This document shows positions 1-64,000 of a DNA stretch of 64,000 nt, piece after piece. Below the pieces are notes generated by a model. It searched no databases and was not told where the DNA came from. It saw nothing but the letters and a program-made list of their open reading frames with translations. The first letter of the stretch is position 1. Every line of letters starts with the position of its first letter. The translations under genes and the position numbers were made by a program. Origin of the DNA: Candidatus Bathyarchaeia archaeon (GTDB lineage Archaea > Thermoproteota > Bathyarchaeia > 40CM-2-53-6); the NCBI GenBank assembly GCA_049513715.1, contig JBEKVV010000002.1, forward strand, positions 64,001-128,000, given 5' to 3'.

Positions 1-21
1 ATTGTAGGAAAAGCTGCGAGA

Positions 22-1029
22 ATGTACGCGCCTAATTCCCCTTTGAAACTTCAGAGTATGGAGTTCGCAACCCCTAGAGCTGATCAGGTTCTGGTCAAAA
101 TGAAGGCCAGCGGACTATGTTTCTCTGACGTGCATGCAATGAATGGAGAACTGCCCCCGTCCTGCTTGCCACTTGTGTTGGGGCATGAAGGGGCTGGAAT
201 TGTGGAAGCAAGCGGAAAGCACGTGGAGGACTTCAAGAAGGGACAGCCTGTTGTCATAGACTATGTCCAATCTTGCGGAAAATGTGGTTACTGCAAGTCC
301 CATCGTGAGAACTTGTGTTCAAACTCCAACCTCTTCGGGTTTGATGTTGACGGTTCCTTCGCGGAGTATGCCCTCGTGCCAGCAAGGAGTCTTGTGAAGT
401 TCAGCAAGAGCCTCCCGTTCGACCAGGCCTCAATCTTAGGCTGTGCTGTATCAACCCCCTACCATGCATTCAAGCGAGCCGGTCTGAAGAAGAATCAGAC
501 GGCTGTACTAATTGGCATTGGAGGCGTGGGTTATCACGCAGCCCTCCTTAGCAAACTGATTGGCGTGCGCTTTATGACCGTCGACATATCTGCCCAGCAA
601 CTCGCAAGGACGCGACAGATCGGTGCCGAACTGGCGGTAAACTCTGCTCACGAAGACCCAGTCAAATCAGTCCGCGCCTTCACAGGTGAAGAGGGCGTTG
701 ATGTGGTCTTCGACTTCGTAGGAAAGCCCGAAACAATCAAACAGGCGGTTGGAATGGTCAAAAAAGGTGGAGTCGCAGTCTTAGTTGGAATAAATCCCGG
801 ACAGATTCAACTAGATTCCATGGACCTCCTGCTGAGGGAAGTTGAGCTCAAGACTTCCATCGACCATACGCACGATGATCTGGTAGCAGTCGTGGGCTTG
901 GTCTCGAAAGGAAGACTCAACCTATCAAAATCGATAACCCACCGCATAAGCCTGGAACAGATTAACGAGGGATTTCACATACTTCAGGAGAAAATAGGCG
1001 ATCCAATTCGCGTGGCAGTCGTGCAATAG
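22..1029 (+). CDS. Zn-dependent alcohol dehydrogenase (MDR family); true start may lie before the window edge
   Basis: GLCFSD, GHEGAG, CGKCGYC..C structural Zn and GIGGVG NAD-binding motifs. Confidence 0.9.
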   Translation: MYAPNSPLKLQSMEFATPRADQVLVKMKASGLCFSDVHAMNGELPPSCLPLVLGHEGAGIVEASGKHVEDFKKGQPVVIDYVQSCGKCGYCKSHRENLCSNSNLFGFDVDGSFAEYALVPARSLVKFSKSLPFDQASILGCAVSTPYHAFKRAGLKKNQTAVLIGIGGVGYHAALLSKLIGVRFMTVDISAQQLARTRQIGAELAVNSAHEDPVKSVRAFTGEEGVDVVFDFVGKPETIKQAVGMVKKGGVAVLVGINPGQIQLDSMDLLLREVELKTSIDHTHDDLVAVVGLVSKGRLNLSKSITHRISLEQINEGFHILQEKIGDPIRVAVVQ

Positions 1030-1079
1030 CAGCATTTTTCGTGCATGGCACCTCAGAAACCGAAGGGTGCATTTCGTAT

Positions 1080-1541
1080 TCAGATCTTGTAGTGGTAAGC
1101 TCCTCTCCACTTGTAAACATCCATCACGATTGAGGTATCACTACCGCGGACAGATTGAATCTTTCCCAATTTGTCGATCAGGAACTTCTTCAAGCTTTGT
1201 ATATCGTCGGTCAGCACATCCACTAGGATGTCGTGGGTGCCCGTTGCCACGGCCAAGAAGTAGACTTCGTCAAACTCAGCGAGTTCCGCTGCGATCTTCT
1301 TGAGATCTGACGGGTTCGCGTCGACGCCAACCCGGGCAAGCAGTCTTTCTCCAGTCAATTGCTGGTTGAGGGAGATGGTGAATCGTTCGATGACCTTGTT
1401 CTTGAGGAGCCGCTTCACCCGTGCCCTCACAGCGCCCTCCGTTAGTCCTATCTGATTCCCGATTTTAGCGAAAGGGACTCTTGCGTTCTCTTGAAGCAGA
1501 CGCAAGATCTGAACATCAATCTCGTCAAGTGAACGCAACAT
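1080..1541 (-). CDS. Lrp/AsnC family transcriptional regulator (alternative starts 1553/1571)
   Basis: LDEIDVQILRLLQENARVPFAKIG..IGLTEGAVRARVKRL HTH plus C-terminal RAM domain (TGTHD). Confidence 0.92.
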   Translation of the reverse strand: MLRSLDEIDVQILRLLQENARVPFAKIGNQIGLTEGAVRARVKRLLKNKVIERFTISLNQQLTGERLLARVGVDANPSDLKKIAAELAEFDEVYFLAVATGTHDILVDVLTDDIQSLKKFLIDKLGKIQSVRGSDTSIVMDVYKWRGAYHYKI

Positions 1542-1582
1542 GAGAATCGGCATTAGGATTCTGCACTCCACAGGCTTAACTG

Positions 1583-1603
1583 TTACGAAACCCGTAATAT
1601 ATA
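1583..1603. promoter_or_regulatory. Putative Lrp operator TTACG-N5-CGTAA overlapping an AT-rich TATA-like element in the divergent promoter
   Basis: 15-bp palindrome at 1583-1597 followed by ATATAT, between lrp and the ECF operon. Confidence 0.5.
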
Positions 1604-1701
1604 TCCTGTTTGAAGTCGAGACAAGTAGAATATGCGCTCTATTTACTACGAAATCGAAATTGTCAAATACTCACCAAGGAGCACCATCAGTTGGTGAAAA
1701 T

Positions 1702-2478
1702 TTGACAAAGTACGAAAGACGTGGACTAGCCACAATTCTAGGTGCACCGATATCATGGGTTGCCCTTTTCGGAGGGCTCATCGGTTTCTCGTCACTTATC
1801 CCAATGATTTTCTACATTTTCGGCGGAGGCTTTCTGTCAGTAGGGATGGTAATCTTCGGGCCAATTGCGGGCATGGTACTCGGGCCCTTTGCGGGTTACA
1901 TCGCAGGGCTGATAGGTGGTCTAATAGGCATGTTCATCTCACCGGCGAGTTTCCCACTAGGGTTCATTGATGCAAACCTTTCAGGCGCCTTCATCCCATT
2001 GTTCTGGGGTCTCGTCAACAAGAAGTACACAAAGATCATCATTCCTTTCTGGCTCATGTGGATTGCAATAGCCATAATCTGGCCGTACCACTTCCCCGGC
2101 CCTGCAGGGGGCTTTGCCACTCCAAGTGAGCCGACGTACACAGTGAGTTGGTTGTGGACATACATCGGCTTCGCTCTCTTCCTTGCGCTTGGAATCAAGT
2201 TCATACCAAACTGGATCAAGGAAGGCTCTCCTCGCCGCAAGATGTTTGCAGGGCTCGGAATCTACAATTTCATCGCGAATACAGCGTGGATGGTTCCTTG
2301 GAAGATCATCTACTTCGGGATTCTGAAATATCCGTCAGATGTCGTAGTAGCGGACAACCTGGTCTCATGGTGGGCCTATACCCTACCCATGGTAGTCGCA
2401 TCCACAATAGTGGGCGTAGTAGTACTTGAAGCGCTTCGCAAGAGCGGACTTCGCAGACCACCCGGCGGGATCGTTTGA
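1702..2478 (+). CDS. Probable ECF transporter substrate-binding (S) component
   Basis: Multi-TM protein with GPIAGMVLGPFAGYIAGLIGGLIG S-component-like helix; first gene before ECF A and T genes; GGTGA RBS before TTG at 1702. Confidence 0.7.
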   Translation: MTKYERRGLATILGAPISWVALFGGLIGFSSLIPMIFYIFGGGFLSVGMVIFGPIAGMVLGPFAGYIAGLIGGLIGMFISPASFPLGFIDANLSGAFIPLFWGLVNKKYTKIIIPFWLMWIAIAIIWPYHFPGPAGGFATPSEPTYTVSWLWTYIGFALFLALGIKFIPNWIKEGSPRRKMFAGLGIYNFIANTAWMVPWKIIYFGILKYPSDVVVADNLVSWWAYTLPMVVASTIVGVVVLEALRKSGLRRPPGGIV

Positions 2479-2492
2479 AGGAGGAAACAAAC

Positions 2493-2708
2493 ATGAACGA
2501 AGAAGGAAAGAAATACCTCAAACAAACGCTCCCAGGATTAGTCGGCGCGATCCTCCTTGTTTACGGAGGACTCAGCCTGGCAACAATCTACTGGTCAACT
2601 GAAGCCTACCAAACAGCCACGCAAACTAACATCTACTCAGCAGCAATCGCCGCAGTAATCGGCGTAATACTAGTACTCGTCTGGCTAGCCACTGGAAAGC
2701 GAAAGTAA
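2493..2708 (+). CDS. Small two-TM membrane protein in the ECF operon
   Basis: GGAGG RBS, two hydrophobic helices, operon position. Confidence 0.7.
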   Translation: MNEEGKKYLKQTLPGLVGAILLVYGGLSLATIYWSTEAYQTATQTNIYSAAIAAVIGVILVLVWLATGKRK

Positions 2709-2726
2709 CAACCCTAAGACAAAAAA

Positions 2727-4460
2727 ATGAGTTGGCGCCCGTCAGTGGAGGAGGATTACATCAAAATCTCGAACCTCTCGTTCACGTATCCCGACGGGAC
2801 CCTGGCACTGAAGAACATCAACCTGGCCATCAAAAAGGGCGAGTACGTAGTCATCATGGGTCAAAACGGTGCAGGAAAAACAACCCTTTCCCTTTTTTTG
2901 AATGGAACTATACCGAACATAACCGGAGGCACAGTCGAGGGAACGGTTACCTCAGCGGGCCTGAACCCCTTTGAAAGGCCCGTTTATGAAATGGCACAGA
3001 AGGTCGGCGTAGTACTACAAGATCCTGAAGCCCAACTAATCTGCTCAGACGTCAAAGCGGAAGTGGCATTCGCAGCAGAGAACTTGGGCCTACCTCGTGA
3101 AGAAATCGAGAAACGCATTCAATGGGCAAACAAGATTGTCCGTCTTGACGGAATGGAGGACAGAAGCCCACAGCAGCTGTCCGGAGGACAGAAGCAGCGG
3201 CTAGCCATCGCAGCCAACTTGGTCATGCAACCCGAAGTCATCGTTTTGGACGAGCCCACCTCGCAGCTGGACCCCGTCGGAACAACTGAAGTTTTCTCGG
3301 TTCTGAAGGACCTCAACGAGAAACACAACATGACCGTGGTTATGGCTGAACACAAGAGTGAGGCCGCTGCTGAATTCGCCGACAGAATCGTGGTGTTAAA
3401 CAATGGCGAGATTGTTGCGGACGGCGAGCCGCATGAAGTTTTCGGGAATGTAGACATGCTCAAGAAAGTGTACGTTAAGGTTCCAGATGTCACGATGCTC
3501 GCTTGGAAAATGAAAGAGAAGATGCCGACCGGAAAGTATCCCATCACAATACCTGAAGCGCACAGTGTGATCGACGGGATAGCTCAGAAGGTGAACGTGA
3601 GCAGAACTACTTTTCCGGTCGAGATAGCATCGAGGTCATCCGTAGCGAAGCCCATCGTGGAGGTTGAAGACTTCCATTTCTCATATCCCCAAGCTGCGAC
3701 AGAGGCCTTGGCAGGCGTCAACGCGGCCATTTACGACGGCGAGTTCGTGGCTCTCATCGGACAGAATGGTTCCGGAAAGACAACCTTGGTGAAATGCCTG
3801 CTTGGCATTCTGCGGTCAAAGAAAGGCCGGATAGTCGTTGATGGTAATGATATCAAAGGCACGCGGCCGGGAGAGCTTGCTAAGAAGATAGGGCTCGTGC
3901 TGCAGAACCCCGACACTCAACTCTTTCAGATGTCGGTTAAGGAAGAAATTGAGTTCGGGCTGCGTAACATCGGCGTGCCTGAGAGCGAAATCGAACCACG
4001 AATCGACGAAGCCATAAAGGCTACAGGCCTCGAGGCTTGGAGGGACATTTACCCATTCAGGTTGAGTTTCGGGGACCGGCGCAAAGTGGCTGTCGCCGCA
4101 ATCATAGCCATGAAACCCCGGATACTGATTTTTGATGAACCAACAACTGGGCAGGATTTCCGCGGTAGGTATGAACTTGCCGAGATAGCTAAGCAACTAA
4201 ACGAATCGGGCTCAACTGTGATAATGATTACACATGACATGGACCTCGTGGCCAGGTATGCCAAACGGACCATCGTCATGGGCTTAGGAAAGATAATCGC
4301 AGAGGGACCAACACGTGAGATCTTTAAACAAACTAAGCTCTTAGAACAGACTTTCCTCCGCCCGCCACAGATCACTCAATTATCAAACGAGATCGGCGTC
4401 CCAGCCATGTCCGGTTCCCTCACAGTAGATGAACTCTATTCGAATCTGACAAAGGGGTGA
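2727..4460 (+). CDS. ECF transporter ATPase, fused tandem A-A' domains
   Basis: Two Walker A motifs (GQNGAGKTT, GQNGSGKTT), Q-loops QDP/QNP, LSGGQ signature, DEPT Walker B. Confidence 0.93.
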   Translation: MSWRPSVEEDYIKISNLSFTYPDGTLALKNINLAIKKGEYVVIMGQNGAGKTTLSLFLNGTIPNITGGTVEGTVTSAGLNPFERPVYEMAQKVGVVLQDPEAQLICSDVKAEVAFAAENLGLPREEIEKRIQWANKIVRLDGMEDRSPQQLSGGQKQRLAIAANLVMQPEVIVLDEPTSQLDPVGTTEVFSVLKDLNEKHNMTVVMAEHKSEAAAEFADRIVVLNNGEIVADGEPHEVFGNVDMLKKVYVKVPDVTMLAWKMKEKMPTGKYPITIPEAHSVIDGIAQKVNVSRTTFPVEIASRSSVAKPIVEVEDFHFSYPQAATEALAGVNAAIYDGEFVALIGQNGSGKTTLVKCLLGILRSKKGRIVVDGNDIKGTRPGELAKKIGLVLQNPDTQLFQMSVKEEIEFGLRNIGVPESEIEPRIDEAIKATGLEAWRDIYPFRLSFGDRRKVAVAAIIAMKPRILIFDEPTTGQDFRGRYELAEIAKQLNESGSTVIMITHDMDLVARYAKRTIVMGLGKIIAEGPTREIFKQTKLLEQTFLRPPQITQLSNEIGVPAMSGSLTVDELYSNLTKG

Positions 4461-4466
4461 AAAGAA

Positions 4467-5270
4467 ATGGCGATGATAGAATACATAAAGAAAGACACAA
4501 TTGTACACGGCCTGAACCCCATAACGAAGATCTTCCTGTTAGTAGCCTTCTGGGCCGTCGCGCTAGTCATGTTTGACTTGGTATCTGTCATACTGATAGT
4601 CATCGTGTCTGTGGTACTTTGGCGTCTCTCGGGGATCCCGCTCTCAGTGTTAAGGAAGGTATTCGTTCTGCTGTCTGTCGTATTCGTTGTCTACATTCTC
4701 GTTAACGGTTTCATGTATTTCAGAGGAAAGACTCCGATCTTCTTCGTTCTCGGCCATCCGTTCACGTGGGAAGGGCTAATCTTCGGTATTACAATAAGCC
4801 TCAAAGTCCTGGCGGTTGTGTGTCTCGTGCCAGTTCTAACCATGACAACTCCCATGTCGAAGTTGATGGCGGCGATGGCAAAGATGAAGGTACCATACAA
4901 GTTCGTTTTCACTTTCGCAATGGCGATCAGGCTTACGCCTCTGATCGACCAGGTGTATCATGAAATAATCGAGGCGCAGAAACTGCGTGGCCACGACGTC
5001 GATTCGATGGGCTTGATTAAGAAGATTCGGAAGGGGTACCTGCCAATCTTCGTTCCACTAATCCTGACTTTGCTCAGGCGTTCATCTGACATGGATGTGG
5101 CGATTGAATCCCGTGCCTTCGGTGCTCCGGTGAAGCGAACGTACGTGGAAGAGATGGGATTTCATGCTTGGGACTTTGTTTTCATGGGGGTGACCGTCAT
5201 TATCGCCGGCTCCATCCTAACTTACTCGTTCCTATACGGAAGTCTCACACTCGGTGTGTTGCCGGTATGA
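4467..5270 (+). CDS. ecfT: ECF transporter transmembrane T component
   Basis: LNPITK N-terminus, AQKLRG and AIESRAF conserved Arg motifs. Confidence 0.92.
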   Translation: MAMIEYIKKDTIVHGLNPITKIFLLVAFWAVALVMFDLVSVILIVIVSVVLWRLSGIPLSVLRKVFVLLSVVFVVYILVNGFMYFRGKTPIFFVLGHPFTWEGLIFGITISLKVLAVVCLVPVLTMTTPMSKLMAAMAKMKVPYKFVFTFAMAIRLTPLIDQVYHEIIEAQKLRGHDVDSMGLIKKIRKGYLPIFVPLILTLLRRSSDMDVAIESRAFGAPVKRTYVEEMGFHAWDFVFMGVTVIIAGSILTYSFLYGSLTLGVLPV

Positions 5271-5296
5271 TTCCAAATCATATGAGGTTGAACTGA

Positions 5297-6226
5297 ATGT
5301 TTCGCGGACGCGACTTCTTGACTTTGATGGATTTCTCGCGACTTGAGATCGAGACGATTCTTGACACCGCGCGAGACCTGAAACAAAAGTTGCGACGGCA
5401 TGAACCGCACGAATATCTACGAGGTAGATCCGTAGCGGTTTTGTTTGAGAAGCCCTCCACGAGGACTAGGACCTCGTTCCAAGCTGCCATCGCTCACCTG
5501 GGCGCTCAAAGCTTCTACATGAGACCCGATGAGATGCAGCTCGCCAGAGGAGAACCAGTAAAGGATACTGCACGAGTGATCGACCGATACTGCGATGCAC
5601 TGGTCATGCGCACTTTCGGCCAAGATCGGATCGAAGAGTTTGCCAGATACATGGAAAACCCGGTCATCAACGCCTTAACCGACCTGACGCACCCCTGCCA
5701 AGGCCTAGCCGACATGCTGACGATACTTGAGTACAAAGAACAACTAGACACCGTCAAGGTCTGCTATGCAGGTGATCTTTGGAACGTCTGCCACAGCCTC
5801 ATTGTAAGTGCTTCCATCTTCGGCTTCAAACTGCATATTGCACGGCCAAATGGCTACGAGCCGAACGAAAGGATCATGAGGTTCGCAACGGAGAAGGCAA
5901 AACACACTGGTGCTGAGATCGTAATCACGGACGACCTTAAGCAGGCGGTGAAGGACGCGGACGTCCTGTATGCTAATACGTGGCACAGCATGGGAGGCCC
6001 AGAGAAGGAGAAAGAAAAACGCATACGCCACTTCGCTCCATATCAGCTGAACCACAATGTGGCCGAAGCTGCAAAGCCAGACTACATCTTCATGCACTGT
6101 CTCCCCGGATATAGAGGGGAAGAGATGTCTGAAGAGATCATCGAAGGTTCTCACTCTGCAGTCTGGGATCAAGCTGAGAACCGTATGCACACCGAGAAGG
6201 CCGTACTGGCCCTGACAATGACGTAG
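5297..6226 (+). CDS. argF: Ornithine carbamoyltransferase-family enzyme (variant substrate loop)
   Basis: STRT, HPCQ, HCLP and QAENRMH motifs; SMG loop reads YANTWHSMG. Confidence 0.85.
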   Translation: MFRGRDFLTLMDFSRLEIETILDTARDLKQKLRRHEPHEYLRGRSVAVLFEKPSTRTRTSFQAAIAHLGAQSFYMRPDEMQLARGEPVKDTARVIDRYCDALVMRTFGQDRIEEFARYMENPVINALTDLTHPCQGLADMLTILEYKEQLDTVKVCYAGDLWNVCHSLIVSASIFGFKLHIARPNGYEPNERIMRFATEKAKHTGAEIVITDDLKQAVKDADVLYANTWHSMGGPEKEKEKRIRHFAPYQLNHNVAEAAKPDYIFMHCLPGYRGEEMSEEIIEGSHSAVWDQAENRMHTEKAVLALTMT

Positions 6227-6253
6227 CCATGAACATGAGGGGCTAATTTCATC

Positions 6254-7609
6254 ATGTGGACCGTTAAGTCGGAATCTGGGACGCTTCACGCAGCCCTCAT
6301 ACAGGACACGACTAGGAATTTCTGGGAGAACAAACTGCCCTTCGTCGGCGGAGAATCGAACTTACAATACCTACCCAGATGCCCCCACGCCGACTACGAC
6401 GCCGGGGGACATGACCAATGGTTGAAACTGGGACAGTTCTTCGAGGAAGAAGGGGTGCAAGTGTTCGAAGTCACCTCGATTCTGAGGAAGGCTATCGAAC
6501 GAGCATCGGAAGCGGGACGAAGGGAAATAATCAAAATGTTCTGGGGCGAGAATCCCCGGGCTCCATCCCCCGCTGAACTCAAGGTTGAACACATAACTGA
6601 CGGCTACCCGCCGACGCCATACTACGACCAAGCTAATGATCAAGTCATACTTCCCGACTTCAAGAGAGCAACGTGGACTTACACCAGGGACACATCATTC
6701 ACGACTCAGATAGGGACGGTCATCTGCAACATGCGCAGATACAGCAGACTACTTGAGCCAAAAGTTGTGAAACTCGCATACGAGTCCGACCCAGTCCTGA
6801 AGAAGAATGTCAGCCTAATCTGGGACGCGAACGACCTAACCATAGCAAATACAGAGTCACCAAACATTGAGGGAGGCGATACCGAAATAATCGATGAAGA
6901 GACCATAGCAGTTGGCCTCGGGCAACGGTCAACTTTTACAGGTTTCTTAGAGTTTGCCAAGAGAATATTTTCCACTGATCCGAATAAGCAGGTCAAGTAT
7001 GTTTGCGCGGTCTTCAATGCTGATTATCCAGCAGTGGACTACATGCACCTAGATGTTGTCATCAACTTTCCAGCAAACCGGAAGGCGCTCATCATGCCCT
7101 ACTATTTTGAGAGCGAAATAGTCAAAGACATGCCCCCGAAAAAACTCCTGCTGAAACTGCTCGCCGCCACAAGGGCGCAATCGGAACGCGATGCGAGGCC
7201 CATGCATGATGTTGTAGGCCCCGCCGCGTTCGAGAAAGCGGGTCAATGCTACGTGTACGTCAGGGGTGAACGAAATGAACCCGTGCTTCTGAGGCGTGAG
7301 GTGAGCCTCGTAGACTTCCTGATCAAAGAGGACAAGATTGACAAGGACGGTTTGATTTTTGTGGGCGGGGAACCGAAGGAGAAGAACGACATGAAGCACC
7401 TGATGCTCGCGCTGATGGAGCAGACTCGCGGCGCAACCAATATAGTGACAGTAAAATCGGGCACAGTCATATCCTACGCCCGAACCACAGCCACCCTTGA
7501 AGCGCTGAAACAAAACGGAATCCGCGTCAAGAAATGGGATGACAGTTACCTAGACATGCTAGGAGGACCGCACTGCTCAACAGCCCCACTCTCCAGAGAC
7601 CCTAACTAA
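6254..7609 (+). CDS. arcA: Arginine deiminase-family (amidinotransferase superfamily) enzyme
   Basis: V.SE.G.L start, YTRD, IEGGD, MHLD and GGPHCST catalytic motifs. Confidence 0.8.
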   Translation: MWTVKSESGTLHAALIQDTTRNFWENKLPFVGGESNLQYLPRCPHADYDAGGHDQWLKLGQFFEEEGVQVFEVTSILRKAIERASEAGRREIIKMFWGENPRAPSPAELKVEHITDGYPPTPYYDQANDQVILPDFKRATWTYTRDTSFTTQIGTVICNMRRYSRLLEPKVVKLAYESDPVLKKNVSLIWDANDLTIANTESPNIEGGDTEIIDEETIAVGLGQRSTFTGFLEFAKRIFSTDPNKQVKYVCAVFNADYPAVDYMHLDVVINFPANRKALIMPYYFESEIVKDMPPKKLLLKLLAATRAQSERDARPMHDVVGPAAFEKAGQCYVYVRGERNEPVLLRREVSLVDFLIKEDKIDKDGLIFVGGEPKEKNDMKHLMLALMEQTRGATNIVTVKSGTVISYARTTATLEALKQNGIRVKKWDDSYLDMLGGPHCSTAPLSRDPN

Positions 7610-7917
7610 AGGATATGAATGCCATCCAGGAACACGCTGACTTCGTAGCGTTCACCAGTGGGTGGCCCAGCAAGAACCCCTGCAAGGTTGTCCATCAGTT
7701 CCCGGTAAAGAGGGCTGGTTTCGAATTGTGTCAGGTCGTCTTGCGTTTCCCATAGGTTGATCGAGATCGCTTTCCCGGTGTCGCGCTGTGTAAGCAGAAG
7801 TTGACCTTTGAACCCCTTTTGCTTCTGCATAACCGGTACAATGGAATCTTTGACTATGCGGCTTGCTTCCTGAATCTTCCCGGATTGAAACTGGACGTTC
7901 ACCGCTCTCGCATACAT
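7606..7917 (-). CDS. Antibiotic biosynthesis monooxygenase (ABM/Dabb) family protein
   Basis: QKGFKG..LL..GKAISINLWET pattern, about 100 aa. Confidence 0.75.
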   Translation of the reverse strand: MYARAVNVQFQSGKIQEASRIVKDSIVPVMQKQKGFKGQLLLTQRDTGKAISINLWETQDDLTQFETSPLYRELMDNLAGVLAGPPTGERYEVSVFLDGIHIL

Positions 7918-8117
7918 CCCTTATCTCCTCACACGCTTGAATCGTTCTCTCAAGTACTTGGGCTTTCCTAGAAGTTCATCAATGAATCAGAAACAAGACA
8001 GTGGCCCTAATAATCGGGCAAAAGGAGGAGCTACAAATCACAGAGGCACAAATTCGAGGTAGGGCTCGCAGTTATCCAGTGGAAATGAGTGTACTGGGTT
8101 CGTCAGTTTGCGTATTC

Positions 8118-8133
8118 GGTGGGATTTGAACCC
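8118..8133. repeat. 16-bp copy of the tRNA-Ser T-arm (possible att remnant)
   Basis: ggtgggatttgaaccc is identical to 13377-13392. Confidence 0.45.
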
Positions 8134-8312
8134 CCCGCAGTTCCCGTGCGTGGCTGGATGAACCCCGGAAGTTTGTTGGGGCTTGATTCTTTCTCGCTAG
8201 ACAACTAAACTCATGTTCCACTAATTGCATATCTAGCACTAATTGTTTAGGTCAACGTTGGACAATGTTGAGTTCGAACTCTTGTCCGCGTAAGCTGAGC
8301 AGACGGCGACTT

Positions 8313-9000
8313 CTATTTCGTTATACCCACGTGCTCTCTGACTTTCCGCACTAGCACCGAGTATCGTGGGTCGGTTCTTGCCTGGGCGAAGAGTGGTGAG
8401 TGCATCAGGAATAAGGGGACTAGTGCATGGGTTTCAATGACCTTGTACATAAGTTCGAAGAAGGAGTCGAGGTCTCCGAGGGCGTAATAGACGTAGGCGA
8501 TGTAGTTGAAGGAGATCGGTCCCATTTTCGCGTCCTCAATCCTCTTTATCATGAGCAGCGCCGTCTCCCTGTCGCCTTCCCTAGCTGCAATGACTCCTCT
8601 CACCCACATGACCCAGGGACGAGTGGGCTCAAGCTTCTCCGCCTTCGCATGAAACTCCTTAGCTTTCTCGATGTCGCCCTTGGTTAGGTAGTAATCCGTC
8701 ATGCCCCTGTAAACCTCTGCTGGGGCTAGTTGCTCGGTCTTCTTCCAGTGTTCTAGTGCCTCCTGATGCCTGCCCGTAAAGAGGTATGTTTCTCCAACAA
8801 GCCAGATGTAGTGGGGTCTCAGTGGGTCTAAGCGGTAGGCTGTCTCTATTTGCTTAACCATCTCTCCTTCGTTCCCTCTGAGTGCAGCCAGTTCGAACAA
8901 ACAACGGTATGGTTCGGTGAGACTCGGGTTAAGCTCCAACGCCTTTCTTGCCTCCGCCTCTGCACCCGGCATGTCGTCCATATCGAAGAGCAATCCCGAG
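8313..9000 (-). pseudogene. C-terminal TPR fragment of the IS-interrupted KaiC-like/TolB-like/TPR gene
   Basis: TPR repeats (AEAEARKALELNPS, AYRLDPL); joins 11749-13174 in frame when the IS and one TSD copy are removed. Confidence 0.88.
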
Positions 9001-9060
9001 GGTAACGTCACTTCTGCGTTTGGTGAAAGCATCTCGTAGCTGTGTAACAATTCGTTTGGT

Positions 9061-9546
9061 TCAGTAGCGTCTTTCGTAGCGAGAAAGTTTAATCTTCGCC
9101 TTGGCTGGCCTGAGAATTGTGCGTTGTATGCGTTCCCTGAAAGTTATGTCAAATTTCAAGAAGACTGAATCCCGACCCAGTACAGTATACGGTATAGCCT
9201 CTGGATTGACTGGGACGAAGACAGGCATGTCTGCGAAAGTTGCTATATTATTTCCCGCTTTCAAGACCTCGATGGTGAGGTTGAAAATCACTGTGTCGAA
9301 CCCGCCGCCTGCACCTATAGATGGTGTTGCCTTTTTGGGGTCTATTTGGAGACCTAAGATTTCTGCTAGGTCTGTTGGGACGAATGTATTGGTCGCTCCT
9401 GAATCAACAAGACCTAAAGTTGTTAGACTTGCTGTTGCTGTCCTAAGTCTGACATGGAGAAGCGGAACCCTAAACGCTCGCTTAAGCAGGGGATGATAAT
9501 ATGAAAGATAACGATTTACTACAGCACCTTTGAAAAGAGAGGACAA
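9061..9546 (-). CDS. Retropepsin-like (clan AA) aspartyl protease, IS passenger
   Basis: GLVDSGATNTFVP catalytic motif and LGRD motif. Confidence 0.85.
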   Translation of the reverse strand: MSSLFKGAVVNRYLSYYHPLLKRAFRVPLLHVRLRTATASLTTLGLVDSGATNTFVPTDLAEILGLQIDPKKATPSIGAGGGFDTVIFNLTIEVLKAGNNIATFADMPVFVPVNPEAIPYTVLGRDSVFLKFDITFRERIQRTILRPAKAKIKLSRYERRY

Positions 9547-9552
9547 GTTAGG

Positions 9553-9747
9553 TTACAGCAGCATTACGGTGTCGGACGGAATTTTCATAACGAATGGCTC
9601 CTTGTCTGGATACCTTCGTTTGGCTTCCGCGAACACTTCTTTTCCGCTGTCACCAGATGCAACAAGTTCCTTGCCAACGAGCGCAATCCATTTGCCTACA
9701 TACTCGCGTAGATCGCCCATTGACATTAGGTAGTTCAAATAGTCCAT
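9553..9747 (-). CDS. DUF5678-like small protein, IS passenger
   Basis: YVGKWIALVG.ELVASG...EVFAEAKRRYP pattern; directly upstream of the aspartyl protease. Confidence 0.75.
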   Translation of the reverse strand: MDYLNYLMSMGDLREYVGKWIALVGKELVASGDSGKEVFAEAKRRYPDKEPFVMKIPSDTVMLL

Positions 9748-9817
9748 TTTTCTCTACTCCTGAAAAATAACAACTGTACATTTAACCCTGTTGTTCGCCT
9801 ATCCAATGTTACAGTCG

Positions 9818-10015
9818 TTAATCCTCTTTCCTTCTAACAGTTTTAGACGGGTCGGCGCTAATCCAGAGAACAATGGCTTCCTCGACAGCTTCCGAGATGT
9901 TGCCTTTTTTCATGCCTTTACGCTTGAAAACCTCTTCTTTGAACCGCTTTTCTCTGTCTGCTGGCAAATACACATCTATTCGAGATTTGCCTTTTGGGAC
10001 GCTTGGAGACACCAT
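9818..10015 (-). CDS. Small ribbon-helix-helix-like DNA-binding protein, divergent from the transposase
   Basis: RIDVYLP strand followed by KKGNISEAVEEAI helix. Confidence 0.6.
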   Translation of the reverse strand: MVSPSVPKGKSRIDVYLPADREKRFKEEVFKRKGMKKGNISEAVEEAIVLWISADPSKTVRRKED

Positions 10016-10123
10016 CTAGCCCTCAGAAAGCATATAGACACATTACCACTTATAACCTTTACCCCCTTACCACCAGCTTTATCTAGGAAAGAGGCGTATA
10101 GGTGTTTAAGTGGTAAACCACCA

Positions 10124-11248
10124 ATGCAAGTCCTCAGAACTCGTGAAGAAAGGGGCCGAATAATTGCCGAAAAGTCTAACCAAATTGTTCGATTGGATGA
10201 ACGGTTCTACCGTGTAACTTCTCAGTCTGGCAATGGAATGTATGATGTGACCAAGCGCAAGGTCGGTGGATGGTTATGTACTTGCCCCGACTTCGAGTTT
10301 CGTAACGTTCAATGTAAGCACGTTTGGGCTGTCCAATTCAGCCTAGCCGTAAGGAAAGAGGTCGAGGCTAGAGTCATTGAGCCAATAACAGACATACACG
10401 CTTGCCTATTCTGCAAATCCGAGAACATAATTCGCTGGGGCTTACGCCACAACAAGTACGGCGACATTCAGAAATTCTCCTGCAAATCATGTGGCAAATT
10501 CTTCACGATCAATCTAGGCTTTGAGAAGATGAAGCACAGCCCTCAAGCGATAACGACAGCCATGCAACTATACTTCTCAGGCGAAAGTCTACGGAATACG
10601 GCTAGATCGCTACGCTTGATTGGAGCGCAAGTGAGCCATCAGACAATCTACAGGTGGATAGCCAAGTACACGACATTGATGGAGAAATATCTGGACAAGA
10701 TTACGCCTCAAGTCTCGGACACTTGGGCCACAGACGAATTATTTCTGAAGATTAAGGGGAACATGAAGTATCTCTACGCTATGATGGATGAGCAAACACG
10801 GTTTTGGATAGCTCAAGAGGTTGCGGATACGAAATACACGGCTGACGTTCGACCACTATTCCAACTCGCCAAGCAAATCGCAGGCAAGCAACCAAAGACG
10901 CTCGTCTCTGACGGTGCGGCCAATTTCCATGAAGCATACCTGAAAGAGTTCCGCACAGCCAAACTTGAGAACAGAACCGAACACATACGACACATCAGAC
11001 TAGCAGGAGATTACAACAATAACAAGATGGAGCGCATGAACGGGGAAATCAGAGACCGAGAAAAAGTGATGCGGGGCTTAGAAATCAAAGACAGCCCAAT
11101 ACTCAAGGGCGTACAAATCTACCATAACTTTGTGAAGCCGCACATGGCACTAGACAACAGAACACCCGCTCAAGCAGCGGGAATAGAAGTCAAGGGCAAA
11201 GACAAATGGCTAACAATCATACAGAACGCTAGTCAAGAGAAAACCTAA
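10124..11248 (+). CDS. IS6-type DDE transposase with N-terminal SWIM Zn finger and Zn ribbon
   Basis: CTCPDF..CKH (SWIM), CLFC/CKSC ribbon, HTH, WATDE, VSDG and NNKMERMNG DDE motifs; ATG 10124 preferred over the ORF-track start 9791. Confidence 0.92.
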   Translation: MQVLRTREERGRIIAEKSNQIVRLDERFYRVTSQSGNGMYDVTKRKVGGWLCTCPDFEFRNVQCKHVWAVQFSLAVRKEVEARVIEPITDIHACLFCKSENIIRWGLRHNKYGDIQKFSCKSCGKFFTINLGFEKMKHSPQAITTAMQLYFSGESLRNTARSLRLIGAQVSHQTIYRWIAKYTTLMEKYLDKITPQVSDTWATDELFLKIKGNMKYLYAMMDEQTRFWIAQEVADTKYTADVRPLFQLAKQIAGKQPKTLVSDGAANFHEAYLKEFRTAKLENRTEHIRHIRLAGDYNNNKMERMNGEIRDREKVMRGLEIKDSPILKGVQIYHNFVKPHMALDNRTPAQAAGIEVKGKDKWLTIIQNASQEKT

Positions 11249-11279
11249 TCCCAGTTCTCGATAAACTTAGGAAGTCTTG

Positions 11280-11513
11280 TCAAGTCTTGTTCGGCGACTT
11301 GAGGAGAGCTATCCAGTCAAGCGCCCTCTTCTTCACCTCACCAACCGAGGCTTTTTCACCGATTTCGATTAACGCAGGTATAGCAGTTACACCAAATGCG
11401 GCGACAGCGTTAACTGCTGATACTCTAGCTTCATAATCTGCCCATTTCGCATACGTAGGCATAGATTGTAGAGCTACCCCCTTCAGTCTATCTATCTGCT
11501 CCTTCTCTGACAA
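11280..11513 (-). CDS. Small HEAT-repeat-like hypothetical protein, IS passenger
   Basis: ARVSAVNAVAAFGVTAIPALIE HEAT-like motif; GAGG RBS. Confidence 0.5.
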   Translation of the reverse strand: MSEKEQIDRLKGVALQSMPTYAKWADYEARVSAVNAVAAFGVTAIPALIEIGEKASVGEVKKRALDWIALLKSPNKT

Positions 11514-11748
11514 TGCTGAGCACTTCCTCTATCCCTTTTCTATATGGATGATTCATGTACCATGCCAGAAAAGCCTTTGCGTCATTTCCATCCATTTTGA
11601 GTATGATCTCGAAGAAGCCAAGCTCGTTCCGTAGATGCCTCGTCACACGCCATCTTAACCACCGATTTACAAACGCTCTACGCCACCGACCAAACGGTTT
11701 GTTACAGCCCAAAAAAATCGGTCTACCAAACTAAGACGTTACGTTACC

Positions 11749-13174
11749 ATCCCGAGAGACATGAGTGAGCCTCGGGCAAGTCGGGGTCCAGGTTGATGGC
11801 ACGATCTAGCGGTGCCTTCGCATTTGAGAGGGAACCACCGTAAGAATCCTGTCCGGATTCGGCAAGGGCCAGGTGACACTCGGCTATACCCACATACGCC
11901 CTCGCGAACTCGGAGTCCAACTCGATGGCCTTCTCGAAGAGACTTATAGCCTGCCTAAGAGAATCCTTAGTCTCCTCCCTGAAAAGTTCCCGGCCCCGCA
12001 GAAAGAATGTGTACGCTTCAGTGTTCTCGGTAGGTTTCTTCTCCAGAGTTCTCTTCTCGGAGTCCACCAGACGAACCCTGAGCTCCTCTGCCACCTTCTC
12101 AGCTATCTCCGATTGTATGGCGAAAACATCCTCCAGCTGCCTATCATAGTTCTGAGCCCACAGATGCTTATCACCTGCCACATCGATAAGCTGGGCAGTG
12201 ATCCGTATCCTATTTCCCGCTTTCCTGAAACTGCCCTCAAGAATGGAACCCACGTCCAGTTCTCTACCGATCTCGCCTAGTTTCTTCGCGGTCCCCTTGT
12301 ATCCCATTACTGATGTTCTCGAGATGACACTAAGACCACTAATCCCTGACACAATGGAGATGATCTCCTCAGTTATGCCATCCGCGAAATACTGGTCGTT
12401 TGTGTCCGGGCTCATGTTAGCGAATGGCAGGACTGCGATTCGAGTCTTCTCAAGCTCTGACTTGCTCACGCTCCTCTTCTCAGCTACGAGTCCCTCCAGC
12501 GGGAATTCTCTCTGGGACATTTCTACTCCATGAGCCCACTTGATACGGAAGAACTTCCGTTGTCGTCCCTCGACATCTCTCTCGAAGATTTCTATGCTCG
12601 CATCGAACACGTCCTCCAACGCCTGCGTCTCCTCGGCCGTGTGCATGTACGGATTGAGAACTGCGAGGGTTGTGATACCCCTTCCACGGAGTCGTTCCAA
12701 GAGTTCGTTGAGCCATTTCCTCGTTTGAAGCGCCTTATGCCTCAGCAATACGTCCGAGAGAATATCCAAGCCGAGGCGTTTCGGGTGGGTGGCGCCTAAG
12801 GCTTCGTTGATTTGAAGGTTCAAGTCGGTGAGGTTCTCGATTCCCTTACCGGGCAGGATGCCCTTTGCGGGTGAGACGGGTTTGTCGCTGCAAATCAGAC
12901 ATGCCGTGCCTTCAGCCGCATCTGGCACGATCACTTGGGCGAAGGAGAGGTTACGGCATATCAGTAAGCTAGGCTGCTCGCTCTTCAGGAACTTACCCAG
13001 CAGAATTGGCACCTCGTCGCCTGCTGGAGCGTTCAGCACAACCATGGAACCAGAAAGGAACCCCCCGTGTAGAGCCTCGTCCAGTCTACCGTAACCAGTT
13101 GAAACCTTCGTCCGAATAGAACTGACCGAGGCGCCTTCGGAGGTCACGTTAATTCGCGCACAATCACTCCCCAC
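11749..13174 (-). pseudogene. N-terminal part of an interrupted gene: degenerate KaiC/RecA-like domain, TolB-like domain and TPR (start may be 13147)
   Basis: VSTGYGRLDEALHGG KaiC-like start; RIAVLPFANMS..YFADGITEEII TolB-like motif; ends at the TSD. Confidence 0.88.
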
Positions 13175-13366
13175 AGCTATATTATCCCTGAGACTGGTTG
13201 CATCAGCCGGACATCAGCCAATCAGCACGAGCGAGCAACGATTCCATCGAGCCTTTCTTTATGAGTCATGAATACGAGACTCGATTATTCGGTAGGCCGT
13301 AGACTGAACTGTTGACTCGTGACAAGCCGTGCTCATTGTCGCATGAGCAACGTTACGTGAAGGAGT

Positions 13367-13477
13367 TGGCGCCGGGGGTGGGATTTGAACCCACGAGACT
13401 CAGAGAGTCATCGGCTTAGCAAGCCGACGCCATACCAGGCTACCAGACCAATGTTGCGGTCTCTTGGCTACCCCGGC
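13367..13477 (-). tRNA. tRNA-Ser(GCT) with a 23-nt intron at position 15/16 (13440-13462)
   Basis: Acceptor GCCGGGG/CCCCGGC plus GCCA, anticodon arm TCGGC-TTGCTAA-GCCGA, long variable arm, TTCAAAT T-loop; BHB-like intron in the D arm. Confidence 0.93.
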
Positions 13478-13775
13478 AACCATACGTGCAAATCCAATAT
13501 GGTTCCTCTAGAATAGCATGTCGGCCAATTGAGGCCTCTCACATCCACCTCCCCCACTACTTCAGAGTTTCTCACCGAATGGCGTGACTTGGTAGCGGCA
13601 ACCTGAGCCAGAAAAGATGTCTAGACTATGTCCTTCAGGAGCGGTGGTTTGATGGAGCTGTTCGTTAAATTGTGCTTGATTTGGCCCGTGTAGTGAGTAA
13701 CCCATTCGGCTAGGTGGAAGGAATCTATCTGTGGACCGCTCATAAGAAGCCCAGACGCCTTGCAGCTTAATACGA

Positions 13776-16625
13776 TTGCTTTGCATACCTGATGAACAGT
13801 CGTCAAAGAGAATTCTGGTGCATGGCAGCGTGAGAATTACAGCCTCAACAATTTGCCTTCTGACCATCGCCATAATATCCATACTCGTGGGACAAGCCGG
13901 TTCAGTGTACGCTCTTGCACCCCAAGCGGCAGTCGCCTCAGTGACTCACCCAAGTAGTGTGCCGTCTGGGTTACCGTTCGAGGTGACCGTCACCGTCGAC
14001 TATTCCGACAAGTTCCTGGCCGATGTTGGGGTATGGGATCCCGTAGCGGGGGTCATGATTAGAAGTGTAACTCTCATCAGTAGTTTCACTGGCCCCGGCA
14101 AGACCAACTTCATCTTCCAGTTGACAGCTCCGAATTCCCAACCGAAGTGGCATCTAATCGCACTGACAAGGGTATGGTGGGAAGACGCATGGTACCAAGA
14201 CCCTGAGGGCGGAACGATGCCATTCGACATCTCAGTCATATCCGCAAACACCAATGCCATCCTTACCTTATCGTCAACCGTCCCCGCCACCACTGTAAGC
14301 GTGGACGGAGTTTCTCACGCACTAAGCAACTTGCAGTCGCTAGCCTTGACACTCGCACTTGGAACTCACACATTGCAGGCCACGCAGCTAATTCCAGGAG
14401 GGGAGGGTGAACGATTCGTCTTCAATGGTTGGAGCGACGGCGTGAACTCAAACCCACGAACGTTAGCAATCGCCACTGACACTAATGTCACGGCGCTGTA
14501 CGGCACAGAATACTATCTCAAATTAACATCAAACGCAAGCCAACCCTTTGGGGAGGGTTGGTACGCACTAAGTACAGTGGCAACCTTCGGTGTCCTTGCA
14601 ACAACATATCGTCTCACAAGTTGGTCGGGGTTCCTAACATACGATTATCGCTTCACCGGCTGGATGGGAGACAGTGATTCAACCGCTAATACAGCATCAG
14701 TAGTCATGGACGGCCCGAAGTCCGTCAGCGCACGTTGGACACAGACGGGAACACAAATAGACCAACTGACCGTTGGACCGATAATCCTCTTAGCTGCGGT
14801 CCCGCTCGCAATTCGAGCTGCTTACGTTTACAGAAAGCACCAAACATCAAAGAGCCAATCGCCAGCAACACGATTCAACCCTGCAACAATGCCCGTCGCC
14901 ATCTTATGCCTCATTGTCGTAAGCTTCGCGTTCACAGTACCAGTGCACGCGCAACTCCCAGTACAGCCACATGCCACTGTCGTGAAAATCGGCGACGCTT
15001 ACTGGTACTATTGGAATCAGGCGCGGAGTGATACGTGCATCCTGTGGCTTGGGGGGGGAATTTCTCAGGAGACTTCCAGCGGCTACAACTACTACTGGGT
15101 AAACCCATTCGACTATGAGTCGTTCGGGACGATTCATTTCATTCAGGAGCTTTCTACCTATTATTGCATGATCGCCCTTGAGAAGGGTTCTTACGCTGAG
15201 GTCAACGCTGCGGCAAATCGAACGATCTACCAGGAGCTCTATCAAATTCAATCAACAATAATCGCAGACGTTCATAGCTGGATCAAGCAGCAGGGCTACG
15301 TCCACACAGTCTTGATGGGGTATTCAGTTGGAGGCCAAGCAGCCGCAATGGAAGTTGCTATCCGAGATCCAGGGAATTGGACCAACGCAGACTCAGTGGT
15401 CCTGATTACTGTCCCACTTGCGAACAGCGCAATCAACCATGCGCACAGCATCAAAACAAACCTCCTATTCCTCTTCGGAGGGAACCTGGCTGACTTCGTC
15501 GCCACAGGCCAGCAATTCTACAACAATGCACCGGCCGAAGGTTGGCAGAGTTCATCCTACTATCACAAGGAATTCTACGTCCTGCAGGAGGTTGGCCATG
15601 AGGTCTGGACCGTTCGTGACAGTGGCGAATACAGCACCACCGCTCGCAACATGGTAATCAACTTCATCGAAAAATCAAAAGCGCTTCAACTCACCCCCGA
15701 ACTAGGGTCCCTATCGGAAGCTCCTGTAGGGAACTGGAGCTTCGAGATCACGTCAGTGCGAGTGCCTCCGCGAATCGCGCCGGGAGATGTAATTCCAGTT
15801 GGTGTGGATGTGAGCCAGAGCTTTCAATCAACAGGACCCTTGACGTTGATTGTATATGACGAGTCCCATGCCGAACCATTGAGTGCCGAAAGCTTCACGC
15901 TGGGTTCGAGCGGAAAGGCAGCGGTCGACCTGGTTGTAAGCCCACGGAACTCAACAACTCGATCACTCACCATAATCCTGATGCAAGAGGTCGGTGGCCA
16001 TTGGTCGATTGCGGCGCAGCCGCGGTCCGTCACCGTAACTATCTCCGACCTGGTAACTCTCAAATTGGCATCAAATGTGCCCAACCTTACGTTCCTGATG
16101 GATGGAACCCCATACCCGGCAGATCAAACTGGCCAACTTCAGATGGAAAGCTTACGTGCCGTGCATATTTTTCAAGCCCAGCCTGTTGTTTATGATGGGA
16201 ACGTGACTAGGCTTGTTTTCACCCAGTGGGATGACTCCAATACCTCAACCCTTAGGCAGGTTAGCTTGGAGAATGATACGACGTTCACCGCCTTCTACAG
16301 AAAACAATACTACGTGACTGTCATCTCTCCTTACGGAACGCCTCTCGGGTCGGGCTGGTATGACGAAAACTCCACAGCCACGATCTTAGTTCAACCACCC
16401 ATAATTGGGCAAGAGAGTGTAGCGTTCACCCGGTGGACGGGCGACGCTACTGGTTCTCAACCCAGCCTCTCCATGTTCGTGGATTCTCCGAAAACAGTGC
16501 AGGCAGAATGGACCCACCTAAGCAATGAACCGACACAATCCAACGCTCCATTCGTGATGTGGATGATTTTCTGTGGCATGGTCTTCTTAGTTCTGTTAGC
16601 CCTAAACTTCAGGCGTCGATCCTGA
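13776..16625 (+). CDS. Large membrane-anchored surface protein with beta-repeat domains and an alpha/beta-hydrolase-like domain (start probably about 13817-13829)
   Basis: Signal-like N-terminus, F.GWSDG / GEGWY / F..W.GD repeats twice, GYSVG nucleophile motif, C-terminal TM plus RRRS. Confidence 0.75.
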   Translation: MLCIPDEQSSKRILVHGSVRITASTICLLTIAIISILVGQAGSVYALAPQAAVASVTHPSSVPSGLPFEVTVTVDYSDKFLADVGVWDPVAGVMIRSVTLISSFTGPGKTNFIFQLTAPNSQPKWHLIALTRVWWEDAWYQDPEGGTMPFDISVISANTNAILTLSSTVPATTVSVDGVSHALSNLQSLALTLALGTHTLQATQLIPGGEGERFVFNGWSDGVNSNPRTLAIATDTNVTALYGTEYYLKLTSNASQPFGEGWYALSTVATFGVLATTYRLTSWSGFLTYDYRFTGWMGDSDSTANTASVVMDGPKSVSARWTQTGTQIDQLTVGPIILLAAVPLAIRAAYVYRKHQTSKSQSPATRFNPATMPVAILCLIVVSFAFTVPVHAQLPVQPHATVVKIGDAYWYYWNQARSDTCILWLGGGISQETSSGYNYYWVNPFDYESFGTIHFIQELSTYYCMIALEKGSYAEVNAAANRTIYQELYQIQSTIIADVHSWIKQQGYVHTVLMGYSVGGQAAAMEVAIRDPGNWTNADSVVLITVPLANSAINHAHSIKTNLLFLFGGNLADFVATGQQFYNNAPAEGWQSSSYYHKEFYVLQEVGHEVWTVRDSGEYSTTARNMVINFIEKSKALQLTPELGSLSEAPVGNWSFEITSVRVPPRIAPGDVIPVGVDVSQSFQSTGPLTLIVYDESHAEPLSAESFTLGSSGKAAVDLVVSPRNSTTRSLTIILMQEVGGHWSIAAQPRSVTVTISDLVTLKLASNVPNLTFLMDGTPYPADQTGQLQMESLRAVHIFQAQPVVYDGNVTRLVFTQWDDSNTSTLRQVSLENDTTFTAFYRKQYYVTVISPYGTPLGSGWYDENSTATILVQPPIIGQESVAFTRWTGDATGSQPSLSMFVDSPKTVQAEWTHLSNEPTQSNAPFVMWMIFCGMVFLVLLALNFRRRS

Positions 16626-16641
16626 AGCGGCCTCATTCACC

Positions 16642-17313
16642 ATGAAGGTTTCTCTCTTGGTTCGGAACACGGTGCACTCAGAGATTCGGTCGCATTTCCT
16701 GTTCAAAGGCAAGCGGATGGCCGATCACCGCGCGCCTTCACCCGCTGTTCAAAAGCAGAGGGTTGCAGTGCATAGAGATGTGAGCAGAGCACTAAGGCGG
16801 TCCATCTCGGGGCTATCGCCAAGGCATGTACTGGATGTTGGCACGGGTTATGGGGCCAGTGTGGAGCTTTTGGCACGGAGGTTCGGAGGGATGGGACGGA
16901 TTTGGTCGATAGACGTTTCGGCAGAGGTCATTCGATCCGTGCGAGAGATGCTGAAGAGCAAAGGATTGGGAGAGAGCGTCTTCCTGAAGAAAGGCAAAGC
17001 GGAGCAGATGCCTTTTCGTGCTGGGCGCTTTGACTTGGTTGTCTCTCTGCTCTCACTACATCATTTCTCCAACCCCCTGGAAGCCCTGCGCGAAATGGCA
17101 CGCGTCACCTCACATGGTGGGAAAGTAATTGTAGCGGATTGGAAGCCGACCAAGTCGCCGGTGACACCACACTCGGCCAAAGACATCCCTTCCCCCACAT
17201 TTGTCGAACGAAAACTCAGACTGCTAGGATGGTCTACGACTCTGAAGGAAGGCCGATACTGGTATCTAGTCGAGGCCTCCAAAGGGCAATCGAAGCCCCT
17301 GCAAAATCGCTGA
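16642..17313 (+). CDS. Class I SAM-dependent methyltransferase
   Basis: VLDVGTGYG, FDLVVS, LHHF motifs. Confidence 0.88.
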   Translation: MKVSLLVRNTVHSEIRSHFLFKGKRMADHRAPSPAVQKQRVAVHRDVSRALRRSISGLSPRHVLDVGTGYGASVELLARRFGGMGRIWSIDVSAEVIRSVREMLKSKGLGESVFLKKGKAEQMPFRAGRFDLVVSLLSLHHFSNPLEALREMARVTSHGGKVIVADWKPTKSPVTPHSAKDIPSPTFVERKLRLLGWSTTLKEGRYWYLVEASKGQSKPLQNR

Positions 17314-17320
17314 TTCCACA

Positions 17321-17788
17321 TTGGCCCAGATAACCCGAGTGCAATCAGATGCGCAGCTCAGCGACATCAGGACCCTATTCTCCGAGTACGCTGCATCGCT
17401 CGGCTTCGACCTTTCCTTTCAAGACTTCCAGGAAGAGCTGAAAGGGCTTCCGGGGGATTATAGCCCACCCACCGGGTGCTTGCTCCTTGCTGTGGACGAG
17501 GGGAGGATGGCTGGATGCTGCGCATTGAGGAAGCTATCAAACATTACGTGCGAAATGAAACGGCTCTATGTTCGCCCAGAATTTCGGAGCAGAGGAATCG
17601 GTAAAGCATTGGCGGAAGCGATAATCGATGAAGCGCGCAAGAGAGGATACGGGAGAATGCGGCTGGATACAGTACCGTCGATGAAGGAGGCGGTCGAGCT
17701 CTATCGGGCGATGGGCTTCAAAGAAATCTCGCCTTACCGGTTCAATCCAATACAGGGCGCTCTCTTCATGGAGCTGGTCTTAGTCTGA
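17321..17788 (+). CDS. GNAT N-acetyltransferase
   Basis: EMKRLYVRPEFRSRGIG motif A. Confidence 0.92.
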   Translation: MAQITRVQSDAQLSDIRTLFSEYAASLGFDLSFQDFQEELKGLPGDYSPPTGCLLLAVDEGRMAGCCALRKLSNITCEMKRLYVRPEFRSRGIGKALAEAIIDEARKRGYGRMRLDTVPSMKEAVELYRAMGFKEISPYRFNPIQGALFMELVLV

Positions 17789-17897
17789 TGCCAGTCAAAC
17801 CTTGCGCGGAAGCCTTCAGACAGTAAAAGTTCAAAACGCAACAAGCCTATAGAAAGCTTAGTAGAGTTAAGACGAGTTCTGGAGAATTGGCTGGCAG

Positions 17898-18173
17898 TTG
17901 AAGAAGCGCTCCCGTGTGGACATTTACGCAGATATTCTGGAGGTTCTGAAGCGTCGCCCAGAGGGCTCTCTCGTCACCAGAATTTCCTACGGGGCAGGCC
18001 TTCCTGTCGATAGGGTGAAGCCGATGCTTGAAACCCTCGCCAACTATGGGCTTCTTTCTGTCCGTTTAGCGGGCGAGAGCCGGTTCTTCCATGTCACGCG
18101 GCGTGGGTTGGAATTCCTTGGCGCATACAGAAAGGTCCAGGGGTTCATGACATTTCTCGGAACCGACCAATAA
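17898..18173 (+). CDS. Archaeal winged-helix transcriptional regulator
   Basis: RSRVDIYADIL...TRISYGA...VTRRGLEFL pattern. Confidence 0.8.
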   Translation: MKKRSRVDIYADILEVLKRRPEGSLVTRISYGAGLPVDRVKPMLETLANYGLLSVRLAGESRFFHVTRRGLEFLGAYRKVQGFMTFLGTDQ

Positions 18174-18607
18174 TTCTGGCGTAAACGTTGTCCGAAATAC
18201 GATGATGGGATACAAAACTACCCTACTGCCCCCCACCCCACACCTAACAATAATAGAAAGAAAAACAGCGCTAAGTTACCCCCCAGGTAGTACACACATT
18301 TTGTGACCACCGTCTGTCATTACGCGACGTGCTCTGCTCTTTAATTGGGCCAGAGCGAACCCATCATCAGATGAAATGGAAATGTTCCGAGAAAGAGTAT
18401 TCGAATTGACCCAAAACTTCGCCATCTTCGCAAGCGCATGGAGCGAGATCAAGCTAGTAGCCAAAGCAAGGGGCGGAGCGCCCTTCGTACCGCCGAGCCA
18501 CAGGAGATTCAGCATTAACTCCTACCGTGCTGAAATGAATCAGAAGCTGGGTAGAGGATATATCCAGCCCATGGCGAACAATCGCTAGAATCAGCGAGCA
18601 GAGAAAC

Positions 18608-19831
18608 TTGCCTGACGTTTCAGTTCCAAAGCGGACGAAGACAACCCTCAATCACATAGACGGCGACTTGGAGATCGAGGACGATGCCGTAATCTCAGCC
18701 GAGAGCGGCACTGTGATCGTGGAGGGCTCGGTTGACACAGAAGGAAATGTTGTCTTCGACTGCAGCCTCAAGGCACGAGACATAGATGGAGACGACGGTG
18801 ATCTTGATGTTCGAGGCGACCTAACTGTTGAAGATGGCGTGCGCATTTCCGATGGAAGCCTCCACGTCTCCGGTTCCCTCTCTGCCCGGGACGTAGACGT
18901 AGACAAACATCTCGAAGTGTCGCGAGATCTCTCCGTCGAAGAATTAGAGGTCGGCAGCAGAGCCGAAATTCACGGCAAAGTGAAGGCGCGGTCTATAGAG
19001 GTCGGCGGTTCATTGGAAATCTCCGAATCCGCTGAGGCCGAGGAAATATCCGTAGGGGGATCAGTGCGAGTTGCGAAGGAAGTTAACTGCAAGAATATTG
19101 ACGTCGGAGGTTCTGTGGTTGTTGGCGGGGGGAGGGTTAGCGAGGAAATCGAGGTAGGTGGGTCTTTTGAATCCACTGCCCCGCTTGAATTCAATGACCT
19201 GGACGTTGGCGGGGCTGTTCATCTTCGGGGTGACAGCTCGGGAAGGGACATAGACATAGGTGGAACGATCAAGGTATCTGGAAACCTGAAATTCGAAGAC
19301 ATTGACGTAGGCGGAACAATCGAAATCGAGGGAAACGGTGAGGGCGAGGATGTTGATGTTGGCGGCGTCTTCCAGGTAGGTGGTAACCTGAACCTTGTGG
19401 GCAGCCTAGAAGTCGGGGGAAAATGCATCGTCGGAGGAACCTTGATCGCAGAGCGCATCGAGATTGGTGGATGGCTAGAAGCAATGGAGGTCAAAGTTGA
19501 AGACATTGAAGTAGGCGGCTCCCTCTCAACGAAGAATGGTGTCAGAGCTGATTCCATAACCATTGGAGACCGTGGCCGGGTAAGAGGCTCACTCTTTGGA
19601 AACATGATTAAGCTTGGAGAACGATGCGACGTGGAATCCGTTTACGGACAGCGCATAACCATAGAAGAGCGAAGCCGGGCCGGTATCGTGCATGGCGTCA
19701 ACGTAAGAATCGAGTCCAGGTGCAAGATACAGGGCGAGGTTCTGTACTCAGGCTCACTAGACGCGGACGAAGACGTGACCTTCGCCGAACAACCTAAGAA
19801 AGTAGACGTACTCCCCGACGCTTCCGTTTGA
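18608..19831 (+). CDS. Polymer-forming cytoskeletal (bactofilin-like) beta-solenoid repeat protein
   Basis: More than ten ~17-aa repeats containing (I/V)(E/D)(V/I)GG; acidic. Confidence 0.7.
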   Translation: MPDVSVPKRTKTTLNHIDGDLEIEDDAVISAESGTVIVEGSVDTEGNVVFDCSLKARDIDGDDGDLDVRGDLTVEDGVRISDGSLHVSGSLSARDVDVDKHLEVSRDLSVEELEVGSRAEIHGKVKARSIEVGGSLEISESAEAEEISVGGSVRVAKEVNCKNIDVGGSVVVGGGRVSEEIEVGGSFESTAPLEFNDLDVGGAVHLRGDSSGRDIDIGGTIKVSGNLKFEDIDVGGTIEIEGNGEGEDVDVGGVFQVGGNLNLVGSLEVGGKCIVGGTLIAERIEIGGWLEAMEVKVEDIEVGGSLSTKNGVRADSITIGDRGRVRGSLFGNMIKLGERCDVESVYGQRITIEERSRAGIVHGVNVRIESRCKIQGEVLYSGSLDADEDVTFAEQPKKVDVLPDASV

Positions 19832-19832
19832 G

Positions 19833-20501
19833 TCAAGCTGTGCTCTGAGCCGGCACATCCCTATTTCCCTTTTTCTGATTCAGCTGGTCAGTTTTCGGCT
19901 GCGCAGCGGTCTGTGAAGGCTGCGGCGGTGATACTGGTGTACTCTGTGGGGGTTGGGCAGCAGCAGGTGGATTGGCAGGCGTTGGGGCAGGCGTCGCGGT
20001 AGGTTTGGGGGCTGCAGGTGGAACAGGTCTGGCAACGCCGGGCGTTGGTGCTTTCGCAGCTACGACGGGTTTCGGTGGGGGTGCAGGTGCGACATACTTC
20101 AGTCCTACGTAATCGTACAACACTTTCACACCTTCCTCGTTCGTCGCGATGAATATCTGGTATGGCCCATGTAGGTCGTACGCGATCTTTGCGATTCCTT
20201 CGGGCTCAAATCCCAAAGAGGATGTCAATTTCGCCAAGGGGCCGATCTTCCGGCAGATGATGTAGGCGACCCCGTCCCAAAGGATTTCAGCTAAAGCACG
20301 GGGCAGCTTTGATGGGAGGCTTGCGAATCTTATCATTTGGTAGTTGTATTTTCTGACAATCTCTTCAAGCTTCTTCAAATCCAAAGGGCGGTTGAACCTA
20401 ACCCAGAACTCGTCGCCCGTCCGATAAGGCACATGCTCAACTTTCTCAACGCCGTCCAAATACCGGAGGTCGTTGACCCGACGCTCAAGGTCACCTACCA
20501 T
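19833..20501 (-). CDS. Hypothetical protein with Pro/Ala-rich C-terminal tail
   Basis: Globular N-terminus followed by a low-complexity tail. Confidence 0.7.
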   Translation of the reverse strand: MVGDLERRVNDLRYLDGVEKVEHVPYRTGDEFWVRFNRPLDLKKLEEIVRKYNYQMIRFASLPSKLPRALAEILWDGVAYIICRKIGPLAKLTSSLGFEPEGIAKIAYDLHGPYQIFIATNEEGVKVLYDYVGLKYVAPAPPPKPVVAAKAPTPGVARPVPPAAPKPTATPAPTPANPPAAAQPPQSTPVSPPQPSQTAAQPKTDQLNQKKGNRDVPAQSTA

Positions 20502-20576
20502 TACGATTCGCCTCGAATTGTCGAAGCTGAGAAGGTCAGGCTTTAAAAATGGAACGTTTTCGGGGTTTCTAATTCC

Positions 20577-20693
20577 CTACGTGTTGGTGTGAGAGGTATG
20601 CTGGTGCCGCACTTCTTGTGCTCCGCAGTACACGCATTTCATAACGCCAAGAGGCATCGCGTGATGGTACTCGTGACAGTGGATGTGGTACAT
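20577..20693 (-). CDS. Possible 38-aa His/Cys-rich microprotein
   Basis: MYHIHCHEYHHAMPLGVMKCVYCGAQEVR... read manually; below the ORF-track cutoff. Confidence 0.3.
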   Translation of the reverse strand: MYHIHCHEYHHAMPLGVMKCVYCGAQEVRHQHTSHTNT

Positions 20694-20790
20694 CCAAATC
20701 CCCTGAGCGCGACGGCACGGTTGGAATACTTAAGGTGATTTGGAGCACTTCGATTGTTTAGAGAGAATGGATAAGGCTCCACTTTTCTAC

Positions 20791-23610
20791 CTATTGCCTG
20801 TCCCAGAAGGGCCTTGTAATTATGAATTTTAGCTTGGCTTCCAGAAGGTCCTTGTAGAAGCTTCTCTCATCGTCATGCATCTTGGCGAGGATTCTGCTCG
20901 CAGTTTGAGGACCGATTCCGTAGACGCACTGTGCGACTATGGCTCGGCGTCCGTACGACAACACTAGGTCAGCTGAGCGCCTGGCCTTCGCCAGGGTGTC
21001 TCGTTCTTGGTCTTCGATCGTTTTGCCTTTCAGCTTCTTTTCCAGTATGCGGAGGAGGAAATCAGTCGACCATGAGGATACTGCCAAGAGTCCAGAGTCG
21101 CAGGAGTGGCATTTGGGCTTGCGTGGGAGGGCTTTGACAACCTTCGCTTGCGCTAGCCTGCCACACTCGAAGCAGACCAAGTCAACGGTCATATTATCCA
21201 AGCTGAACTTGAGCCTCTCGATAGTGTCCTTCTCAACGATCTCAGGGGCTATCAATTCCGGAATGTCGATGTGCTTGTTGAGGAGATGAAACGCAAGAGG
21301 AGTTGGCTTGTCCAACGCTTTGAAGACTGCAACTTCCATTGAACCGTTCCTTATGGATCTGTAGATTTCGCGTACGCGCGGGAAATCGACGTGTAATAGC
21401 AGCGCTTCACGTATTGTCTCATCATATATCGGAGTCATCCGGAACCGAAGGGCAAGTTCACGCAGATTGTCGCCCCCCAACATTAGGCCGCGCCTCAATG
21501 CGCCGAAACGTTCTGCGATGAATTTCATGTAATAGCCGAATGGAAAGTGCCTGTGGAGGACTCCGTTGAAGATGCCCTCCATGACTCCCTCCCCTACGCC
21601 GAACAACGTCGCCTGAATTTCGTCAAGGGCGAGCTCTTGAGTAGGTGTTGTTAGCTCTAGGAGAATTCGATAGCCATCGGCCCACCATTGCCTCACCAAA
21701 CCTTTTCTTGAGAGGAGCTCCTCGTACACTTCGCCTAACGTGTTGTTGACGGTCTCGCCGAAACAAGCGTGAATTATCAGGAACCTGTCGAATGCCTCGA
21801 GAACAATTCGGCTGTCTGTGGGAACCGGTGCTCCCGCGTCTCGATGCCCTTCAATCTCTTCGACTACTTTTCGAACGGCATAGCGTTCCGTAGGCCATCT
21901 TTTAGAGAGGGTGGCCACCACGGTTGTTGTAGCTGCCGTATCAAGTTCCTTTGAAACTTCTGCCCGAAGCGTTCCAACTCTCTGAGCCAACTCGAATGGG
22001 AGAGGCAGCAATTCGCCATCCCAACCAGGTATAGCAGCGGTAGGGTCCTCGACTGGTGTGACGTACACGAGTGCGTCATCGGAAATTTGTTCGATCTGCC
22101 AGACCCTACCTTTGATAACGAAATGAATGCCCAGCCTGGCTTTAGTCATCACGAATTCTTCGCCAAGAATGCCGACGGATTGCTGAGTTGAAACATCGAT
22201 TACTCGATAGCGCCGTTCATCGGGGATCATTGATAGGTTCTCGTAATAGTATTGGCGAGTTCTACTTCCCCTGAGCAACCGTTCATTGTCGGATCTCAGG
22301 CGGCGTGTTTTTTCCAGAAAACTCACAACACCGTCGAACTCTTTCCTTGTCAGGTCCCGGTACGGGTAGGCTCGTTGTACCATCCTGAAGATGTGATCTG
22401 TTTGCACGCCTTCTTCCGATTCCTGAATGATTCCAGCAATCTGGTGGGCAAGAACGTCCAGTGCCTTCTCATGAATCTTGACGGGTTCAACATGGTTCTC
22501 GTTCGCTTCTTGGATGGCCGCGACCGATTCGAGAATGTCGTCTGTCGAGACTGCCATGATTTTTCCTTGCGATACTTGATCCAGTCTGTGCCCGGACCGC
22601 CCCACTCTCTGGATGAGGCTTGCCACCTGCCTGGGCGACATATACTGAACCGTGAGGTCTACGCTTCCAATATCGATCCCCAGTTCCAAGGTCGATGTGC
22701 AGACCAGTGCTTTGATCTTTCCGTCCTTGAAGCCGTTCTCAACCCGAACCCGCTCTTCTCTTGGGAGAGAGCCATGGTGGACGGCGATGTTTCGTTTGAG
22801 TTGATGAAATTTGGAGCCAAGCGTTTCAGCGTTCGTCCTGCTGTTGACGAAGATTAGTGTGGATTCGTGGTCTTCAACCAGTTCCCAAATTCTGTTCAGG
22901 CGAGCAGCGGCTTCGGGTGCTGTGTAGAGAGATTGCGCAATAACATAATCCTCATCTGTTGGGTGTGGGAATTCAACGAAGTAATCCGCCCTTTTGGTCG
23001 GTGCAACTTGGATCACTTCAACCGGCCGGTTACCGGCCACGAAGGCTCCTATTTGGTCTGGGTTGCCGACAGTGGCGGATAGGCCAATTCTCTGAAAATC
23101 TTGGTGTGTCACTTCTCTCAGTCTCTCCAGGCCGACGGTCAGTTGAACGCCGCGCCTGTCGTCGGCTAACTCGTGCACCTCATCGATTACGACCCAGCGG
23201 ACGCTGCTAAGGTGTGTTCGCATGCGCTTTCCGGGGAGGATGGCTTGAAGTGTTTCGGGGGTTGTGACCAGGAAGTCGGGCGGTTTGATTGATTGTCTTC
23301 GCCTGTCCTTTTGCGGTGTGTCACCGTGCCTTACCTCTACAGTGAACCCTAGGTTCCTGCTCCAGAAATCCAGCCGCTTCAACAGGTCTCGATTCAACGC
23401 TCGGAGGGGTGTGATGTAGATTACGGAGATTCCCTGCCTATCTTTCGCCTTCACGAGCTGATCAAAGATTGGTAGGAGGACGGCTTCGGTTTTCCCAGAA
23501 CCAGTCGGCGCTATCAGGAGAACATTCTTCCCCATCAGGATTTGGGGGATTGCAGCGTTTTGCGGAGGTGTGGGCGTCTCAAACCCAAACTGAACTAGAG
23601 CAGCTTGCAC
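20791..23610 (-). CDS. lhr: Lhr-family SF2 ATP-dependent helicase (frame stays open to CTG at 23646)
   Basis: APTGSGKTE, DEVH, SAT, STLELGIDIG, QRVGRSGH motifs; C-terminal Zn finger. Confidence 0.92.
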   Translation of the reverse strand: MQAALVQFGFETPTPPQNAAIPQILMGKNVLLIAPTGSGKTEAVLLPIFDQLVKAKDRQGISVIYITPLRALNRDLLKRLDFWSRNLGFTVEVRHGDTPQKDRRRQSIKPPDFLVTTPETLQAILPGKRMRTHLSSVRWVVIDEVHELADDRRGVQLTVGLERLREVTHQDFQRIGLSATVGNPDQIGAFVAGNRPVEVIQVAPTKRADYFVEFPHPTDEDYVIAQSLYTAPEAAARLNRIWELVEDHESTLIFVNSRTNAETLGSKFHQLKRNIAVHHGSLPREERVRVENGFKDGKIKALVCTSTLELGIDIGSVDLTVQYMSPRQVASLIQRVGRSGHRLDQVSQGKIMAVSTDDILESVAAIQEANENHVEPVKIHEKALDVLAHQIAGIIQESEEGVQTDHIFRMVQRAYPYRDLTRKEFDGVVSFLEKTRRLRSDNERLLRGSRTRQYYYENLSMIPDERRYRVIDVSTQQSVGILGEEFVMTKARLGIHFVIKGRVWQIEQISDDALVYVTPVEDPTAAIPGWDGELLPLPFELAQRVGTLRAEVSKELDTAATTTVVATLSKRWPTERYAVRKVVEEIEGHRDAGAPVPTDSRIVLEAFDRFLIIHACFGETVNNTLGEVYEELLSRKGLVRQWWADGYRILLELTTPTQELALDEIQATLFGVGEGVMEGIFNGVLHRHFPFGYYMKFIAERFGALRRGLMLGGDNLRELALRFRMTPIYDETIREALLLHVDFPRVREIYRSIRNGSMEVAVFKALDKPTPLAFHLLNKHIDIPELIAPEIVEKDTIERLKFSLDNMTVDLVCFECGRLAQAKVVKALPRKPKCHSCDSGLLAVSSWSTDFLLRILEKKLKGKTIEDQERDTLAKARRSADLVLSYGRRAIVAQCVYGIGPQTASRILAKMHDDERSFYKDLLEAKLKFIITRPFWDRQ

Positions 23611-23790
23611 TTCCTTGGAGAGTTGGGTGAAGACTTGTTGAGACAGCTTTGCCGCCCGCTCGGGAACTCAGAATCAATAGGACCGCGCGGTCCTCAAAAA
23701 CCTTGGAGGAGCATACGGTCGAAACCGTGCGAGGCCGTTGAACCTGGACACGTGCTCTTTTTAAATGAATTTCGCCGCTAGCTATCCTCG

Positions 23791-24456
23791 GTGTCAGAGA
23801 TGTTTGAGTATAAGGGAATCAAATTAACATGGCTCGGACATGACGGGTTCAGAATTCAAAATGGGAGTGTCATATACATCGACCCGTTCCAGATTGAAGG
23901 TGGCGGAGCCAAGGCAGACATCATCTTAGTCAGCCACGAACACTTCGACCACTGTAACGTCGACGACTTGAAGAAAGTAGTCGGCCCGAACACAACAATC
24001 GTTGCCCATAGTCAGTCGAAGCCGGAATTGTCCAAGATAAATGCGAAAGAAGTTAGAATTGTGAAGCCGGGGGACAAGTTGAGCTTAGGCGATGTTGCTA
24101 TCGAAGTTGTCCCAGCCTACAATTTGAACAAGTTCAGAGAGCCTGGCAAGGTTTTCCACCCAAAGGAAGATGGTAAGGTCGGTTGGGTTGTGACGGTTAA
24201 AGGCGTAAGGGTCTATCACGCTGGAGACACCGATCACATCCCTGAGATGGCAAACATACGAGCAGACATCGCTCTCCTTCCAGTTTCGGGAACATACGTC
24301 ATGACGGCGCAGGAGGCAGCTGAAGCGGCGGCGTCAATCAATCCGAAGATTGTGATTCCAATGCACTTCGGAGCAATAGTTGGCAGCAAAAGTGACGCTG
24401 AGGCATTCAAGAAACTCGTGAAGTGTGAAGTGAAGATACTCGAGAAAGAACGCTAA
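23791..24456 (+). CDS. MBL-fold metallohydrolase
   Basis: WLGH, SHEHFDH, YHAGDT, IPMHF motifs. Confidence 0.9.
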   Translation: MSEMFEYKGIKLTWLGHDGFRIQNGSVIYIDPFQIEGGGAKADIILVSHEHFDHCNVDDLKKVVGPNTTIVAHSQSKPELSKINAKEVRIVKPGDKLSLGDVAIEVVPAYNLNKFREPGKVFHPKEDGKVGWVVTVKGVRVYHAGDTDHIPEMANIRADIALLPVSGTYVMTAQEAAEAAASINPKIVIPMHFGAIVGSKSDAEAFKKLVKCEVKILEKER

Positions 24457-24532
24457 TACTCAGCAAACTACATACTCTCTATGGATAAGTGCTAAGAAAG
24501 TAACAGCAAACACATCGAAGTGAGGTGAAATT

Positions 24533-25084
24533 ATGGTTAAAGTAGCGAGAGAAATGGTTGAAAGGGCGGGCGTAGACGTCGAGAAACTTCTTGACTTATT
24601 GGTTAGAAACGCAGCTGCGGAACTCACCACGTTCTACTACTATACAATCCTTCGCTGCAATCTAATAGGCTTGGAAGGGGAAGGGATCAAAGAGATCGCT
24701 GAAACAGCACGAATTGAAGATCGAAACCACTTCGAAGCTCTGGTTCCACGTATATACGAACTTGGAGGCAAGCTTCCAGATGACATGAAAGTGTTCCATG
24801 ACTCTTCGGCGTGTCCGCCGGCTAACCTACCCAAGGATCCGACCGACATCAAGGCGATGCTGACCGTGCTTCTCAACGCGGAACGCTGTGCGGTACGAGG
24901 CTATTCAAACGTCTGCAACATAACTGCTGGTAAGGACCATAGGACCTACGACTTGTCTCTGGCGATACTCAACGAGGAAATTGAGCATGAATCTTGGTTC
25001 TCCGAGTTCCTGGGAGAGGGCCCGTCCGGCCACTTCATGCGGAGAGGCGAGACATCGCCATTCGTATCCAAGTTCCTAAGGTAA
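24533..25084 (+). CDS. dps: Archaeal DPS-like (ferritin superfamily) DNA protection protein
   Basis: AAELTTFYYYTILR, EDRNHFE, AERCA, EEIEHESWF motifs. Confidence 0.9.
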   Translation: MVKVAREMVERAGVDVEKLLDLLVRNAAAELTTFYYYTILRCNLIGLEGEGIKEIAETARIEDRNHFEALVPRIYELGGKLPDDMKVFHDSSACPPANLPKDPTDIKAMLTVLLNAERCAVRGYSNVCNITAGKDHRTYDLSLAILNEEIEHESWFSEFLGEGPSGHFMRRGETSPFVSKFLR

Positions 25085-25164
25085 CTTCAAAGAGCACGCG
25101 ATACGACCCCCTCCACTTCCCCTTTTTCTATCCACCAGCACGAGTGAACCTTAGAGTGATCAGG

Positions 25165-25947
25165 CTATCTCGGTGGAGTTCTTTCTGGCGGGCCGGTGTA
25201 GACTATTTCGTCCCATTTTGCAGCCTTGTATGGAGTGTCAAAGTATGCCTGTTCGTAAGCGTGGGCTACTAGGCCGGGTGTTCTGCTAACAATGAAGAAG
25301 CCCTTTCCAAGCCGCCAATCGAACCCCATATCAGAAATTATCGCCGCAATACATCCATCCACGTTCAGGATGAGGTGCTTCCTGAAGAATTTCTCTGTGA
25401 GTTGCTCCACTGCCTGAGCGAGTTCCACATGCTGGCCGCGAAGCTGGTTTTCTTCTGCGATTGCCAAAAGCTTCCCGGTCCGAGGGTCATTAGTGTGTGT
25501 CGGGTGCCCATACCCGGGAATTCTCACTTTGCGGTTTCTGTGTTCCTGCAGGATTTCTTCTGCGGTACGCTTCAATGAGCCACCTTTATTTTTCGTGCGA
25601 GTGACGCCTTCTTGCAGCATCTTGGCGCACTGCTCAATGGCGCCGCCGTGCCAGTCACCGATAGCCGCAACTCCAGCAGAAACCGCCGCTTGCAATGGTA
25701 CCCCAGATGAGGCGACGAACCGCGTAGCGTCAACCGAGGGTGCGTTAAGGCTGTGTTCAAGGCAAACCGTCAGCAACGCGTCCATCACGCGAGAATAGCT
25801 TGGAGAGGGTAGTTCCCCACGCCATAGAAGGTAGGTTAGGTCAGCGTAATTGTACTTCCCGACTAGGTCCATGAGGTTGTATCCGCGAACAAGAATCTTG
25901 TTTGGTTCAACTTTGGAGATGGCGGTCTTCCAGAAAGGTTCAGGCAA
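25165..25947 (-). CDS. Citryl-CoA lyase / citrate synthase-family protein
   Basis: WKTAIS..ILVRGY, HGGA, IPGYGHP, LNVDG motifs; TTG start with GAGGA RBS. Confidence 0.85.
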   Translation of the reverse strand: MPEPFWKTAISKVEPNKILVRGYNLMDLVGKYNYADLTYLLWRGELPSPSYSRVMDALLTVCLEHSLNAPSVDATRFVASSGVPLQAAVSAGVAAIGDWHGGAIEQCAKMLQEGVTRTKNKGGSLKRTAEEILQEHRNRKVRIPGYGHPTHTNDPRTGKLLAIAEENQLRGQHVELAQAVEQLTEKFFRKHLILNVDGCIAAIISDMGFDWRLGKGFFIVSRTPGLVAHAYEQAYFDTPYKAAKWDEIVYTGPPERTPPR

Positions 25948-25960
25948 GAAATTCCTCTTC

Positions 25961-26758
25961 TTACACTTTGGAGAACTTAGGTGAGTATTGGCAAGTGCCG
26001 TCGGGTAGCTTGGTCTTAGTGAAGTCAGAGTAAAGGAGAGGATAGTCTTTGATGCAGATTTCAGCAACCTGGCCGAAGACTTTCCTAATCTCAACCTCGG
26101 CACTCGGATCTGTCCGCATTTCTATGATCCAACGCAAGGTCCTATGGTTCGCAGTCCAAATGATGTTCGTTGCTATCCCATCTGGCAGGATTCTGCGCAA
26201 TGCCGATGTGACGCGTTTCTTCTGGTCAAATGACATCTTATCCCAATCGAATTTGGCTTCAAGCCCGGCGTATAACTTCTTGATTTCTTCAACGCTAGCA
26301 AGAAATTCGCTCGAAGCTGATTGAAGGTCAGGTGGAACCCAAAGATTGACCTCACGAGGACGGACATACCGAAGGCTCTCTTGACTCATAGCCGTTCCAG
26401 CACGGTGGCGTACCAGCTCGTGCGTGAACACCCGGCTTACGTTCAGGAACGCAAACGTGACAGTTGCATGTTCCAGAATGCTTCCATCGCCTTTCTCCAA
26501 CACATTCGTAATGTAGTCTCTAGGATTGTCTCGAATCTTCGTTACGTTAGGATTCAAGCCCACGCCAAAACTGCGGTAACAGGCGCGCCCCGCCAACTCA
26601 ATTAGAAATTCTGATTCGTTTGGCTGAAGTTCTTTCGCCCTATTCAACCATTCAACAGCGCCGTAGTGCTCTGCCATTGCCCTAACCCCCTCAGCGTTGA
26701 GTCCAGTCTCTGCTAACTTCACTACGATAGGCTCTATCTGTTTCATTCCAACAACCAC
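25961..26758 (-). CDS. thyX: FAD-dependent thymidylate synthase
   Basis: ThyX motif THELVRHR...SQESLRY; SILEH. Confidence 0.93.
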   Translation of the reverse strand: MVVGMKQIEPIVVKLAETGLNAEGVRAMAEHYGAVEWLNRAKELQPNESEFLIELAGRACYRSFGVGLNPNVTKIRDNPRDYITNVLEKGDGSILEHATVTFAFLNVSRVFTHELVRHRAGTAMSQESLRYVRPREVNLWVPPDLQSASSEFLASVEEIKKLYAGLEAKFDWDKMSFDQKKRVTSALRRILPDGIATNIIWTANHRTLRWIIEMRTDPSAEVEIRKVFGQVAEICIKDYPLLYSDFTKTKLPDGTCQYSPKFSKV

Positions 26759-26941
26759 TCGTTAACCAATTGATTCTTTGGCTTGACTGGTTACATGGGA
26801 TGAAAGATAAAACTGCTGAAATGACTTACGCATGGCCTGACCTGAATGGAAAACAATGGAAAAGCAGAGTTGGTTCGAATTCTAACCCTGATATTTCTGT
26901 TGGATTGGGAATAAGGCTAAATTGCGGCTGGAATACTGCTC

Positions 26942-27298
26942 GTGGAATCAGAAGGTGTCTCCGGAAGTTTGTCTTGGACTGAAGAGCGCTCAAAGGCGCT
27001 TGAAGACGTCAAGAAACTTGAGCCATCCGACAGGTTGGGCCTGTATGCCTCTTTGATTAGGATGAATTCGGCCCTTTTCGAGAGCGTTCGAGGATGGGAC
27101 AGTTGGCTTAGGAACCCAACCTTCATCGAGACTTTTACCGAGGAAGAGTTGAAAGAGATTTACAAGCAGTTCAAGGACGTGTGTGTCCGGTTCTTGGAAG
27201 AGGACGTTAAGTGGACCGGTAAGAAGGAGAAGAGCGCGCCCGCCGGTACGAAGGCGCCAAGAAGTGAGCGGTCTGAGGCTGAACGACGATACGCATAA
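26942..27298 (+). CDS. DUF2153-like archaeal protein
   Basis: DRL...GWDSWLRNP...EEELKEI pattern. Confidence 0.65.
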   Translation: MESEGVSGSLSWTEERSKALEDVKKLEPSDRLGLYASLIRMNSALFESVRGWDSWLRNPTFIETFTEEELKEIYKQFKDVCVRFLEEDVKWTGKKEKSAPAGTKAPRSERSEAERRYA

Positions 27299-27338
27299 AT
27301 TGCTGATTTAGAACTCGCGGAGCCAGCAGGTTTCCTTC

Positions 27339-27803
27339 ATGAGCATCGCACCTTTTGTACAAACCCCGCTAGAGGTTGCTAAGAGGATGCTTGACCTCTC
27401 ACAAATCAAGCCCGGCGAAACTCTATACGACATGGGTTGCGGCGACGGGCGTCTGATCATTCTAGCCGCAAAGGAGGTTGGGGCAAGGGCAACCGGGATA
27501 GATCTCCGCGAGGATTTGATTGAGCGGGCTAGGACGGAGATCAAGAGGTTGAACCTGGAAGACAAAGTGACAGTGATTCAAAGCAACTTCTTCGATGTGA
27601 GCATATCCGACGCAAACGTGGTCACCCTCTACCTGACATCAAGCGCGAATGAGCGTTTGAGACCCAAATTGGAGGCGGAGCTGAAACCGGGCACGCGCGT
27701 AATCTCTCATGATTTCAAGGTTCCAGGTTGGAAACCAAACATAGTCTACGATGAGTTGCTCGGCCACACGATTTACGGATACAAAATTGGAGAGCAGCTC
27801 TAA
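27339..27803 (+). CDS. SAM-dependent methyltransferase
   Basis: APFVQTP, YDMGCGDGR, VVTLYL, SHDF motifs. Confidence 0.9.
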   Translation: MSIAPFVQTPLEVAKRMLDLSQIKPGETLYDMGCGDGRLIILAAKEVGARATGIDLREDLIERARTEIKRLNLEDKVTVIQSNFFDVSISDANVVTLYLTSSANERLRPKLEAELKPGTRVISHDFKVPGWKPNIVYDELLGHTIYGYKIGEQL

Positions 27804-27845
27804 CACTAATATCAGACGCGGCCGTTTAACGCTTAATCGAAAAGC

Positions 27846-28733
27846 TTGAAGCTGCCCAAGCAATCCAGTGAGAGATCCGCAATTGTACTCTTACTAATCA
27901 CCAACATTCTATGGGGCAGCTCGTTCGTCAGCGTGAAAATCGGCCTCGCATACGTGAATGCGTACAGCTTCGCTTTCTTGAGGTTGGCACTGGCATCCGC
28001 GATTCTCCTTACTGCCCTCATTCTTTGTGGCCGGTTCAACTTAAAGTCGATAAGGGAACCTTTTGTTTGGATGTTGGGGCTTCTGAACGGCCTTGGTTTT
28101 TCCCTCCAATACGTCGGCCAAATCTTCACCACTCCAGCGAAGACCGCGCTACTAGTCGATGTGAACGTCGTAGTTGTAGCCATCATAAGCTGGAGAATGT
28201 TCAACGAAACCTTCGGACTACGCAAACAGCTCGCAGTAGTGCTCAGCGTAGTCGGCGCCATTATGATCACAACCAATGGTGACTTCTCAACTCTGAGTCA
28301 AGGGGAACTGTTGGGAGACGCTTTGGTATTTCTCGCCGGCTTGGCCTGGGCGCTATTCATAATCTGCAACAAGCGGTTGCTGCTGCGGGCGGACAGAAAC
28401 GTCATCGAACTTTCAACGTTTGTCCTATTCACTACAGCCCTGCTCCTCCTCCCCATGGCTCTTCTCTTCGGGAACCTGAGCTCCAGCGCGGTTCCATTGG
28501 AGGGTTGGGTTTGGGTAGCGTACACTGCAATAGTATGCACAATCGTTCCCTATGCGCTCTGGATTGCTGCATTAAAGCAAGTCACCGCAACTATCTCTTC
28601 TGTTGTGGGGATGCTTGAGATTGTTGCGGCGATGGTTCTCTCTGGCCTCGTTCTTGGAGAGACTTACAATACTGTGACTTTGCTTGGTGCAGGGCTTGTC
28701 TTTGCTTCTATTTTGTTTGTAACCGAAAGCTGA
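27846..28733 (+). CDS. DMT/EamA family transporter
   Basis: LWGSSF start, about 10 TM helices, duplicated EamA domain. Confidence 0.9.
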   Translation: MKLPKQSSERSAIVLLLITNILWGSSFVSVKIGLAYVNAYSFAFLRLALASAILLTALILCGRFNLKSIREPFVWMLGLLNGLGFSLQYVGQIFTTPAKTALLVDVNVVVVAIISWRMFNETFGLRKQLAVVLSVVGAIMITTNGDFSTLSQGELLGDALVFLAGLAWALFIICNKRLLLRADRNVIELSTFVLFTTALLLLPMALLFGNLSSSAVPLEGWVWVAYTAIVCTIVPYALWIAALKQVTATISSVVGMLEIVAAMVLSGLVLGETYNTVTLLGAGLVFASILFVTES

Positions 28734-28770
28734 ATGGTTTTATACTTATCCCAGATGGTTAGCTGAACCC

Positions 28771-29481
28771 TTGGTGTTTGAGATGAAGATGGGACCGCAG
28801 GCTTACTTAGCAGAATTGATTGGAACGTTTGCCCTAGTATTCTTTGGCACAGTCTCAATAACCGTGTTCGTTGCTATTCTTGGGTTATCTTCCCCCGCGG
28901 GATCGGTCATCGGGATTGCTCTGACTTTTGGGATTATCCTGATGTCTATGGTTTACGTGCTGGGTCCAATCTCCGGTTGCCACGTGAACCCGGCGGTAAC
29001 TATCACAGCTGTGGCGCTGAGAAAGATGGAGGTAGATGACGGTGTCCTTTACATCGTGGCCCAGGTTGTGGGCGCGGTCTTGGCGGTCGGGGCTCATGTG
29101 GTAATTCTACCTGAGGCGGGCGCTATGACTGAATTCGGTGCGACCCTTCCCGGCGTCCCCATTGGGCGAAGTGACATGGTGGCACTTGTTGTCGAGTTGA
29201 TAATCACATTCTTCCTAATGCTCTCTTATGCTGTTGCATATACTGACAAGGCTTCCAACGGCATTTCTGGCCTTGTGATTGGAATGACTCTTGTGGGTCT
29301 CACAATTGTCGCTTGGCCTCTAACAGGTGCTTCAGCAAACCCGGCCCGTTCAATCGGCCCTGCCATCTGGTCAGGAGCCTACCAAAGCCTCTGGGTTTAC
29401 ATTGTGGGTCCAATAGTCGGCGCCTTACTCGCCGGTTTCGCTTACCAATACCTCTTAACCCCACGAAAGACGAAAAGGTAA
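28771..29481 (+). CDS. Aquaporin / MIP channel
   Basis: SGCHVNPAVT and GASANPARS NPA motifs. Confidence 0.93.
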   Translation: MVFEMKMGPQAYLAELIGTFALVFFGTVSITVFVAILGLSSPAGSVIGIALTFGIILMSMVYVLGPISGCHVNPAVTITAVALRKMEVDDGVLYIVAQVVGAVLAVGAHVVILPEAGAMTEFGATLPGVPIGRSDMVALVVELIITFFLMLSYAVAYTDKASNGISGLVIGMTLVGLTIVAWPLTGASANPARSIGPAIWSGAYQSLWVYIVGPIVGALLAGFAYQYLLTPRKTKR

Positions 29482-29539
29482 AGCAACCAGCTCCTACCTC
29501 TCGGGTACGAGGGAATGAAGTTCGGCGTCTGAGTACTGA

Positions 29540-30322
29540 CTATCTCTTCCCGAATACGGCGTTGACATCAGCGGTCCTGCCAGCAATCTGAACTTGAATT
29601 CCTCGTTTTCGCAGAAGCGCGGGAAGTCTGCTAGTTCCTCTATGGCTTAACCTTGACACGAATCTCGACAGCACGAATTCTGGAGTGTCAATGTGCTCCG
29701 AGCCTGCCCGCATCAGTGCAGGGCCGGTGCTCTTTGCGAGGTTTGTTTCGATTACTTGAGCCCAATGTTCCTCCCTGCCCGCCTCGGCCCGTTGAGCAGT
29801 AATCTTGCCGTTGAAGAGCAGCTTGTATGGTTCGAAGTTTTCGTCCAAGTAGATGATGTTCTTGACGCTTGGTGGGCTTATCTCAGGCGGCCTTACTCCC
29901 ACGAACCTGAATGCTTGTTGGAGTTCGGTTGAATCGAACGGGATCCCTTGTAGGAAGAGCGTTTCTGGAGCCAGGGATTCAGCGTGCCTTTGCCCGCTAT
30001 AGGCGTTGTAGACGGCGTTGGCGATTAGAGCGAAGTTTTCCAGCAGTATCCGAAGCATCTCTTCGTCCCCTTCTGAGTAGACTAGGATTGTGCGCATCGC
30101 TTCCCGGTAGTTCTTCTCGGAAGGTGAAAACTCGTAGAGAAGCTCCAATGCCTGCTTCATTACGTCAAGAGCCGAATAGCGAGTGATATCCTTCTGCGGA
30201 ACCCTGAATCTCTTCAGGTTAAGTTGCAAAAGCGAGTCAACAGCCCGTTTCATATTCCTAACAAGTAGAGCGTCGAATGGGCAACTCTCCGCAATTCCGT
30301 AGAGTATTCGCGACTCGCCCAT
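29540..30322 (-). CDS. Hypothetical protein
   Basis: 260-aa ORF filling the gap between genes; no motif recognised. Confidence 0.6.
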   Translation of the reverse strand: MGESRILYGIAESCPFDALLVRNMKRAVDSLLQLNLKRFRVPQKDITRYSALDVMKQALELLYEFSPSEKNYREAMRTILVYSEGDEEMLRILLENFALIANAVYNAYSGQRHAESLAPETLFLQGIPFDSTELQQAFRFVGVRPPEISPPSVKNIIYLDENFEPYKLLFNGKITAQRAEAGREEHWAQVIETNLAKSTGPALMRAGSEHIDTPEFVLSRFVSRLSHRGTSRLPALLRKRGIQVQIAGRTADVNAVFGKR

Positions 30323-30436
30323 CCGACCAACCCTAATGAATCACTGTTGGAAGTTGAGGCGGCGTTAAATCCTTCACTCAAGATGCGGCGAAGAGCTAAA
30401 GGCTGAGTTTGCGGTAGCACAGCCACTGACTCCCCA

Positions 30437-31477
30437 ATGACCACCGTAACGATAATCCAAAACATACCCGAAAGCGACTACGCCAAACACGGGTTGACGA
30501 AAGATCGTCTTGGCAAGATGTTGCACAAAATGCTCTTACTCAGGAAATTTGAAGAAAAAGTCGAGGAACTCTACCTAGTCAAGGGCCTGCTGATCGGGCC
30601 ATCCCACCTATACCTAGGGCAAGAAGCAATCGCCACCGGAGCTATGATGGCCTTAGAGCCAGACGACCTAACGATCACAACCTATCGAGGGCATGGGCAC
30701 GCATTAGCCAAGGATGTCCCAACGAAGCTTTGCATGGCTGAACTCTTCGGGAAGTCAACAGGCAACTGTAAAGGTTTGGGTGGGTCTATGCACGTCGCGA
30801 TCTATCCCAAAACAGGGTCCCTATACGCCACCGCCATTGTCGGGAGTGGGATACCCATTGCGGCTGGCGTCGGCTTAGGGTTGAAACTGAAGAAGAGCCA
30901 GAACATAGTCGCTACCTTCTTCGGTGAAGGCGCTACCAACACGGGGGCCTTCCATGAAGGGGCAAACATGATTGCTCTGTGGAAGCTGCCGGTTCTTTTG
31001 TTCTGCGAGAACAACCAGTACGGAATGTCAACAAATGTCAAGAGTGCCGTCTCAAGCCCCACGATCGCTGACAGGGCGCGAGCTTACGGATTGCAGACAA
31101 TGGTCGTGGACGGAAATGATGTTGTTTCGGTTTTCGTAGCAGCGAAAGCCGCAGCTGAGAAGGCACGCCATGATTCTGAGCCAGTCTTCCTAGAATGCTT
31201 GACCTACAAGATGAAAGGCCATGGAGTCTACGATAAAGCCGAATATCGACCAAAAGATGAAGTTGCGAAGTGGCTTGAGAGGGATCCAATCAAGGTACTC
31301 AAGGAACGACTGCTCAAGAGGAACCTGATGACGCAGCCAGAAATTGACGAAGTTGAAAACGCAATACGGCAAGAGGTCGAGGAGGCTGTTGAATTCGCAA
31401 CGCAGAGTTCTCCATTGCCTTTCAGCGAAATCAGGAACTACGTTTACGCGGAGGAACAACAACCTTGCGAGAATTAA
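30437..31477 (+). CDS. TPP-dependent 2-oxoacid/acetoin dehydrogenase E1 alpha
   Basis: HLYLGQEA, YRGHGH, GGSMH, FGEGA..ENNQY motifs. Confidence 0.92.
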   Translation: MTTVTIIQNIPESDYAKHGLTKDRLGKMLHKMLLLRKFEEKVEELYLVKGLLIGPSHLYLGQEAIATGAMMALEPDDLTITTYRGHGHALAKDVPTKLCMAELFGKSTGNCKGLGGSMHVAIYPKTGSLYATAIVGSGIPIAAGVGLGLKLKKSQNIVATFFGEGATNTGAFHEGANMIALWKLPVLLFCENNQYGMSTNVKSAVSSPTIADRARAYGLQTMVVDGNDVVSVFVAAKAAAEKARHDSEPVFLECLTYKMKGHGVYDKAEYRPKDEVAKWLERDPIKVLKERLLKRNLMTQPEIDEVENAIRQEVEEAVEFATQSSPLPFSEIRNYVYAEEQQPCEN

Positions 31478-32439
31478 CCTACGCCGACGCGTTACGAGAA
31501 GCACTTCGTGAAGAGATGCTCCGAGACCCGAAGGTTGTTCTTTTGGGTGAAGAGATCGGTGTCTTCAACGGGGTTTACAAGGTCACACGGGGCCTGTTGG
31601 ACGAGTTTGGGCCCGAGCGTGTAAGGGATACGCCGATCTCCGAGGCAGCCATAGCCGGCGCAGCAGTCGGCTTGGCGCTCGCCGGCCTCAAACCTGTGGC
31701 TGAAATCATGTACATGGACTTTCTACCCATCTGCATGGACCAACTTGCGACGCAGGCTGCGAAAATGCGTTTCATGAGCGGTGGGCAATTGAAGGTGCCA
31801 ATGGTGCTCAGAACACAGTACAGCCTTGGGCGTCAACACGGAGCCCAGCATTCCCAATTCACGCCTGCATGGTTCCTTCAAGTACCCGGCCTGAAGGTTG
31901 TGCTTCCTGCCACGCCTTACGATGCTAAAGGCCTCCTGAAATCGTCGATACGTGAACCGAACCCAGTCCTCTTCTTGGAAGGCGGACTCCTGTACCGAAC
32001 CAAAGGGCCAGTTCCTGAGGAGGAGTACACGATCCCGCTTGGAAAAGCGGATGTGAAACGGAAGGGAGATGACGTGACAATCGTGGGAATATCACGCCTT
32101 GTTGGCGAGTCGCTCATAGCTGCAAAGAAGCTCGAAGAGAACGGTATCTCAGCGGAGGTGATTGATATTCGAACATTGCAGCCTCTAGATTTGGGAACGA
32201 TTGTGGAGTCGGTTAAACGGACGTCAAGATTGATTGTTGCATCCGACGACATCAAAACAGGTGGAGTCGGGGCAGAGATATCGGCCTCAGTCAGCGAAGC
32301 TGCCTTCGATTACCTTGACGCCCCAATCATGCGCGTTGCATGCCCTGATACTCCAATCCCATTCTCCCCACCCCTCGAACAGGAGTACATGCCCAACGCC
32401 GACAAGATAATCCAAGCCGTAGACAAAGTGATGGGTTAG
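31465..32439 (+). CDS. 2-oxoacid/acetoin dehydrogenase E1 beta
   Basis: RVRDTPISE, HSQ, EVIDIRTLQPLD motifs. Confidence 0.92.
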   Translation: MRELTYADALREALREEMLRDPKVVLLGEEIGVFNGVYKVTRGLLDEFGPERVRDTPISEAAIAGAAVGLALAGLKPVAEIMYMDFLPICMDQLATQAAKMRFMSGGQLKVPMVLRTQYSLGRQHGAQHSQFTPAWFLQVPGLKVVLPATPYDAKGLLKSSIREPNPVLFLEGGLLYRTKGPVPEEEYTIPLGKADVKRKGDDVTIVGISRLVGESLIAAKKLEENGISAEVIDIRTLQPLDLGTIVESVKRTSRLIVASDDIKTGGVGAEISASVSEAAFDYLDAPIMRVACPDTPIPFSPPLEQEYMPNADKIIQAVDKVMG

Positions 32440-32445
32440 GGATTA

Positions 32446-33606
32446 TTGATGCCAGAAGTTCTAATGCCCCGACTCGACCCGGGAATGCAGTCCGGCAAGA
32501 TAGTTGAGTGGCTGAAAAAGGAGGGGGAGTACGTCAAGAAGGGCGAAGCCATTCTCGTTGTTGAGGGCGAGAAGACTACCTTTGAAGTGGAGGCGCCCGA
32601 CAGCGGAGTGCTTAGCAAGATCTTAGCTCCCGTAGGAACCGATGTGGAAGTCTCCCGACCAGTAGCAATAATCGGCGAAGCCTCAGCTCAGCCCCAAAGC
32701 CCCCTAACAACTCAGAGTCAAATCAAGCCAGAGTCGCCTCCGCGAATGGAACAGAAACCTACGACCCAAGCTGATCGCGTCATCGCGTCTCCCGCGGCCC
32801 GAAGGTTGGCTCAAGAGCATGGTGTTGACCTAACGAATTTGAGTGGAACTGGGCCAGGGGGTCGAATATCGCGAGAGGACGTTCTCGCGACAGTACAGAA
32901 GACTACTGCTGCCGCCTCCACCGTTACCAAGTCCCGACAGCCAAGCATCTTGCGCAAGGCCAAGCTGGAAGGCATTCGGAAAACAGTCGCGGAGAGGCTG
33001 GGGTTCAGTGCAAGAACAGCCGTTCCTGTCACTTTGACAATGGAAGCAGACGCAAGCAAACTCGTGAATCTCAAGAACCGAGAGAACCATGTTTCCTTCA
33101 CGGCGCTGGTTGTGAAGGCTGTGGCGAGGGCCTTAGAATCACATATTGTGATTAATTCTACTATCGAGGGCGACGAGGTTACAACCTACTCCGACATCAA
33201 CATTGCCGTCGCAGTAAACACCGAGCAAGGACTTGTGGCACCCGTCATTCAGAACGCGAACAAGAAGCCCGCTCGAGAGATCAACTCAGAGATTGACGCG
33301 CTGTCGCAAAAGGCGAAGGAGAACCGGCTCACGGTGGAAGAGTTGACTGGAGGAACGTTCACCGTGACGAACCTCGGCGCTTACGACATTGAATCATTCG
33401 CTCCAGTGATTAATCCACCACAATGTGCGATTCTCGGGTTGGGGCGAGTCGCGTACAAACCATTCGCTGTGGGAGACCGGGTCTCGTCCAGGCCGACGAC
33501 CTTACTGACGTTAGTGTTTGACCATAGGATAGTGGACGGGGTTCCGGCGGCAAAGTTCCTGCAGGAATTGAAACGCAACTTAGAGGAAGCTGAATCTCTG
33601 TTCTAG
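32446..33606 (+). CDS. Dihydrolipoamide acyltransferase E2
   Basis: Lipoyl domain (EGEKTT), E3-binding ASPAARRLA, catalytic DHRIVDG. Confidence 0.92.
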   Translation: MMPEVLMPRLDPGMQSGKIVEWLKKEGEYVKKGEAILVVEGEKTTFEVEAPDSGVLSKILAPVGTDVEVSRPVAIIGEASAQPQSPLTTQSQIKPESPPRMEQKPTTQADRVIASPAARRLAQEHGVDLTNLSGTGPGGRISREDVLATVQKTTAAASTVTKSRQPSILRKAKLEGIRKTVAERLGFSARTAVPVTLTMEADASKLVNLKNRENHVSFTALVVKAVARALESHIVINSTIEGDEVTTYSDINIAVAVNTEQGLVAPVIQNANKKPAREINSEIDALSQKAKENRLTVEELTGGTFTVTNLGAYDIESFAPVINPPQCAILGLGRVAYKPFAVGDRVSSRPTTLLTLVFDHRIVDGVPAAKFLQELKRNLEEAESLF

Positions 33607-33631
33607 GCTACCTATTTCCCACGCGCAGGCT

Positions 33632-33662
33632 TGAAGTGGGGTGATTTTTTTGGCCCACTTCA
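33632..33662. terminator. Inverted repeat between convergent genes
   Basis: TGAAGTGGG...CCCACTTCA with a T-rich loop. Confidence 0.4.
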
Positions 33663-33718
33663 GTGGAAAAGTGTGGGTGGTGTCCAGGGGGGTTGTTTCG
33701 AGAATGCCAATTCGGGTG

Positions 33719-34774
33719 TCATGTGGGCGGGCGGAGCGCGATCTTCAACGCTTTTCCATTGCCCATCAACTCCAACGCCTCACTGGCTTTGTGAAGTGGC
33801 ATTTCATGTGAGATGAGGGGCTTGATTGAGACCTGCCCTGAGGCTATTAGCCGAAAGGCTCGTTCGACTGCGGCGGGTGTGTGATGAAACGCTCCTTGGA
33901 TGTGAAGTTCACCGTAATGGATTTTTTCAGCGTTGAAGGAGACACTCGTCCCCGATGCACAACCCCCGAAGAGCAGGACGGTTCCGCCCTTACGAGCTAG
34001 GCCGGAGGCCGATTCCCAGGTTTCGCGCCTCCCAACCGCCTCCACAACAACATCCGCACCCCTTCCCTCAGTCAGCGCCAAGACTCGGTCATTCAGATTC
34101 TCCTGCGATGAATCTATTGTTTCATCAATTCCCATTCCCTGAGCCTCTTGCAACCTTTGCCGCACAACATCGCACAACACGACCCTCTTCGCGCCACGTA
34201 AGCGTGCGAGTTGGGCGTGCAGCAACCCAATCGGGCCTCCGCCGATTATCACGACAGCTCCGCCCGGATACGACTTGATCAGGTCCCAGCCATGGACAAC
34301 ACAGGCTAACGGCTCTAAGCTCGCAACTGTCTCCAGCGGGACGCCATCGGGAATCTGAAACGTATTCTGGCGCACGATTTTTTCAGGAAGTCGAACGTAC
34401 TCAGCGTAGGTACCCGGCCACGTGAAACCAACGAGGCTCTCGTTCAAGTGCTCGCAGAGGTTGGGTTGATGGTTTAGGCAGTAGAAGCATTTGTTGCACG
34501 GGGCCGAGTTGGCGGCCGCAACCTTCATGCCAACCTTGAACTTCTCAACCCCGCGGCCAACCGCCGTCACCGTGCCCGCGAATTCATGTCCCATGATTTG
34601 CGGGGGTTTCGCGAGAGGGTGCCCCCGTCGGTACATCTTAACATCGGTCCCACAGGTGAGGGCTACAGCGCTGCGAACTACAAGCTCGCCGTCGCTAGGC
34701 TCCGGAATGGGTACTTGCTCTGCTTTCAAGTCTCCAGGTTTGTAAAAACGCATAGCGAGCATGGATTGTGGCAT
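33719..34774 (-). CDS. Zn-dependent dehydrogenase (threonine/sorbitol DH-like)
   Basis: CGTD, GHEFAG, CNKCFYC, EPLAC, GGGPIG motifs. Confidence 0.9.
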   Translation of the reverse strand: MPQSMLAMRFYKPGDLKAEQVPIPEPSDGELVVRSAVALTCGTDVKMYRRGHPLAKPPQIMGHEFAGTVTAVGRGVEKFKVGMKVAAANSAPCNKCFYCLNHQPNLCEHLNESLVGFTWPGTYAEYVRLPEKIVRQNTFQIPDGVPLETVASLEPLACVVHGWDLIKSYPGGAVVIIGGGPIGLLHAQLARLRGAKRVVLCDVVRQRLQEAQGMGIDETIDSSQENLNDRVLALTEGRGADVVVEAVGRRETWESASGLARKGGTVLLFGGCASGTSVSFNAEKIHYGELHIQGAFHHTPAAVERAFRLIASGQVSIKPLISHEMPLHKASEALELMGNGKALKIALRPPT

Positions 34775-34818
34775 GAGAAAAACGAGAACACTCCATTTGG
34801 TATTAAGCTACGCAGCCC

Positions 34819-35847
34819 TCATTTGTTTTCAACTATCACTTTGGCTGAGTCGAAACCTTTCTCCGCGATCTGGAAGGCTTCTTGAACCTGACCCAGTGGC
34901 AGCCTATGAGTGATTAATTTAGTCGGTGTAATGCGTTTCGATGCGATCAGGTCTAAGGCGATTTGCATTTCAGCTTCTGACGTAGAGTAACTGGACTGAA
35001 ACCGAACCTCTTCGAGAAACAGTTGACTTAGGTCGAAAGACGCTAGGGCCCCCCTTGCTGGCGCCCCGAAGAGTACGACACACCCGCCTTTACGCACGGA
35101 ACTCACTGCTTGACCAATTGCCTTCGGGTTACCTGTGGCGACGATGGCATAATCAACGCCGCCTTCAGCTGCTGACAATGATATCGCTTTTGGCACGTCG
35201 TCAGTCTGTGGGTCAAAACTCACATACGCCCCGTTTTCCTCCGCCATTCTTCTTCTGTTTTTCAGAACGTCGATCGCGAATATGGGTGCGACACCGTAGA
35301 GTTTCAGCAGTTGAAGGTGGGTAAGCCCAACCGGCCCAACACCGAAGACCGCTGCACTATCCCCAGCCCTTACACCTGCCTTCATCAAAGCCCTGACGCA
35401 ACAGGCCGTCGGCTCTATTTGCGAACCTTCCTCGTAACTCATCGATTCCCGGAGCCTGTAAACCGTTCCTCCACGGACGAGTGACTCTGGAACCCGGAAG
35501 TATTCTGCGAAGCCGCATGGGTCAAGGTTACTCTTTGGGTAGGAACCGCAGAGAGTTTCGAGGCCGTTCTTGCAGTAGTAGCAGCTCCTGCATGAGATGT
35601 GGTGATGGACCGCAACTCTATCACCTTTCTTGAAATCATGAACGCTACTCCCAGTCTCTTCAACTTCCCCAGCCACCTCATGTCCGAGAACCGGGGGCGT
35701 TATGTGGTCGCCATGCACCTTCTCAAGGTCTGTCCCACAGATGCCACAAGTTTTCATGTGCACCAGAATCTCGTAATTGGCGATGCGGGGAATAGGCACG
35801 TCTCTGAGTTCAACGGTGCTTTTCGCAGAGATTGATGTGGCCTTCAT
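34819..35847 (-). CDS. Zn-dependent dehydrogenase (sorbitol DH-like)
   Basis: GICGTD, GHEVAG, CRSCYYC, EPTAC, GVGPVG motifs. Confidence 0.9.
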   Translation of the reverse strand: MKATSISAKSTVELRDVPIPRIANYEILVHMKTCGICGTDLEKVHGDHITPPVLGHEVAGEVEETGSSVHDFKKGDRVAVHHHISCRSCYYCKNGLETLCGSYPKSNLDPCGFAEYFRVPESLVRGGTVYRLRESMSYEEGSQIEPTACCVRALMKAGVRAGDSAAVFGVGPVGLTHLQLLKLYGVAPIFAIDVLKNRRRMAEENGAYVSFDPQTDDVPKAISLSAAEGGVDYAIVATGNPKAIGQAVSSVRKGGCVVLFGAPARGALASFDLSQLFLEEVRFQSSYSTSEAEMQIALDLIASKRITPTKLITHRLPLGQVQEAFQIAEKGFDSAKVIVENK

Positions 35848-36044
35848 GGAGTATCAATCAGGTGCGTACATTCAAAAGCATATGCGGAGGTATACTTTGG
35901 CTTTCCTCCGACCGAACCTTCACTTCCTTTGGCCTGCGGTGGCCCCAACTCCTAGGTCATTGGTGGTGATGAGGAGAATCCACCCTCGTGGATCTCCACA
36001 CAAACAGATTTTTAGGTAGAAACGTAGAAGTCCGCGTTTCAGTT

Positions 36045-36141
36045 GGGCCCGTAGTCCAGCTGGTTAAGACGTCGCCCTCACATTCGGAGAATTATATGAG
36101 AACGGCGGAGATCCCCGGTTCGAACCCGGGCGGGCCCACCA
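36045..36141 (+). tRNA. tRNA-Val(CAC) with a 20-nt intron at canonical position 37/38 (36083-36102)
   Basis: GGGCCCG/CGGGCCC acceptor plus ACCA, GGTTCGAACC T-arm, CTCA/TGAG BHB helix. Confidence 0.93.
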
Positions 36142-36180
36142 CTATTGTCAAATGACATTCGCCGGATTAGGGTTCGTTTT

Positions 36181-38847
36181 TTACTTGAGTTTCAGTTCCA
36201 CAGTAACACCGTCTTGTTCCCGTTTGGTTGTGAAGCCTAATTTCTCGCACAGGTTAATCATGTTCGTGTTTTCGGTCATCACGATGCCGTAGATGGCTTC
36301 GACATTCTTGTCTCTGGCGACTTCGATTAGCATGTCCACTAGTTTGATGCCCAAGCCTTTGCCTTGGTACTTGTCGGCAACTACGACCGCGAACTCTCCA
36401 CGTTTCTTGTTGGATTCAAGAATCAGTCGGCTTACGCCAATCTCGATCCTACGGTCTCCATCGCGTGTTTCGGCAATGAACGCCATCTCCCGGTCATAAT
36501 CGATGTTGCAGAAACGCACCAATGCGTCGTGGGGTAGGTCCTTGATGATTTGAAAAAACCTAAACCTGCTGGTTTCACTGGAGAGACCTCGGATCAATTC
36601 GAGTTCCATAGGCTCGTCCTCCGGCCGAATGGGACGGAGGGTGACTTCTGTTCCGTCCTTCAACCGCCAGGGTATAACATATTTCGATGGGTAGGGCATG
36701 ATGACAAGGTGGGAGTAGGCCTCAGCGTGGGCCGGAACATTCGGGTCGAGAATTATCCTTGCATCAACGACTACCAGTTTACCCTCGGAAACTACGAGGG
36801 GGTTGATGTCCATTTCAGCGATTTCAGGGAAATCGACGACTATGTTCGAGAAGCGAACCATCACCTCTTCCAGCGCCCTCACGTCAATTGGGGGTTTGTT
36901 TCTGAGGCCTTTTGAAAGAGCTTGGTAGATTCTCGTTTCCTCAATTGTTCGGTGCGCCAGAACTTGGTTTAAGGGCGGCAGCCCGATCGAAACGTCTTTC
37001 CAGAGTTCTACGCCGATCCCGCCCATACCAAATAGAATGATCGATCCAAAGTCCCGGTCCTTCTTTGATCCTACAATTAGCTCATAGTCAATGCTCTTGA
37101 CCATTTCTTGTACGTATACGCCGTCGATCCTCGCGTCAGGTTTCGCTTTCTTAGCGCGGTCCATAAGCAACTGATACTTTTCTTTGAGCGTCTGCGCGCT
37201 ATCAATTCCGGAGATTACCCCTCCCATGTCAGTTTTGTGCAAAATGTCTTGTGACGCAATCTTGAGAACAACGGGATAACCGAGTTCCGACGCGATCAAG
37301 GATGCCTGTTCAACATTTTTAGCTAGGCGCCCTTTCGCGCGGGGAATGTGGTATGCGTCGAGGAATCTGTCAACCTCGGGTTGTGTGAGGGCTGTCCTTT
37401 GTTTGGCCGCTTTGTGGACCATGACTTTGAGATGGCTTTTCGGTGGTGAGAAGTCTACTGAGAGTTCTTCTGGGGTCTGGTAGAGTAGGTCTAGGTTTTG
37501 TCGGTAGCGGTACATGTACATGTAAGTTCTGACCGCTTCCTCTGGAGTTGCGTAAGTTGGCACATCGTTTTTGTGGAAGATGTCTCGGGCCTCTCTAACG
37601 CTGTCCTCACCCATCCAAACGGTAAGCATTGGCTTCCGCCTGTCAGCGGCAATCTTCGTTACCGTTTCAGCGAGTACGGTAGGTTGTGTTGTGCCCTGGG
37701 GGGTATAGATGACCAGCAGGCCGTCGACACTCGGATCTGCAATACACGCTCTCACAGCGGTCTCATACCTCTTGGCGTCAGCGTCTCCAATTATGTCAAC
37801 GGGGTTTCCATGACTCCAATACGGTGGAAGGCTCGCGTCCAGCGTCTTCATCGTGTCGTCCGAGAGTTGAGCCAGCTCGCCGCCGTGGCCAATCACAGAG
37901 TCAGCGCCCAACACTGCTGGTCCCCCTGCGTTTGTCACAATGGCTAGCCTCGGGCCTGCGGGGAGAAATCTGGAATCCAAAACACTGGCACAGTTGAATA
38001 GGTCTCCAATCTCGTCAACCAACACAACCCCAGCACGTTTGAAGGCAGCATCGTATACGGCGTAATCGCCCGCCAGTGCACCCGTATGCGAGGAAGCAGC
38101 CTTAGCGCCTGCTGCATGTTTCCCAGCTTTTATTACAATGATTGGTTTGGTGCGGGCAAAGCCTCTCGCTGCACTCATGAACTTCCTTGCATTGCCCACT
38201 CCTTCCATGTAGATGATGATGCTTCGAGTGTTAGGGTCCTCACCGAGGTAGTCGATTAGGTCGCCGTAATCGATATCAAGCGTTGAGCCTAACGATGCGA
38301 ACATACTAAACCCTATTCGAGTGCTCACAGCCCAGTTCAGGATCGCGGAGCCAAGAGCGCCGCTCTGCGAAACGAAAGCGATCTGTCCGGGTGCCGGGTT
38401 GTCTCTGAGGAATGTTGCGTTGAGACCGATTTGTGGTCTTAGAATTCCAACGCAGTTCGGCCCCAAAACACGTATGTCGTACTTGGCTTGAATCCGCCGG
38501 ATTTCTTCTTCCAACTTGGCGCCTTCTGCGCCTACTTCACGGAATCCGGCTGATAGTATGACGACGCCTGCCACACCTGCTTTTGCGCATTCCTCCACAA
38601 CCGCCGGTACGGTTTTGGCTGGAGTGGCGACGACCGCTAAATCAACATGCTCGGGGACTTTGGAAATGCTGGGGTAACACTTGAGCCCCATAATCGTATC
38701 ACGCTTGGGGTTGACGGGAATAATTTTCCGTCGGTCCTTGCCAAGCAACAGATTCTTCATGATCGATTGGCCGACTGATCCGTCAGTCTCCGATGCTCCA
38801 ATAGCCGCGACGACCTTGGGGTTCAACATCTTATCGATATTGGCCAT
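36181..38847 (-). CDS. Acetate-CoA ligase (NDP-forming) / GNAT fusion, Pat-type protein acetyltransferase
   Basis: GPNCVG, SQSGA, ASSHTGAL, ATP-grasp HKTD, C-terminal GNAT (RPIRPEDE, QGKGLG). Confidence 0.9.
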   Translation of the reverse strand: MANIDKMLNPKVVAAIGASETDGSVGQSIMKNLLLGKDRRKIIPVNPKRDTIMGLKCYPSISKVPEHVDLAVVATPAKTVPAVVEECAKAGVAGVVILSAGFREVGAEGAKLEEEIRRIQAKYDIRVLGPNCVGILRPQIGLNATFLRDNPAPGQIAFVSQSGALGSAILNWAVSTRIGFSMFASLGSTLDIDYGDLIDYLGEDPNTRSIIIYMEGVGNARKFMSAARGFARTKPIIVIKAGKHAAGAKAASSHTGALAGDYAVYDAAFKRAGVVLVDEIGDLFNCASVLDSRFLPAGPRLAIVTNAGGPAVLGADSVIGHGGELAQLSDDTMKTLDASLPPYWSHGNPVDIIGDADAKRYETAVRACIADPSVDGLLVIYTPQGTTQPTVLAETVTKIAADRRKPMLTVWMGEDSVREARDIFHKNDVPTYATPEEAVRTYMYMYRYRQNLDLLYQTPEELSVDFSPPKSHLKVMVHKAAKQRTALTQPEVDRFLDAYHIPRAKGRLAKNVEQASLIASELGYPVVLKIASQDILHKTDMGGVISGIDSAQTLKEKYQLLMDRAKKAKPDARIDGVYVQEMVKSIDYELIVGSKKDRDFGSIILFGMGGIGVELWKDVSIGLPPLNQVLAHRTIEETRIYQALSKGLRNKPPIDVRALEEVMVRFSNIVVDFPEIAEMDINPLVVSEGKLVVVDARIILDPNVPAHAEAYSHLVIMPYPSKYVIPWRLKDGTEVTLRPIRPEDEPMELELIRGLSSETSRFRFFQIIKDLPHDALVRFCNIDYDREMAFIAETRDGDRRIEIGVSRLILESNKKRGEFAVVVADKYQGKGLGIKLVDMLIEVARDKNVEAIYGIVMTENTNMINLCEKLGFTTKREQDGVTVELKLK

Positions 38848-39046
38848 TTCCTCCAACCTGCTCCATGGTTGAGTTCTGCAATTGCTGCACAGCCCACCCT
38901 CAAATAACAACCACGCGTGAGTTCCCTTACTGGGAATCTTCCTAAGCTAGGCCACAGTCAGAGAATTCACACCGTGAAAAACAGGACGAATTCCTCTTGC
39001 CAGTTAATGATAAATTGTCTACGAAAGACTGGTAACGGATCGCACC

Positions 39047-40033
39047 TTGGATAGAACCGCCGTTGGATTCAACCCAAATACGAGTGGGACAGAAGCCGCA
39101 GAATATGCCCGTATTGCAGAGAAGCATGGTTTCGAATCGTTCTGGGTTCACGAGAACCCTTTCATCAAAGACGCCGTGTCCCTAATGGCAAGCGCCATTT
39201 CCGCAACAAAGACCATCAAAATAGGTTCGGGTTGCGTAAGTGTAGTAACTCGCCATCCTTTGCTTGTTGCGTCGACTTTCATATCCCTAGATGAAATGTC
39301 CGGCGGAAGAGTACGGATGGGCGTAGGCCTCGGCGGGTTTCCTTGGCTACCGAAGATTGGTGTGAAAGTCTTCCCGGTTCAGGAAACTAAGCCCCTCAAA
39401 CGTATCAAAGAATTCCTCACAATAACTGACAAACTCCTTGGAGGAGAATCAATCTCCCTCGATGGCGAATTCTTCAAGGTCACTGATATCAAACTAGACT
39501 CTAAACCAAAACACCGACCACCGCTCTACCTTGCAGCTTTTGGAGAACGCTTGCTCAGGATGGCGCCAAAGTTGACAGAGGGGGTTATCATTTCACCTGC
39601 GCTAATGACGCCAGAGATCACTGGACAGAAAGTGCGTTTCGTGAGGGAGGAAGAATCTTCCGGAAAAAGAACTGACGTCGCATCGTACGTGCTCACAACG
39701 GTCTCAAAAGACTTGGAGAAGGCACGTCAGGCAATGAAATCCTATTACTTCCTAATCTATCAAGTGGCAGATGTCCTCAAGCCGGAAATATTCGAGCCGT
39801 ATGGATTGAAGATAGAGGATCTGGAACCGATTAAGAAGGCTTGGCGAAAGAAGGACTTGGCAGCCGCGGCGCGGGCGATGCCGGATGAGGTTATTGAGGC
39901 TTTGACCTTAACGGGTGACCCCGACCATTGCATCGAGCGGCTGAAGGATTACAGGAGAGCTGGTGTTGACCTTCCAATCCTGATGCCGATAGGCGACATC
40001 AAAACTGCCATAGAATCCTTCACGATACAATGA
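39047..40033 (+). CDS. LLM-class (luciferase-like, possibly F420-dependent) oxidoreductase
   Basis: AEKHGFESFWVHE, TRHP, LDEMSGGR motifs. Confidence 0.88.
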   Translation: MDRTAVGFNPNTSGTEAAEYARIAEKHGFESFWVHENPFIKDAVSLMASAISATKTIKIGSGCVSVVTRHPLLVASTFISLDEMSGGRVRMGVGLGGFPWLPKIGVKVFPVQETKPLKRIKEFLTITDKLLGGESISLDGEFFKVTDIKLDSKPKHRPPLYLAAFGERLLRMAPKLTEGVIISPALMTPEITGQKVRFVREEESSGKRTDVASYVLTTVSKDLEKARQAMKSYYFLIYQVADVLKPEIFEPYGLKIEDLEPIKKAWRKKDLAAAARAMPDEVIEALTLTGDPDHCIERLKDYRRAGVDLPILMPIGDIKTAIESFTIQ

Positions 40034-40060
40034 GCCTCAAACTGCGCGGTCCTTACAATC

Positions 40061-40669
40061 ATGAACAAATTCCACTCAGCGGCATTATCACTGGCTTTAG
40101 CGACTGGTTTGTGGATTCTTGTATTTCTCGTGCGGCCGTTCAATTTCTGGGTCATGCTCAGCCTTTCAACGCTTCTCCTGATGGCCATTTCCATTCTTGT
40201 TAATCGTGAAAGAATTACGGGTCATCTGAGTTTTCGATGGCTATTATTGGGCGTGCTTAGTGGCATTGGCCTTTACTTGTTCTTCTATGCTGGATTCGTG
40301 TTGACGAAGTCCATTCCCATTTTCAATGAGGGCATAGCTCACGTCTACAATTTCCGAGCGGCAACACCGTCCGTGATGATTGCGATTCTTCTTCTCTTAC
40401 CGATCTCTCCTGGCGAGGAGATCTATTGGCGTGGGTTGATTCAACGGAGGTTCATGGAGAGAATCGGCGGGCGGGCTGGTTTCCTATTCACCGCCAGTGC
40501 TTATGCGTTGGTACACTTGCCCACATTGAATCTCCCACTAATCCTGACGGCCTTGATAGGGGGGCTGGCTTGGGGCTACATCTACAAGGCGACCGGCAGC
40601 CTAGTCCCCACTATTATCTCCCATGTACTATTCGACCTACTCATCTTCGTGATAGCCCCCTTCAGCTAG
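40061..40669 (+). CDS. CPBP (CAAX/Abi) intramembrane protease
   Basis: EEIYWRG, YALVH, SHVLFD motifs. Confidence 0.88.
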   Translation: MNKFHSAALSLALATGLWILVFLVRPFNFWVMLSLSTLLLMAISILVNRERITGHLSFRWLLLGVLSGIGLYLFFYAGFVLTKSIPIFNEGIAHVYNFRAATPSVMIAILLLLPISPGEEIYWRGLIQRRFMERIGGRAGFLFTASAYALVHLPTLNLPLILTALIGGLAWGYIYKATGSLVPTIISHVLFDLLIFVIAPFS

Positions 40670-41577
40670 CCGAGAAGGAGCCCTAAGGCAAGAAGCACGC
40701 CGAAAGCGGCCGACATTGCAAACGTCGTCTGAGTCAGTTTCACGTAGTGTAAGGGGGATTGCGCGGGTGTCCGGTAGAGATTGGTTTGAGTAACAAACAG
40801 GGGCACAGTAACCAGAACCAGTAGCGCGGTGACTGGAAGCAGCCTCAGGGCTACTGCGCAGACAATTATCGCAAATGAGGCCGCGGTCAGGGTGAATGCA
40901 GTCGCCATCGCCTTTTTTCTACCGGCTGTCACGGTAAAGCTCCTCTTCGATCCTTTTTGGTATGCATCAAAGAAGATCTGGTCGTGGTTGATCAGAATCG
41001 AGGTAGTCAAGAAGCCCAATGGAATTCCCAACAAGAGGGAGAGGGTAGAAACGTAGCCGGTCTGCACGTAGAAGCTCCCTATGATCGGTAGAACGCCAAA
41101 CGAAAGGAAGATTCCTAGCTCGCTGAGACCTAAGCCTCGATACCCCAATCGCAGTGGAGGCGCTACATGGAAGTAAGCAAAGAATAGTCCAATGCCTCCT
41201 AATAGAAGGATTATTGGGCCTGTAGCTATCGTCAGATAGAGCCCGATGATTGTTGCAGCAGAAAAGAAAAGATAAGCAACCATACGGGCCTGCTTGAATG
41301 TCATCAGTCCACGCGGCAGTATTTTCCAGCCTGCGAAATCTGGTGGAAACATCTTGTTCGAAATCACATCGACTCCGCTTTGATAGTCGAACGTGTCGTC
41401 TATTGCGTTCGCGCCGAGGTGGAGGAAAATTCCACCGAGAACAACGATGACGAAGAGGAATGGACTGAACCTACGTTCAGTCCACCATGCGAGCACACTT
41501 CCAACTAAAACGGGAGTGAGAATTACGGGAAGGAACTGAGCTCTGCTCAATCGGAAGATTCGTGACGCCAAAGCCAT
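40666..41577 (-). CDS. UbiA/MenA-family prenyltransferase
   Basis: NAIDDTFDYQSGVD Asp-rich motif; multi-TM. Confidence 0.85.
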   Translation of the reverse strand: MALASRIFRLSRAQFLPVILTPVLVGSVLAWWTERRFSPFLFVIVVLGGIFLHLGANAIDDTFDYQSGVDVISNKMFPPDFAGWKILPRGLMTFKQARMVAYLFFSAATIIGLYLTIATGPIILLLGGIGLFFAYFHVAPPLRLGYRGLGLSELGIFLSFGVLPIIGSFYVQTGYVSTLSLLLGIPLGFLTTSILINHDQIFFDAYQKGSKRSFTVTAGRKKAMATAFTLTAASFAIIVCAVALRLLPVTALLVLVTVPLFVTQTNLYRTPAQSPLHYVKLTQTTFAMSAAFGVLLALGLLLG

Positions 41578-41628
41578 CTATGGAGCATCCTGTTCGAACT
41601 AGTTTTCGTGAAAACCCCGGGCGGTGTA

Positions 41629-41880
41629 CTATTGAGTGGATGTTATCAACCCGTTACGGGGCAACTTCAGCTGGAGGATTCCAGAGTAGTTAACTGCTTC
41701 AGCGTTGTCGACCTTCACATAATCGCCCGTCTGAACAGGTTTGACTAGGTTTCTGTAATTGTACCTGACAAATGTGCGCCCAGTCTCATCTTCAAGAACA
41801 AGCATGAATTGGTTCATGTCGACGATTTTGCCCTCGATGTGAACGCCCCTCATTCCGTTTCGAATCTCGTCAATTCTCAT
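41629..41880 (-). CDS. Single OB-fold nucleic acid-binding protein (SSB/RPA-like)
   Basis: IEGKIVD, LEDETG, GDYVKVDNA, YSGILQL pattern. Confidence 0.8.
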   Translation of the reverse strand: MRIDEIRNGMRGVHIEGKIVDMNQFMLVLEDETGRTFVRYNYRNLVKPVQTGDYVKVDNAEAVNYSGILQLKLPRNGLITSTQ

Positions 41881-42282
41881 TTCAAATCAACCTCAAGGTG
41901 CTGCGAGTGGGACATCCGATCTTGGAGATCAATCCGAGACTAAGCTTTACGCTTCGTCTCCTCCTTAGGTGGTGGACCATGCCGACGCCAGTACCAATAG
42001 CTACTTTTCAAACAAAGTCACCACCGCAAACCCCAATCTTCTCATCTTGAAGCGCTTTATGGCCGCCGTTATGTAACCTTCTCGGTTTGACCATCGCGAG
42101 CCGATTTCCACGCAAGAAGCAGTTGATTTTGCAAATTTCTGTTTCCTAAGCCATCCTCTCGCACAACATGTCCTTGTGATATAGGTTTAATTACGTTCAC
42201 GCACTCACTACGCCTCGGTACGCTGCGGATTCTACTTCTGAGTACTATCTGACGCGTAACTAAACTGCAAAGTGGTGTAAGT

Positions 42283-42426
42283 ATGAGTCAAGAAGGATAC
42301 GGCGGCCGAACTATGTACAAGGTCACATGTTCTGACTGCGGCGCTGAAACCGAAGTCCCGTTCAAGCCGACGCAAGGCCGTCCAGTATATTGTAGAAACT
42401 GTTACCAAAAACACAGACGGTACTAG
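42283..42426 (+). CDS. CxxC-x17-CxxC small zinc-binding protein (47 aa; not in the ORF track)
   Basis: MSQEGYGGRTMYKVTCSDCGAETEVPFKPTQGRPVYCRNCYQKHRRY; GGTG RBS. Confidence 0.88.
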   Translation: MSQEGYGGRTMYKVTCSDCGAETEVPFKPTQGRPVYCRNCYQKHRRY

Positions 42427-42554
42427 ATCGCATAATACGCGACGGTCGTCTGCGTCCCCTTTCTATCCAGCCTTTTGTTTCCTTTCTATCGTTAATAGGG
42501 CACACATCCATTACTCGTTCATCTAATATGCGAAGAGCACCTGAGGACTCTGAC

Positions 42555-43148
42555 TTGGAATTTGAGAAGGCCGTGCGAAAGCGGAGAATGGTTCGCAATT
42601 TCCAACCAAAACCTGTTCCGAAGAACTTAGTTGAGAGCATTCTGGAGTTAGCGCAGCACTCCCCTAGCGCAGGATTCAGTCAGGGCTGGGGTTACGTCGT
42701 AATTACCGATGCATATCTGCGCAAGAAGGTTGGGGATCTGCAAGGTGAACAGGATTTCTACGCCAAGAAGCGATTTCACAGGTTTGTATCAGAGGCGCCC
42801 GTCCTGATTATTGCTTGCACCAGCGAAGAGCTCTACCACGAGCGGTACCGTGAACCTGACAAGCTCAACGAAGACGGAACGGAAATAGAGTGGCCTACCC
42901 CGTACTGGCATTTCGACATAGGTTGTGCCTGCATGCTGATTCTACTCGGAGCAGTTGACAAGGGCTTGGCGGCAGCTTTCACCGGCGTATTCCGTGTCCA
43001 AGAAATGAAAGCGCTGCTCCGGATTCCAGAGCACTTCCACCCTGTCGGTGTGATTTCACTCGGGTATCCGGCTGAAGACATCAAGTCTCCTTCACTCAAG
43101 AGAGGGCACCGCCCCGTCAGCCAAGTAGTCCACTACGAACATTGGTAA
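42555..43148 (+). CDS. Nitroreductase family protein
   Basis: RKRRMVRNF, SPSAGFSQ, ISLGYP motifs. Confidence 0.9.
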   Translation: MEFEKAVRKRRMVRNFQPKPVPKNLVESILELAQHSPSAGFSQGWGYVVITDAYLRKKVGDLQGEQDFYAKKRFHRFVSEAPVLIIACTSEELYHERYREPDKLNEDGTEIEWPTPYWHFDIGCACMLILLGAVDKGLAAAFTGVFRVQEMKALLRIPEHFHPVGVISLGYPAEDIKSPSLKRGHRPVSQVVHYEHW

Positions 43149-43163
43149 CGGAATGGTGTGGGC

Positions 43164-43976
43164 TCAGAAGACTTTGTAGATTGGCGAAGATAAGCAAGTG
43201 ACTCCGCCGTCGCCTTTGTAAAACTCCGAAACATCCGCTTCGATAGGCTTGTAGCCTGCCTGTTCCAGTTTCGCTCTGGCCCGCGGGTAGCCGGATGGAA
43301 TCATCACTCGACTGTCTCCCAGGTACAAGGCGTCTGTTGCGTACACTTCTTCCTTTGGAATGGTAACGAATCTGAATCCCAGGAATGAGTCTTGATCCAG
43401 CAGGTCAGGTGCGATGATCATTGTGCGGTTGTTGAGGTAGGCGCATCCGCAGAGAAGATGGAAAAGGCTCGTTTTCAACGGAATCACCTTTCGTTGCTTC
43501 AGCGCTCCAGCGAGCTGCCGAGCTCCATCGGCGTTTGTCCGTGAAGACTGCCCGACGAAGATCTCTTGCTCGGTGACCACGATGTCGCCCCCTTCAAGGG
43601 TGCCGGGTTCATGAACAATAAACGGCGGCCCCACCGCTACCCTTCCTTTCTCCAGCTCCCCCAACAGAGCTTTTTCTTCACCCCTGCGGGTTATCTCGCC
43701 GAACCTTCCGATCACAGAACAACCCTTGCCGAGCACGCCGGGGTCCTGCATGAATACCGAATCTGGAAAATCCTCTAAAGGGGAGAGTTCTACGACCTCC
43801 ACGCCGCACTCCTTGAGTATTGAGATATAGTTGCGATGCTGTTCCTTTGCTAATGTTACATCGATCTTGTCTCTGTCGGGATTTGAGGAAACGCACTTCA
43901 CGTAGCTATTCGACGGCCTCCGAACGAATGCGCAATCAAACAGCCTGCCCATTCGAGTATCGCATTTACATACCAC
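43164..43976 (-). CDS. Dimethylarginine dimethylaminohydrolase-like amidinotransferase
   Basis: PDSVFMQD, RRGE, LEGGD, HL and GGVTCLS motifs. Confidence 0.88.
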   Translation of the reverse strand: MVCKCDTRMGRLFDCAFVRRPSNSYVKCVSSNPDRDKIDVTLAKEQHRNYISILKECGVEVVELSPLEDFPDSVFMQDPGVLGKGCSVIGRFGEITRRGEEKALLGELEKGRVAVGPPFIVHEPGTLEGGDIVVTEQEIFVGQSSRTNADGARQLAGALKQRKVIPLKTSLFHLLCGCAYLNNRTMIIAPDLLDQDSFLGFRFVTIPKEEVYATDALYLGDSRVMIPSGYPRARAKLEQAGYKPIEADVSEFYKGDGGVTCLSSPIYKVF

Positions 43977-44060
43977 CGGGACGAGCTTATCGCTCTTCTG
44001 TCACAGATGGATGTTGAGCGTCCCCCGATGAACTGGAAAAACCTCTAGGCCTAGGTCGTT

Positions 44061-45239
44061 TCATTCTGGAAGTCTAGGGAAATTCGATAAGTACTCTGCG
44101 CCTCTCGTCGTGTCTAGGATGTCGTCTTCTATTCTGATTCCTCCAATTTTCTTACCATAGATTCCTGGTTCCACGCTGTGGACCATGCCGGGTTGAAGGA
44201 TGTCTTTCGATTCGATGTGTAATGCTGGGATCGGCTCGTGTACGCTGACGCCGATGCCGTGACCGAGTCGATGAACAAGGTATGCGGAGAGCCCATGACG
44301 TTGGATCACCTCGATTGAGGTTCTTGCGATTTCTGCAGCACTCACTTCAGGCTCGATGGCTTCGATGGACGTCCTCTCCGAATCCAAGACGGCCTCAAGA
44401 AGCATCCTCTGTTGCTTGCTCGGTTTTCCAACCGTGAATGTTCGAGTCGTATCAGAGCTGTAGCCATCAACAACCACGTCAAGTTCCAACATCACCAAAT
44501 CCCCCCGGCGCATCTTTCGCTTAGTGTTTCCGATCACGTACTTGTAAGCCTCGGCAGTCAATGGCCCAGAGGCGACGTATGCGCATGCCACGACTCGGTG
44601 GGCGTTGTGCTTAAGCACACCCTCCGTAATGATTTGGTGTTCTATCTTCGCAGACAATTCAATCTCAGTCAACCCTGCTTTGATGTTTGTCCGGAATGTT
44701 TCCAAGCCGATTCTTGCGACACGGTTCGCTTTTCTCAGCGCTTTCACTTCTTCTTCCGTCTTTATGGACCTCGACTTCACCAGCAGCGCCGTTGAATCTT
44801 TCAAATTGTAAGCCTCGAGCTTCTGCTTCAGAGTGGCCAGAGTCTTTTCGCCGAGCACGTTCATCTCGTACCGTAAAGGTGTTCCAAGGACCAATTCCCA
44901 CCCATGCTCAACGCCTACGTTTCCGGAGTTGATTCCGAGGTCTGACAACGCTTTACGGACGTAGTCCGTGCCCATTTCGAGGGCGCTTCCAAGATGCTCG
45001 TAATTTTCGGGTTTGTAGAACCTCACATCCTGAACCCAAGTCGGCGGGAGAGTCTCCCCGCCGGGATGGATGAGGATCGGGTCTTTCTCAAGAGGAAAGA
45101 CCAGGTAGCTTAGCCCTCGGCCGCACCAGGCCGATGAAAGGTACGTGACGTTCTCAGGGATCCGCAAAATCAAAGCTTCGAGCCGCTCCTGCCGCATCGC
45201 TTCTCGCACACGGCCGAGTTTCACTCCGTCCCTCTGCAA
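44061..45239 (-). CDS. M24 Xaa-Pro aminopeptidase family
   Basis: GYSSDTTRT, HRLGHGIG..VHE, EPGIY, RIED motifs. Confidence 0.92.
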   Translation of the reverse strand: MQRDGVKLGRVREAMRQERLEALILRIPENVTYLSSAWCGRGLSYLVFPLEKDPILIHPGGETLPPTWVQDVRFYKPENYEHLGSALEMGTDYVRKALSDLGINSGNVGVEHGWELVLGTPLRYEMNVLGEKTLATLKQKLEAYNLKDSTALLVKSRSIKTEEEVKALRKANRVARIGLETFRTNIKAGLTEIELSAKIEHQIITEGVLKHNAHRVVACAYVASGPLTAEAYKYVIGNTKRKMRRGDLVMLELDVVVDGYSSDTTRTFTVGKPSKQQRMLLEAVLDSERTSIEAIEPEVSAAEIARTSIEVIQRHGLSAYLVHRLGHGIGVSVHEPIPALHIESKDILQPGMVHSVEPGIYGKKIGGIRIEDDILDTTRGAEYLSNFPRLPE

Positions 45240-45353
45240 TCTTCAAACGCCTAGGCGGCCTGTGTTTTCCTTCAATGTTAAGACTTTTCTGAAGGCGGAG
45301 AGAACAGCTCGTAGGGAAGCGGTAGTTCGTTATTTTGAGTGGAGGTCTGAGGT

Positions 45354-46217
45354 ATGGAAGAACGTCACGTCGAAATGCCGTCCGAATGGAAGGGAATTGT
45401 GCCAACAGAGGTCTTTATTGAAGAAGGTAAGCGGCTCGTCGAGGAAGCCTCGAAACGAGACTTACCCTTGAGGATGCTCGGGGGCGTTGCGATTCGAATT
45501 CATTGCGCAGAATTCGCAGACTTCGCAAAGAAACTGACACGGCTTGGTGAGGGGCAGCAGGAGTACACCGACCTCGACTTCATGTCTTACTTCAAGTTGC
45601 GCAAGAAGATGCCGGAGTTCTTCAGTGAAATGGGTTACGAGAAAAGACCCACGACCATGTCCACCGCAGCAACCCAACGCCACATTTACTTCCACCCGAA
45701 GGGCTGGTTCTCTGTCGATGTCTTCTTCGACAAATTGCTCGCAGCCAACCACCCACTGGATTTCAGAGGACGGCTGGACCTTGATTCCCCAACGATAACG
45801 CCAATCGACATGTTGCTCGAAAAGTTGCAGATAGTCTTCCCAGCCGAGAAGGACGTGAAAGACGCCATGTTGTTGCTCCGGGCGCACGAAATAAGCTCAG
45901 GTGAAGAGAAGAATAAGTTGAACGCGAAACTTGTCGCGGAACTGGTTTCGTCGGACTGGGGCTTCTGGTACACTGCCACAACAAACATCAAAGGACTACA
46001 TCAGCATGTTCTCGACTTGCAGAATCTGATTGAAGAAGACAAGCAAGATATTACGTCGAAGTTGGACGCACTTCTGCAGGCGATTGATGCCGAGCCAAAG
46101 AGCACAGGGTGGAAGATGCGTTCAGTCATCGGGGCCAAACGCCAATGGTACAACCCAGTTGAAACCGCCCAGACTGTAGGCGAGTTTGGAATCTGGAAGC
46201 TCCGAGAAAGAAAGTAA
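45354..46217 (+). CDS. Nucleotidyltransferase-fold hypothetical protein
   Basis: LGGVAI...YTDLDF...VDVF pattern. Confidence 0.6.
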   Translation: MEERHVEMPSEWKGIVPTEVFIEEGKRLVEEASKRDLPLRMLGGVAIRIHCAEFADFAKKLTRLGEGQQEYTDLDFMSYFKLRKKMPEFFSEMGYEKRPTTMSTAATQRHIYFHPKGWFSVDVFFDKLLAANHPLDFRGRLDLDSPTITPIDMLLEKLQIVFPAEKDVKDAMLLLRAHEISSGEEKNKLNAKLVAELVSSDWGFWYTATTNIKGLHQHVLDLQNLIEEDKQDITSKLDALLQAIDAEPKSTGWKMRSVIGAKRQWYNPVETAQTVGEFGIWKLRERK

Positions 46218-46298
46218 CCGTTCACTTAACGGTTCGGTGCTCTAAGGGTATATATTCGCCGAGCTTTTCGATAGCGTCTTCAAACGGAAGTCTGCCCT

Positions 46299-47699
46299 AT
46301 GGAAGACGTACTGAAATCATTGACTAACCGAGCTCTCGACTTGGGCGCCCAATATTCAGATGCAAGATTTCAAGATCTTAGGCAGACGCTTGTCGTTGTG
46401 GAGAATGGGGCAATCCGCAGTTACGAATCAGATAAGCTGACTGGAGTCGGCATTAGGGTTCTGGTCGGTGGGGCTTGGGGAATAGCCTCCTCCTCAGTTC
46501 TGACCAAAACTGTGATGAGGCAGAAGGTGGCGGAGGCAGTTCGAATGGCTAAAGCCGCCAAGAAGTTAACCCGAGCTGTTCAACTAGCCAAAGTGAAGGC
46601 TGCCGACGCCACGGTCAAGCTCCCCATTAAGACCAACCCTGATGATGTCCCTCCCGACGTCAAAGTCAAGCTTCTCCTTGAAGCCAACAAAGCAGCCGTC
46701 ACAGGACCAGAAATCAAGAACTCAACCTCACGGTTGGGCTTCCACCACGACGTTCGAATGTTCGTATCATCGGAGGGCGCGAACGTCAGGACGGACATAA
46801 CCATGTCCGGTTTTGGACAACTCAGTGTCGCTCAAGCGAATGGGTCTATGGAACGCGTTCCGGAACAAAGGTCTCAGTGCGCTGGTTACGAATTCATCGA
46901 ATCTGGCGACTGGAACACGTTCTCTTCTGAAGTCTCCCACCTAGCGGCAAAGGTTGTGATCGCGCCAATGCCGCCCGCTGGAACCTACCCTGCGGTTCTA
47001 GACCCAGAACTCATTGGCCTGTTCTTGCATGAAGCGCTTGGCCACGCATCAGAAGGAGACCTAGTCACTTCCAAGGAATCAGTTCTTGAAGGCCGTGTGG
47101 GAGAAACCATCGCCAATGAAAATGTCACGATGTACGATGATGGTGCGATTGATGGTGGTTATCAGGTTCCTTTTGACGACGAAGGAGTTCCGAAGACCAA
47201 GACCACCATCATAGAAAGAGGTAGGTTGCAGGGCTTCCTCCTGTCACGAGACACAGCACCTGAACTGCAATTGGAACCGACGGGCAACGCTAGAGCCCAA
47301 AACTTCGAGAACAAGCCGATTGTTCGCATGACGAACGTGTACATGCAGCCGGGGGACTTCCCATTTCAGGACCTAGTTCGGGAGATTGATTACGGCTTCT
47401 ACATTCGTGGCCGAGGTAGCTTGGGGGGGCAGGTCGATGTGGGAGGAGGGACATTCACCTTCCGCGCCGGCCCATCCTACTTGATTGAGAAAGGCGAAGT
47501 GAAACACATGGTGCGAGCTGTCACTTTGGCTGGAAAAATCCTCGAAACGCTCAGGACGATCAATGCGGTGGGCAAAGACTTCAGCGTAACTACGAGTGTT
47601 TTCGGCGGATGCGGCAAAGATGGCCAGCTGGCAAAGGTCGGTGACGGAGGCCCACACGTAAGGTTGGGCAAGCTTACGATAGGAGGAAGAGCTGATTGA
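46299..47699 (+). CDS. tldD: TldD metalloprotease
   Basis: HEALGH, RMTN and GCGKDGQ motifs. Confidence 0.9.
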   Translation: MEDVLKSLTNRALDLGAQYSDARFQDLRQTLVVVENGAIRSYESDKLTGVGIRVLVGGAWGIASSSVLTKTVMRQKVAEAVRMAKAAKKLTRAVQLAKVKAADATVKLPIKTNPDDVPPDVKVKLLLEANKAAVTGPEIKNSTSRLGFHHDVRMFVSSEGANVRTDITMSGFGQLSVAQANGSMERVPEQRSQCAGYEFIESGDWNTFSSEVSHLAAKVVIAPMPPAGTYPAVLDPELIGLFLHEALGHASEGDLVTSKESVLEGRVGETIANENVTMYDDGAIDGGYQVPFDDEGVPKTKTTIIERGRLQGFLLSRDTAPELQLEPTGNARAQNFENKPIVRMTNVYMQPGDFPFQDLVREIDYGFYIRGRGSLGGQVDVGGGTFTFRAGPSYLIEKGEVKHMVRAVTLAGKILETLRTINAVGKDFSVTTSVFGGCGKDGQLAKVGDGGPHVRLGKLTIGGRAD

Positions 47700-49066
47700 C
47701 CAAGATTCTTGCCGCAGCGGAAGCCGCCGTCAAACTCGCCATGAAGAGGGGCTTCGACGAGGCCGAAGCTTTCAGCACAAAAACAACCCGACGTGAAATC
47801 ATATACCGCAACGCGATCGAGGCGACAATGAGCAACACGATCGCGGGTCTAAGCATTCGGGGTGTCGTGGACAAACGAATAGGGTTCTACTCGGTTTCAT
47901 CATTGGAGCGAGCTGACATAGAGAACGCCGTCGAGCAATCGTTGAAGATTGCGAAGGCCAACACACAGGACCAAGACTGGAAGTCGTTAACCCGCAAGCA
48001 TGGAAAAGCCGCAGTGCAGAAAGTCTTCGACAAAAGGATTGAGAGCCTCTCGGCTAAAGATCTCGTCGGGGAAGTCCAACTAGCGGTTGACACCGTCACT
48101 GAAGTGGATTCGTCGCTTTCGATTACGCGAGGAATTCTTTCAACCACTATTGTCTCCAATGCAATCGCGAACAGCCACGGATGCAAACTTGAGAGGAAGG
48201 AAACCTTTGCCTCTACTTGGATTGCGGTAACTGCAGGTTCTTCCGGAAAGAAAGGCATAGGCCACGAAGCGAGACAAACACGGTCTTGGAAGAGCTTGAA
48301 CACCGAGCATATTGCTGAAACTGTTGCCGAGCGGGCCTTGAAGATGGTCAACGCAACTTCAATTTCGAATGGAAAGATGGACGCTGTCTGGAGAAACGAT
48401 GCCTTCGCAGCCATACTCGACGCAATGCTGACTCGAACAGTGACGGCAGACGCTGTTCAAAAGCACAGGTCACCTTGGGTGGGGAAAGTTGGCCAACCCG
48501 TTGCCAGTGAGCAGGTATCCCTGATCGACGAAGGAAAAATGCCGGGCGGCCTTGGCACACGACAATTCGACGATGACGGAACACCGCAGAGAAGCACACC
48601 CGTAATCGAGAAGGGAGTTTTGAGGGGTTTCCTATACGACGTTTACACTGCGTCCAAGGAAAACCGACAGTCCACCGGCAATGCCCGCAGAGAAGGTGGG
48701 CTATTCTCCACACGCCCGAACTACACGCAAGCGCCATTCCCATACCCAAACAACCTCATATTGAAACCCCAAACCGCAGCGCCAGAAGAGGTCATAAAAG
48801 AAACTGGGAAAGGAGTCTACATCGTAGAGACCATAGGCGAATGGCTCTCCAACCCAATCAGTGGCGACCTCAGCGCAGCCATCAGCAGCGGATTCAAAAT
48901 CGAAAATGGAGAGCTCGGAGCCGCGGTCAAGGGCGGTATCGTGACGGCGAACTTCTTCGAAATCCTCAAAGGGAAGATGGATTTGAGGGCGAACGACTTA
49001 GACAGCTCAGGAGCCGTCTACGCCCCAACAACCCAAGTGCTCGACATGACAATCGCTGGAGAATAG
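47696..49066 (+). CDS. pmbA: PmbA/TldE partner subunit
   Basis: FDDDG, STGNA, NPISGD motifs; no HExxH; coupled to tldD. Confidence 0.88.
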   Translation: MTKILAAAEAAVKLAMKRGFDEAEAFSTKTTRREIIYRNAIEATMSNTIAGLSIRGVVDKRIGFYSVSSLERADIENAVEQSLKIAKANTQDQDWKSLTRKHGKAAVQKVFDKRIESLSAKDLVGEVQLAVDTVTEVDSSLSITRGILSTTIVSNAIANSHGCKLERKETFASTWIAVTAGSSGKKGIGHEARQTRSWKSLNTEHIAETVAERALKMVNATSISNGKMDAVWRNDAFAAILDAMLTRTVTADAVQKHRSPWVGKVGQPVASEQVSLIDEGKMPGGLGTRQFDDDGTPQRSTPVIEKGVLRGFLYDVYTASKENRQSTGNARREGGLFSTRPNYTQAPFPYPNNLILKPQTAAPEEVIKETGKGVYIVETIGEWLSNPISGDLSAAISSGFKIENGELGAAVKGGIVTANFFEILKGKMDLRANDLDSSGAVYAPTTQVLDMTIAGE

Positions 49067-49213
49067 ACTAGAGAAGGATGGGAAGGTGGCATCTGACGGT
49101 TTTGTTGTTTTGTTTTGCGAGTATCATGAATCTGTTCGGCCGGCTGAGGTAGGTCGCCGTGATAATGGTATTGCCAAGCTTCATACGTTCGTTCCCTAGC
49201 TTTGAACCAATGA

Positions 49214-49753
49214 TTGGCATTGACTAAACATAAGATCCCTTTGGGCCTCGGGAATTGTGTTGAAGTTCTGGGGGTTCTCCTCGCAATCTATCTTTTGGTT
49301 CTGGCGGCGGACGCATCAAATCTCTATCTCAGGTTTTTCATGTACTTGATTTCATGGGGATGCTTCCTATTCTTTCCCCATTGTTTGGCGCATTTCCTCG
49401 TAGGTTCCACTGTTGGTGTACGTTTCAAATTCTATTACTTGGGAAGGTCGGGTGTCAGCAAACTCAGATTGCCCGTGGTGAGCTTACTTGCTGCGCGTGC
49501 TCCGGTTCTGACGTTGGTGGTTGACCTCAAGTCCTTGAGTGCAGTGAGCCCTGGCCGACGGGCGGTGATGTATGCTTCAGGTGCTGCTGCCTCAATGATT
49601 CTCCCGTTCATAGTCGTGGCGGCCTCTTTTCCTCATCTGCCTCTTCCGCTGACTGCTGTTTTTGTCCTTTTTTCCGTTGCCAACCTCACCTTCGACCTAT
49701 ATTACAGCCCCAAAGCAGGTGATATATCCAGAGGACGAGCAACCGCAAGATGA
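49214..49753 (+). CDS. Hypothetical membrane protein
   Basis: Hydrophobic helices; HCLAH and SPKAGD resemble degenerate M50 motifs. Confidence 0.6.
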   Translation: MALTKHKIPLGLGNCVEVLGVLLAIYLLVLAADASNLYLRFFMYLISWGCFLFFPHCLAHFLVGSTVGVRFKFYYLGRSGVSKLRLPVVSLLAARAPVLTLVVDLKSLSAVSPGRRAVMYASGAAASMILPFIVVAASFPHLPLPLTAVFVLFSVANLTFDLYYSPKAGDISRGRATAR

Positions 49754-49826
49754 ATGATAGGTATTTGTGAAGTCCGAGGCCATTCTTAATTATCGGATTT
49801 TTCATGTGGGAACCAGTGACGTTTAC

Positions 49827-50804
49827 ATGAATTATCGCCGTTTAGGAAGTGCAGGCCTGAAGGTCAGTGAGCTTTCCTTGGGTGCCTGGGTTACGTACGG
49901 CGGGCAGGTGGGCGAAGACGCGGCTTTGAAGTGTATGTCCGCGGCGTACGACGCTGGGGTCAACTTCTTCGACAACGCAGAAGCGTACGCCAGCGGAAAT
50001 GCTGAGACGGTCATGGGTAATGTGATTAAGAAGTTGGGCTGGCGTCGCGAGAGCATAGTCGTTTCCAGCAAAGTCTTCTGGGGCGGAGGGGGACCTAATG
50101 ACCAAGGGCTCAGCCGCAAGCACATTTACGAAGCCTGCCGAAACTCCATGAAGCGCCTCCAACTTGACTACTTGGACCTGTTCTTCTGCCACCGACCAGA
50201 CCCTACAACGCCCATTGAGGAAACGGTTCGTGCCATGGACGACTTGGTTCATCAGGGTGAGATTCTGTATTGGGGAACCTCGGAGTGGAACGCGGCTGAC
50301 ATAATGCGCGCCCACGGTATCGCCCGAGAACAGCACCTGACTCCCCCGCAGATGGAACAGCCGCAGTACAATATGTTGCACCGGGATCGAGTGGAAAAGG
50401 AGTACCTGCCACTCTACCGGGAAATCGGGTTGGGCACGACCATTTGGAGCCCGCTCGCCTCGGGTTTACTTAGCGGAAAATATAACGATGGAATTCCTCC
50501 CAACACTCGCGCCTCCCTGAAAGGGTACGAATGGTTGCGGCAATACCTCCTCACACCGCAAAACATTGAGAAGGTGAAACAGCTACAACCACTAGCCAAA
50601 GACCTCGGATGCACCATGCCTCAACTGGCCTTAGCTTGGTGTTTGAAGAACCCGAACATAAGCACGGTGATAACAAGCGCAACCCGACCTGAGCAGGTTG
50701 TGGAGAACATGAAATCGGCGGAAGTTGCTCAGAATCTGTCCGCAGAGCTGATGGAGCGAATCGACGGTATTTTAGGAAACAAACCTCAGCCTGATGAAGA
50801 CTGA
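49827..50804 (+). CDS. Aldo/keto reductase (K+ channel beta-subunit-like)
   Basis: [34 protein letters not shown] motifs. Confidence 0.92.
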
Positions 50805-50870
50805 GCGCTTGAATCAAGCAATGCCCTGAGCTTCCTGAAGTCTTCTTTAACCAATGTTTTATATTACTGA

Positions 50871-52046
50871 ATGACGCTATTCAGCTGTCGGTTTACGCTT
50901 ATGACCAACGGCTCATTTCTGAATGGCAAGATAGGGAAACCGTTCGTTGAAGCCAACCAATCTATGAAGAAATTCCTTGACAAGGTGGACGCAGAATCAA
51001 GTCAGGAAAGTTACTGTTACGCGATATGGCAGTATTCGCAGTGGGCTAAGAGAACGCCCGACCAACTACTAGCGGAAAGAAAGGCTGAAGATGAAGCCAC
51101 TCAAACAAAGAAAGCCACGAACGGCTACAACGCATTGGACCTAGCTCAAGATTTCATCAAGCACGGCGAAATAGACACGGTTAGAGAATATCCAACCGGC
51201 ACAAAGACTGAGAGAACCATTAGGATCCATGAACTCAGCCGGAAGCGCAGAGAGCTACTATACGCGGCCATTCGGGCATTCTACAAACACAATCGAGTTG
51301 CCCTACCTGCAGAGAAATTCAAAATTGCAGAGAACCACACCGATCAGAACGCCGTCGAGCCAAAAACAACCTACATGACCCTTGACCAGGGCAGGGACAT
51401 AATGAAAGCATCGAAGAGTCCCTACCGGGAATTATTCGCCTGCCAGATATACGGCGGACTGGGAAGGCGAGAGGTTCTACTGATAAACGCGATGTGGCCT
51501 CGGCTGAAGGAACAGATGAAAGGCAGAGACTGGAACGGTACCATATTACAGTTAGATTACAACTTCAGGAAAAGCAATGAAGGCGAAGACTCGAAGTTCT
51601 TCACGTTCATACCCGCCAAGATCCTTGAACCCTTCAAGGACGCCCCGATGCCCTTCACAGTGAAAGGTAAACCGATGCAGGGCTGGCACCTATACAAGGT
51701 ATGGCATAACGCATGCAAAAGGGCAGGGGTCGAGGACGGGGTTAGACCTCACCTATACAGAGATTTGATGATGACGGATGGATTTGTCAACGCCAAGATA
51801 CCTCAAGAATACTTGCAGTTCATGACAGGGCATACAGTGGATAAGAACTACTACCTGCAGTTGGCGAAGAAGCCTACGAAGGTTCTTGAGGAATGGCAGA
51901 AGTGGAGAGCCTACATTGAAAGCGAGCTGCTCAATGAGGCTACGCAAAAAGAATTGGAAACTAGAGATCTTGAAATGCAGGCTTTGAAGCAGCAAATCAA
52001 GACGCTTGAAGGCCGGTTCGAGGTTCTGATGCGTGAGAAAGCCTAG
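50871..52046 (+). CDS. Tyrosine recombinase / integrase (start may be 50901 or 50964)
   Basis: Catalytic pattern GLGRREV (R), RK, RPHLYRD (HxxR), MTGH, YY; coiled-coil tail. Confidence 0.85.
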   Translation: MTLFSCRFTLMTNGSFLNGKIGKPFVEANQSMKKFLDKVDAESSQESYCYAIWQYSQWAKRTPDQLLAERKAEDEATQTKKATNGYNALDLAQDFIKHGEIDTVREYPTGTKTERTIRIHELSRKRRELLYAAIRAFYKHNRVALPAEKFKIAENHTDQNAVEPKTTYMTLDQGRDIMKASKSPYRELFACQIYGGLGRREVLLINAMWPRLKEQMKGRDWNGTILQLDYNFRKSNEGEDSKFFTFIPAKILEPFKDAPMPFTVKGKPMQGWHLYKVWHNACKRAGVEDGVRPHLYRDLMMTDGFVNAKIPQEYLQFMTGHTVDKNYYLQLAKKPTKVLEEWQKWRAYIESELLNEATQKELETRDLEMQALKQQIKTLEGRFEVLMREKA

Positions 52047-52055
52047 TGGATTCGT

Positions 52056-52718
52056 CTACATCTCCTGCCTCAGACCCGGGACTGGGTCAAACGCAAGGTA
52101 ATCCTCGATGAACTTTGCATCTAGTCTGCTAGTCTGGCGCTCTAGTCTTCCTTTTGGAAAACGATTCAGAAAATAGACTAGGTAATCTCTCGCCGAAGCC
52201 TGAACTGCCTCGCGGTGCTTTAAGAGAATGGGTGCTTCTTGCCCCAAGTTGTACCAATCATTGAGCATCATCTCCGTTGCCACGCGGATCCAATTGCCTG
52301 CGACTTTCGGATTACGAAATCTTGAGGCCCAGACATGTATTGCTATCATGTCAAATAGTATCCAGATGAACTTGTCATAGTACCCTATTGCTGCATGTTC
52401 TCCTTTAGCAGCGTACTTCGCGTGGAGGGCAAGTTGTTTCTCAAGAATCTCCTTCGCTTCTCGTTTAGATGGCGTGCTCGGCATGTTAAGGCCGTATATT
52501 ACGGTCGGAGGGTGCGACTCCGTTTTCACGTTTCGTCGAATTGACCCTTCATTCTCACCGTCCTTTAGGTAGCGACTCAGGGTTGTGGGACTGAGTCCGT
52601 CAGCCTCGGCCTTCTTCTTGAGTTCGCTCCAAGTCTTGCCTGATTCCCCCGGAGGCCCGAGATAACCTCTGATCTTCTTCTTGATTTCCTCTTGTTTCTT
52701 GTATGTGGGATGTACCAT
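52056..52718 (-). CDS. Winged-helix regulator of the integrated element
   Basis: KTWSEL...GLSPTTLSRYLK..EGSIRR..PPTVIY. Confidence 0.7.
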   Translation of the reverse strand: MVHPTYKKQEEIKKKIRGYLGPPGESGKTWSELKKKAEADGLSPTTLSRYLKDGENEGSIRRNVKTESHPPTVIYGLNMPSTPSKREAKEILEKQLALHAKYAAKGEHAAIGYYDKFIWILFDMIAIHVWASRFRNPKVAGNWIRVATEMMLNDWYNLGQEAPILLKHREAVQASARDYLVYFLNRFPKGRLERQTSRLDAKFIEDYLAFDPVPGLRQEM

Positions 52719-52762
52719 GTAGTTCGCACTTCGGTACTAAGTAGCGTTAAGCATACCCGCCT

Positions 52763-52972
52763 ATGTATGCCTTGCGCACAAAGGGTTTGTTGATGACGAT
52801 GACTGATACAACATTAAGAGTCTCCAAGGAAGTTCGAGACGAGCTGGCAAAGCTAGGCTCCAAAGAAGACTCTTTCGATGCGATTCTGCGACGACTACTT
52901 GAGCGCTCCGAGGAAGGCGCTGAACTCACCCCTAGAAAATCGAACCCATACAGGAGAGGCGGCAGGGAATGA
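52763..52972 (+). CDS. Small antitoxin-like/RHH DNA-binding protein
   Basis: TTLRVSKEVRDELAKLG.KEDSFDAILRRLL pattern. Confidence 0.7.
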   Translation: MYALRTKGLLMTMTDTTLRVSKEVRDELAKLGSKEDSFDAILRRLLERSEEGAELTPRKSNPYRRGGRE

Positions 52973-53112
52973 CTCCGCAAGACCTCGGCAAGCGAGTTTT
53001 CAGACTTTTGAACATCACGAAAGGTGATGAAATCATTTTCTTTCGCGACAAAATCACCGGCGGCATCTTAGTCGCCAAGGGAAAGGAAGGAGGGGACCAG
53101 AGCAATGTCTGA
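52969..53112 (+). CDS. AbrB-like microprotein (47 aa; not in the ORF track)
   Basis: MTPQDLGKRVFRLLNITKGDEIIFFRD...; ATGA overlap with the upstream gene. Confidence 0.55.
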   Translation: MTPQDLGKRVFRLLNITKGDEIIFFRDKITGGILVAKGKEGGDQSNV

Positions 53113-53332
53113 GACTACCGAAAATTTGGAAGACGCTATCCGCTTGAGAATGGGCCTGCCTAGAAAAGCAACCGCGCCACAACAAAGTGACGATCGCAGC
53201 TTTGACCAAAAAATGCGAGAGGTTCAGGAACTTCCACAGCAACACTACCAAGACGCGGATGAGGCTGAGGTCCCGCTGCCCGAACTTGAAGACCAAATCA
53301 GGCGCCGATTTCACTTGAAACCTAAGGAATGA
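53105..53332 (+). CDS. Hypothetical protein
   Basis: GGAGG RBS; overlaps within the small-gene operon; internal repeat LEDAIR / LEDQIR. Confidence 0.6.
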   Translation: MSETTENLEDAIRLRMGLPRKATAPQQSDDRSFDQKMREVQELPQQHYQDADEAEVPLPELEDQIRRRFHLKPKE

Positions 53333-53338
53333 GCTCTA

Positions 53339-53644
53339 GTGAAGCGCCACAGACGATCACAGGTCAGAAAGCGAACCGTTTGTAATACTCGCGAGCCGAC
53401 CGGGAGCGGTCGCAATACTCTGCCGGATTCCTCCCTGTCCCTACGAGGGAAGAAACCTCCTACTCCGCAGTCGCCGAATCCAGCTATCTTGGCGGTACTA
53501 ACTGACATCGAGGAGAAGTTGGCAAGTGCCCTCATGGACCTGAACGTTCAAAGTGCGAGGTTGACAATCGTTCACGACTTTTTGAAAGTCTCAGTTCAAC
53601 GGGAAACCACGATGACGGATCAGGGGGCTACATACATCGTCTAG
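53339..53644 (+). CDS. Hypothetical protein
   Basis: Operon position only. Confidence 0.45.
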   Translation: MKRHRRSQVRKRTVCNTREPTGSGRNTLPDSSLSLRGKKPPTPQSPNPAILAVLTDIEEKLASALMDLNVQSARLTIVHDFLKVSVQRETTMTDQGATYIV

Positions 53645-53726
53645 CGAGTCAATGGAGGTCATGGACTGAGAATCCTGTCAGGACACCGCCACTGGAATGG
53701 CGGCATCCCTCATGAAGGTATAGAAC

Positions 53727-54230
53727 ATGGAAGAATCAGCTCAAGTTGATAAAAAGAATTGGGGTTCCCCTTGCGAAGACTGTGAAGGTACGGGCAGGAA
53801 TGCCGTGGGCGGTGTATGCTCAAACTGCCGGGGGCTGGGTCAAGTGAGCCTGTTCGATTCGAATCTGCTACCGATAGGAGGTCGGAAGGTTACGAGAACT
53901 CTCACAGAGACAAGTGAGCCGGTTCCACCGAGTAAACCCGTTGAAGAGCCAGCGTGGAAAGCAAACCAGAAATTCCGCGCCTTCGCGAGAACTGAAAGAG
54001 GTTACGCGATCGTCAGTTCATGCGCCGAAGCCGCAGCCAGCGATGTCCGAAGCAACATAGAAGCCCTCCGCAGCGGTAATCTTAGCGTCGCGGAATGGAA
54101 AGCCCGCCAGATATGGCTCAAGTACTGGCTGCTGCATCGCTACCCAGATCTGCCCGAACCTTTGCGACATGAAGCCGAAGATTTCAGAGACCTTCCCTAC
54201 ACACCACGCCGGAAACGCGCCACAAAATGA
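53727..54230 (+). CDS. Hypothetical protein with DnaJ-type Zn finger
   Basis: CEDCEGTG and CSNCRGLG repeats. Confidence 0.65.
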   Translation: MEESAQVDKKNWGSPCEDCEGTGRNAVGGVCSNCRGLGQVSLFDSNLLPIGGRKVTRTLTETSEPVPPSKPVEEPAWKANQKFRAFARTERGYAIVSSCAEAAASDVRSNIEALRSGNLSVAEWKARQIWLKYWLLHRYPDLPEPLRHEAEDFRDLPYTPRRKRATK

Positions 54231-54389
54231 GGCGAAACAGTTGAAAACCATCCATGCGAACACATTTACATTATCACACCCTCTCTCTCGCTCTCTGAGG
54301 ATAAGACTATGCCCTGCCCGGGCTGAGGGCGCGGGTGTGCTTGTAGGTCTCCTTCCGTTAGTCAGGTTACCGTTGGAGGGCTTTATTGA

Positions 54390-54767
54390 TTGAAGTCTGT
54401 GGTACACAAAACGACTAGGCGGGAGGGTGGTCAACCGGGAAATCGGAATGCGTCCAAACGAGTTGCCATGCCTGAGTGGCTGAACCTTGAGGAGCCTGCA
54501 TCGGTTATCAAATTCATACGGACGATTTTGATCCCGTACACGCTCGCGGGGCGAATTGGCACGCGCCAATCATCCGCAATAACTACAGCATGCAAAGTTC
54601 TCTTGGATTATGATGCTGACCTCCAGCACCTGGAAGAAATGAAGGAGGGCTTGGCCCGGATGGAGGAAGAAATGAAAGAGTTTGACGCGAAGCTGCAGCA
54701 GCATCGAGCCGCCATGAAACCAGTAGGTTCTACAACTGATGACACAATCAAACCGAGCGCAAGCTGA
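54390..54767 (+). CDS. Protein with GGQPGNRNA motif and coiled coil (terminase-small-subunit-like motif)
   Basis: GGQPGNRNA near the N-terminus; GGAGG RBS. Confidence 0.55.
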   Translation: MKSVVHKTTRREGGQPGNRNASKRVAMPEWLNLEEPASVIKFIRTILIPYTLAGRIGTRQSSAITTACKVLLDYDADLQHLEEMKEGLARMEEEMKEFDAKLQQHRAAMKPVGSTTDDTIKPSAS

Positions 54768-55002
54768 ATCCGAGGACCAACTTCAACACCTCAGGGCTTG
54801 GTCGATGGAAATCATAGATAGAATGATGCGGGATTGGAGGGTTCTTCAGCCGCTTGCACTCAAACGGCAATATGCTGACTTAATCATTGAGATGATAGAA
54901 GCACGTGTCGGCGCAGATCCGTACCCTGAGGGAATACTTCGCAAACTGAACGGATACCTAGAAGAACTTCAACCTTGGATTGGGAAGGAGAACGTTCGAT
55001 AG
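54739..55002 (+). CDS. Hypothetical protein
   Basis: Overlaps the upstream gene; last of the small-gene operon. Confidence 0.55.
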   Translation: MTQSNRAQAESEDQLQHLRAWSMEIIDRMMRDWRVLQPLALKRQYADLIIEMIEARVGADPYPEGILRKLNGYLEELQPWIGKENVR

Positions 55003-55053
55003 GTTAGCAGCTTCTGATTTGGATTCAGCATCGTTAGAGCAATGCGTTTGCGG

Positions 55054-55485
55054 TCATGGGTGAGCGAAGTACCAGAACCATGCTGAAACTAGGATGTATA
55101 CTACTCCCGCAATGAGAAGACTGAACAATACTGCATAGGTTTCAATTGCCCTATGCGAACGATTCATTTGCCAATGGCCTGTCTCTACGTAGTCTATCCA
55201 CGCCTGAGGCGTCATGGCAGGATTTTCCCAAGGGAAACTTATCCACTTGACCGCAAGACCTCGCAGATGATACACTGCAAATCCTCCACCGATGAGAAGC
55301 AACAACGCAATTGCATCAGTGAGCGCAAAGAGCGTCTTGTAACTGGGTATATCCTTGGTAACGAATGGGAGGGTTGCTAAGACGATGACGATGGCAAGGG
55401 TAGCCCCCAAGATTTCCCATGCCAATGTATTGTAGTAGCAGAACATCTGAATCCTATTTTCGGTCTTCAGCGTTTCCGCAGACAT
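55054..55485 (-). CDS. Hypothetical membrane protein
   Basis: Three hydrophobic helices. Confidence 0.6.
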   Translation of the reverse strand: MSAETLKTENRIQMFCYYNTLAWEILGATLAIVIVLATLPFVTKDIPSYKTLFALTDAIALLLLIGGGFAVYHLRGLAVKWISFPWENPAMTPQAWIDYVETGHWQMNRSHRAIETYAVLFSLLIAGVVYILVSAWFWYFAHP

Positions 55486-55498
55486 AATGAACTGCCCT

Positions 55499-56434
55499 TC
55501 ATGTCTGGGCAGTGCCGCACTTGGAGCAGAACTCTGAGCCGATAGGAATCACGGCTCTGCAATTCACGCAGAATTGATTCTTAGTTTGGGCAGCACTTAC
55601 CGAATCAAACGCATTATTGGGGCAAAGCCAAGTCGTGCCTGCTGTTCTCTCTGGATGGGTCTTGTTATCGAGTCTGCCTTCAGGCCCACGAAAAGCATGG
55701 TACAATTCGCATTCCTTAGTGAACGCAGCCTCTGGAGAATCGAAATATGCGAATTTGAATGAATCATATTTGCCGATATGCTCCTTCAGTTTAGCATTGA
55801 TGTCTGAATCAGAACGGCCAAAATATTTGACGAAGAAAGTTTTACCCGGCTTGTGGCCAAGAGCATACACACCGGGCGAACCGGTGCCAACTTCTTCATT
55901 TATTGCCTGCTCATCGAGTGGAAACGGCCCCTGCAAACCAGTACTTGGTTTGTATTCATGTAATTCTCTGACAGTCTGTCTAGTCCTGTTAGACCTCACC
56001 TTGATTACGGTCGCTATCCCTGCGACCATTATTAGAAGACTTGCAGCCAGCGCCAGATAAGCTCCTGAACCGAGGCTGACCGTCACATCCGGGGTGGTGA
56101 GCTTTTCGGATTCACTTGCGAGAAAGCTCATCTCGTATCCTGTTTGCAACAGCACGATGAATCCTAAGACGACGTCCCCAAGCCCAGTCGATGAAGTCTG
56201 CTTCTTGAGCAGTGTTGCCAATGCGCCCACCACAGCGACTCCGAGAAAAATCATGCTAGAGATTCCCCCGAAAAGTTGCAGTAAAGACGAGCTTCTCTGA
56301 AGGGTTATTCCAATATCTGGCAGTGGAGCAGCAAACGTTACCCAAGGAAGAAACACACTAACGGCCATCATTACATATCCAAGTAATGCGACGAGCCCCT
56401 CTGGCCCCATCTTCGTCTTGACTTCAGTCAACAA
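55499..56434 (-). CDS. Four-TM membrane protein fused to a GIY-YIG-like domain and a Zn ribbon
   Basis: PGVYAL...KYFGRS..D...L..H...ECELYH; C-terminal FCVNC..FCSKCG. Confidence 0.65.
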   Translation of the reverse strand: MLTEVKTKMGPEGLVALLGYVMMAVSVFLPWVTFAAPLPDIGITLQRSSSLLQLFGGISSMIFLGVAVVGALATLLKKQTSSTGLGDVVLGFIVLLQTGYEMSFLASESEKLTTPDVTVSLGSGAYLALAASLLIMVAGIATVIKVRSNRTRQTVRELHEYKPSTGLQGPFPLDEQAINEEVGTGSPGVYALGHKPGKTFFVKYFGRSDSDINAKLKEHIGKYDSFKFAYFDSPEAAFTKECELYHAFRGPEGRLDNKTHPERTAGTTWLCPNNAFDSVSAAQTKNQFCVNCRAVIPIGSEFCSKCGTAQT

Positions 56435-56703
56435 ACCACTTGCTATGTTTTAGGTTTGAATAGGCTTAACATTTTGCATGTCGTACGTAATTTCCGGTAA
56501 ATGAAGTCTAGAGGCAAGTCAATAGACCGAAGAGTTGATAGGCCAAGAACGCAGCGTGGATCGAAGATCCGAGATTGTGAGTTCATTGTGGGAAACCCCG
56601 GTTTAACCTTGTCCTTCCCTTTACAGTCTGAACATGCATAAGCGGACAGCGCAAACAGTCATATCTGCTGATGCCCACAATTCTGGGGCAGGTCATAAGT
56701 CCC

Positions 56704-57372
56704 TTGGCTGTGGTTGCGATACGTTGCCCAACATGCGGCTCTGCGGCGGCATCGACTACTAATCCCAATGAGTACACATGTACACACTGCTGAACCCGTT
56801 TTCAAATTGTCCGACCCTCTGACGCCACAGTAGTAACGGACATCCGAGCGCACCACTGTCCCATCTGCGGGAGACCAGTTCAAACAACACAAGGCTTTCG
56901 GTGTACAGAGTGTGGCGGGGTTGACTTCTGCGAATCCTGTGTTACGGCCGTTCCAAGTCTCGGTGGGCATCGTTTCATGTGTAGACCATGCGTTCACCAA
57001 AAGAACTGGGACTGTGCAACCTGTGGAGACTACGCATCATTGACCTGCGCCAGTTGTTCCAACCGCTCATGTGATAAACACTACACAAGGACTTTCGGAA
57101 TGGCGACTCGCGGACAGAACGAGCTGAATTTCTTTGAATGTGCGCAATGTGGTGGCAAACTTTGCACCAGCTGCGTGGAGATCAGGAAGGGATTCTTTTC
57201 CGAGAAACTCTACTGCAGGAAATGTCGCAGCGAACTAGAGCCCATAACTGAAGTTGGCCGAACCTGCCAATTCTGCAACCTGATAATCCGACGGAGCGAA
57301 TCTCTCTGCGGCTACTGTGGAAAGTCCCAGAATGTCGAGTCCGCGTCACTTGGCACGAAGACAATGGTGTAA
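56704..57372 (+). pseudogene. Poly-CxxC zinc-finger protein interrupted by an in-frame TGA (56791-56793)
   Basis: Frame upstream of ORF 56977 continues with CxxC motifs back to TTG 56704. Confidence 0.7.
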
Positions 57373-57485
57373 CGAAAAACCAGCCTGACCAAGCAGCCTA
57401 GTGGGCTGTGATTTCGAGGCCAATTCCGCCCGGTCGCCCAAAAATCATGAGAAGTTGAGCGGAAAGTCGACAACGCCTAGGAGGC

Positions 57486-57833
57486 CTAGAGTTTTGCGCC
57501 GCAGTGACCGCAGTAAGCTAGATTCGCTTGAGTTCCTTTCCCGCACTGGGTACAATACCTTACGGGTGTCGCTTGTTGGAGAGGTGGTGCTGTAACATCT
57601 TTCTCTGTCTTCTTTCCTCTTCGCCATCTGACTATTTCACCCACGATACCTGCAGGTATTCCAAAAATCATTCCCAACCCCGCAACGTCAACAAGCGCAT
57701 AGACCCCAGACGGCGCGGAGGGTCCACCTGCCGCCTCCGAGATTCCGTAGATTACTCCGAATCCGAGGGTGAAAATGAACCAGAAGAAAGTGCCAATCAC
57801 GCAAATGATAAAACCCCAAACGATTGGGCGCAA
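57486..57833 (-). CDS. Two-TM membrane protein with C-terminal zinc ribbon
   Basis: YCTQCG..YCGHCGAKL; TTG start with GAGG RBS. Confidence 0.7.
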   Translation of the reverse strand: MRPIVWGFIICVIGTFFWFIFTLGFGVIYGISEAAGGPSAPSGVYALVDVAGLGMIFGIPAGIVGEIVRWRRGKKTEKDVTAPPLQQATPVRYCTQCGKGTQANLAYCGHCGAKL

Positions 57834-57846
57834 TGCAATAAACCTC

Positions 57847-58605
57847 TTAGGAAATAGTTCTCGAAATTTGGTCACGACTTTTTCGTATTGCAAACCCACA
57901 TAGAGACAGGGCTGTCGCCAACATGACTGCTGGCCACGTGGTCTCTGGGATACTTGCATACTCGGTGCTTTGTGTGTCAAGGGTCATCTTAGTGGCTAAG
58001 TTGCTTCTGCTGGCACTCATGAGTGTAAGTTTGAAGGATTGTTGGGTGTGCGGTTGAACGGTAGTCGGTTCAGTGAACGTGTAACCCACGTCGACCACTT
58101 TGCCGTCGGCGTCAAAGAAGATGGCTACGACTTTCGTGTATTCGCTGATTGTGTCGCCGTTGTTCTTGACTTCGCCGACTATCTCTAGATATCCGAGGCT
58201 ATCCTTTGATGAGGAGGTATTGATAATTTCTAGGGCAGTGGTCAATGGTTCGCCTATCTGGAACTCGATTGTGAGTGTGTAACTTCGAATATTCGCCGAC
58301 TTCGCCGTGTCATATTCGAACACGTCAAAGCCTGAGGTAACACCGGGGGGCAGGCGGTCGAGCAACGTGTAAGTGAAGGCAGTGTCCACTACGGCGCCGT
58401 TCTGGTCTTTGAAGGTGGCGTCAATGCGCACATATCGTAACCAAATATCGCCGGTGTTTTGCACTTCCCCCACCACATGTAGGTAACCAAGTTCATCGAA
58501 GTAACTACTAGTGTTGCTCTGAATGACGGCGCTTGGAGAAGCCGCCACATGGGGCAAGGCGAATAGGAACAGTAGGACTAAGGTCACGGGGATGAACCTC
58601 TTCAT
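57847..58605 (-). CDS. Secreted protein with two FxLYD-like domains and an IPE/TM C-terminal anchor
   Basis: Duplicated GYL..VGEV.N.G...F.D..G.VVD domain; IPETTW plus TM and basic tail. Confidence 0.78.
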   Translation of the reverse strand: MKRFIPVTLVLLFLFALPHVAASPSAVIQSNTSSYFDELGYLHVVGEVQNTGDIWLRYVRIDATFKDQNGAVVDTAFTYTLLDRLPPGVTSGFDVFEYDTAKSANIRSYTLTIEFQIGEPLTTALEIINTSSSKDSLGYLEIVGEVKNNGDTISEYTKVVAIFFDADGKVVDVGYTFTEPTTVQPHTQQSFKLTLMSASRSNLATKMTLDTQSTEYASIPETTWPAVMLATALSLCGFAIRKSRDQISRTIS

Positions 58606-58751
58606 AACCTCAAACCTAGGAGTTTGTAGGAGATTGAATGCTCTTAACACTTGCCAAATTCTCCCCATTTTCCTGAAAAGTGTGCATTGTCTATAGAAAC
58701 GCTATTGGCCACTCAATTCTCGATAATACAGGAGGGAAGAAGGGAGCTTCC

Positions 58752-58892
58752 TCAACCACTCTCCCGGGCTGCAACCTTTCCAGTTCCACCGCAGGCCTTG
58801 CATTCCTCAAAGTACCCTCTCGTTCCAACGATATGCCAATGCCCAAAAGCGCCTAGGCACGACAAGCAGGTTTCTGATTCTTTCTCAGTCAT
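58752..58892 (-). CDS. DnaJ-type Zn-finger microprotein (46 aa; not in the ORF track)
   Basis: MTEKESETCLSCLGAFGHWHIVGTRGYFEECKACGGTGKV...; paralog of 61975-62208. Confidence 0.7.
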   Translation of the reverse strand: MTEKESETCLSCLGAFGHWHIVGTRGYFEECKACGGTGKVAARESG

Positions 58893-58991
58893 CTAGACCA
58901 CACGGTGTAACGTCTAGGTTCTCGGTGATAGCCGATGAGAACAGAAAAGTAATGAGCTGAGAGGCTACCAAAAGTACAGTTCTTAAACCAA

Positions 58992-59522
58992 TTAGCCGTT
59001 CTTGATTCCGGTCAAACGTTCCAGTTCCACTGTTAGCTTCTCGCAATTTGACTTGAAGTAGCGCCAGTGCTCATCGAAGACATCGGTTCTGAGACGAATC
59101 CACGGAGCAGAGCCAGTCTGCATATCCGAAAACGAACCTGCAAACTCATGTGTCTCGAAGTCAGATCTGAGCCTCCCCAATTCCGTCGCGCTGAGATAGT
59201 ATCCGAACCGCTCCACCATCCTACGGATTTCCTCGAACTCCTGAGAGGTAAGAACAAAAGCCCACTCTGCGCCGGCATCATTTGAGTCGGCCCTTTTAAC
59301 GACCGACGTCCTGACTATGGCTCTAGCCTTCTCGTTGCGTGCCCGGTCCAGAATCTCCAACATTGGAAAGTAAATCTTCTCAAGTTTGCGTTCGATCGTA
59401 GCCTTCTTTCTATCGTTCTTAGCTTCATTAATGGTCACCGCGGCAAAGTAGACCAACGCAAAAGTGGCCACCGCTTCTACTATTGAAACTGTAGCCAAAA
59501 TCCAATCTGTGACTTGCACCAA
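58992..59522 (-). CDS. Hypothetical protein with N-terminal TM helix
   Basis: TM helix followed by ERKLEKIYFP. Confidence 0.65.
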   Translation of the reverse strand: MVQVTDWILATVSIVEAVATFALVYFAAVTINEAKNDRKKATIERKLEKIYFPMLEILDRARNEKARAIVRTSVVKRADSNDAGAEWAFVLTSQEFEEIRRMVERFGYYLSATELGRLRSDFETHEFAGSFSDMQTGSAPWIRLRTDVFDEHWRYFKSNCEKLTVELERLTGIKNG

Positions 59523-59738
59523 TTCAAGTCAACTGCCACATTATCTAGCATATGCAATGTAAGAGGATTGTTCTGAAACTCACCTGTCAGAGAAGAATGA
59601 AACTATGCCCCAACGCAGGAACAGTGGGAAAGCCTGGATGTCGAAAGAGGGGTCAACCAGTGTGTGGCCAACTCTCCCTTGATTTGTTCTACGCGCGCTC
59701 CCCAAAACGTAAAAAGCAGTTAACAATCAGCCTGCATT

Positions 59739-60032
59739 ATGGGAATTTGTCGAGCGTGTCAAACTGTCTTAGACGAAGGTGACCGGTTCTGCCGAGTTTG
59801 TGGAAACAATGTTTCAGGGTCGCAAGGCTTTCCCTATAGCCATCCAGCGCTCTATTGTAATCCTGAATTTATAGCTCAACTAGCCCTCACAGTTGCTAGT
59901 GCTGCTAGTGGAACAATTGCCGGGAACGCATGGTCGAATTGGCGGTCAAGAGCATACTGTGCTAGTTGTGGGATATGGTTTCCAAAGTCGGAGCGGTTTT
60001 GCGATCGATGCGGCGCACGTCTCCAAAGCTAG
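59739..60032 (+). CDS. Double zinc-ribbon protein
   Basis: CRAC..FCRVCG and CASCG..FCDRCG. Confidence 0.7.
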   Translation: MGICRACQTVLDEGDRFCRVCGNNVSGSQGFPYSHPALYCNPEFIAQLALTVASAASGTIAGNAWSNWRSRAYCASCGIWFPKSERFCDRCGARLQS

Positions 60033-60175
60033 AACATCACGCTACTAGATTCTTCCGCTTCTAGTCCTACTTGAGGTACTCGCGCGGCGGTAACGTCAAC
60101 TCTTCGGTTGCTAAGGAAAAAAATCTCCGCTTGTAAAAAGTCGGTTGTTGTGGTAACTACCCAGTTGTTAGAAAA

Positions 60176-60688
60176 TTATTGAGTCCTCGAATCCAGAATA
60201 TTTTTCAATTTGTCGCGAGCTTCGGGGGGAATCTTTGCCTTTTGTACCGCTTGATGTTTGACGTAGTACACTGGGTCACCATTCATATCATATTTGCTAG
60301 TTCGTGAAACCATCGTGACGACTAATTTCACGCCTAAGATAACTCCCTCTGACGATTTGTATTCGTTCCACTCTTCTTTGACTGTATCGAACGGTATATC
60401 TTCAGCAACTACGGAGTTGGCGATTTCCTGAATTGGGTAAGACTGGGTGTCTTTCGCACCTTTGAGTTCCTTCGGCACGGAAGTGGTCAAGATGATATTT
60501 GCCCCCGCTCCAAAGCGGGCATTTCCCTCTGAATCGAGTCCTTCAAGGAAGAATTTCAACAAGATTAGCTTGACTTTGAGCGCGACATCGACCGTATCCT
60601 TGATTGTGTATATACTCCAACCCTCTTTGACAGTATCAAAGTTCAACTCGACTGCGCTAGGGTCGGGTACAGTGGGCTCCAATGTCAT
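60176..60688 (-). CDS. Tandem-duplicated-domain hypothetical protein (cassette cargo)
   Basis: FDTVKEGWSIY..VKLIL..DSEGNARF repeated as FDTVKEEWNEY..VKLVV..DMNGDPVY. Confidence 0.75.
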   Translation of the reverse strand: MTLEPTVPDPSAVELNFDTVKEGWSIYTIKDTVDVALKVKLILLKFFLEGLDSEGNARFGAGANIILTTSVPKELKGAKDTQSYPIQEIANSVVAEDIPFDTVKEEWNEYKSSEGVILGVKLVVTMVSRTSKYDMNGDPVYYVKHQAVQKAKIPPEARDKLKNILDSRTQ

Positions 60689-60788
60689 TCTCTCTGAGAC
60701 GGTTAATGAGGCAACTATTTAAGAAATCGACCATATGTTCGTCTTCTAGGTCATTTTCATATCTCAGATATTCACTCATGACGAGGTT

Positions 60789-61469
60789 GTGCCATTGACA
60801 ACATCCAATTTCGATATTCAAGGCTACGAACTCGTAGGCTCGCAGGTGCTCTACGTTCATGGTCTTGTGTTCCCGATACAATCAGGTTCGATTACCGGAA
60901 CTAGTTCCAAGGCTCAAACAATCATCGTGAACACATCTGGGTTCTCAAATGATCTTCGCGTTTACCCTGTGCCTCACATGGGAACGTCTCATATTGTCTA
61001 TACAGATCAAATAGTGCAGGTCGGAACCCCTCAAGAATGGCACTCAGTTAGTCTTTTAGATCGCCCATCTAGATTCTGGAACTGTTCGATTGAATCATTC
61101 ATTTTTCCATTAGCTGATACAAGCAGAAGTTGGAATGCGATTCGTTTGCCTGCTCGACTAGCAGATTACTCAGATGCGCAAGCTGTCGCATGGTTCGCTT
61201 CTGAATCCGAACTAATTGACTCTGTGAGTAACCTGTGTAATGCCGTTGATTCTGAACTTAGAACAAGAAAGCTTAGATTTTCCAATTCGATAACGACATT
61301 TTCCGACCCTGAAGAAGATGATGATAACTCGCTTATTGTTGAGTATAAGATTGCCAACAAGCATTATGACGAAGTTATCAAGATTTGGAATGCAATCTCG
61401 CTTAAGGTACTGACGGGTTTACCGGAAAATGTACTCGACAAGGTCACTTTGACGATGGAAGACGAATAG
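60789..61469 (+). CDS. Hypothetical protein, putative partner of the HEPN gene (cassette cargo)
   Basis: GAGG RBS; stop is 1 nt before the HEPN start; acidic C-terminal domain. Confidence 0.65.
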   Translation: MPLTTSNFDIQGYELVGSQVLYVHGLVFPIQSGSITGTSSKAQTIIVNTSGFSNDLRVYPVPHMGTSHIVYTDQIVQVGTPQEWHSVSLLDRPSRFWNCSIESFIFPLADTSRSWNAIRLPARLADYSDAQAVAWFASESELIDSVSNLCNAVDSELRTRKLRFSNSITTFSDPEEDDDNSLIVEYKIANKHYDEVIKIWNAISLKVLTGLPENVLDKVTLTMEDE

Positions 61470-61470
61470 A

Positions 61471-61842
61471 TTGTTTGCACCTAGCGACTTTCTTGCCTAT
61501 GCTAAATCAATCCCCATTACAGATGAGAAAAGTGCTCGGACTTGCATAGGCCGTGCCTACTACGCAGCTCATCTTTCCGCTAGAGAAAAAGTTCGGTCAC
61601 GCTATCCGAATCTATTTCAGCCTTTTCGCGGGTGCAGTAATGAGCACTCTGTAGTAAGAAACAAGTTAGCAAGGGATTTGAAGAGACCCGACATCACTCA
61701 GAACCTCAGACAATTAGTGCGAAAAAGAGTTCGGGCAGACTACGACATACGAAATTACATCTCCTCCAACCATTTCACAAATGAGGCAACTAGAGCAATC
61801 ATCCTCTGTGATACAATCCTAAAATCTCTCAGCACTGTTTGA
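61471..61842 (+). CDS. HEPN domain protein (cassette cargo)
   Basis: RTCIGRAYYAAH, central H and LVRKRVRADY motifs. Confidence 0.8.
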   Translation: MFAPSDFLAYAKSIPITDEKSARTCIGRAYYAAHLSAREKVRSRYPNLFQPFRGCSNEHSVVRNKLARDLKRPDITQNLRQLVRKRVRADYDIRNYISSNHFTNEATRAIILCDTILKSLSTV

Positions 61843-61974
61843 TTCTCCTCACTAGCGGCTCGACCCACTTCACGTATTCTTGTTCTTCTCGTTAATTGCG
61901 AGTTCCTTCAGAATCCCAAATCAGATTCGCAACCCTTCCTAGCAACCGACAAGTTGACGTTACCCGCGCGGCGG

Positions 61975-62208
61975 CTAGGGGCGGCGCTTTCTCCCCGTTC
62001 CGTTGCATTCTTGACACGTCCACTCCTGAAACATCCTCACATTCAAACTAGGAACCTTTCCTTCCCTTTTGCAAGCTGGGCAGTAGTCTTCTTGGAGGAT
62101 TCTTCCTTTACCTCCGCAGACCTCGCATATCTTGAAGTAACCTTTGTCTCCGACTTTGTACCAGTGACCGAGGCCGCCTATACATTCTGGGCAAACCTGT
62201 TCGGTCAA
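61975..62208 (-). CDS. DnaJ-type Zn-finger small protein
   Basis: CPEC, CEVCGGKG, CPAC, CQECNGTG. Confidence 0.72.
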   Translation of the reverse strand: MTEQVCPECIGGLGHWYKVGDKGYFKICEVCGGKGRILQEDYCPACKREGKVPSLNVRMFQEWTCQECNGTGRKRRP

Positions 62209-62455
62209 TGGAGAATCCTCGTGACAGCATCTAGCTTCAACGGAACAATCGTTCCGCCCATTTGAAGTTCATACCAAAGGTTACAGCGAAGGCAATGTAG
62301 TAACGGAAAACCGTCTTGGCCGAGTAAATCCACGTCGCAATTGGGACATTTCATTTTGAATCACGGGCCAATCGTTCTCGTAGTTGCGACTTAAGCGGGG
62401 AACCTGACTGAAACTCAACGGTCAGAGAAGAATGAAACTGAAGTCAGGATATTGT

Positions 62456-63067
62456 TTATTTAGATTCCTCTTCTTCCAAGTATTTCTCTCCTGCTTGCAA
62501 ATGCGCAACGTATCCATCCAGTGATCTCACCGGCACTCGATTTCTATGTTCCCAAATATCCCTCGCGCATGCTTGGAGCATTGGAATCACATCAATTTTC
62601 AGAAAGAGATCAATGTTCTCGCGAGCCGCGGATCTTTTGTGGATTCTTACGATCTCGTCAAGTGCAATTATGAATTGAACTGAGATTCTTGCGATCTGAC
62701 GACCAACAAACTCTCTTAGACGAGTTGGATCGGACATGGTCTCAAGGGACTCATCAATACCCTTTTCTTCGTTGGTTTGGTGTGTCCATTTGTTTATGTC
62801 ATCTATCCTGTTTCTGTAAGCAGTCTCGAATGCTCTTCTGCCTTCTACGGCAGGAATCTCGTGACTTGGGTTCGCTCTGTAGAATCCATCCTCTTGTAGC
62901 ACATATCCGTTGCCAACCAGTAGTTTCAGGTATTTGGCTAACGTCGGCTTGCTGATGCCCGAGCGTCGCCATATTTCTGACCACCTAATGCCCGGCTTCT
63001 CCTCAGACAGTAGGTTTAGGATTCGACTTGGGTACTGACCTTCAATTGCATATCCTTTTCTTGCCAC
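62456..63067 (-). CDS. Winged-helix regulator
   Basis: GIRWSEI..SGISKPTLAKYLK.LV..GYV. Confidence 0.72.
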   Translation of the reverse strand: MARKGYAIEGQYPSRILNLLSEEKPGIRWSEIWRRSGISKPTLAKYLKLLVGNGYVLQEDGFYRANPSHEIPAVEGRRAFETAYRNRIDDINKWTHQTNEEKGIDESLETMSDPTRLREFVGRQIARISVQFIIALDEIVRIHKRSAARENIDLFLKIDVIPMLQACARDIWEHRNRVPVRSLDGYVAHLQAGEKYLEEEESK

Positions 63068-63148
63068 GAATATGCCCTCAATGGTTTAATTTACTATCAG
63101 TTAATTTAATCTAACCCTTTATATGTATTTGGTTCATTTAATCGAACC

Positions 63149-63418
63149 ATGCAAGAGCTTGTGGAGAAGAAGCTATGCGGTGCTTGCGGACGAGTTATTC
63201 TGCGGAACCTGTTCTATCTGAACGACTTTGCTTATCACTACGGCTGTGCCAAGAATACTGAGCAATTCGGACGTACTATTGCAACATGCCTAAGTTGCTT
63301 CAGCCATATTACTGCTGAAAATCTCGTGACTTGTGAATTTGGTGATCATAAGTCACGGGTTTGCGGGTTTTGTGGAAGTCTACAACTCCTACTCCGCGCA
63401 ATTCCGAAGCGCGATTAG
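63149..63418 (+). CDS. Small Cys-rich zinc-binding protein
   Basis: CGAC, HYGC, CLSC, CGFC. Confidence 0.65.
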   Translation: MQELVEKKLCGACGRVILRNLFYLNDFAYHYGCAKNTEQFGRTIATCLSCFSHITAENLVTCEFGDHKSRVCGFCGSLQLLLRAIPKRD

Positions 63419-63430
63419 GCGGTGACGAAC

Positions 63431-64000
63431 GTGGAGAGCCGTGAATTGCACGATCTGAGGATGGATACGGCCTCAACTCTGGACATACTCAGAGAGACAA
63501 AATGTCACATGGTTCAAAGAGCTGAAGAAGAAGTGATTTCGAAGCTGCCGTCACCCTCTCGTCTCGCGCCGATGCTGGTCTGTCTTGCATTCATACCCAA
63601 AGCCTTCCCATTGGAGAGCAGGCGTATCTTCGAGATCCTTCATCGACTTGCGTTCCTAGGCGGGGTCAAAGAACTCGTAGAGAACCACGGCTGTTTACTT
63701 CCGCCTCAAGGATTTGAGAAAAGGATTGGAAATGGTGTAATGGATGGTGAGCTTGTAGACCCCTCTGGTAATTCTGTCACGCTTGAGGCCACCGGAGCAG
63801 ATAGGATAAAGATCCAGAAAATCATTCAAGCCTGCCTCTACAAACCCAATGCGGAAAGGAGTGTTTGGGTCTCTTCAATTAGCGAGACAATGGAATGCCC
63901 GCGTTTCCTCATCCGAGCGATAAACGCAAAAGCCTCCGAACTTGTGGCCTTCAAGAATCAATATCCCCAGCTTGCTTCGCGTCTCCAAATGCCTCACCCA
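63431..64000 (+). CDS. Hypothetical protein, open to the window end (partial)
   Basis: GTG start with GGTGA RBS; 190 codons without a stop. Confidence 0.55.
   Translation, partial: MESRELHDLRMDTASTLDILRETKCHMVQRAEEEVISKLPSPSRLAPMLVCLAFIPKAFPLESRRIFEILHRLAFLGGVKELVENHGCLLPPQGFEKRIGNGVMDGELVDPSGNSVTLEATGADRIKIQKIIQACLYKPNAERSVWVSSISETMECPRFLIRAINAKASELVAFKNQYPQLASRLQMPHP

Follow-up and report, generated by a model that had tools for sequence, protein, structure and literature searches.

The two elements at 9001-11748 and 60089-61964 of a 64,000-nucleotide stretch from a Candidatus Bathyarchaeia archaeon (the window, GCA_049513715.1, JBEKVV010000002.1:64001-128000) are real insertions of one archaeal cargo-carrying transposon family. 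Sequence comparison makes it fairly probable that the 2.7-kb insertion sequence (IS) is an intact cargo transposon and that the 1.9-kb cassette is a transposase-less relative, probably mobilised in trans by a sister transposase with a predicted preference for the cassette's own, different end code. A wider and more tentative reading, to which we give somewhat less than an even chance, is that the clade colonised a host regulon: one small transposase would find promoters bound by the heat-shock repressor, through that repressor or its operator; the element tips would have converged on the operator half-site, insertion restoring the operator that it interrupts; and a two-module code (HTH plus zinc ribbon) would allow many mutually orthogonal elements, along with passive cassettes, to use a single self-renewing landing pad, forming an integron-like, time-ordered gene-capture stack through transposition.

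Features of the two elements and the interrupted host gene (window coordinates)
Feature	Position	Strand	Remarks
Host KaiC-like/TPR gene	8313..13174	-	Interrupted by IS; dispersed insertion, no promoter site
IS, left duplication copy, ATCCCGAG	8993..9000	+	Exact 8-bp duplication
IS, left terminal repeat	9001..9024	+	Tip GGTAACG; putative HTH box TCACT and zinc-ribbon box CGTTTGGT
IS, left subterminal repeat of end motif	9043..9060	+	Likely second transposase site
IS cargo, retroviral-type aspartyl protease domain protein	9061..9546	-	Pfam Asp_protease_2, E 6e-7, residues from 9510 down
IS cargo, DUF5678 protein	9553..9747	-	Pairing with protease recurs in L079, L082, L129
Small ribbon-helix-helix-like gene	9818..10015	-	Divergent from transposase; Pfam RHH_6, E 0.036, below cut-off
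Transposase, 374 aa	10124..11248	+	SWIM, IS1-type zinc ribbon, HTH, IS6-like DDE core
IS cargo, two short frames, 77 and 74 aa	11280..11712	-	No known family; both with homologues in L042
IS, right subterminal repeat	11689..11706	-
IS, right terminal repeat	11725..11748	-
IS, right duplication copy, ATCCCGAG	11749..11756	+
Cassette, left duplication copy, CGCGCGGC	60081..60088	+	Exact 8-bp duplication
Cassette, left terminal repeat	60089..60112	+	GGTAACG; putative TCAAC and CGGTTGCT boxes
Cassette, left subterminal repeat	60132..60149	+	Right end without one
Cassette cargo, 170 aa	60176..60688	-	Unnamed archaeal family; homologue within autonomous element L063
Cassette cargo, 226 aa	60789..61469	+	No family found; immediately 5' of HEPN-like gene
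Cassette cargo, predicted HEPN-fold protein, 123 aa	61471..61842	+	Canonical R-x4-6-H motif not seen
Cassette, right terminal repeat	61941..61964	-	24/24 bases identical to end of G012 MITE L201
Cassette, right duplication copy, CGCGCGGC	61965..61972	+

All four ends of the two elements begin with GGTAACGT (9001 and 60089 on the plus strand, 11748 and 61964 on the minus strand), as the sequence-only reading had stated; with a fifth, unpartnered site at 56335-56342, the octamer occurs five times in the window versus 0.93 expected, a count reached in 1 of 100 shuffles. The 8-bp target-site duplications described for both elements proved exact (ATCCCGAG for the IS and CGCGCGGC for the cassette), and the inner parts of the terminal inverted repeats do differ, being GTTTGGT in the IS and CGGTTGCT in the cassette. 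Over 26 bp, the IS ends agree at 20 positions, the cassette ends at 23 and IS with cassette ends at 17-20, and a second repeat resembling a binding site, 43-61 bp inward, is present at both IS ends and the cassette left end but absent at the cassette right end. Removal in silico of the IS and one duplication leaves a single stop-free frame of 702 codons. In the contigs of four public runs, possibly the source of the assembly, the IS has about twice the depth of its flanks and is joined both to its window flanks and to those of an hsp20 gene, where an identical copy lies; an assembly artefact is an unlikely origin of the observation. The IS and the cassette both occupy dispersed sites in the window. 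Copy-in cointegrate and targeted conservative reactions are typical of IS6/IS26; no circle joints or empty sites are listed in these contigs, which drop rare forms. The IS transposase comprises a SWIM zinc finger (residues 47-70), an IS1-type zinc ribbon (94-128), an HTH (about 140-190) and the DDE domain (199-335). The ribbon-helix-helix-like gene has homologues in 16 further loci of the family and is likely the regulator of the transposase; the aspartyl protease shows a weak PADLOC match (PDC-M08B, E 3e-5).

The family is large, archaeal and IS6-like, and combines a SWIM, zinc ribbon, HTH and DDE transposase with ends of about 24 bp and cargo, in units of 2.0-7.5 kb. Its census gave 153 end pairs with an 8-bp duplication in 148 loci (controls 0-4), of which eight loci, either redundant or representing elements of this genome itself, were removed before counts; the duplication measured 8 bp in 125 pairs and 5, 6, 7, 9 and 10 bp in 4, 11, 0, 1 and 2, respectively. 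G1, G2 and G7 are conserved at 0.97-0.99 in 185 ends, and D204, D263 and E303 of the transposase are invariant in 118 rows. The octamer itself was rejected as a family marker: it has 78 matches genome-wide, most by chance, and a matching 8-bp duplication for only three pairs. The proposal of a family with octamer ends holds for both window elements but not for the family at large, where most tips are GGTTCTG and GGTAAC is confined to a nearly genus-limited clade. The idea that autonomous and non-autonomous members coexist was borne out in this genome, in which ten units bounded by ends and duplications comprise four with and six without a transposase. Among the main texts of mainly open-access papers, no published account of this IS6-like family was found; the IS tables of PMC6563490 may include members.

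Cargo genes had been read as toxin/defence-like pairs, which was supported in part. A Pfam match was obtained for 13 of 89 representatives (21 of 110, the 20 shortest and one annotated before, were omitted from the search), and eight of these 13 are of methylase, HNH, PIN, NYN, Fic or MazF type. The 123-aa cassette protein has a HEPN fold in its predicted model (pLDDT 90), with AF_0298 and the MntA-HepT complex as top fold matches (probability 0.99-1.0, TM about 0.6, E 0.04-0.25); Pfam HEPN was matched in only two of nine members of its family, at E 0.03. HEPN ribonucleases typically carry an R-x4-6-H motif, and here a conserved RVRADY is present without a subsequent histidine. No antitoxin partner was identified for this gene in the cassette. 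In a HEPN-MNT toxin-antitoxin pair the neighbour would be a minimal nucleotidyltransferase; for the adjacent 226-aa protein no relatives were found and no match was obtained.

Family ends and a duplication around a unit devoid of transposase are what is expected of a non-autonomous derivative, and the cassette has both. Neither multiple copies nor an intact cognate transposase in the same genome were found for the cassette itself; multiple copies are seen only for its end type, in genome G012. It is a single copy among 23 genomes of the genus, and no orthologous flank that could offer an empty site was found in 22 relatives. A decayed end of cassette type is present at C3:181500 in this genome. 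Two related transposase-less elements, at C1:639218 and C3:181573, are 74-98% alike in four pieces.

The inner end motif had been proposed to set transposase specificity. Across the family, end positions 8-12 covary with the HTH (best with residues 171-177) and positions 19-23 with the zinc ribbon (best with 103, 105, 117, 119, 126 and 128), so that the proposal stands as far as covariation goes, but the single motif gives way to a specificity that looks two-part, with an HTH box and a zinc-ribbon box. The inner class follows the transposase: on the tree it changes 7 times versus 20.6 when shuffled (38 rows, quick tree method; 12 of 95 units omitted, two spanning two transposases and ten with mismatched ends). 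Covariation is confounded by descent, and the independent-pairs test (W105 vs TTTG) gave three pairs and p 0.25, which is not significant. Positions 17-23 differ by 0.97 bases between the ends of one element (n=93) and by 2.79 between junction neighbours (n=78). If bases 8-12 are recognised by the HTH and bases 19-23 by the zinc ribbon, sibling elements would therefore stay orthogonal despite one common tip.

A transposase associated with CGGTTGCT ends, on whose presence in the lineage the sequence-only reading depended, does exist, since a sister clade goes with such ends: elements L011, L095, L127, L136 and L208 have the zinc-ribbon sequence FCCLDC in common. The sister enzyme that had been postulated elsewhere in the genome is therefore present in the lineage but not, in intact form, in this assembly; all four intact transposases here carry FSCKSC and none FCCLDC, which makes the cassette an orphan. 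The window transposase might itself mobilise the cassette through the common octamer, given the shared tip, the 17-20 like bases of 26 and the few units with mismatched ends (10/93 differ at three or more inner positions), but this is very improbable, as both boxes differ and appear to covary with the residues that distinguish the window enzyme from the CGGTTGCT clade. More weight, while still rather unlikely, is given to the view that the cassette was never mobile as such and that a CGGTTGCT-clade transposon inserted here and subsequently shed its transposase module in situ. The single copy, the lack of an intact cognate enzyme in the assembly and the missing subterminal site count against movement in trans and for this view, as does the decayed end at C3:181500; yet a profile search of the cassette found no transposase or regulator remnant (best E 0.58), and in G012 MITEs that share this end but have no subterminal sites have spread, 21 of them being full-length. 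Among the 13 of these MITEs with both ends scorable (the other eight stand outside the count), 11 have a duplication with at most one mismatch and none lies at an operator or TATA box; an intact cognate transposase is absent from the G012 assembly too (87% complete). The two related transposase-less elements are compatible with either trans movement or separate deletions. Movement in trans by a sister enzyme is retained as the preferred reading of the cassette.

Family members also form arrays at promoters, which the sequence-only reading had missed; stacked members share one 8-bp duplication, and the spacing between back-to-back ends is exactly 8 bp in 84 of 85 pairs. GGTAAC-tipped members keep a distance of 19 bp from a palindrome, TTAC-N5-GTAA, in the promoters of hsp20, htpX and other genes; of 71 unique outer flanks, 32 (one an artefact) have the exact palindrome at this distance from the duplication, and it occurs at no other offset; 43 of 45 GGTAAC units are at this candidate operator or against another end. 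Operator-plus-TATA sites of the genus found independently of the elements (n=28) were occupied at the exact base in 21 cases and empty in five, including a thermosome promoter, which is likewise empty in this genome; several genomes behind this set had also contributed loci to the earlier one, and related genomes do not count as independent cases. Other genera have the operator as well, with no element seen there. The genes downstream of stacks are mostly hsp20 (18 loci) and htpX, and insertion shows no orientation bias (21 vs 17). TTACGTAA was considered as a carried spacer or preferred 8-mer and rejected, being host hsp20 promoter sequence; other promoters give other duplications. The tip GGTAACG equals an operator half-site and would rebuild the second operator of hsp20, making insertion there nearly harmless; the empty hsp20 site L161 has a host GGTAAC at the exact place of element tips. 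A candidate heat-shock regulator, picked by gene order and upstream operator alone, has in this genome an operator of its own that terminates in GGTAACG; it has no match in Pfam, NCBIfam or PDB and resembles an ArsR-type HTH protein only weakly and locally (E 0.007). A similarity search with the L057 protein for a regulator of Phr/HSR1 type gave one weak match only.

These data suggest that the transposase takes two routes: it would go mainly to a fixed position, 5 bp upstream of the TATA box, and less often to dispersed sites, the route that both window copies would have used. In the GGTAAC clade the promoter route would be limited to promoters with the likely heat-shock repressor operator, guided by the bound repressor or by direct reading of the operator. 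Operator and TATA box are hard to separate because the spacing between them is fixed, and it is possible, if doubtful, that the TATA box and TBP-TFB alone set the target, a repressor parking TBP-TFB without polymerase at heat-shock promoters and the operator link being a by-product. GGTTCTG-tipped relatives show the same TATA offset peak without the operator (19 of 112 flanks carry a TATA-like word there; mean 1.3 and maximum 4 over offsets 12-49), such relatives occupy operator-less radA, alba and ssb promoters, and the Pyrococcus Phr is described in the available part of PMC9133787 as keeping polymerase off the TBP/TFB complex at hsp20. Against it, GGTAAC-clade flanks with a TATA word at the offset all have the operator too, although operator promoters are few per genome, and some occupied operator sites have a poor TATA box (L281 and C3:181500 of this genome). 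Guidance by the repressor or operator is the reading followed here for this clade. With the targeting signal on the gene side, it would therefore survive insertion, each newcomer displacing older elements outward; an intact transposase is found in 32 of 40 proximal, 9 of 18 second and 3 of 13 later units.

It is improbable that the arrays grow mainly by end-targeted insertion, 8 bp from any family end as in IS911/IS30, with the second hsp20 operator as a seeding pseudo-end. The 8-bp regularity of the junctions, the GGTAAC in register at L161 and the L004 array without an evident promoter flank are what it would give, but of the 20 real duplications at operator sites, 12 begin with something other than TTAC (the 21st is an artefact), a pseudo-end is missing from the empty htpX site L178, and the 9-bp junction of L079 is expected of two promoter-measured insertions at offsets 19 and 20. 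Decay also grows with distance from the promoter, the first unit being intact and the second not in six of 18 arrays and the reverse in none (hand count; p 0.03). Arrays L006, L020, L067 and L135 contain single inverted spacers, which simple promoter insertion does not explain and junction-mediated inversion, under end targeting, fits. Promoter-measured insertion is kept as the main route, with end-targeted insertion probably acting as a second one.

If correct, this would be a compact, single-protein, site-directed archaeal integration system that leaves its target promoter intact, with an end-recognition code readable from natural variants, and the agreement between tip and operator would clearly exemplify a transposon whose ends have been shaped to preserve a host control circuit. 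Because most hsp20 promoters in one genus carry them, the stacks may be a main way in which these archaea acquire genes in dated order, among them methylases, nucleases and many unknown ones. The analysis further points to a candidate heat-shock operator and a candidate regulator in Bathyarchaeia.

Among known systems, IS6/IS26, with their long zinc-finger clades and the passenger-bearing ISDsp3, share the DDE_Tnp_IS240 core preceded by an HTH, tips that begin GG and have G at position 7, duplications of 8 bp and MITEs, according to the available parts of PMC7986276 and PMC6807381. The window transposase scores 52 bits against Pfam PF13610 (cut-off 27) and 110.6 against the NCBIfam IS6 equivalog NF033587, below the cut-off of 125. 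Terminal repeats are short in IS6/IS26 (14-20 bp, with a cTGTt core) and run to about 24 bp here, where the GGTAAC clade lacks cTGT. Unlike IS6/IS26 (about 0.8-1.7 kb, transposase only), the present elements are of 2-7 kb with a single transposase, here a 374-aa enzyme with SWIM and IS1-type zinc ribbon, cargo on both sides and subterminal repeats; they insert at a fixed promoter offset, and different elements are arrayed on one common duplication. Fixed-distance promoter insertion is also a property of TnGBS/ISLre2 (p-MULT 3) and ISKra4, which, according to PMC3942029, insert ahead of promoters at 15-17 bp from the -35 box, produce 8-9-bp duplications and have been proposed to interact with the transcription machinery. 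TnGBS is there given a Mutator-type enzyme, bacterial sigma-A promoters and oriented insertion, whereas here an IS6-like enzyme, archaeal TATA promoters, unoriented insertion, one operator-bearing regulon and deep stacks are found; no Mutator-type match above cut-off was obtained for the window enzyme (IS256 24 bits vs 150, ISH6 20 vs 240), and its top fold match, ISCth4, has a TM of only 0.42. Casposon tandem arrays (PMC6563490, in part) and the archaeal Tn7 family with att-site targeting (10.1101/2025.07.27.667033, in part) resemble the stacks in that a site surviving insertion is reused, tandem elements accumulating there, and in having a targeted and a dispersed route. Unlike both, the present system has one small transposase and a promoter target, not a gene end. 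No Cas1, TnsC or TniQ/TnsD genes were seen in the two window elements, and in place of the integron's tyrosine recombinase IntI and attC cassettes the units are equipped with DDE genes of their own, with terminal repeats and with duplications. IS911 and IS30 form end-spacer-end junctions whose spacer equals the duplication in length, whereas position is here mostly measured from the host promoter and arrays are polarised. Insertion adjacent to element ends is described for these two in the available text of PMC7986276. The candidate regulator is only weakly and locally like an ArsR-type protein, and its binding is predicted, which sets it apart from the Phr/HSR1 heat-shock repressors; like them (PMC9133787, in part), it would belong to an autoregulated gene upstream of hsp20, and the promoter palindromes have the same 5-N5-5 form, CTAAC-N5-GTTAG for HSR1 and GTTAC-N5-GTAAC here.

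The two elements of the window, an insertion sequence (IS) with a 374-aa transposase and a cassette without one, open with GGTAACGT at 4/4 ends, where the sequence-only reading had placed them, and both are indeed flanked by exact 8-bp duplications (ATCCCGAG for the IS and CGCGCGGC for the cassette). The octamer by itself is little evidence because the 2.79-Mb genome (G000; contig names begin with C) contains 78 of them; the evidence that counts is the end match of about 24 bp, taken together with the subterminal repeats and the duplications. A second, identical IS copy in G000 has a different duplication, and the host gene split by the window copy has a whole reading frame once the element is removed. 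The cassette is present in one copy in G000 and no trace of a transposase was found inside it. Both window elements are dispersed insertions. A stretch adjoining the cassette looks like a decayed mobile region, with small zinc-finger and winged-HTH frames and partial repeats elsewhere in G000.

Locations of the features discussed (window positions, or contig and position in G000 unless stated)
Feature	Location	Remark
IS	window 9001-11748	
Second IS copy	C2:146968-149715	at hsp20
tRNA call (ARAGORN)	window 36045-36141	anticodon undetermined, possibly intron-containing
Cassette	window 60089-61964	
Region adjoining the cassette	window 61975-63418	
Regulator homologue (L282)	C1:164521-165333 (candidate regulator itself C1:164578-165333)	
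MITE-like element, 364 bp	C1:872324-872687	
Match to G012 MITE piece, 55 bp	C1:874009-874063	
Decayed cassette-type end	C3:181500	strict operator site
Site sharing target with C3:181500	L278:7103	in G065
Contig-terminal ends	C4:449, C5:136, C5:221599, C6:110204, C7:92772, C8:90311	one GGTTCTG-tipped type

The transposase combines a SWIM finger, an IS1-type zinc ribbon and an HTH with an IS6-like DDE core, and the window copy scores 110.6 against the NCBIfam IS6 model, below the cut-off of 125. Relatives were found in records named Bathyarchaeia, Nitrososphaerota, Methanoperedens and Asgard archaea, and also in metagenomes. The 148 loci examined yielded 153 end pairs flanked by an 8-bp duplication (0–4 in displaced controls), a count that takes in nested pairs and duplicate loci, and 95 units could be assigned to a full transposase. 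In G000, the end search (threshold of 14/20 matching bases) gave 12 pairs vs 0–2 in controls, which comprise 10 units, one two-unit composite and one likely chance pair; four units carry a transposase and six do not, in agreement with the proposal of one family of autonomous and non-autonomous elements. The tips fall into two classes, GGTTCTG and GGTAACG, with 3 class changes on the tree vs 27.9 after shuffling (83 rows). Besides G000, the GGTAAC end pattern has matches in 21 of 22 genomes of the genus, frequently at many places in one genome, and elsewhere in the class (401 genomes) stays near the reversed-pattern control except in one relative, G065. Additionally, six G000 ends of one GGTTCTG-tipped type near contig termini match the 364-bp MITE-like element, and a multi-copy member may have broken the assembly.

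Over end positions 17–23, the two ends of one element differ by a mean of 0.97 mismatches (n=93) and neighbours across a junction by 2.79 (n=78); among GGTAAC-tipped members the inner motif changes 7 times on the tree vs 20.6 after shuffling. Corrected mutual information (82 rows) links end bases 8–12 to HTH residues 171–177, and end bases 19–23 to zinc-ribbon residues 103, 105, 117, 119, 126 and 128. TTTG accompanies tryptophan 105 in 18/20 rows, but independent pairs number only 3 (p 0.25), so shared descent may be a source of the covariation; the code is trusted mainly because the two DNA boxes map onto two separate DNA-binding domains. The inner motif had been proposed to set transposase specificity: it does covary with the zinc ribbon, but a second box (8–12) covaries with the HTH as well, and the best reading of the motif is as one half of a bipartite specificity code.

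Back-to-back end pairs (within 60 bp, 140 loci) are spaced by exactly 8 bp in 84 of 85 cases, and arrays bring together elements of differing end codes around a single duplication, often TTACGTAA, which is host DNA. The outer flank has a constant order: an operator palindrome (TTAC-N5-GTAA), 7 bp, a reverse TATA box, 5 bp and the duplication. Among 71 unique GGTAAC flanks, 32 have the exact palindrome, always 19 bp away from the duplication (in one of them it belongs to the repeat of an adjacent end), and the genes downstream are hsp20 (18 loci) and htpX (2). All three strict operator sites of G000 carry an end, including the second IS copy and a decayed cassette-type end; no end was found at the thermosome promoter, a site recovered by a looser pattern, which is empty. 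A search with the promoter side only gave 28 sites, spread over 20 of the 61 genomes searched; these 20 are all kin within the genus, and several overlap the first locus set. At 21 sites an end occupies the exact base, at 2 a weak end is shifted one base beyond it, and 5 are empty. Since the proximal elements vary from genome to genome, operator occupancy does not reflect one inherited event. GGTAAC units stand at an operator or against another end in 43 of 45 cases, the remaining two being dispersed. GGTTCTG-tipped relatives show the same TATA-offset peak (19/112 vs a background of 1.3), mostly without an operator, so that TATA-relative insertion looks ancestral and the restriction to the operator derived. 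Intact transposases occupy 32/40 proximal positions, then 9/18 and 3/13 further out; the loci were fetched around intact genes, so a less biased measure is the paired count over 18 arrays (6 vs 0). No orientation bias was seen (21 vs 17).

Some loci depart from this layout or extend it. In four arrays (L006, L020, L067, L135) one spacer is reverse-complemented relative to the adjacent spacers, which suggests inversion of units at these junctions. The radA promoter is reused by GGTTCTG-tipped elements in four Nitrosopumilus loci (L034, L040, L046, L071), and in L021 and L057 (Methanoperedens and Methanocellaceae records) insertions adjoin promoters with an HSR1-like palindrome, in L021 an exact CTAAC-N5-GTTAG. 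The decayed C3 end and a G065 site, in genomes of different families, agree in their 8-bp target and in the flank next to it, and carry different element ends. In L050/L172 and L185, an hsp20-type promoter and array precede an unrelated secreted-looking protein, not hsp20.

L161 is an hsp20 site without an element. Its second operator shares its first base with the duplication that an insertion would make and terminates in a host GGTAAC, in exact register with the element tips, so that insertion rebuilds the operator. GGTAAC tips are found at 17/17 occupied second-operator sites vs 3/6 sites without one (p 0.011), a comparison weakened by two low-scoring ends and by the kinship of the genomes. 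The second operator is unnecessary for targeting, because 12 of the 20 real duplications at operator sites open with bases other than TTAC and no pseudo-end was found at the empty htpX site. In other genera of the taxonomic family, a putative regulator gene precedes hsp20, and at 8 of 13 loci the TATA box lies between two such operators; four end in GGTAACG and none is occupied by an element. The G000 homologue, a candidate heat-shock regulator, has a perfect operator palindrome ending in GGTAACG just upstream, which its product would bind. The regulator gene and hsp20 with their operators resemble the HSR1-hsp20 operon (PMC9133787). On the best reading, the octamer common to both window elements is the tip sequence of a clade linked to a candidate heat-shock operator.

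The cassette boxes, TCAAC and CGGTTGCT, match the ends of five elements (L011, L095, L127, L136, L208), three of which deviate by one or two bases at one of their ends. The enzymes of these five have FCCLDC and HQTVYNW in common. FSCKSC is found in all four intact G000 transposases, and the transposase fragments found there all lack the binding domains; the closest end code in G000 is that of the C4 enzyme, with the same HTH, a zinc-ribbon box one base off and the other tip class. Because the FCCLDC clade occurs in relatives and FSCKSC in the intact G000 enzymes, the putative sister transposase, expected elsewhere in the genome, is present in the lineage but has no intact copy in this assembly, which is 99.4% complete and has family ends at several contig breaks. 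The core idea thus holds at lineage level, with a sister clade bearing cassette-type ends in relatives. Such an end is also carried by a burst of dispersed 186-bp MITEs, 21 of them full-length, in a relative's genome, G012 (L285–L313). Among the 13 scorable MITEs, 11 are flanked by a duplication that is exact or has a single mismatch, and neither an operator nor a TATA box marks the site of any of the 13; no intact cognate enzyme was found in G012. These copies and duplications argue that the cassette-type end is mobile without a transposase of its own, landing at dispersed sites that resemble that of the window cassette. The cassette is best read as an orphaned passive member of the family. 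An internal piece of the G012 MITE also matches C1.

The cargo had been described as a toxin/defence-like pair. The cassette's 123-aa protein has a predicted HEPN-like fold (E-values 0.04 and weaker), but the histidine motif usual for HEPN domains was not seen in it, and no match was found for its 226-aa neighbour, so the two form at most a putative toxin-antitoxin pair. The 170-aa cassette protein has a homologue within the autonomous element L063, and the IS carries an aspartyl protease and a DUF5678 protein, a pair also found in L079, L082 and L129. Across 44 GGTAAC units, 13 of 89 cargo representatives have a Pfam match, 8 of them restriction-modification or toxin-like; some of the unmatched frames may be spurious.

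The finding is real, and literature searches returned no published description of this transposon family. The enzyme core, tips and duplication are related to those of the IS6 family, but the size and the score fall outside the IS6 limits; PMC6807381 argues that archaeal and long IS6 members should be set apart. Fixed-distance promoter insertion is likewise described for TnGBS/ISLre2 (PMC3942029), and reuse of an insertion site for casposons (PMC6563490) and Tn7 (10.1101/2025.07.27.667033).

Follow-up and report, generated by a model that had tools for sequence, protein, structure and literature searches.

The window analysed here, a 64,000-nt stretch of a bathyarchaeial contig, raises the question of how three genes, none of them a transposase, came to lie between the ends of an insertion sequence, and what those genes do there. 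We consider it fairly probable that the locus is a transposase-less cassette with IS6 ends that arose through loss of the transposase, and that two of its genes, orfB and orfC (B and C below), form a toxin-antitoxin pair in which OrfB would block a HEPN protein by predicted binding.

The cassette occupies positions 60089-61964 of the window (1,876 bp) and carries three ORFs between 25-bp inverted ends (Table 1). The initial annotation had described these ends as near-perfect, of IS6 type and bordered by an exact 8-bp duplication, and on all three points it was right: the ends differ only at positions 14 and 15 (23/25 identical), both open with GGTAACGT, and the duplication CGCGCGGC is the same at both borders. 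About 2e-9 such pairs of ends and duplications would be expected by chance per 64-kb window on a uniform-base estimate. The IS6 features present are the GG-tipped terminal inverted repeats and the 8-bp target duplication; the cTGTt motif of the family is absent from the cassette ends and ACGTC stands in its place. ACGTC is also found in transposase-bearing elements that have the cassette's end, and CTGT in other sub-lineages. The first 24 bases of the right end, which has no inner repeat, recur as one end of a transposase-bearing IS6 element (L022) and of MITEs in another genome (G012). GC content contrasts weakly between the cassette (0.41-0.46) and its flanks (about 0.45-0.51).

Table 1. Features of the cassette, and an intact IS6 element in the same window (positions are those of the window).
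Feature	Position	Strand	Basis and remarks
Intact passenger-carrying IS6 element	9001..11748	+	DDE_Tnp_IS240 and SWIM; 36/50 end bases as in the cassette
Target site duplication, left copy, 8 bp	60081..60088	.	Exact match to right copy
Left terminal inverted repeat, 25 bp, GG tip	60089..60113	+	23/25 against right end
Inner repeat of end core, L021/L022/L082-type	60131..60147	+	End sequences; likely second transposase site
10-bp relic of L052-type inner repeat	60150..60159	+	26 bp from last base of orfA in the cassette and L052 alike
orfA, 170 aa, two-repeat protein of unnamed archaeal family	60176..60688	-	Repeats; 60% identical to L052 copy
Conserved AT-rich box between divergent orfA and orfB	60712..60731	.	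Same 20 bases in L052; L054 and L056 have a similar box
orfB, 226 aa, conserved DPE acidic loop, predicted antitoxin	60789..61469	+	Alignment, model
orfC, 123 aa, HEPN fold of AF0298/HEPN-T type; R86-x3-D90-Y91, H59	61471..61842	+	Alignment, model
Right terminal inverted repeat, without inner repeat	61940..61964	-	End sequences
Target site duplication, right copy, 8 bp	61965..61972	.	Exact match to left copy

Two small zinc-binding ORFs (59739-60032 and 62208-61975) converge on the insertion site, and neither is broken by it. The latter (minus strand) is a small CxxCxGxG zinc-finger ORF that ends 2 bp from the duplication and has a paralogue at G000:C1:9821-10048, G000 being the genome under study. 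A 32-bp direct repeat (94% identity; window positions 59573-59604 and 62408-62439) stands around a 2.8-kb segment with the cassette inside it; a third copy is found at G000:C1:490820, and the repeat is possibly a recombination or regulatory site. A TATA-like hexamer stands 6 bases from the duplication at 10 of 32 insertion sites, seven of which are not independent because they share one flank; none is present at the cassette's own site.

A six-frame search of the cassette with a profile of 21 family transposases found no remnant of a transposase (best E 0.36), tblastn gave E values of 0.14 and 4.1 at best, and the DDE domain (PF13610) that parent-type elements possess is absent. The same profile and tblastn searches rule out orfB as a decayed transposase. 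The count of three cargo genes without a transposase, made in the initial annotation, is borne out by the ORFs as well as by both searches. Two findings had been named there as speaking against a mobile cassette: a decayed transposase inside it, which we looked for and did not find, and relatives with these genes in place but without IS6 ends, whereas the related genes elsewhere also lie within IS6 elements. The cassette is an IS6 derivative and not an IS, and its movement would depend on a transposase from another element. In the text of PMC6199540 available to us, a mobile insertion cassette (MIC) is defined by IS-type ends around passenger genes, the lack of a transposase and a length of 0.7-3 kb; the locus fits this definition and is a real IS6-derived MIC.

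A metagenome scan with the OrfC alignment yielded 26 loci, one of which (L051) is the cassette itself. Another, L052, is a 4,006-bp element with fully matching inverted ends (25/25) and an exact 8-bp duplication, in which A (minus strand), B (plus) and C (plus) keep the order that they have in the cassette and are followed by an intact IS6 transposase. Identity between the cassette and L052 is 60% for A, 36% for B and 65% for C. Because the same A-B-C layout stands beside an intact transposase in L052, we read the cassette as a MIC derived from a large, passenger-carrying archaeal IS6 family. Among the six closest other C loci (L052-L057), B lies upstream in five, a divergent A is present in three and a convergent IS6 transposase in three, with two contigs ending too early; among the 19 more distant C loci, B is present at L071 only. 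L044 combines a transposase fragment and DUF3467 with B, C, A and an IS6-like end, and B-C pairs with no IS6 transposase found nearby occur at L045, L055, L071 and L206.

The ends of the cassette are best matched by three transposase-bearing elements, L022 (45/50 bases), L021 and L082 (43/50 each); the intact IS6 elements of this genome share 33-36/50 end bases with it, as against 43-45/50 for elements of sister genomes. In a quick-mode tree the transposases of L022, L021 and L082 form one clade with no intact transposase of this genome inside it. The L052 transposase is 36-40% identical to these three, and the three distinct intact transposases of this genome are 61-66% identical to the L022-type clade. 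Read inwards, the left end of the cassette consists of the L022-type outer and inner repeats followed by a 10-bp motif of the L052-type inner repeat, a 10-mer that occurs twice in the 2.79-Mb genome. As this relic of L052 type lies in register inside an end of L022 type, the sequence suggests, by a 10-bp match in one comparison, that the cassette's ends were swapped between IS6 sub-lineages. End-to-end stacks with one shared duplication are common in the IS6 family studied and may offer a route for such a swap. Stacks of two to four IS6 units, with one 8-bp duplication and next to a TATA-like box, lie at L077:5794-16101, L082:5480-11117 and L026:1942-5467.

We propose that the ancestor would have been an L052-like element with A, B, C and a transposase; that the cargo would have gained the ends of a second IS6 sub-lineage, probably via end-to-end stacking, and lost its transposase; and that a transposase of the second sub-lineage, acting in trans, would have inserted the resulting cassette between the two convergent small genes.

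In the genome (2.79 Mb in 11 contigs), four IS6 elements are intact; their ends are related, their 8-bp duplications exact, and their transposases have SWIM and DDE_Tnp_IS240 domains. Two of the four are identical over 2,748 bp and have different duplications, so the family has been active recently. One of this pair lies in the window (Table 1) and the other, with another 8-bp duplication, at G000:C2:146968-149715; the copy in the window is a possible, non-cognate source of transposase for the cassette. This copy apparently interrupts a gene for a large ATPase/TPR protein (ORFs 11744-13174 and 8313-9050), and its passengers include DUF5678 and an aspartyl-protease-like gene. Five other transposase-less units (364-3,338 bp) with exact 8-bp duplications are present in the genome, which also retains solo ends of similar type and transposase fragments. 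At G000:C3:181500-181572, a solo end like that of the cassette, inner repeat included, stands directly beside an 836-bp unit that has no transposase and whose ends are of another type. Inverted pairs that start with GGCATTGT and have no 8-bp duplications (G000:C2:464598-474685 and C1:883100-886684) possibly belong to another element family.

Beyond this genome, the cassette's end pattern occurs in 10 of 22 other genomes of the genus, in none of 36 from the family's other genera, and is absent from the viral contigs searched. G012 has 16 matches to the pattern; those fetched include four MITEs of 185-186 bp with exact duplications and three more with 1-2 mismatches. MITEs that carry this end type indicate that such ends move without a transposase of their own. 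The 185-186-bp MITEs at L013, L017, L029, L031 and L034 (G012) combine the cassette's end type with an internal palindrome. Of the 77 transposase loci from named genomes, 44 possess ends together with an exact 8-bp duplication and measure 1,983-5,720 bp, in a set in which several entries repeat elements already counted and passengers were read in some only.

Two further claims of the initial annotation, that the cassette was recently inserted and that it moved in trans, found no support for this copy. The cassette is single-copy in the assembly; seven of eight Logan runs (which may be the genome's own source) have a single contig across it, and the joint of an empty site was found in none of the eight, whose contigs drop rare variants. 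An empty site, proposed as a check on the claimed insertion, was not found across the junction in 40 related genomes, nor with each flank searched separately in the 22 genus genomes. The proposed search for paired ends with 8-bp duplications succeeded in relatives, where it recovered MITEs and elements, and in this genome left the cassette as a single copy. The assembly contains no intact transposase of the cassette's own end type, those present belonging to the other end types compared above.

Deletion in place is a real rival: a complete A-B-C IS6 element would have inserted at this site and lost its transposase there, leaving a stranded relic that never moved as a cassette. We give this account a substantial minority chance. 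It would agree with a cassette that is single-copy and apparently fixed in a genome without an intact cognate transposase, and with a right end made of the outer repeat alone, as a deletion would leave. Against it, the 122 bp that follow orfC hold no transposase remnant, ends without an inner repeat are those of the multi-copy MITEs in G012, and units with clean duplications but no transposase are frequent in this genome.

OrfA, OrfB and OrfC have no significant match in Pfam, NCBIfam or PADLOC (no PADLOC match better than E 0.017), and PDB sequence searches with the OrfA and OrfC alignments returned nothing significant. OrfC was nevertheless rightly called a HEPN protein in the initial annotation, by fold and not by Pfam, where the protein itself has no match. 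Weak matches to PF05168 appear in five of nine OrfC family members (best E 0.031), and the homologue in L045 passes the PF05168 cut-off; the only match in PHROGs is phrog_5176 (E 3e-12), whose function is unknown to that database. The OrfC model (pLDDT 90) has HEPN folds as its top six structural matches (VIA; Z 12.4-10.3), led by AF0298 (2hsb; Z 12.4, rmsd 3.2 over 111 residues) and including the sacsin HEPN domain (11.8); the best unrelated row has Z 9.9, and 12.4 is below the tool's caution line of ~13 for helical bundles. HEPN proteins are also the top matches in Foldseek, with an E value of just 0.038. These results support a HEPN fold of AF0298 type for OrfC. The Rx4-6H RNase motif is absent from OrfC; R86-x3-D90-Y91 is found in all nine homologues, and the upstream H59 in eight of nine, with Q in the other. 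In the sections of PMC3710099 at hand, an upstream His is proposed as an alternative active site of AF0298-like HEPN-T proteins, and H59 sits at that place. By these residues OrfC fits both AF0298-like HEPN-T and class II HEPN.

One base separates orfB from orfC, which agrees with the earlier description of a HEPN gene coupled to a 226-aa gene, and B-C gaps are 1-4 bases in all six loci measured. A full-library search with OrfB gave 22 matches including itself, and a 20-row alignment after exclusion of two repetitive long proteins. In the OrfB model, residues 1-111 have pLDDT <50 and residues 112-226, an alpha/beta domain, about 90 or more; the N-terminus is predicted to be disordered and the C-terminal domain folded. 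Fold matches of this small domain are weak (Z at most 6.3) and divide between KH/RimP-like and nucleotidyltransferase folds, with RimP/KH-like rows tying with Rel, CdnB and MNT 1ylq (Z 5.1). Foldseek, suggested earlier as a check on the cargo, recovered HEPN matches for OrfC; the OsmC/Ohr identity it offered for OrfB (E 6e-4, TM 0.22) was rejected as a partial common fold. The MNT catalytic motif GSX10DXD is absent from OrfB and from 19 of 20 family rows, so adenylylation is unlikely.

Modelled together with two copies of OrfC, OrfB(105-226) reaches a complex score of 0.79, as against 0.09 for the best of three controls. A score of 0.79 is reached by 116 of 157 solved complexes and by 2 of 215 mismatched pairs, a calibration that the B-C job, with its own alignments and three chains, does not resemble, and the score may reflect likeness to solved HEPN-MNT complexes. 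The runs agree in at least 84% of contacts, with partner pLDDT of at least 83. The predicted interface includes the invariant OrfB residues E175, Y193 and W200 and OrfC residues 54-60 and 91, and its best-defined contacts join OrfB 193-205 and 220-221 to OrfC 72-81 and 108-119. The acidic loop of OrfB (171-181) may pair with OrfC 54-60, both appearing in the list of interface residues. OrfB is predicted by these models to bind OrfC, and orfB-orfC is likely a toxin-antitoxin module, as had been proposed, with putative toxicity and rescue. OrfC would act on RNA as a HEPN dimer via H59 and R86, and OrfB would neutralise it by binding and not by adenylylation; loss or decay of OrfB would free OrfC, by which retention of the cassette would be favoured or an infection aborted.

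It is somewhat unlikely, in our judgement, that the cargo is non-toxic, with OrfC a non-catalytic HEPN and B-C either a neutral passenger or a complex that binds RNA or has a regulatory role. OrfC lacks the RX4H motif and one of nine homologues has Q in place of H59; class II HEPNs were without biochemical tests as of the portion of PMC7641770 consulted, and some HEPN families are predicted to be inactive in the corresponding part of PMC3710099. The position of H59 at the proposed alternative active-site His, the order of antitoxin then toxin with tight coupling, and the occurrence of the A family after HicB-HicA pairs as well all argue instead for a toxin.

OrfA proved to be the tandem-domain protein that the initial annotation had reported, its halves being 29% identical over 66 aa (pairwise E 2e-5). 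ESM Atlas returned unnamed clusters only for OrfA and OrfB, and OrfA reaches TM of at most 0.31 to named rows, with no known fold. Of 400 other genomes in the phylum, 38 contain relatives of OrfA; across the 29 OrfA-family loci read, single-repeat forms lie mostly among housekeeping genes and two-repeat forms often in mobile settings. Two-repeat A genes directly follow HicB-HicA in L203 and in L159, the latter inside an IS6 element, and another follows a HicB-like gene in L191. The L159 element (2549-5171), from a Nitrososphaerota genome, carries a HicB-like gene, HicA and the A-family gene by its end. Single-repeat A genes (~80-110 aa; L175-L203) occur widely across the phylum and encode a conserved archaeal protein without a name; those searched against Pfam fell into no family. 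OrfA would be an accessory of toxin-antitoxin operons. The AT-rich box between orfA and orfB is, from its sequence, likely an archaeal TATA promoter; a sigma-70 promoter scan, a model ill-suited to an archaeon, remained at chance level. We consider it very improbable that A-B-C works for the benefit of its own element, for example by adjusting transposition or keeping the element stable: A adjoins an IS6 end in the cassette, L052, L044 and L159, and toxin-antitoxin pairs of Tn3 transposons have reportedly been proposed to play such roles, but a scan of 117 other loci gave no match to B or C and one to A, so that the module is not integral to the IS6 family, and the four B-C pairs listed above have no IS6 transposase found nearby.

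A bolder form of the preferred toxin-antitoxin reading, which we regard as improbable in its entirety, would make A-B-C a toxin system of archaea with three parts and no earlier description: OrfC as a class II HEPN RNase acting via the alternative His, OrfB as a non-enzymatic antitoxin whose acidic loop covers the active site and whose disordered tail is the trigger, and the tandem OrfA as a chaperone or sensor common to HicBA operons, the module hopping between IS6 sub-lineages by end swaps. If this were true, these IS6 elements would provide archaea with a modular means of gene delivery.

MICs, tIS and HEPN pairs all belong to kinds already known. In the open literature searched, we found no description of this archaeal IS6 family or of the A-B-C module, nor of the IS6/archaeal MIC setting, the end swap or the OrfB family. 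The locus points to an archaeal branch of IS6 with cargo, a cassette and miniature derivatives, overlooked by transposase-based annotation, in a family whose IS6/IS26 elements are otherwise known as short and single-gene. The cassette and L052 provide a matched pair for the study of cargo capture and re-housing, and the B-C pair a small test of whether RX4H-less class II HEPNs are toxins and of how they are neutralised without an adenylylating partner.

The closest structural parallel to the cassette is MIC231 of Bacillus cereus s.l. (IS231 group, IS4 family), which, in the text of PMC6199540 available to us, likewise has two inverted repeats, no transposase, passenger genes, a length of 0.7-3 kb and a related autonomous IS in the lineage; the cassette differs in its IS6-type ends, 8-bp duplication and archaeal host, and its trans-mobilisation is putative. 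The parent elements resemble IS6/IS26, as set out in parts of the family review (PMC7986276), in their GG tips, 8-bp duplication and DDE_Tnp_IS240 transposase, and many relatives have cTGTt, whereas the cassette's own end has ACGTC. Those parts of the review give the family a length of 789-880 bp and a single passenger-carrying member, the tIS ISDsp3; compared with the members reviewed there, the long zinc-finger clades h and i included, the elements described here measure 2-5.7 kb, encode a SWIM-finger transposase of ~370-390 aa, and have two-part ends, MICs and MITEs. OrfC shares with HEPN-T/AF0298 (2hsb), as covered by the sections of PMC3710099 at hand, a D where the motif has His, together with another conserved His on the upstream side; it is unlike AF0298 in its 14% identity, in falling below Pfam detection and in a partner that is not a canonical MNT. 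The B-C pair itself is most like class II HEPN/MNT (PF05168/PF01909) and the type VII HepT/MntA system as presented in the consulted portion of PMC7641770: a small alpha/beta gene lies directly upstream of the HEPN gene, the Tyr is conserved and a complex is predicted for B and C. It departs from HepT/MntA in that OrfB has a long disordered N-terminus and no GSX10DXD, OrfC has no RX4HXY, and a third gene travels with the pair.
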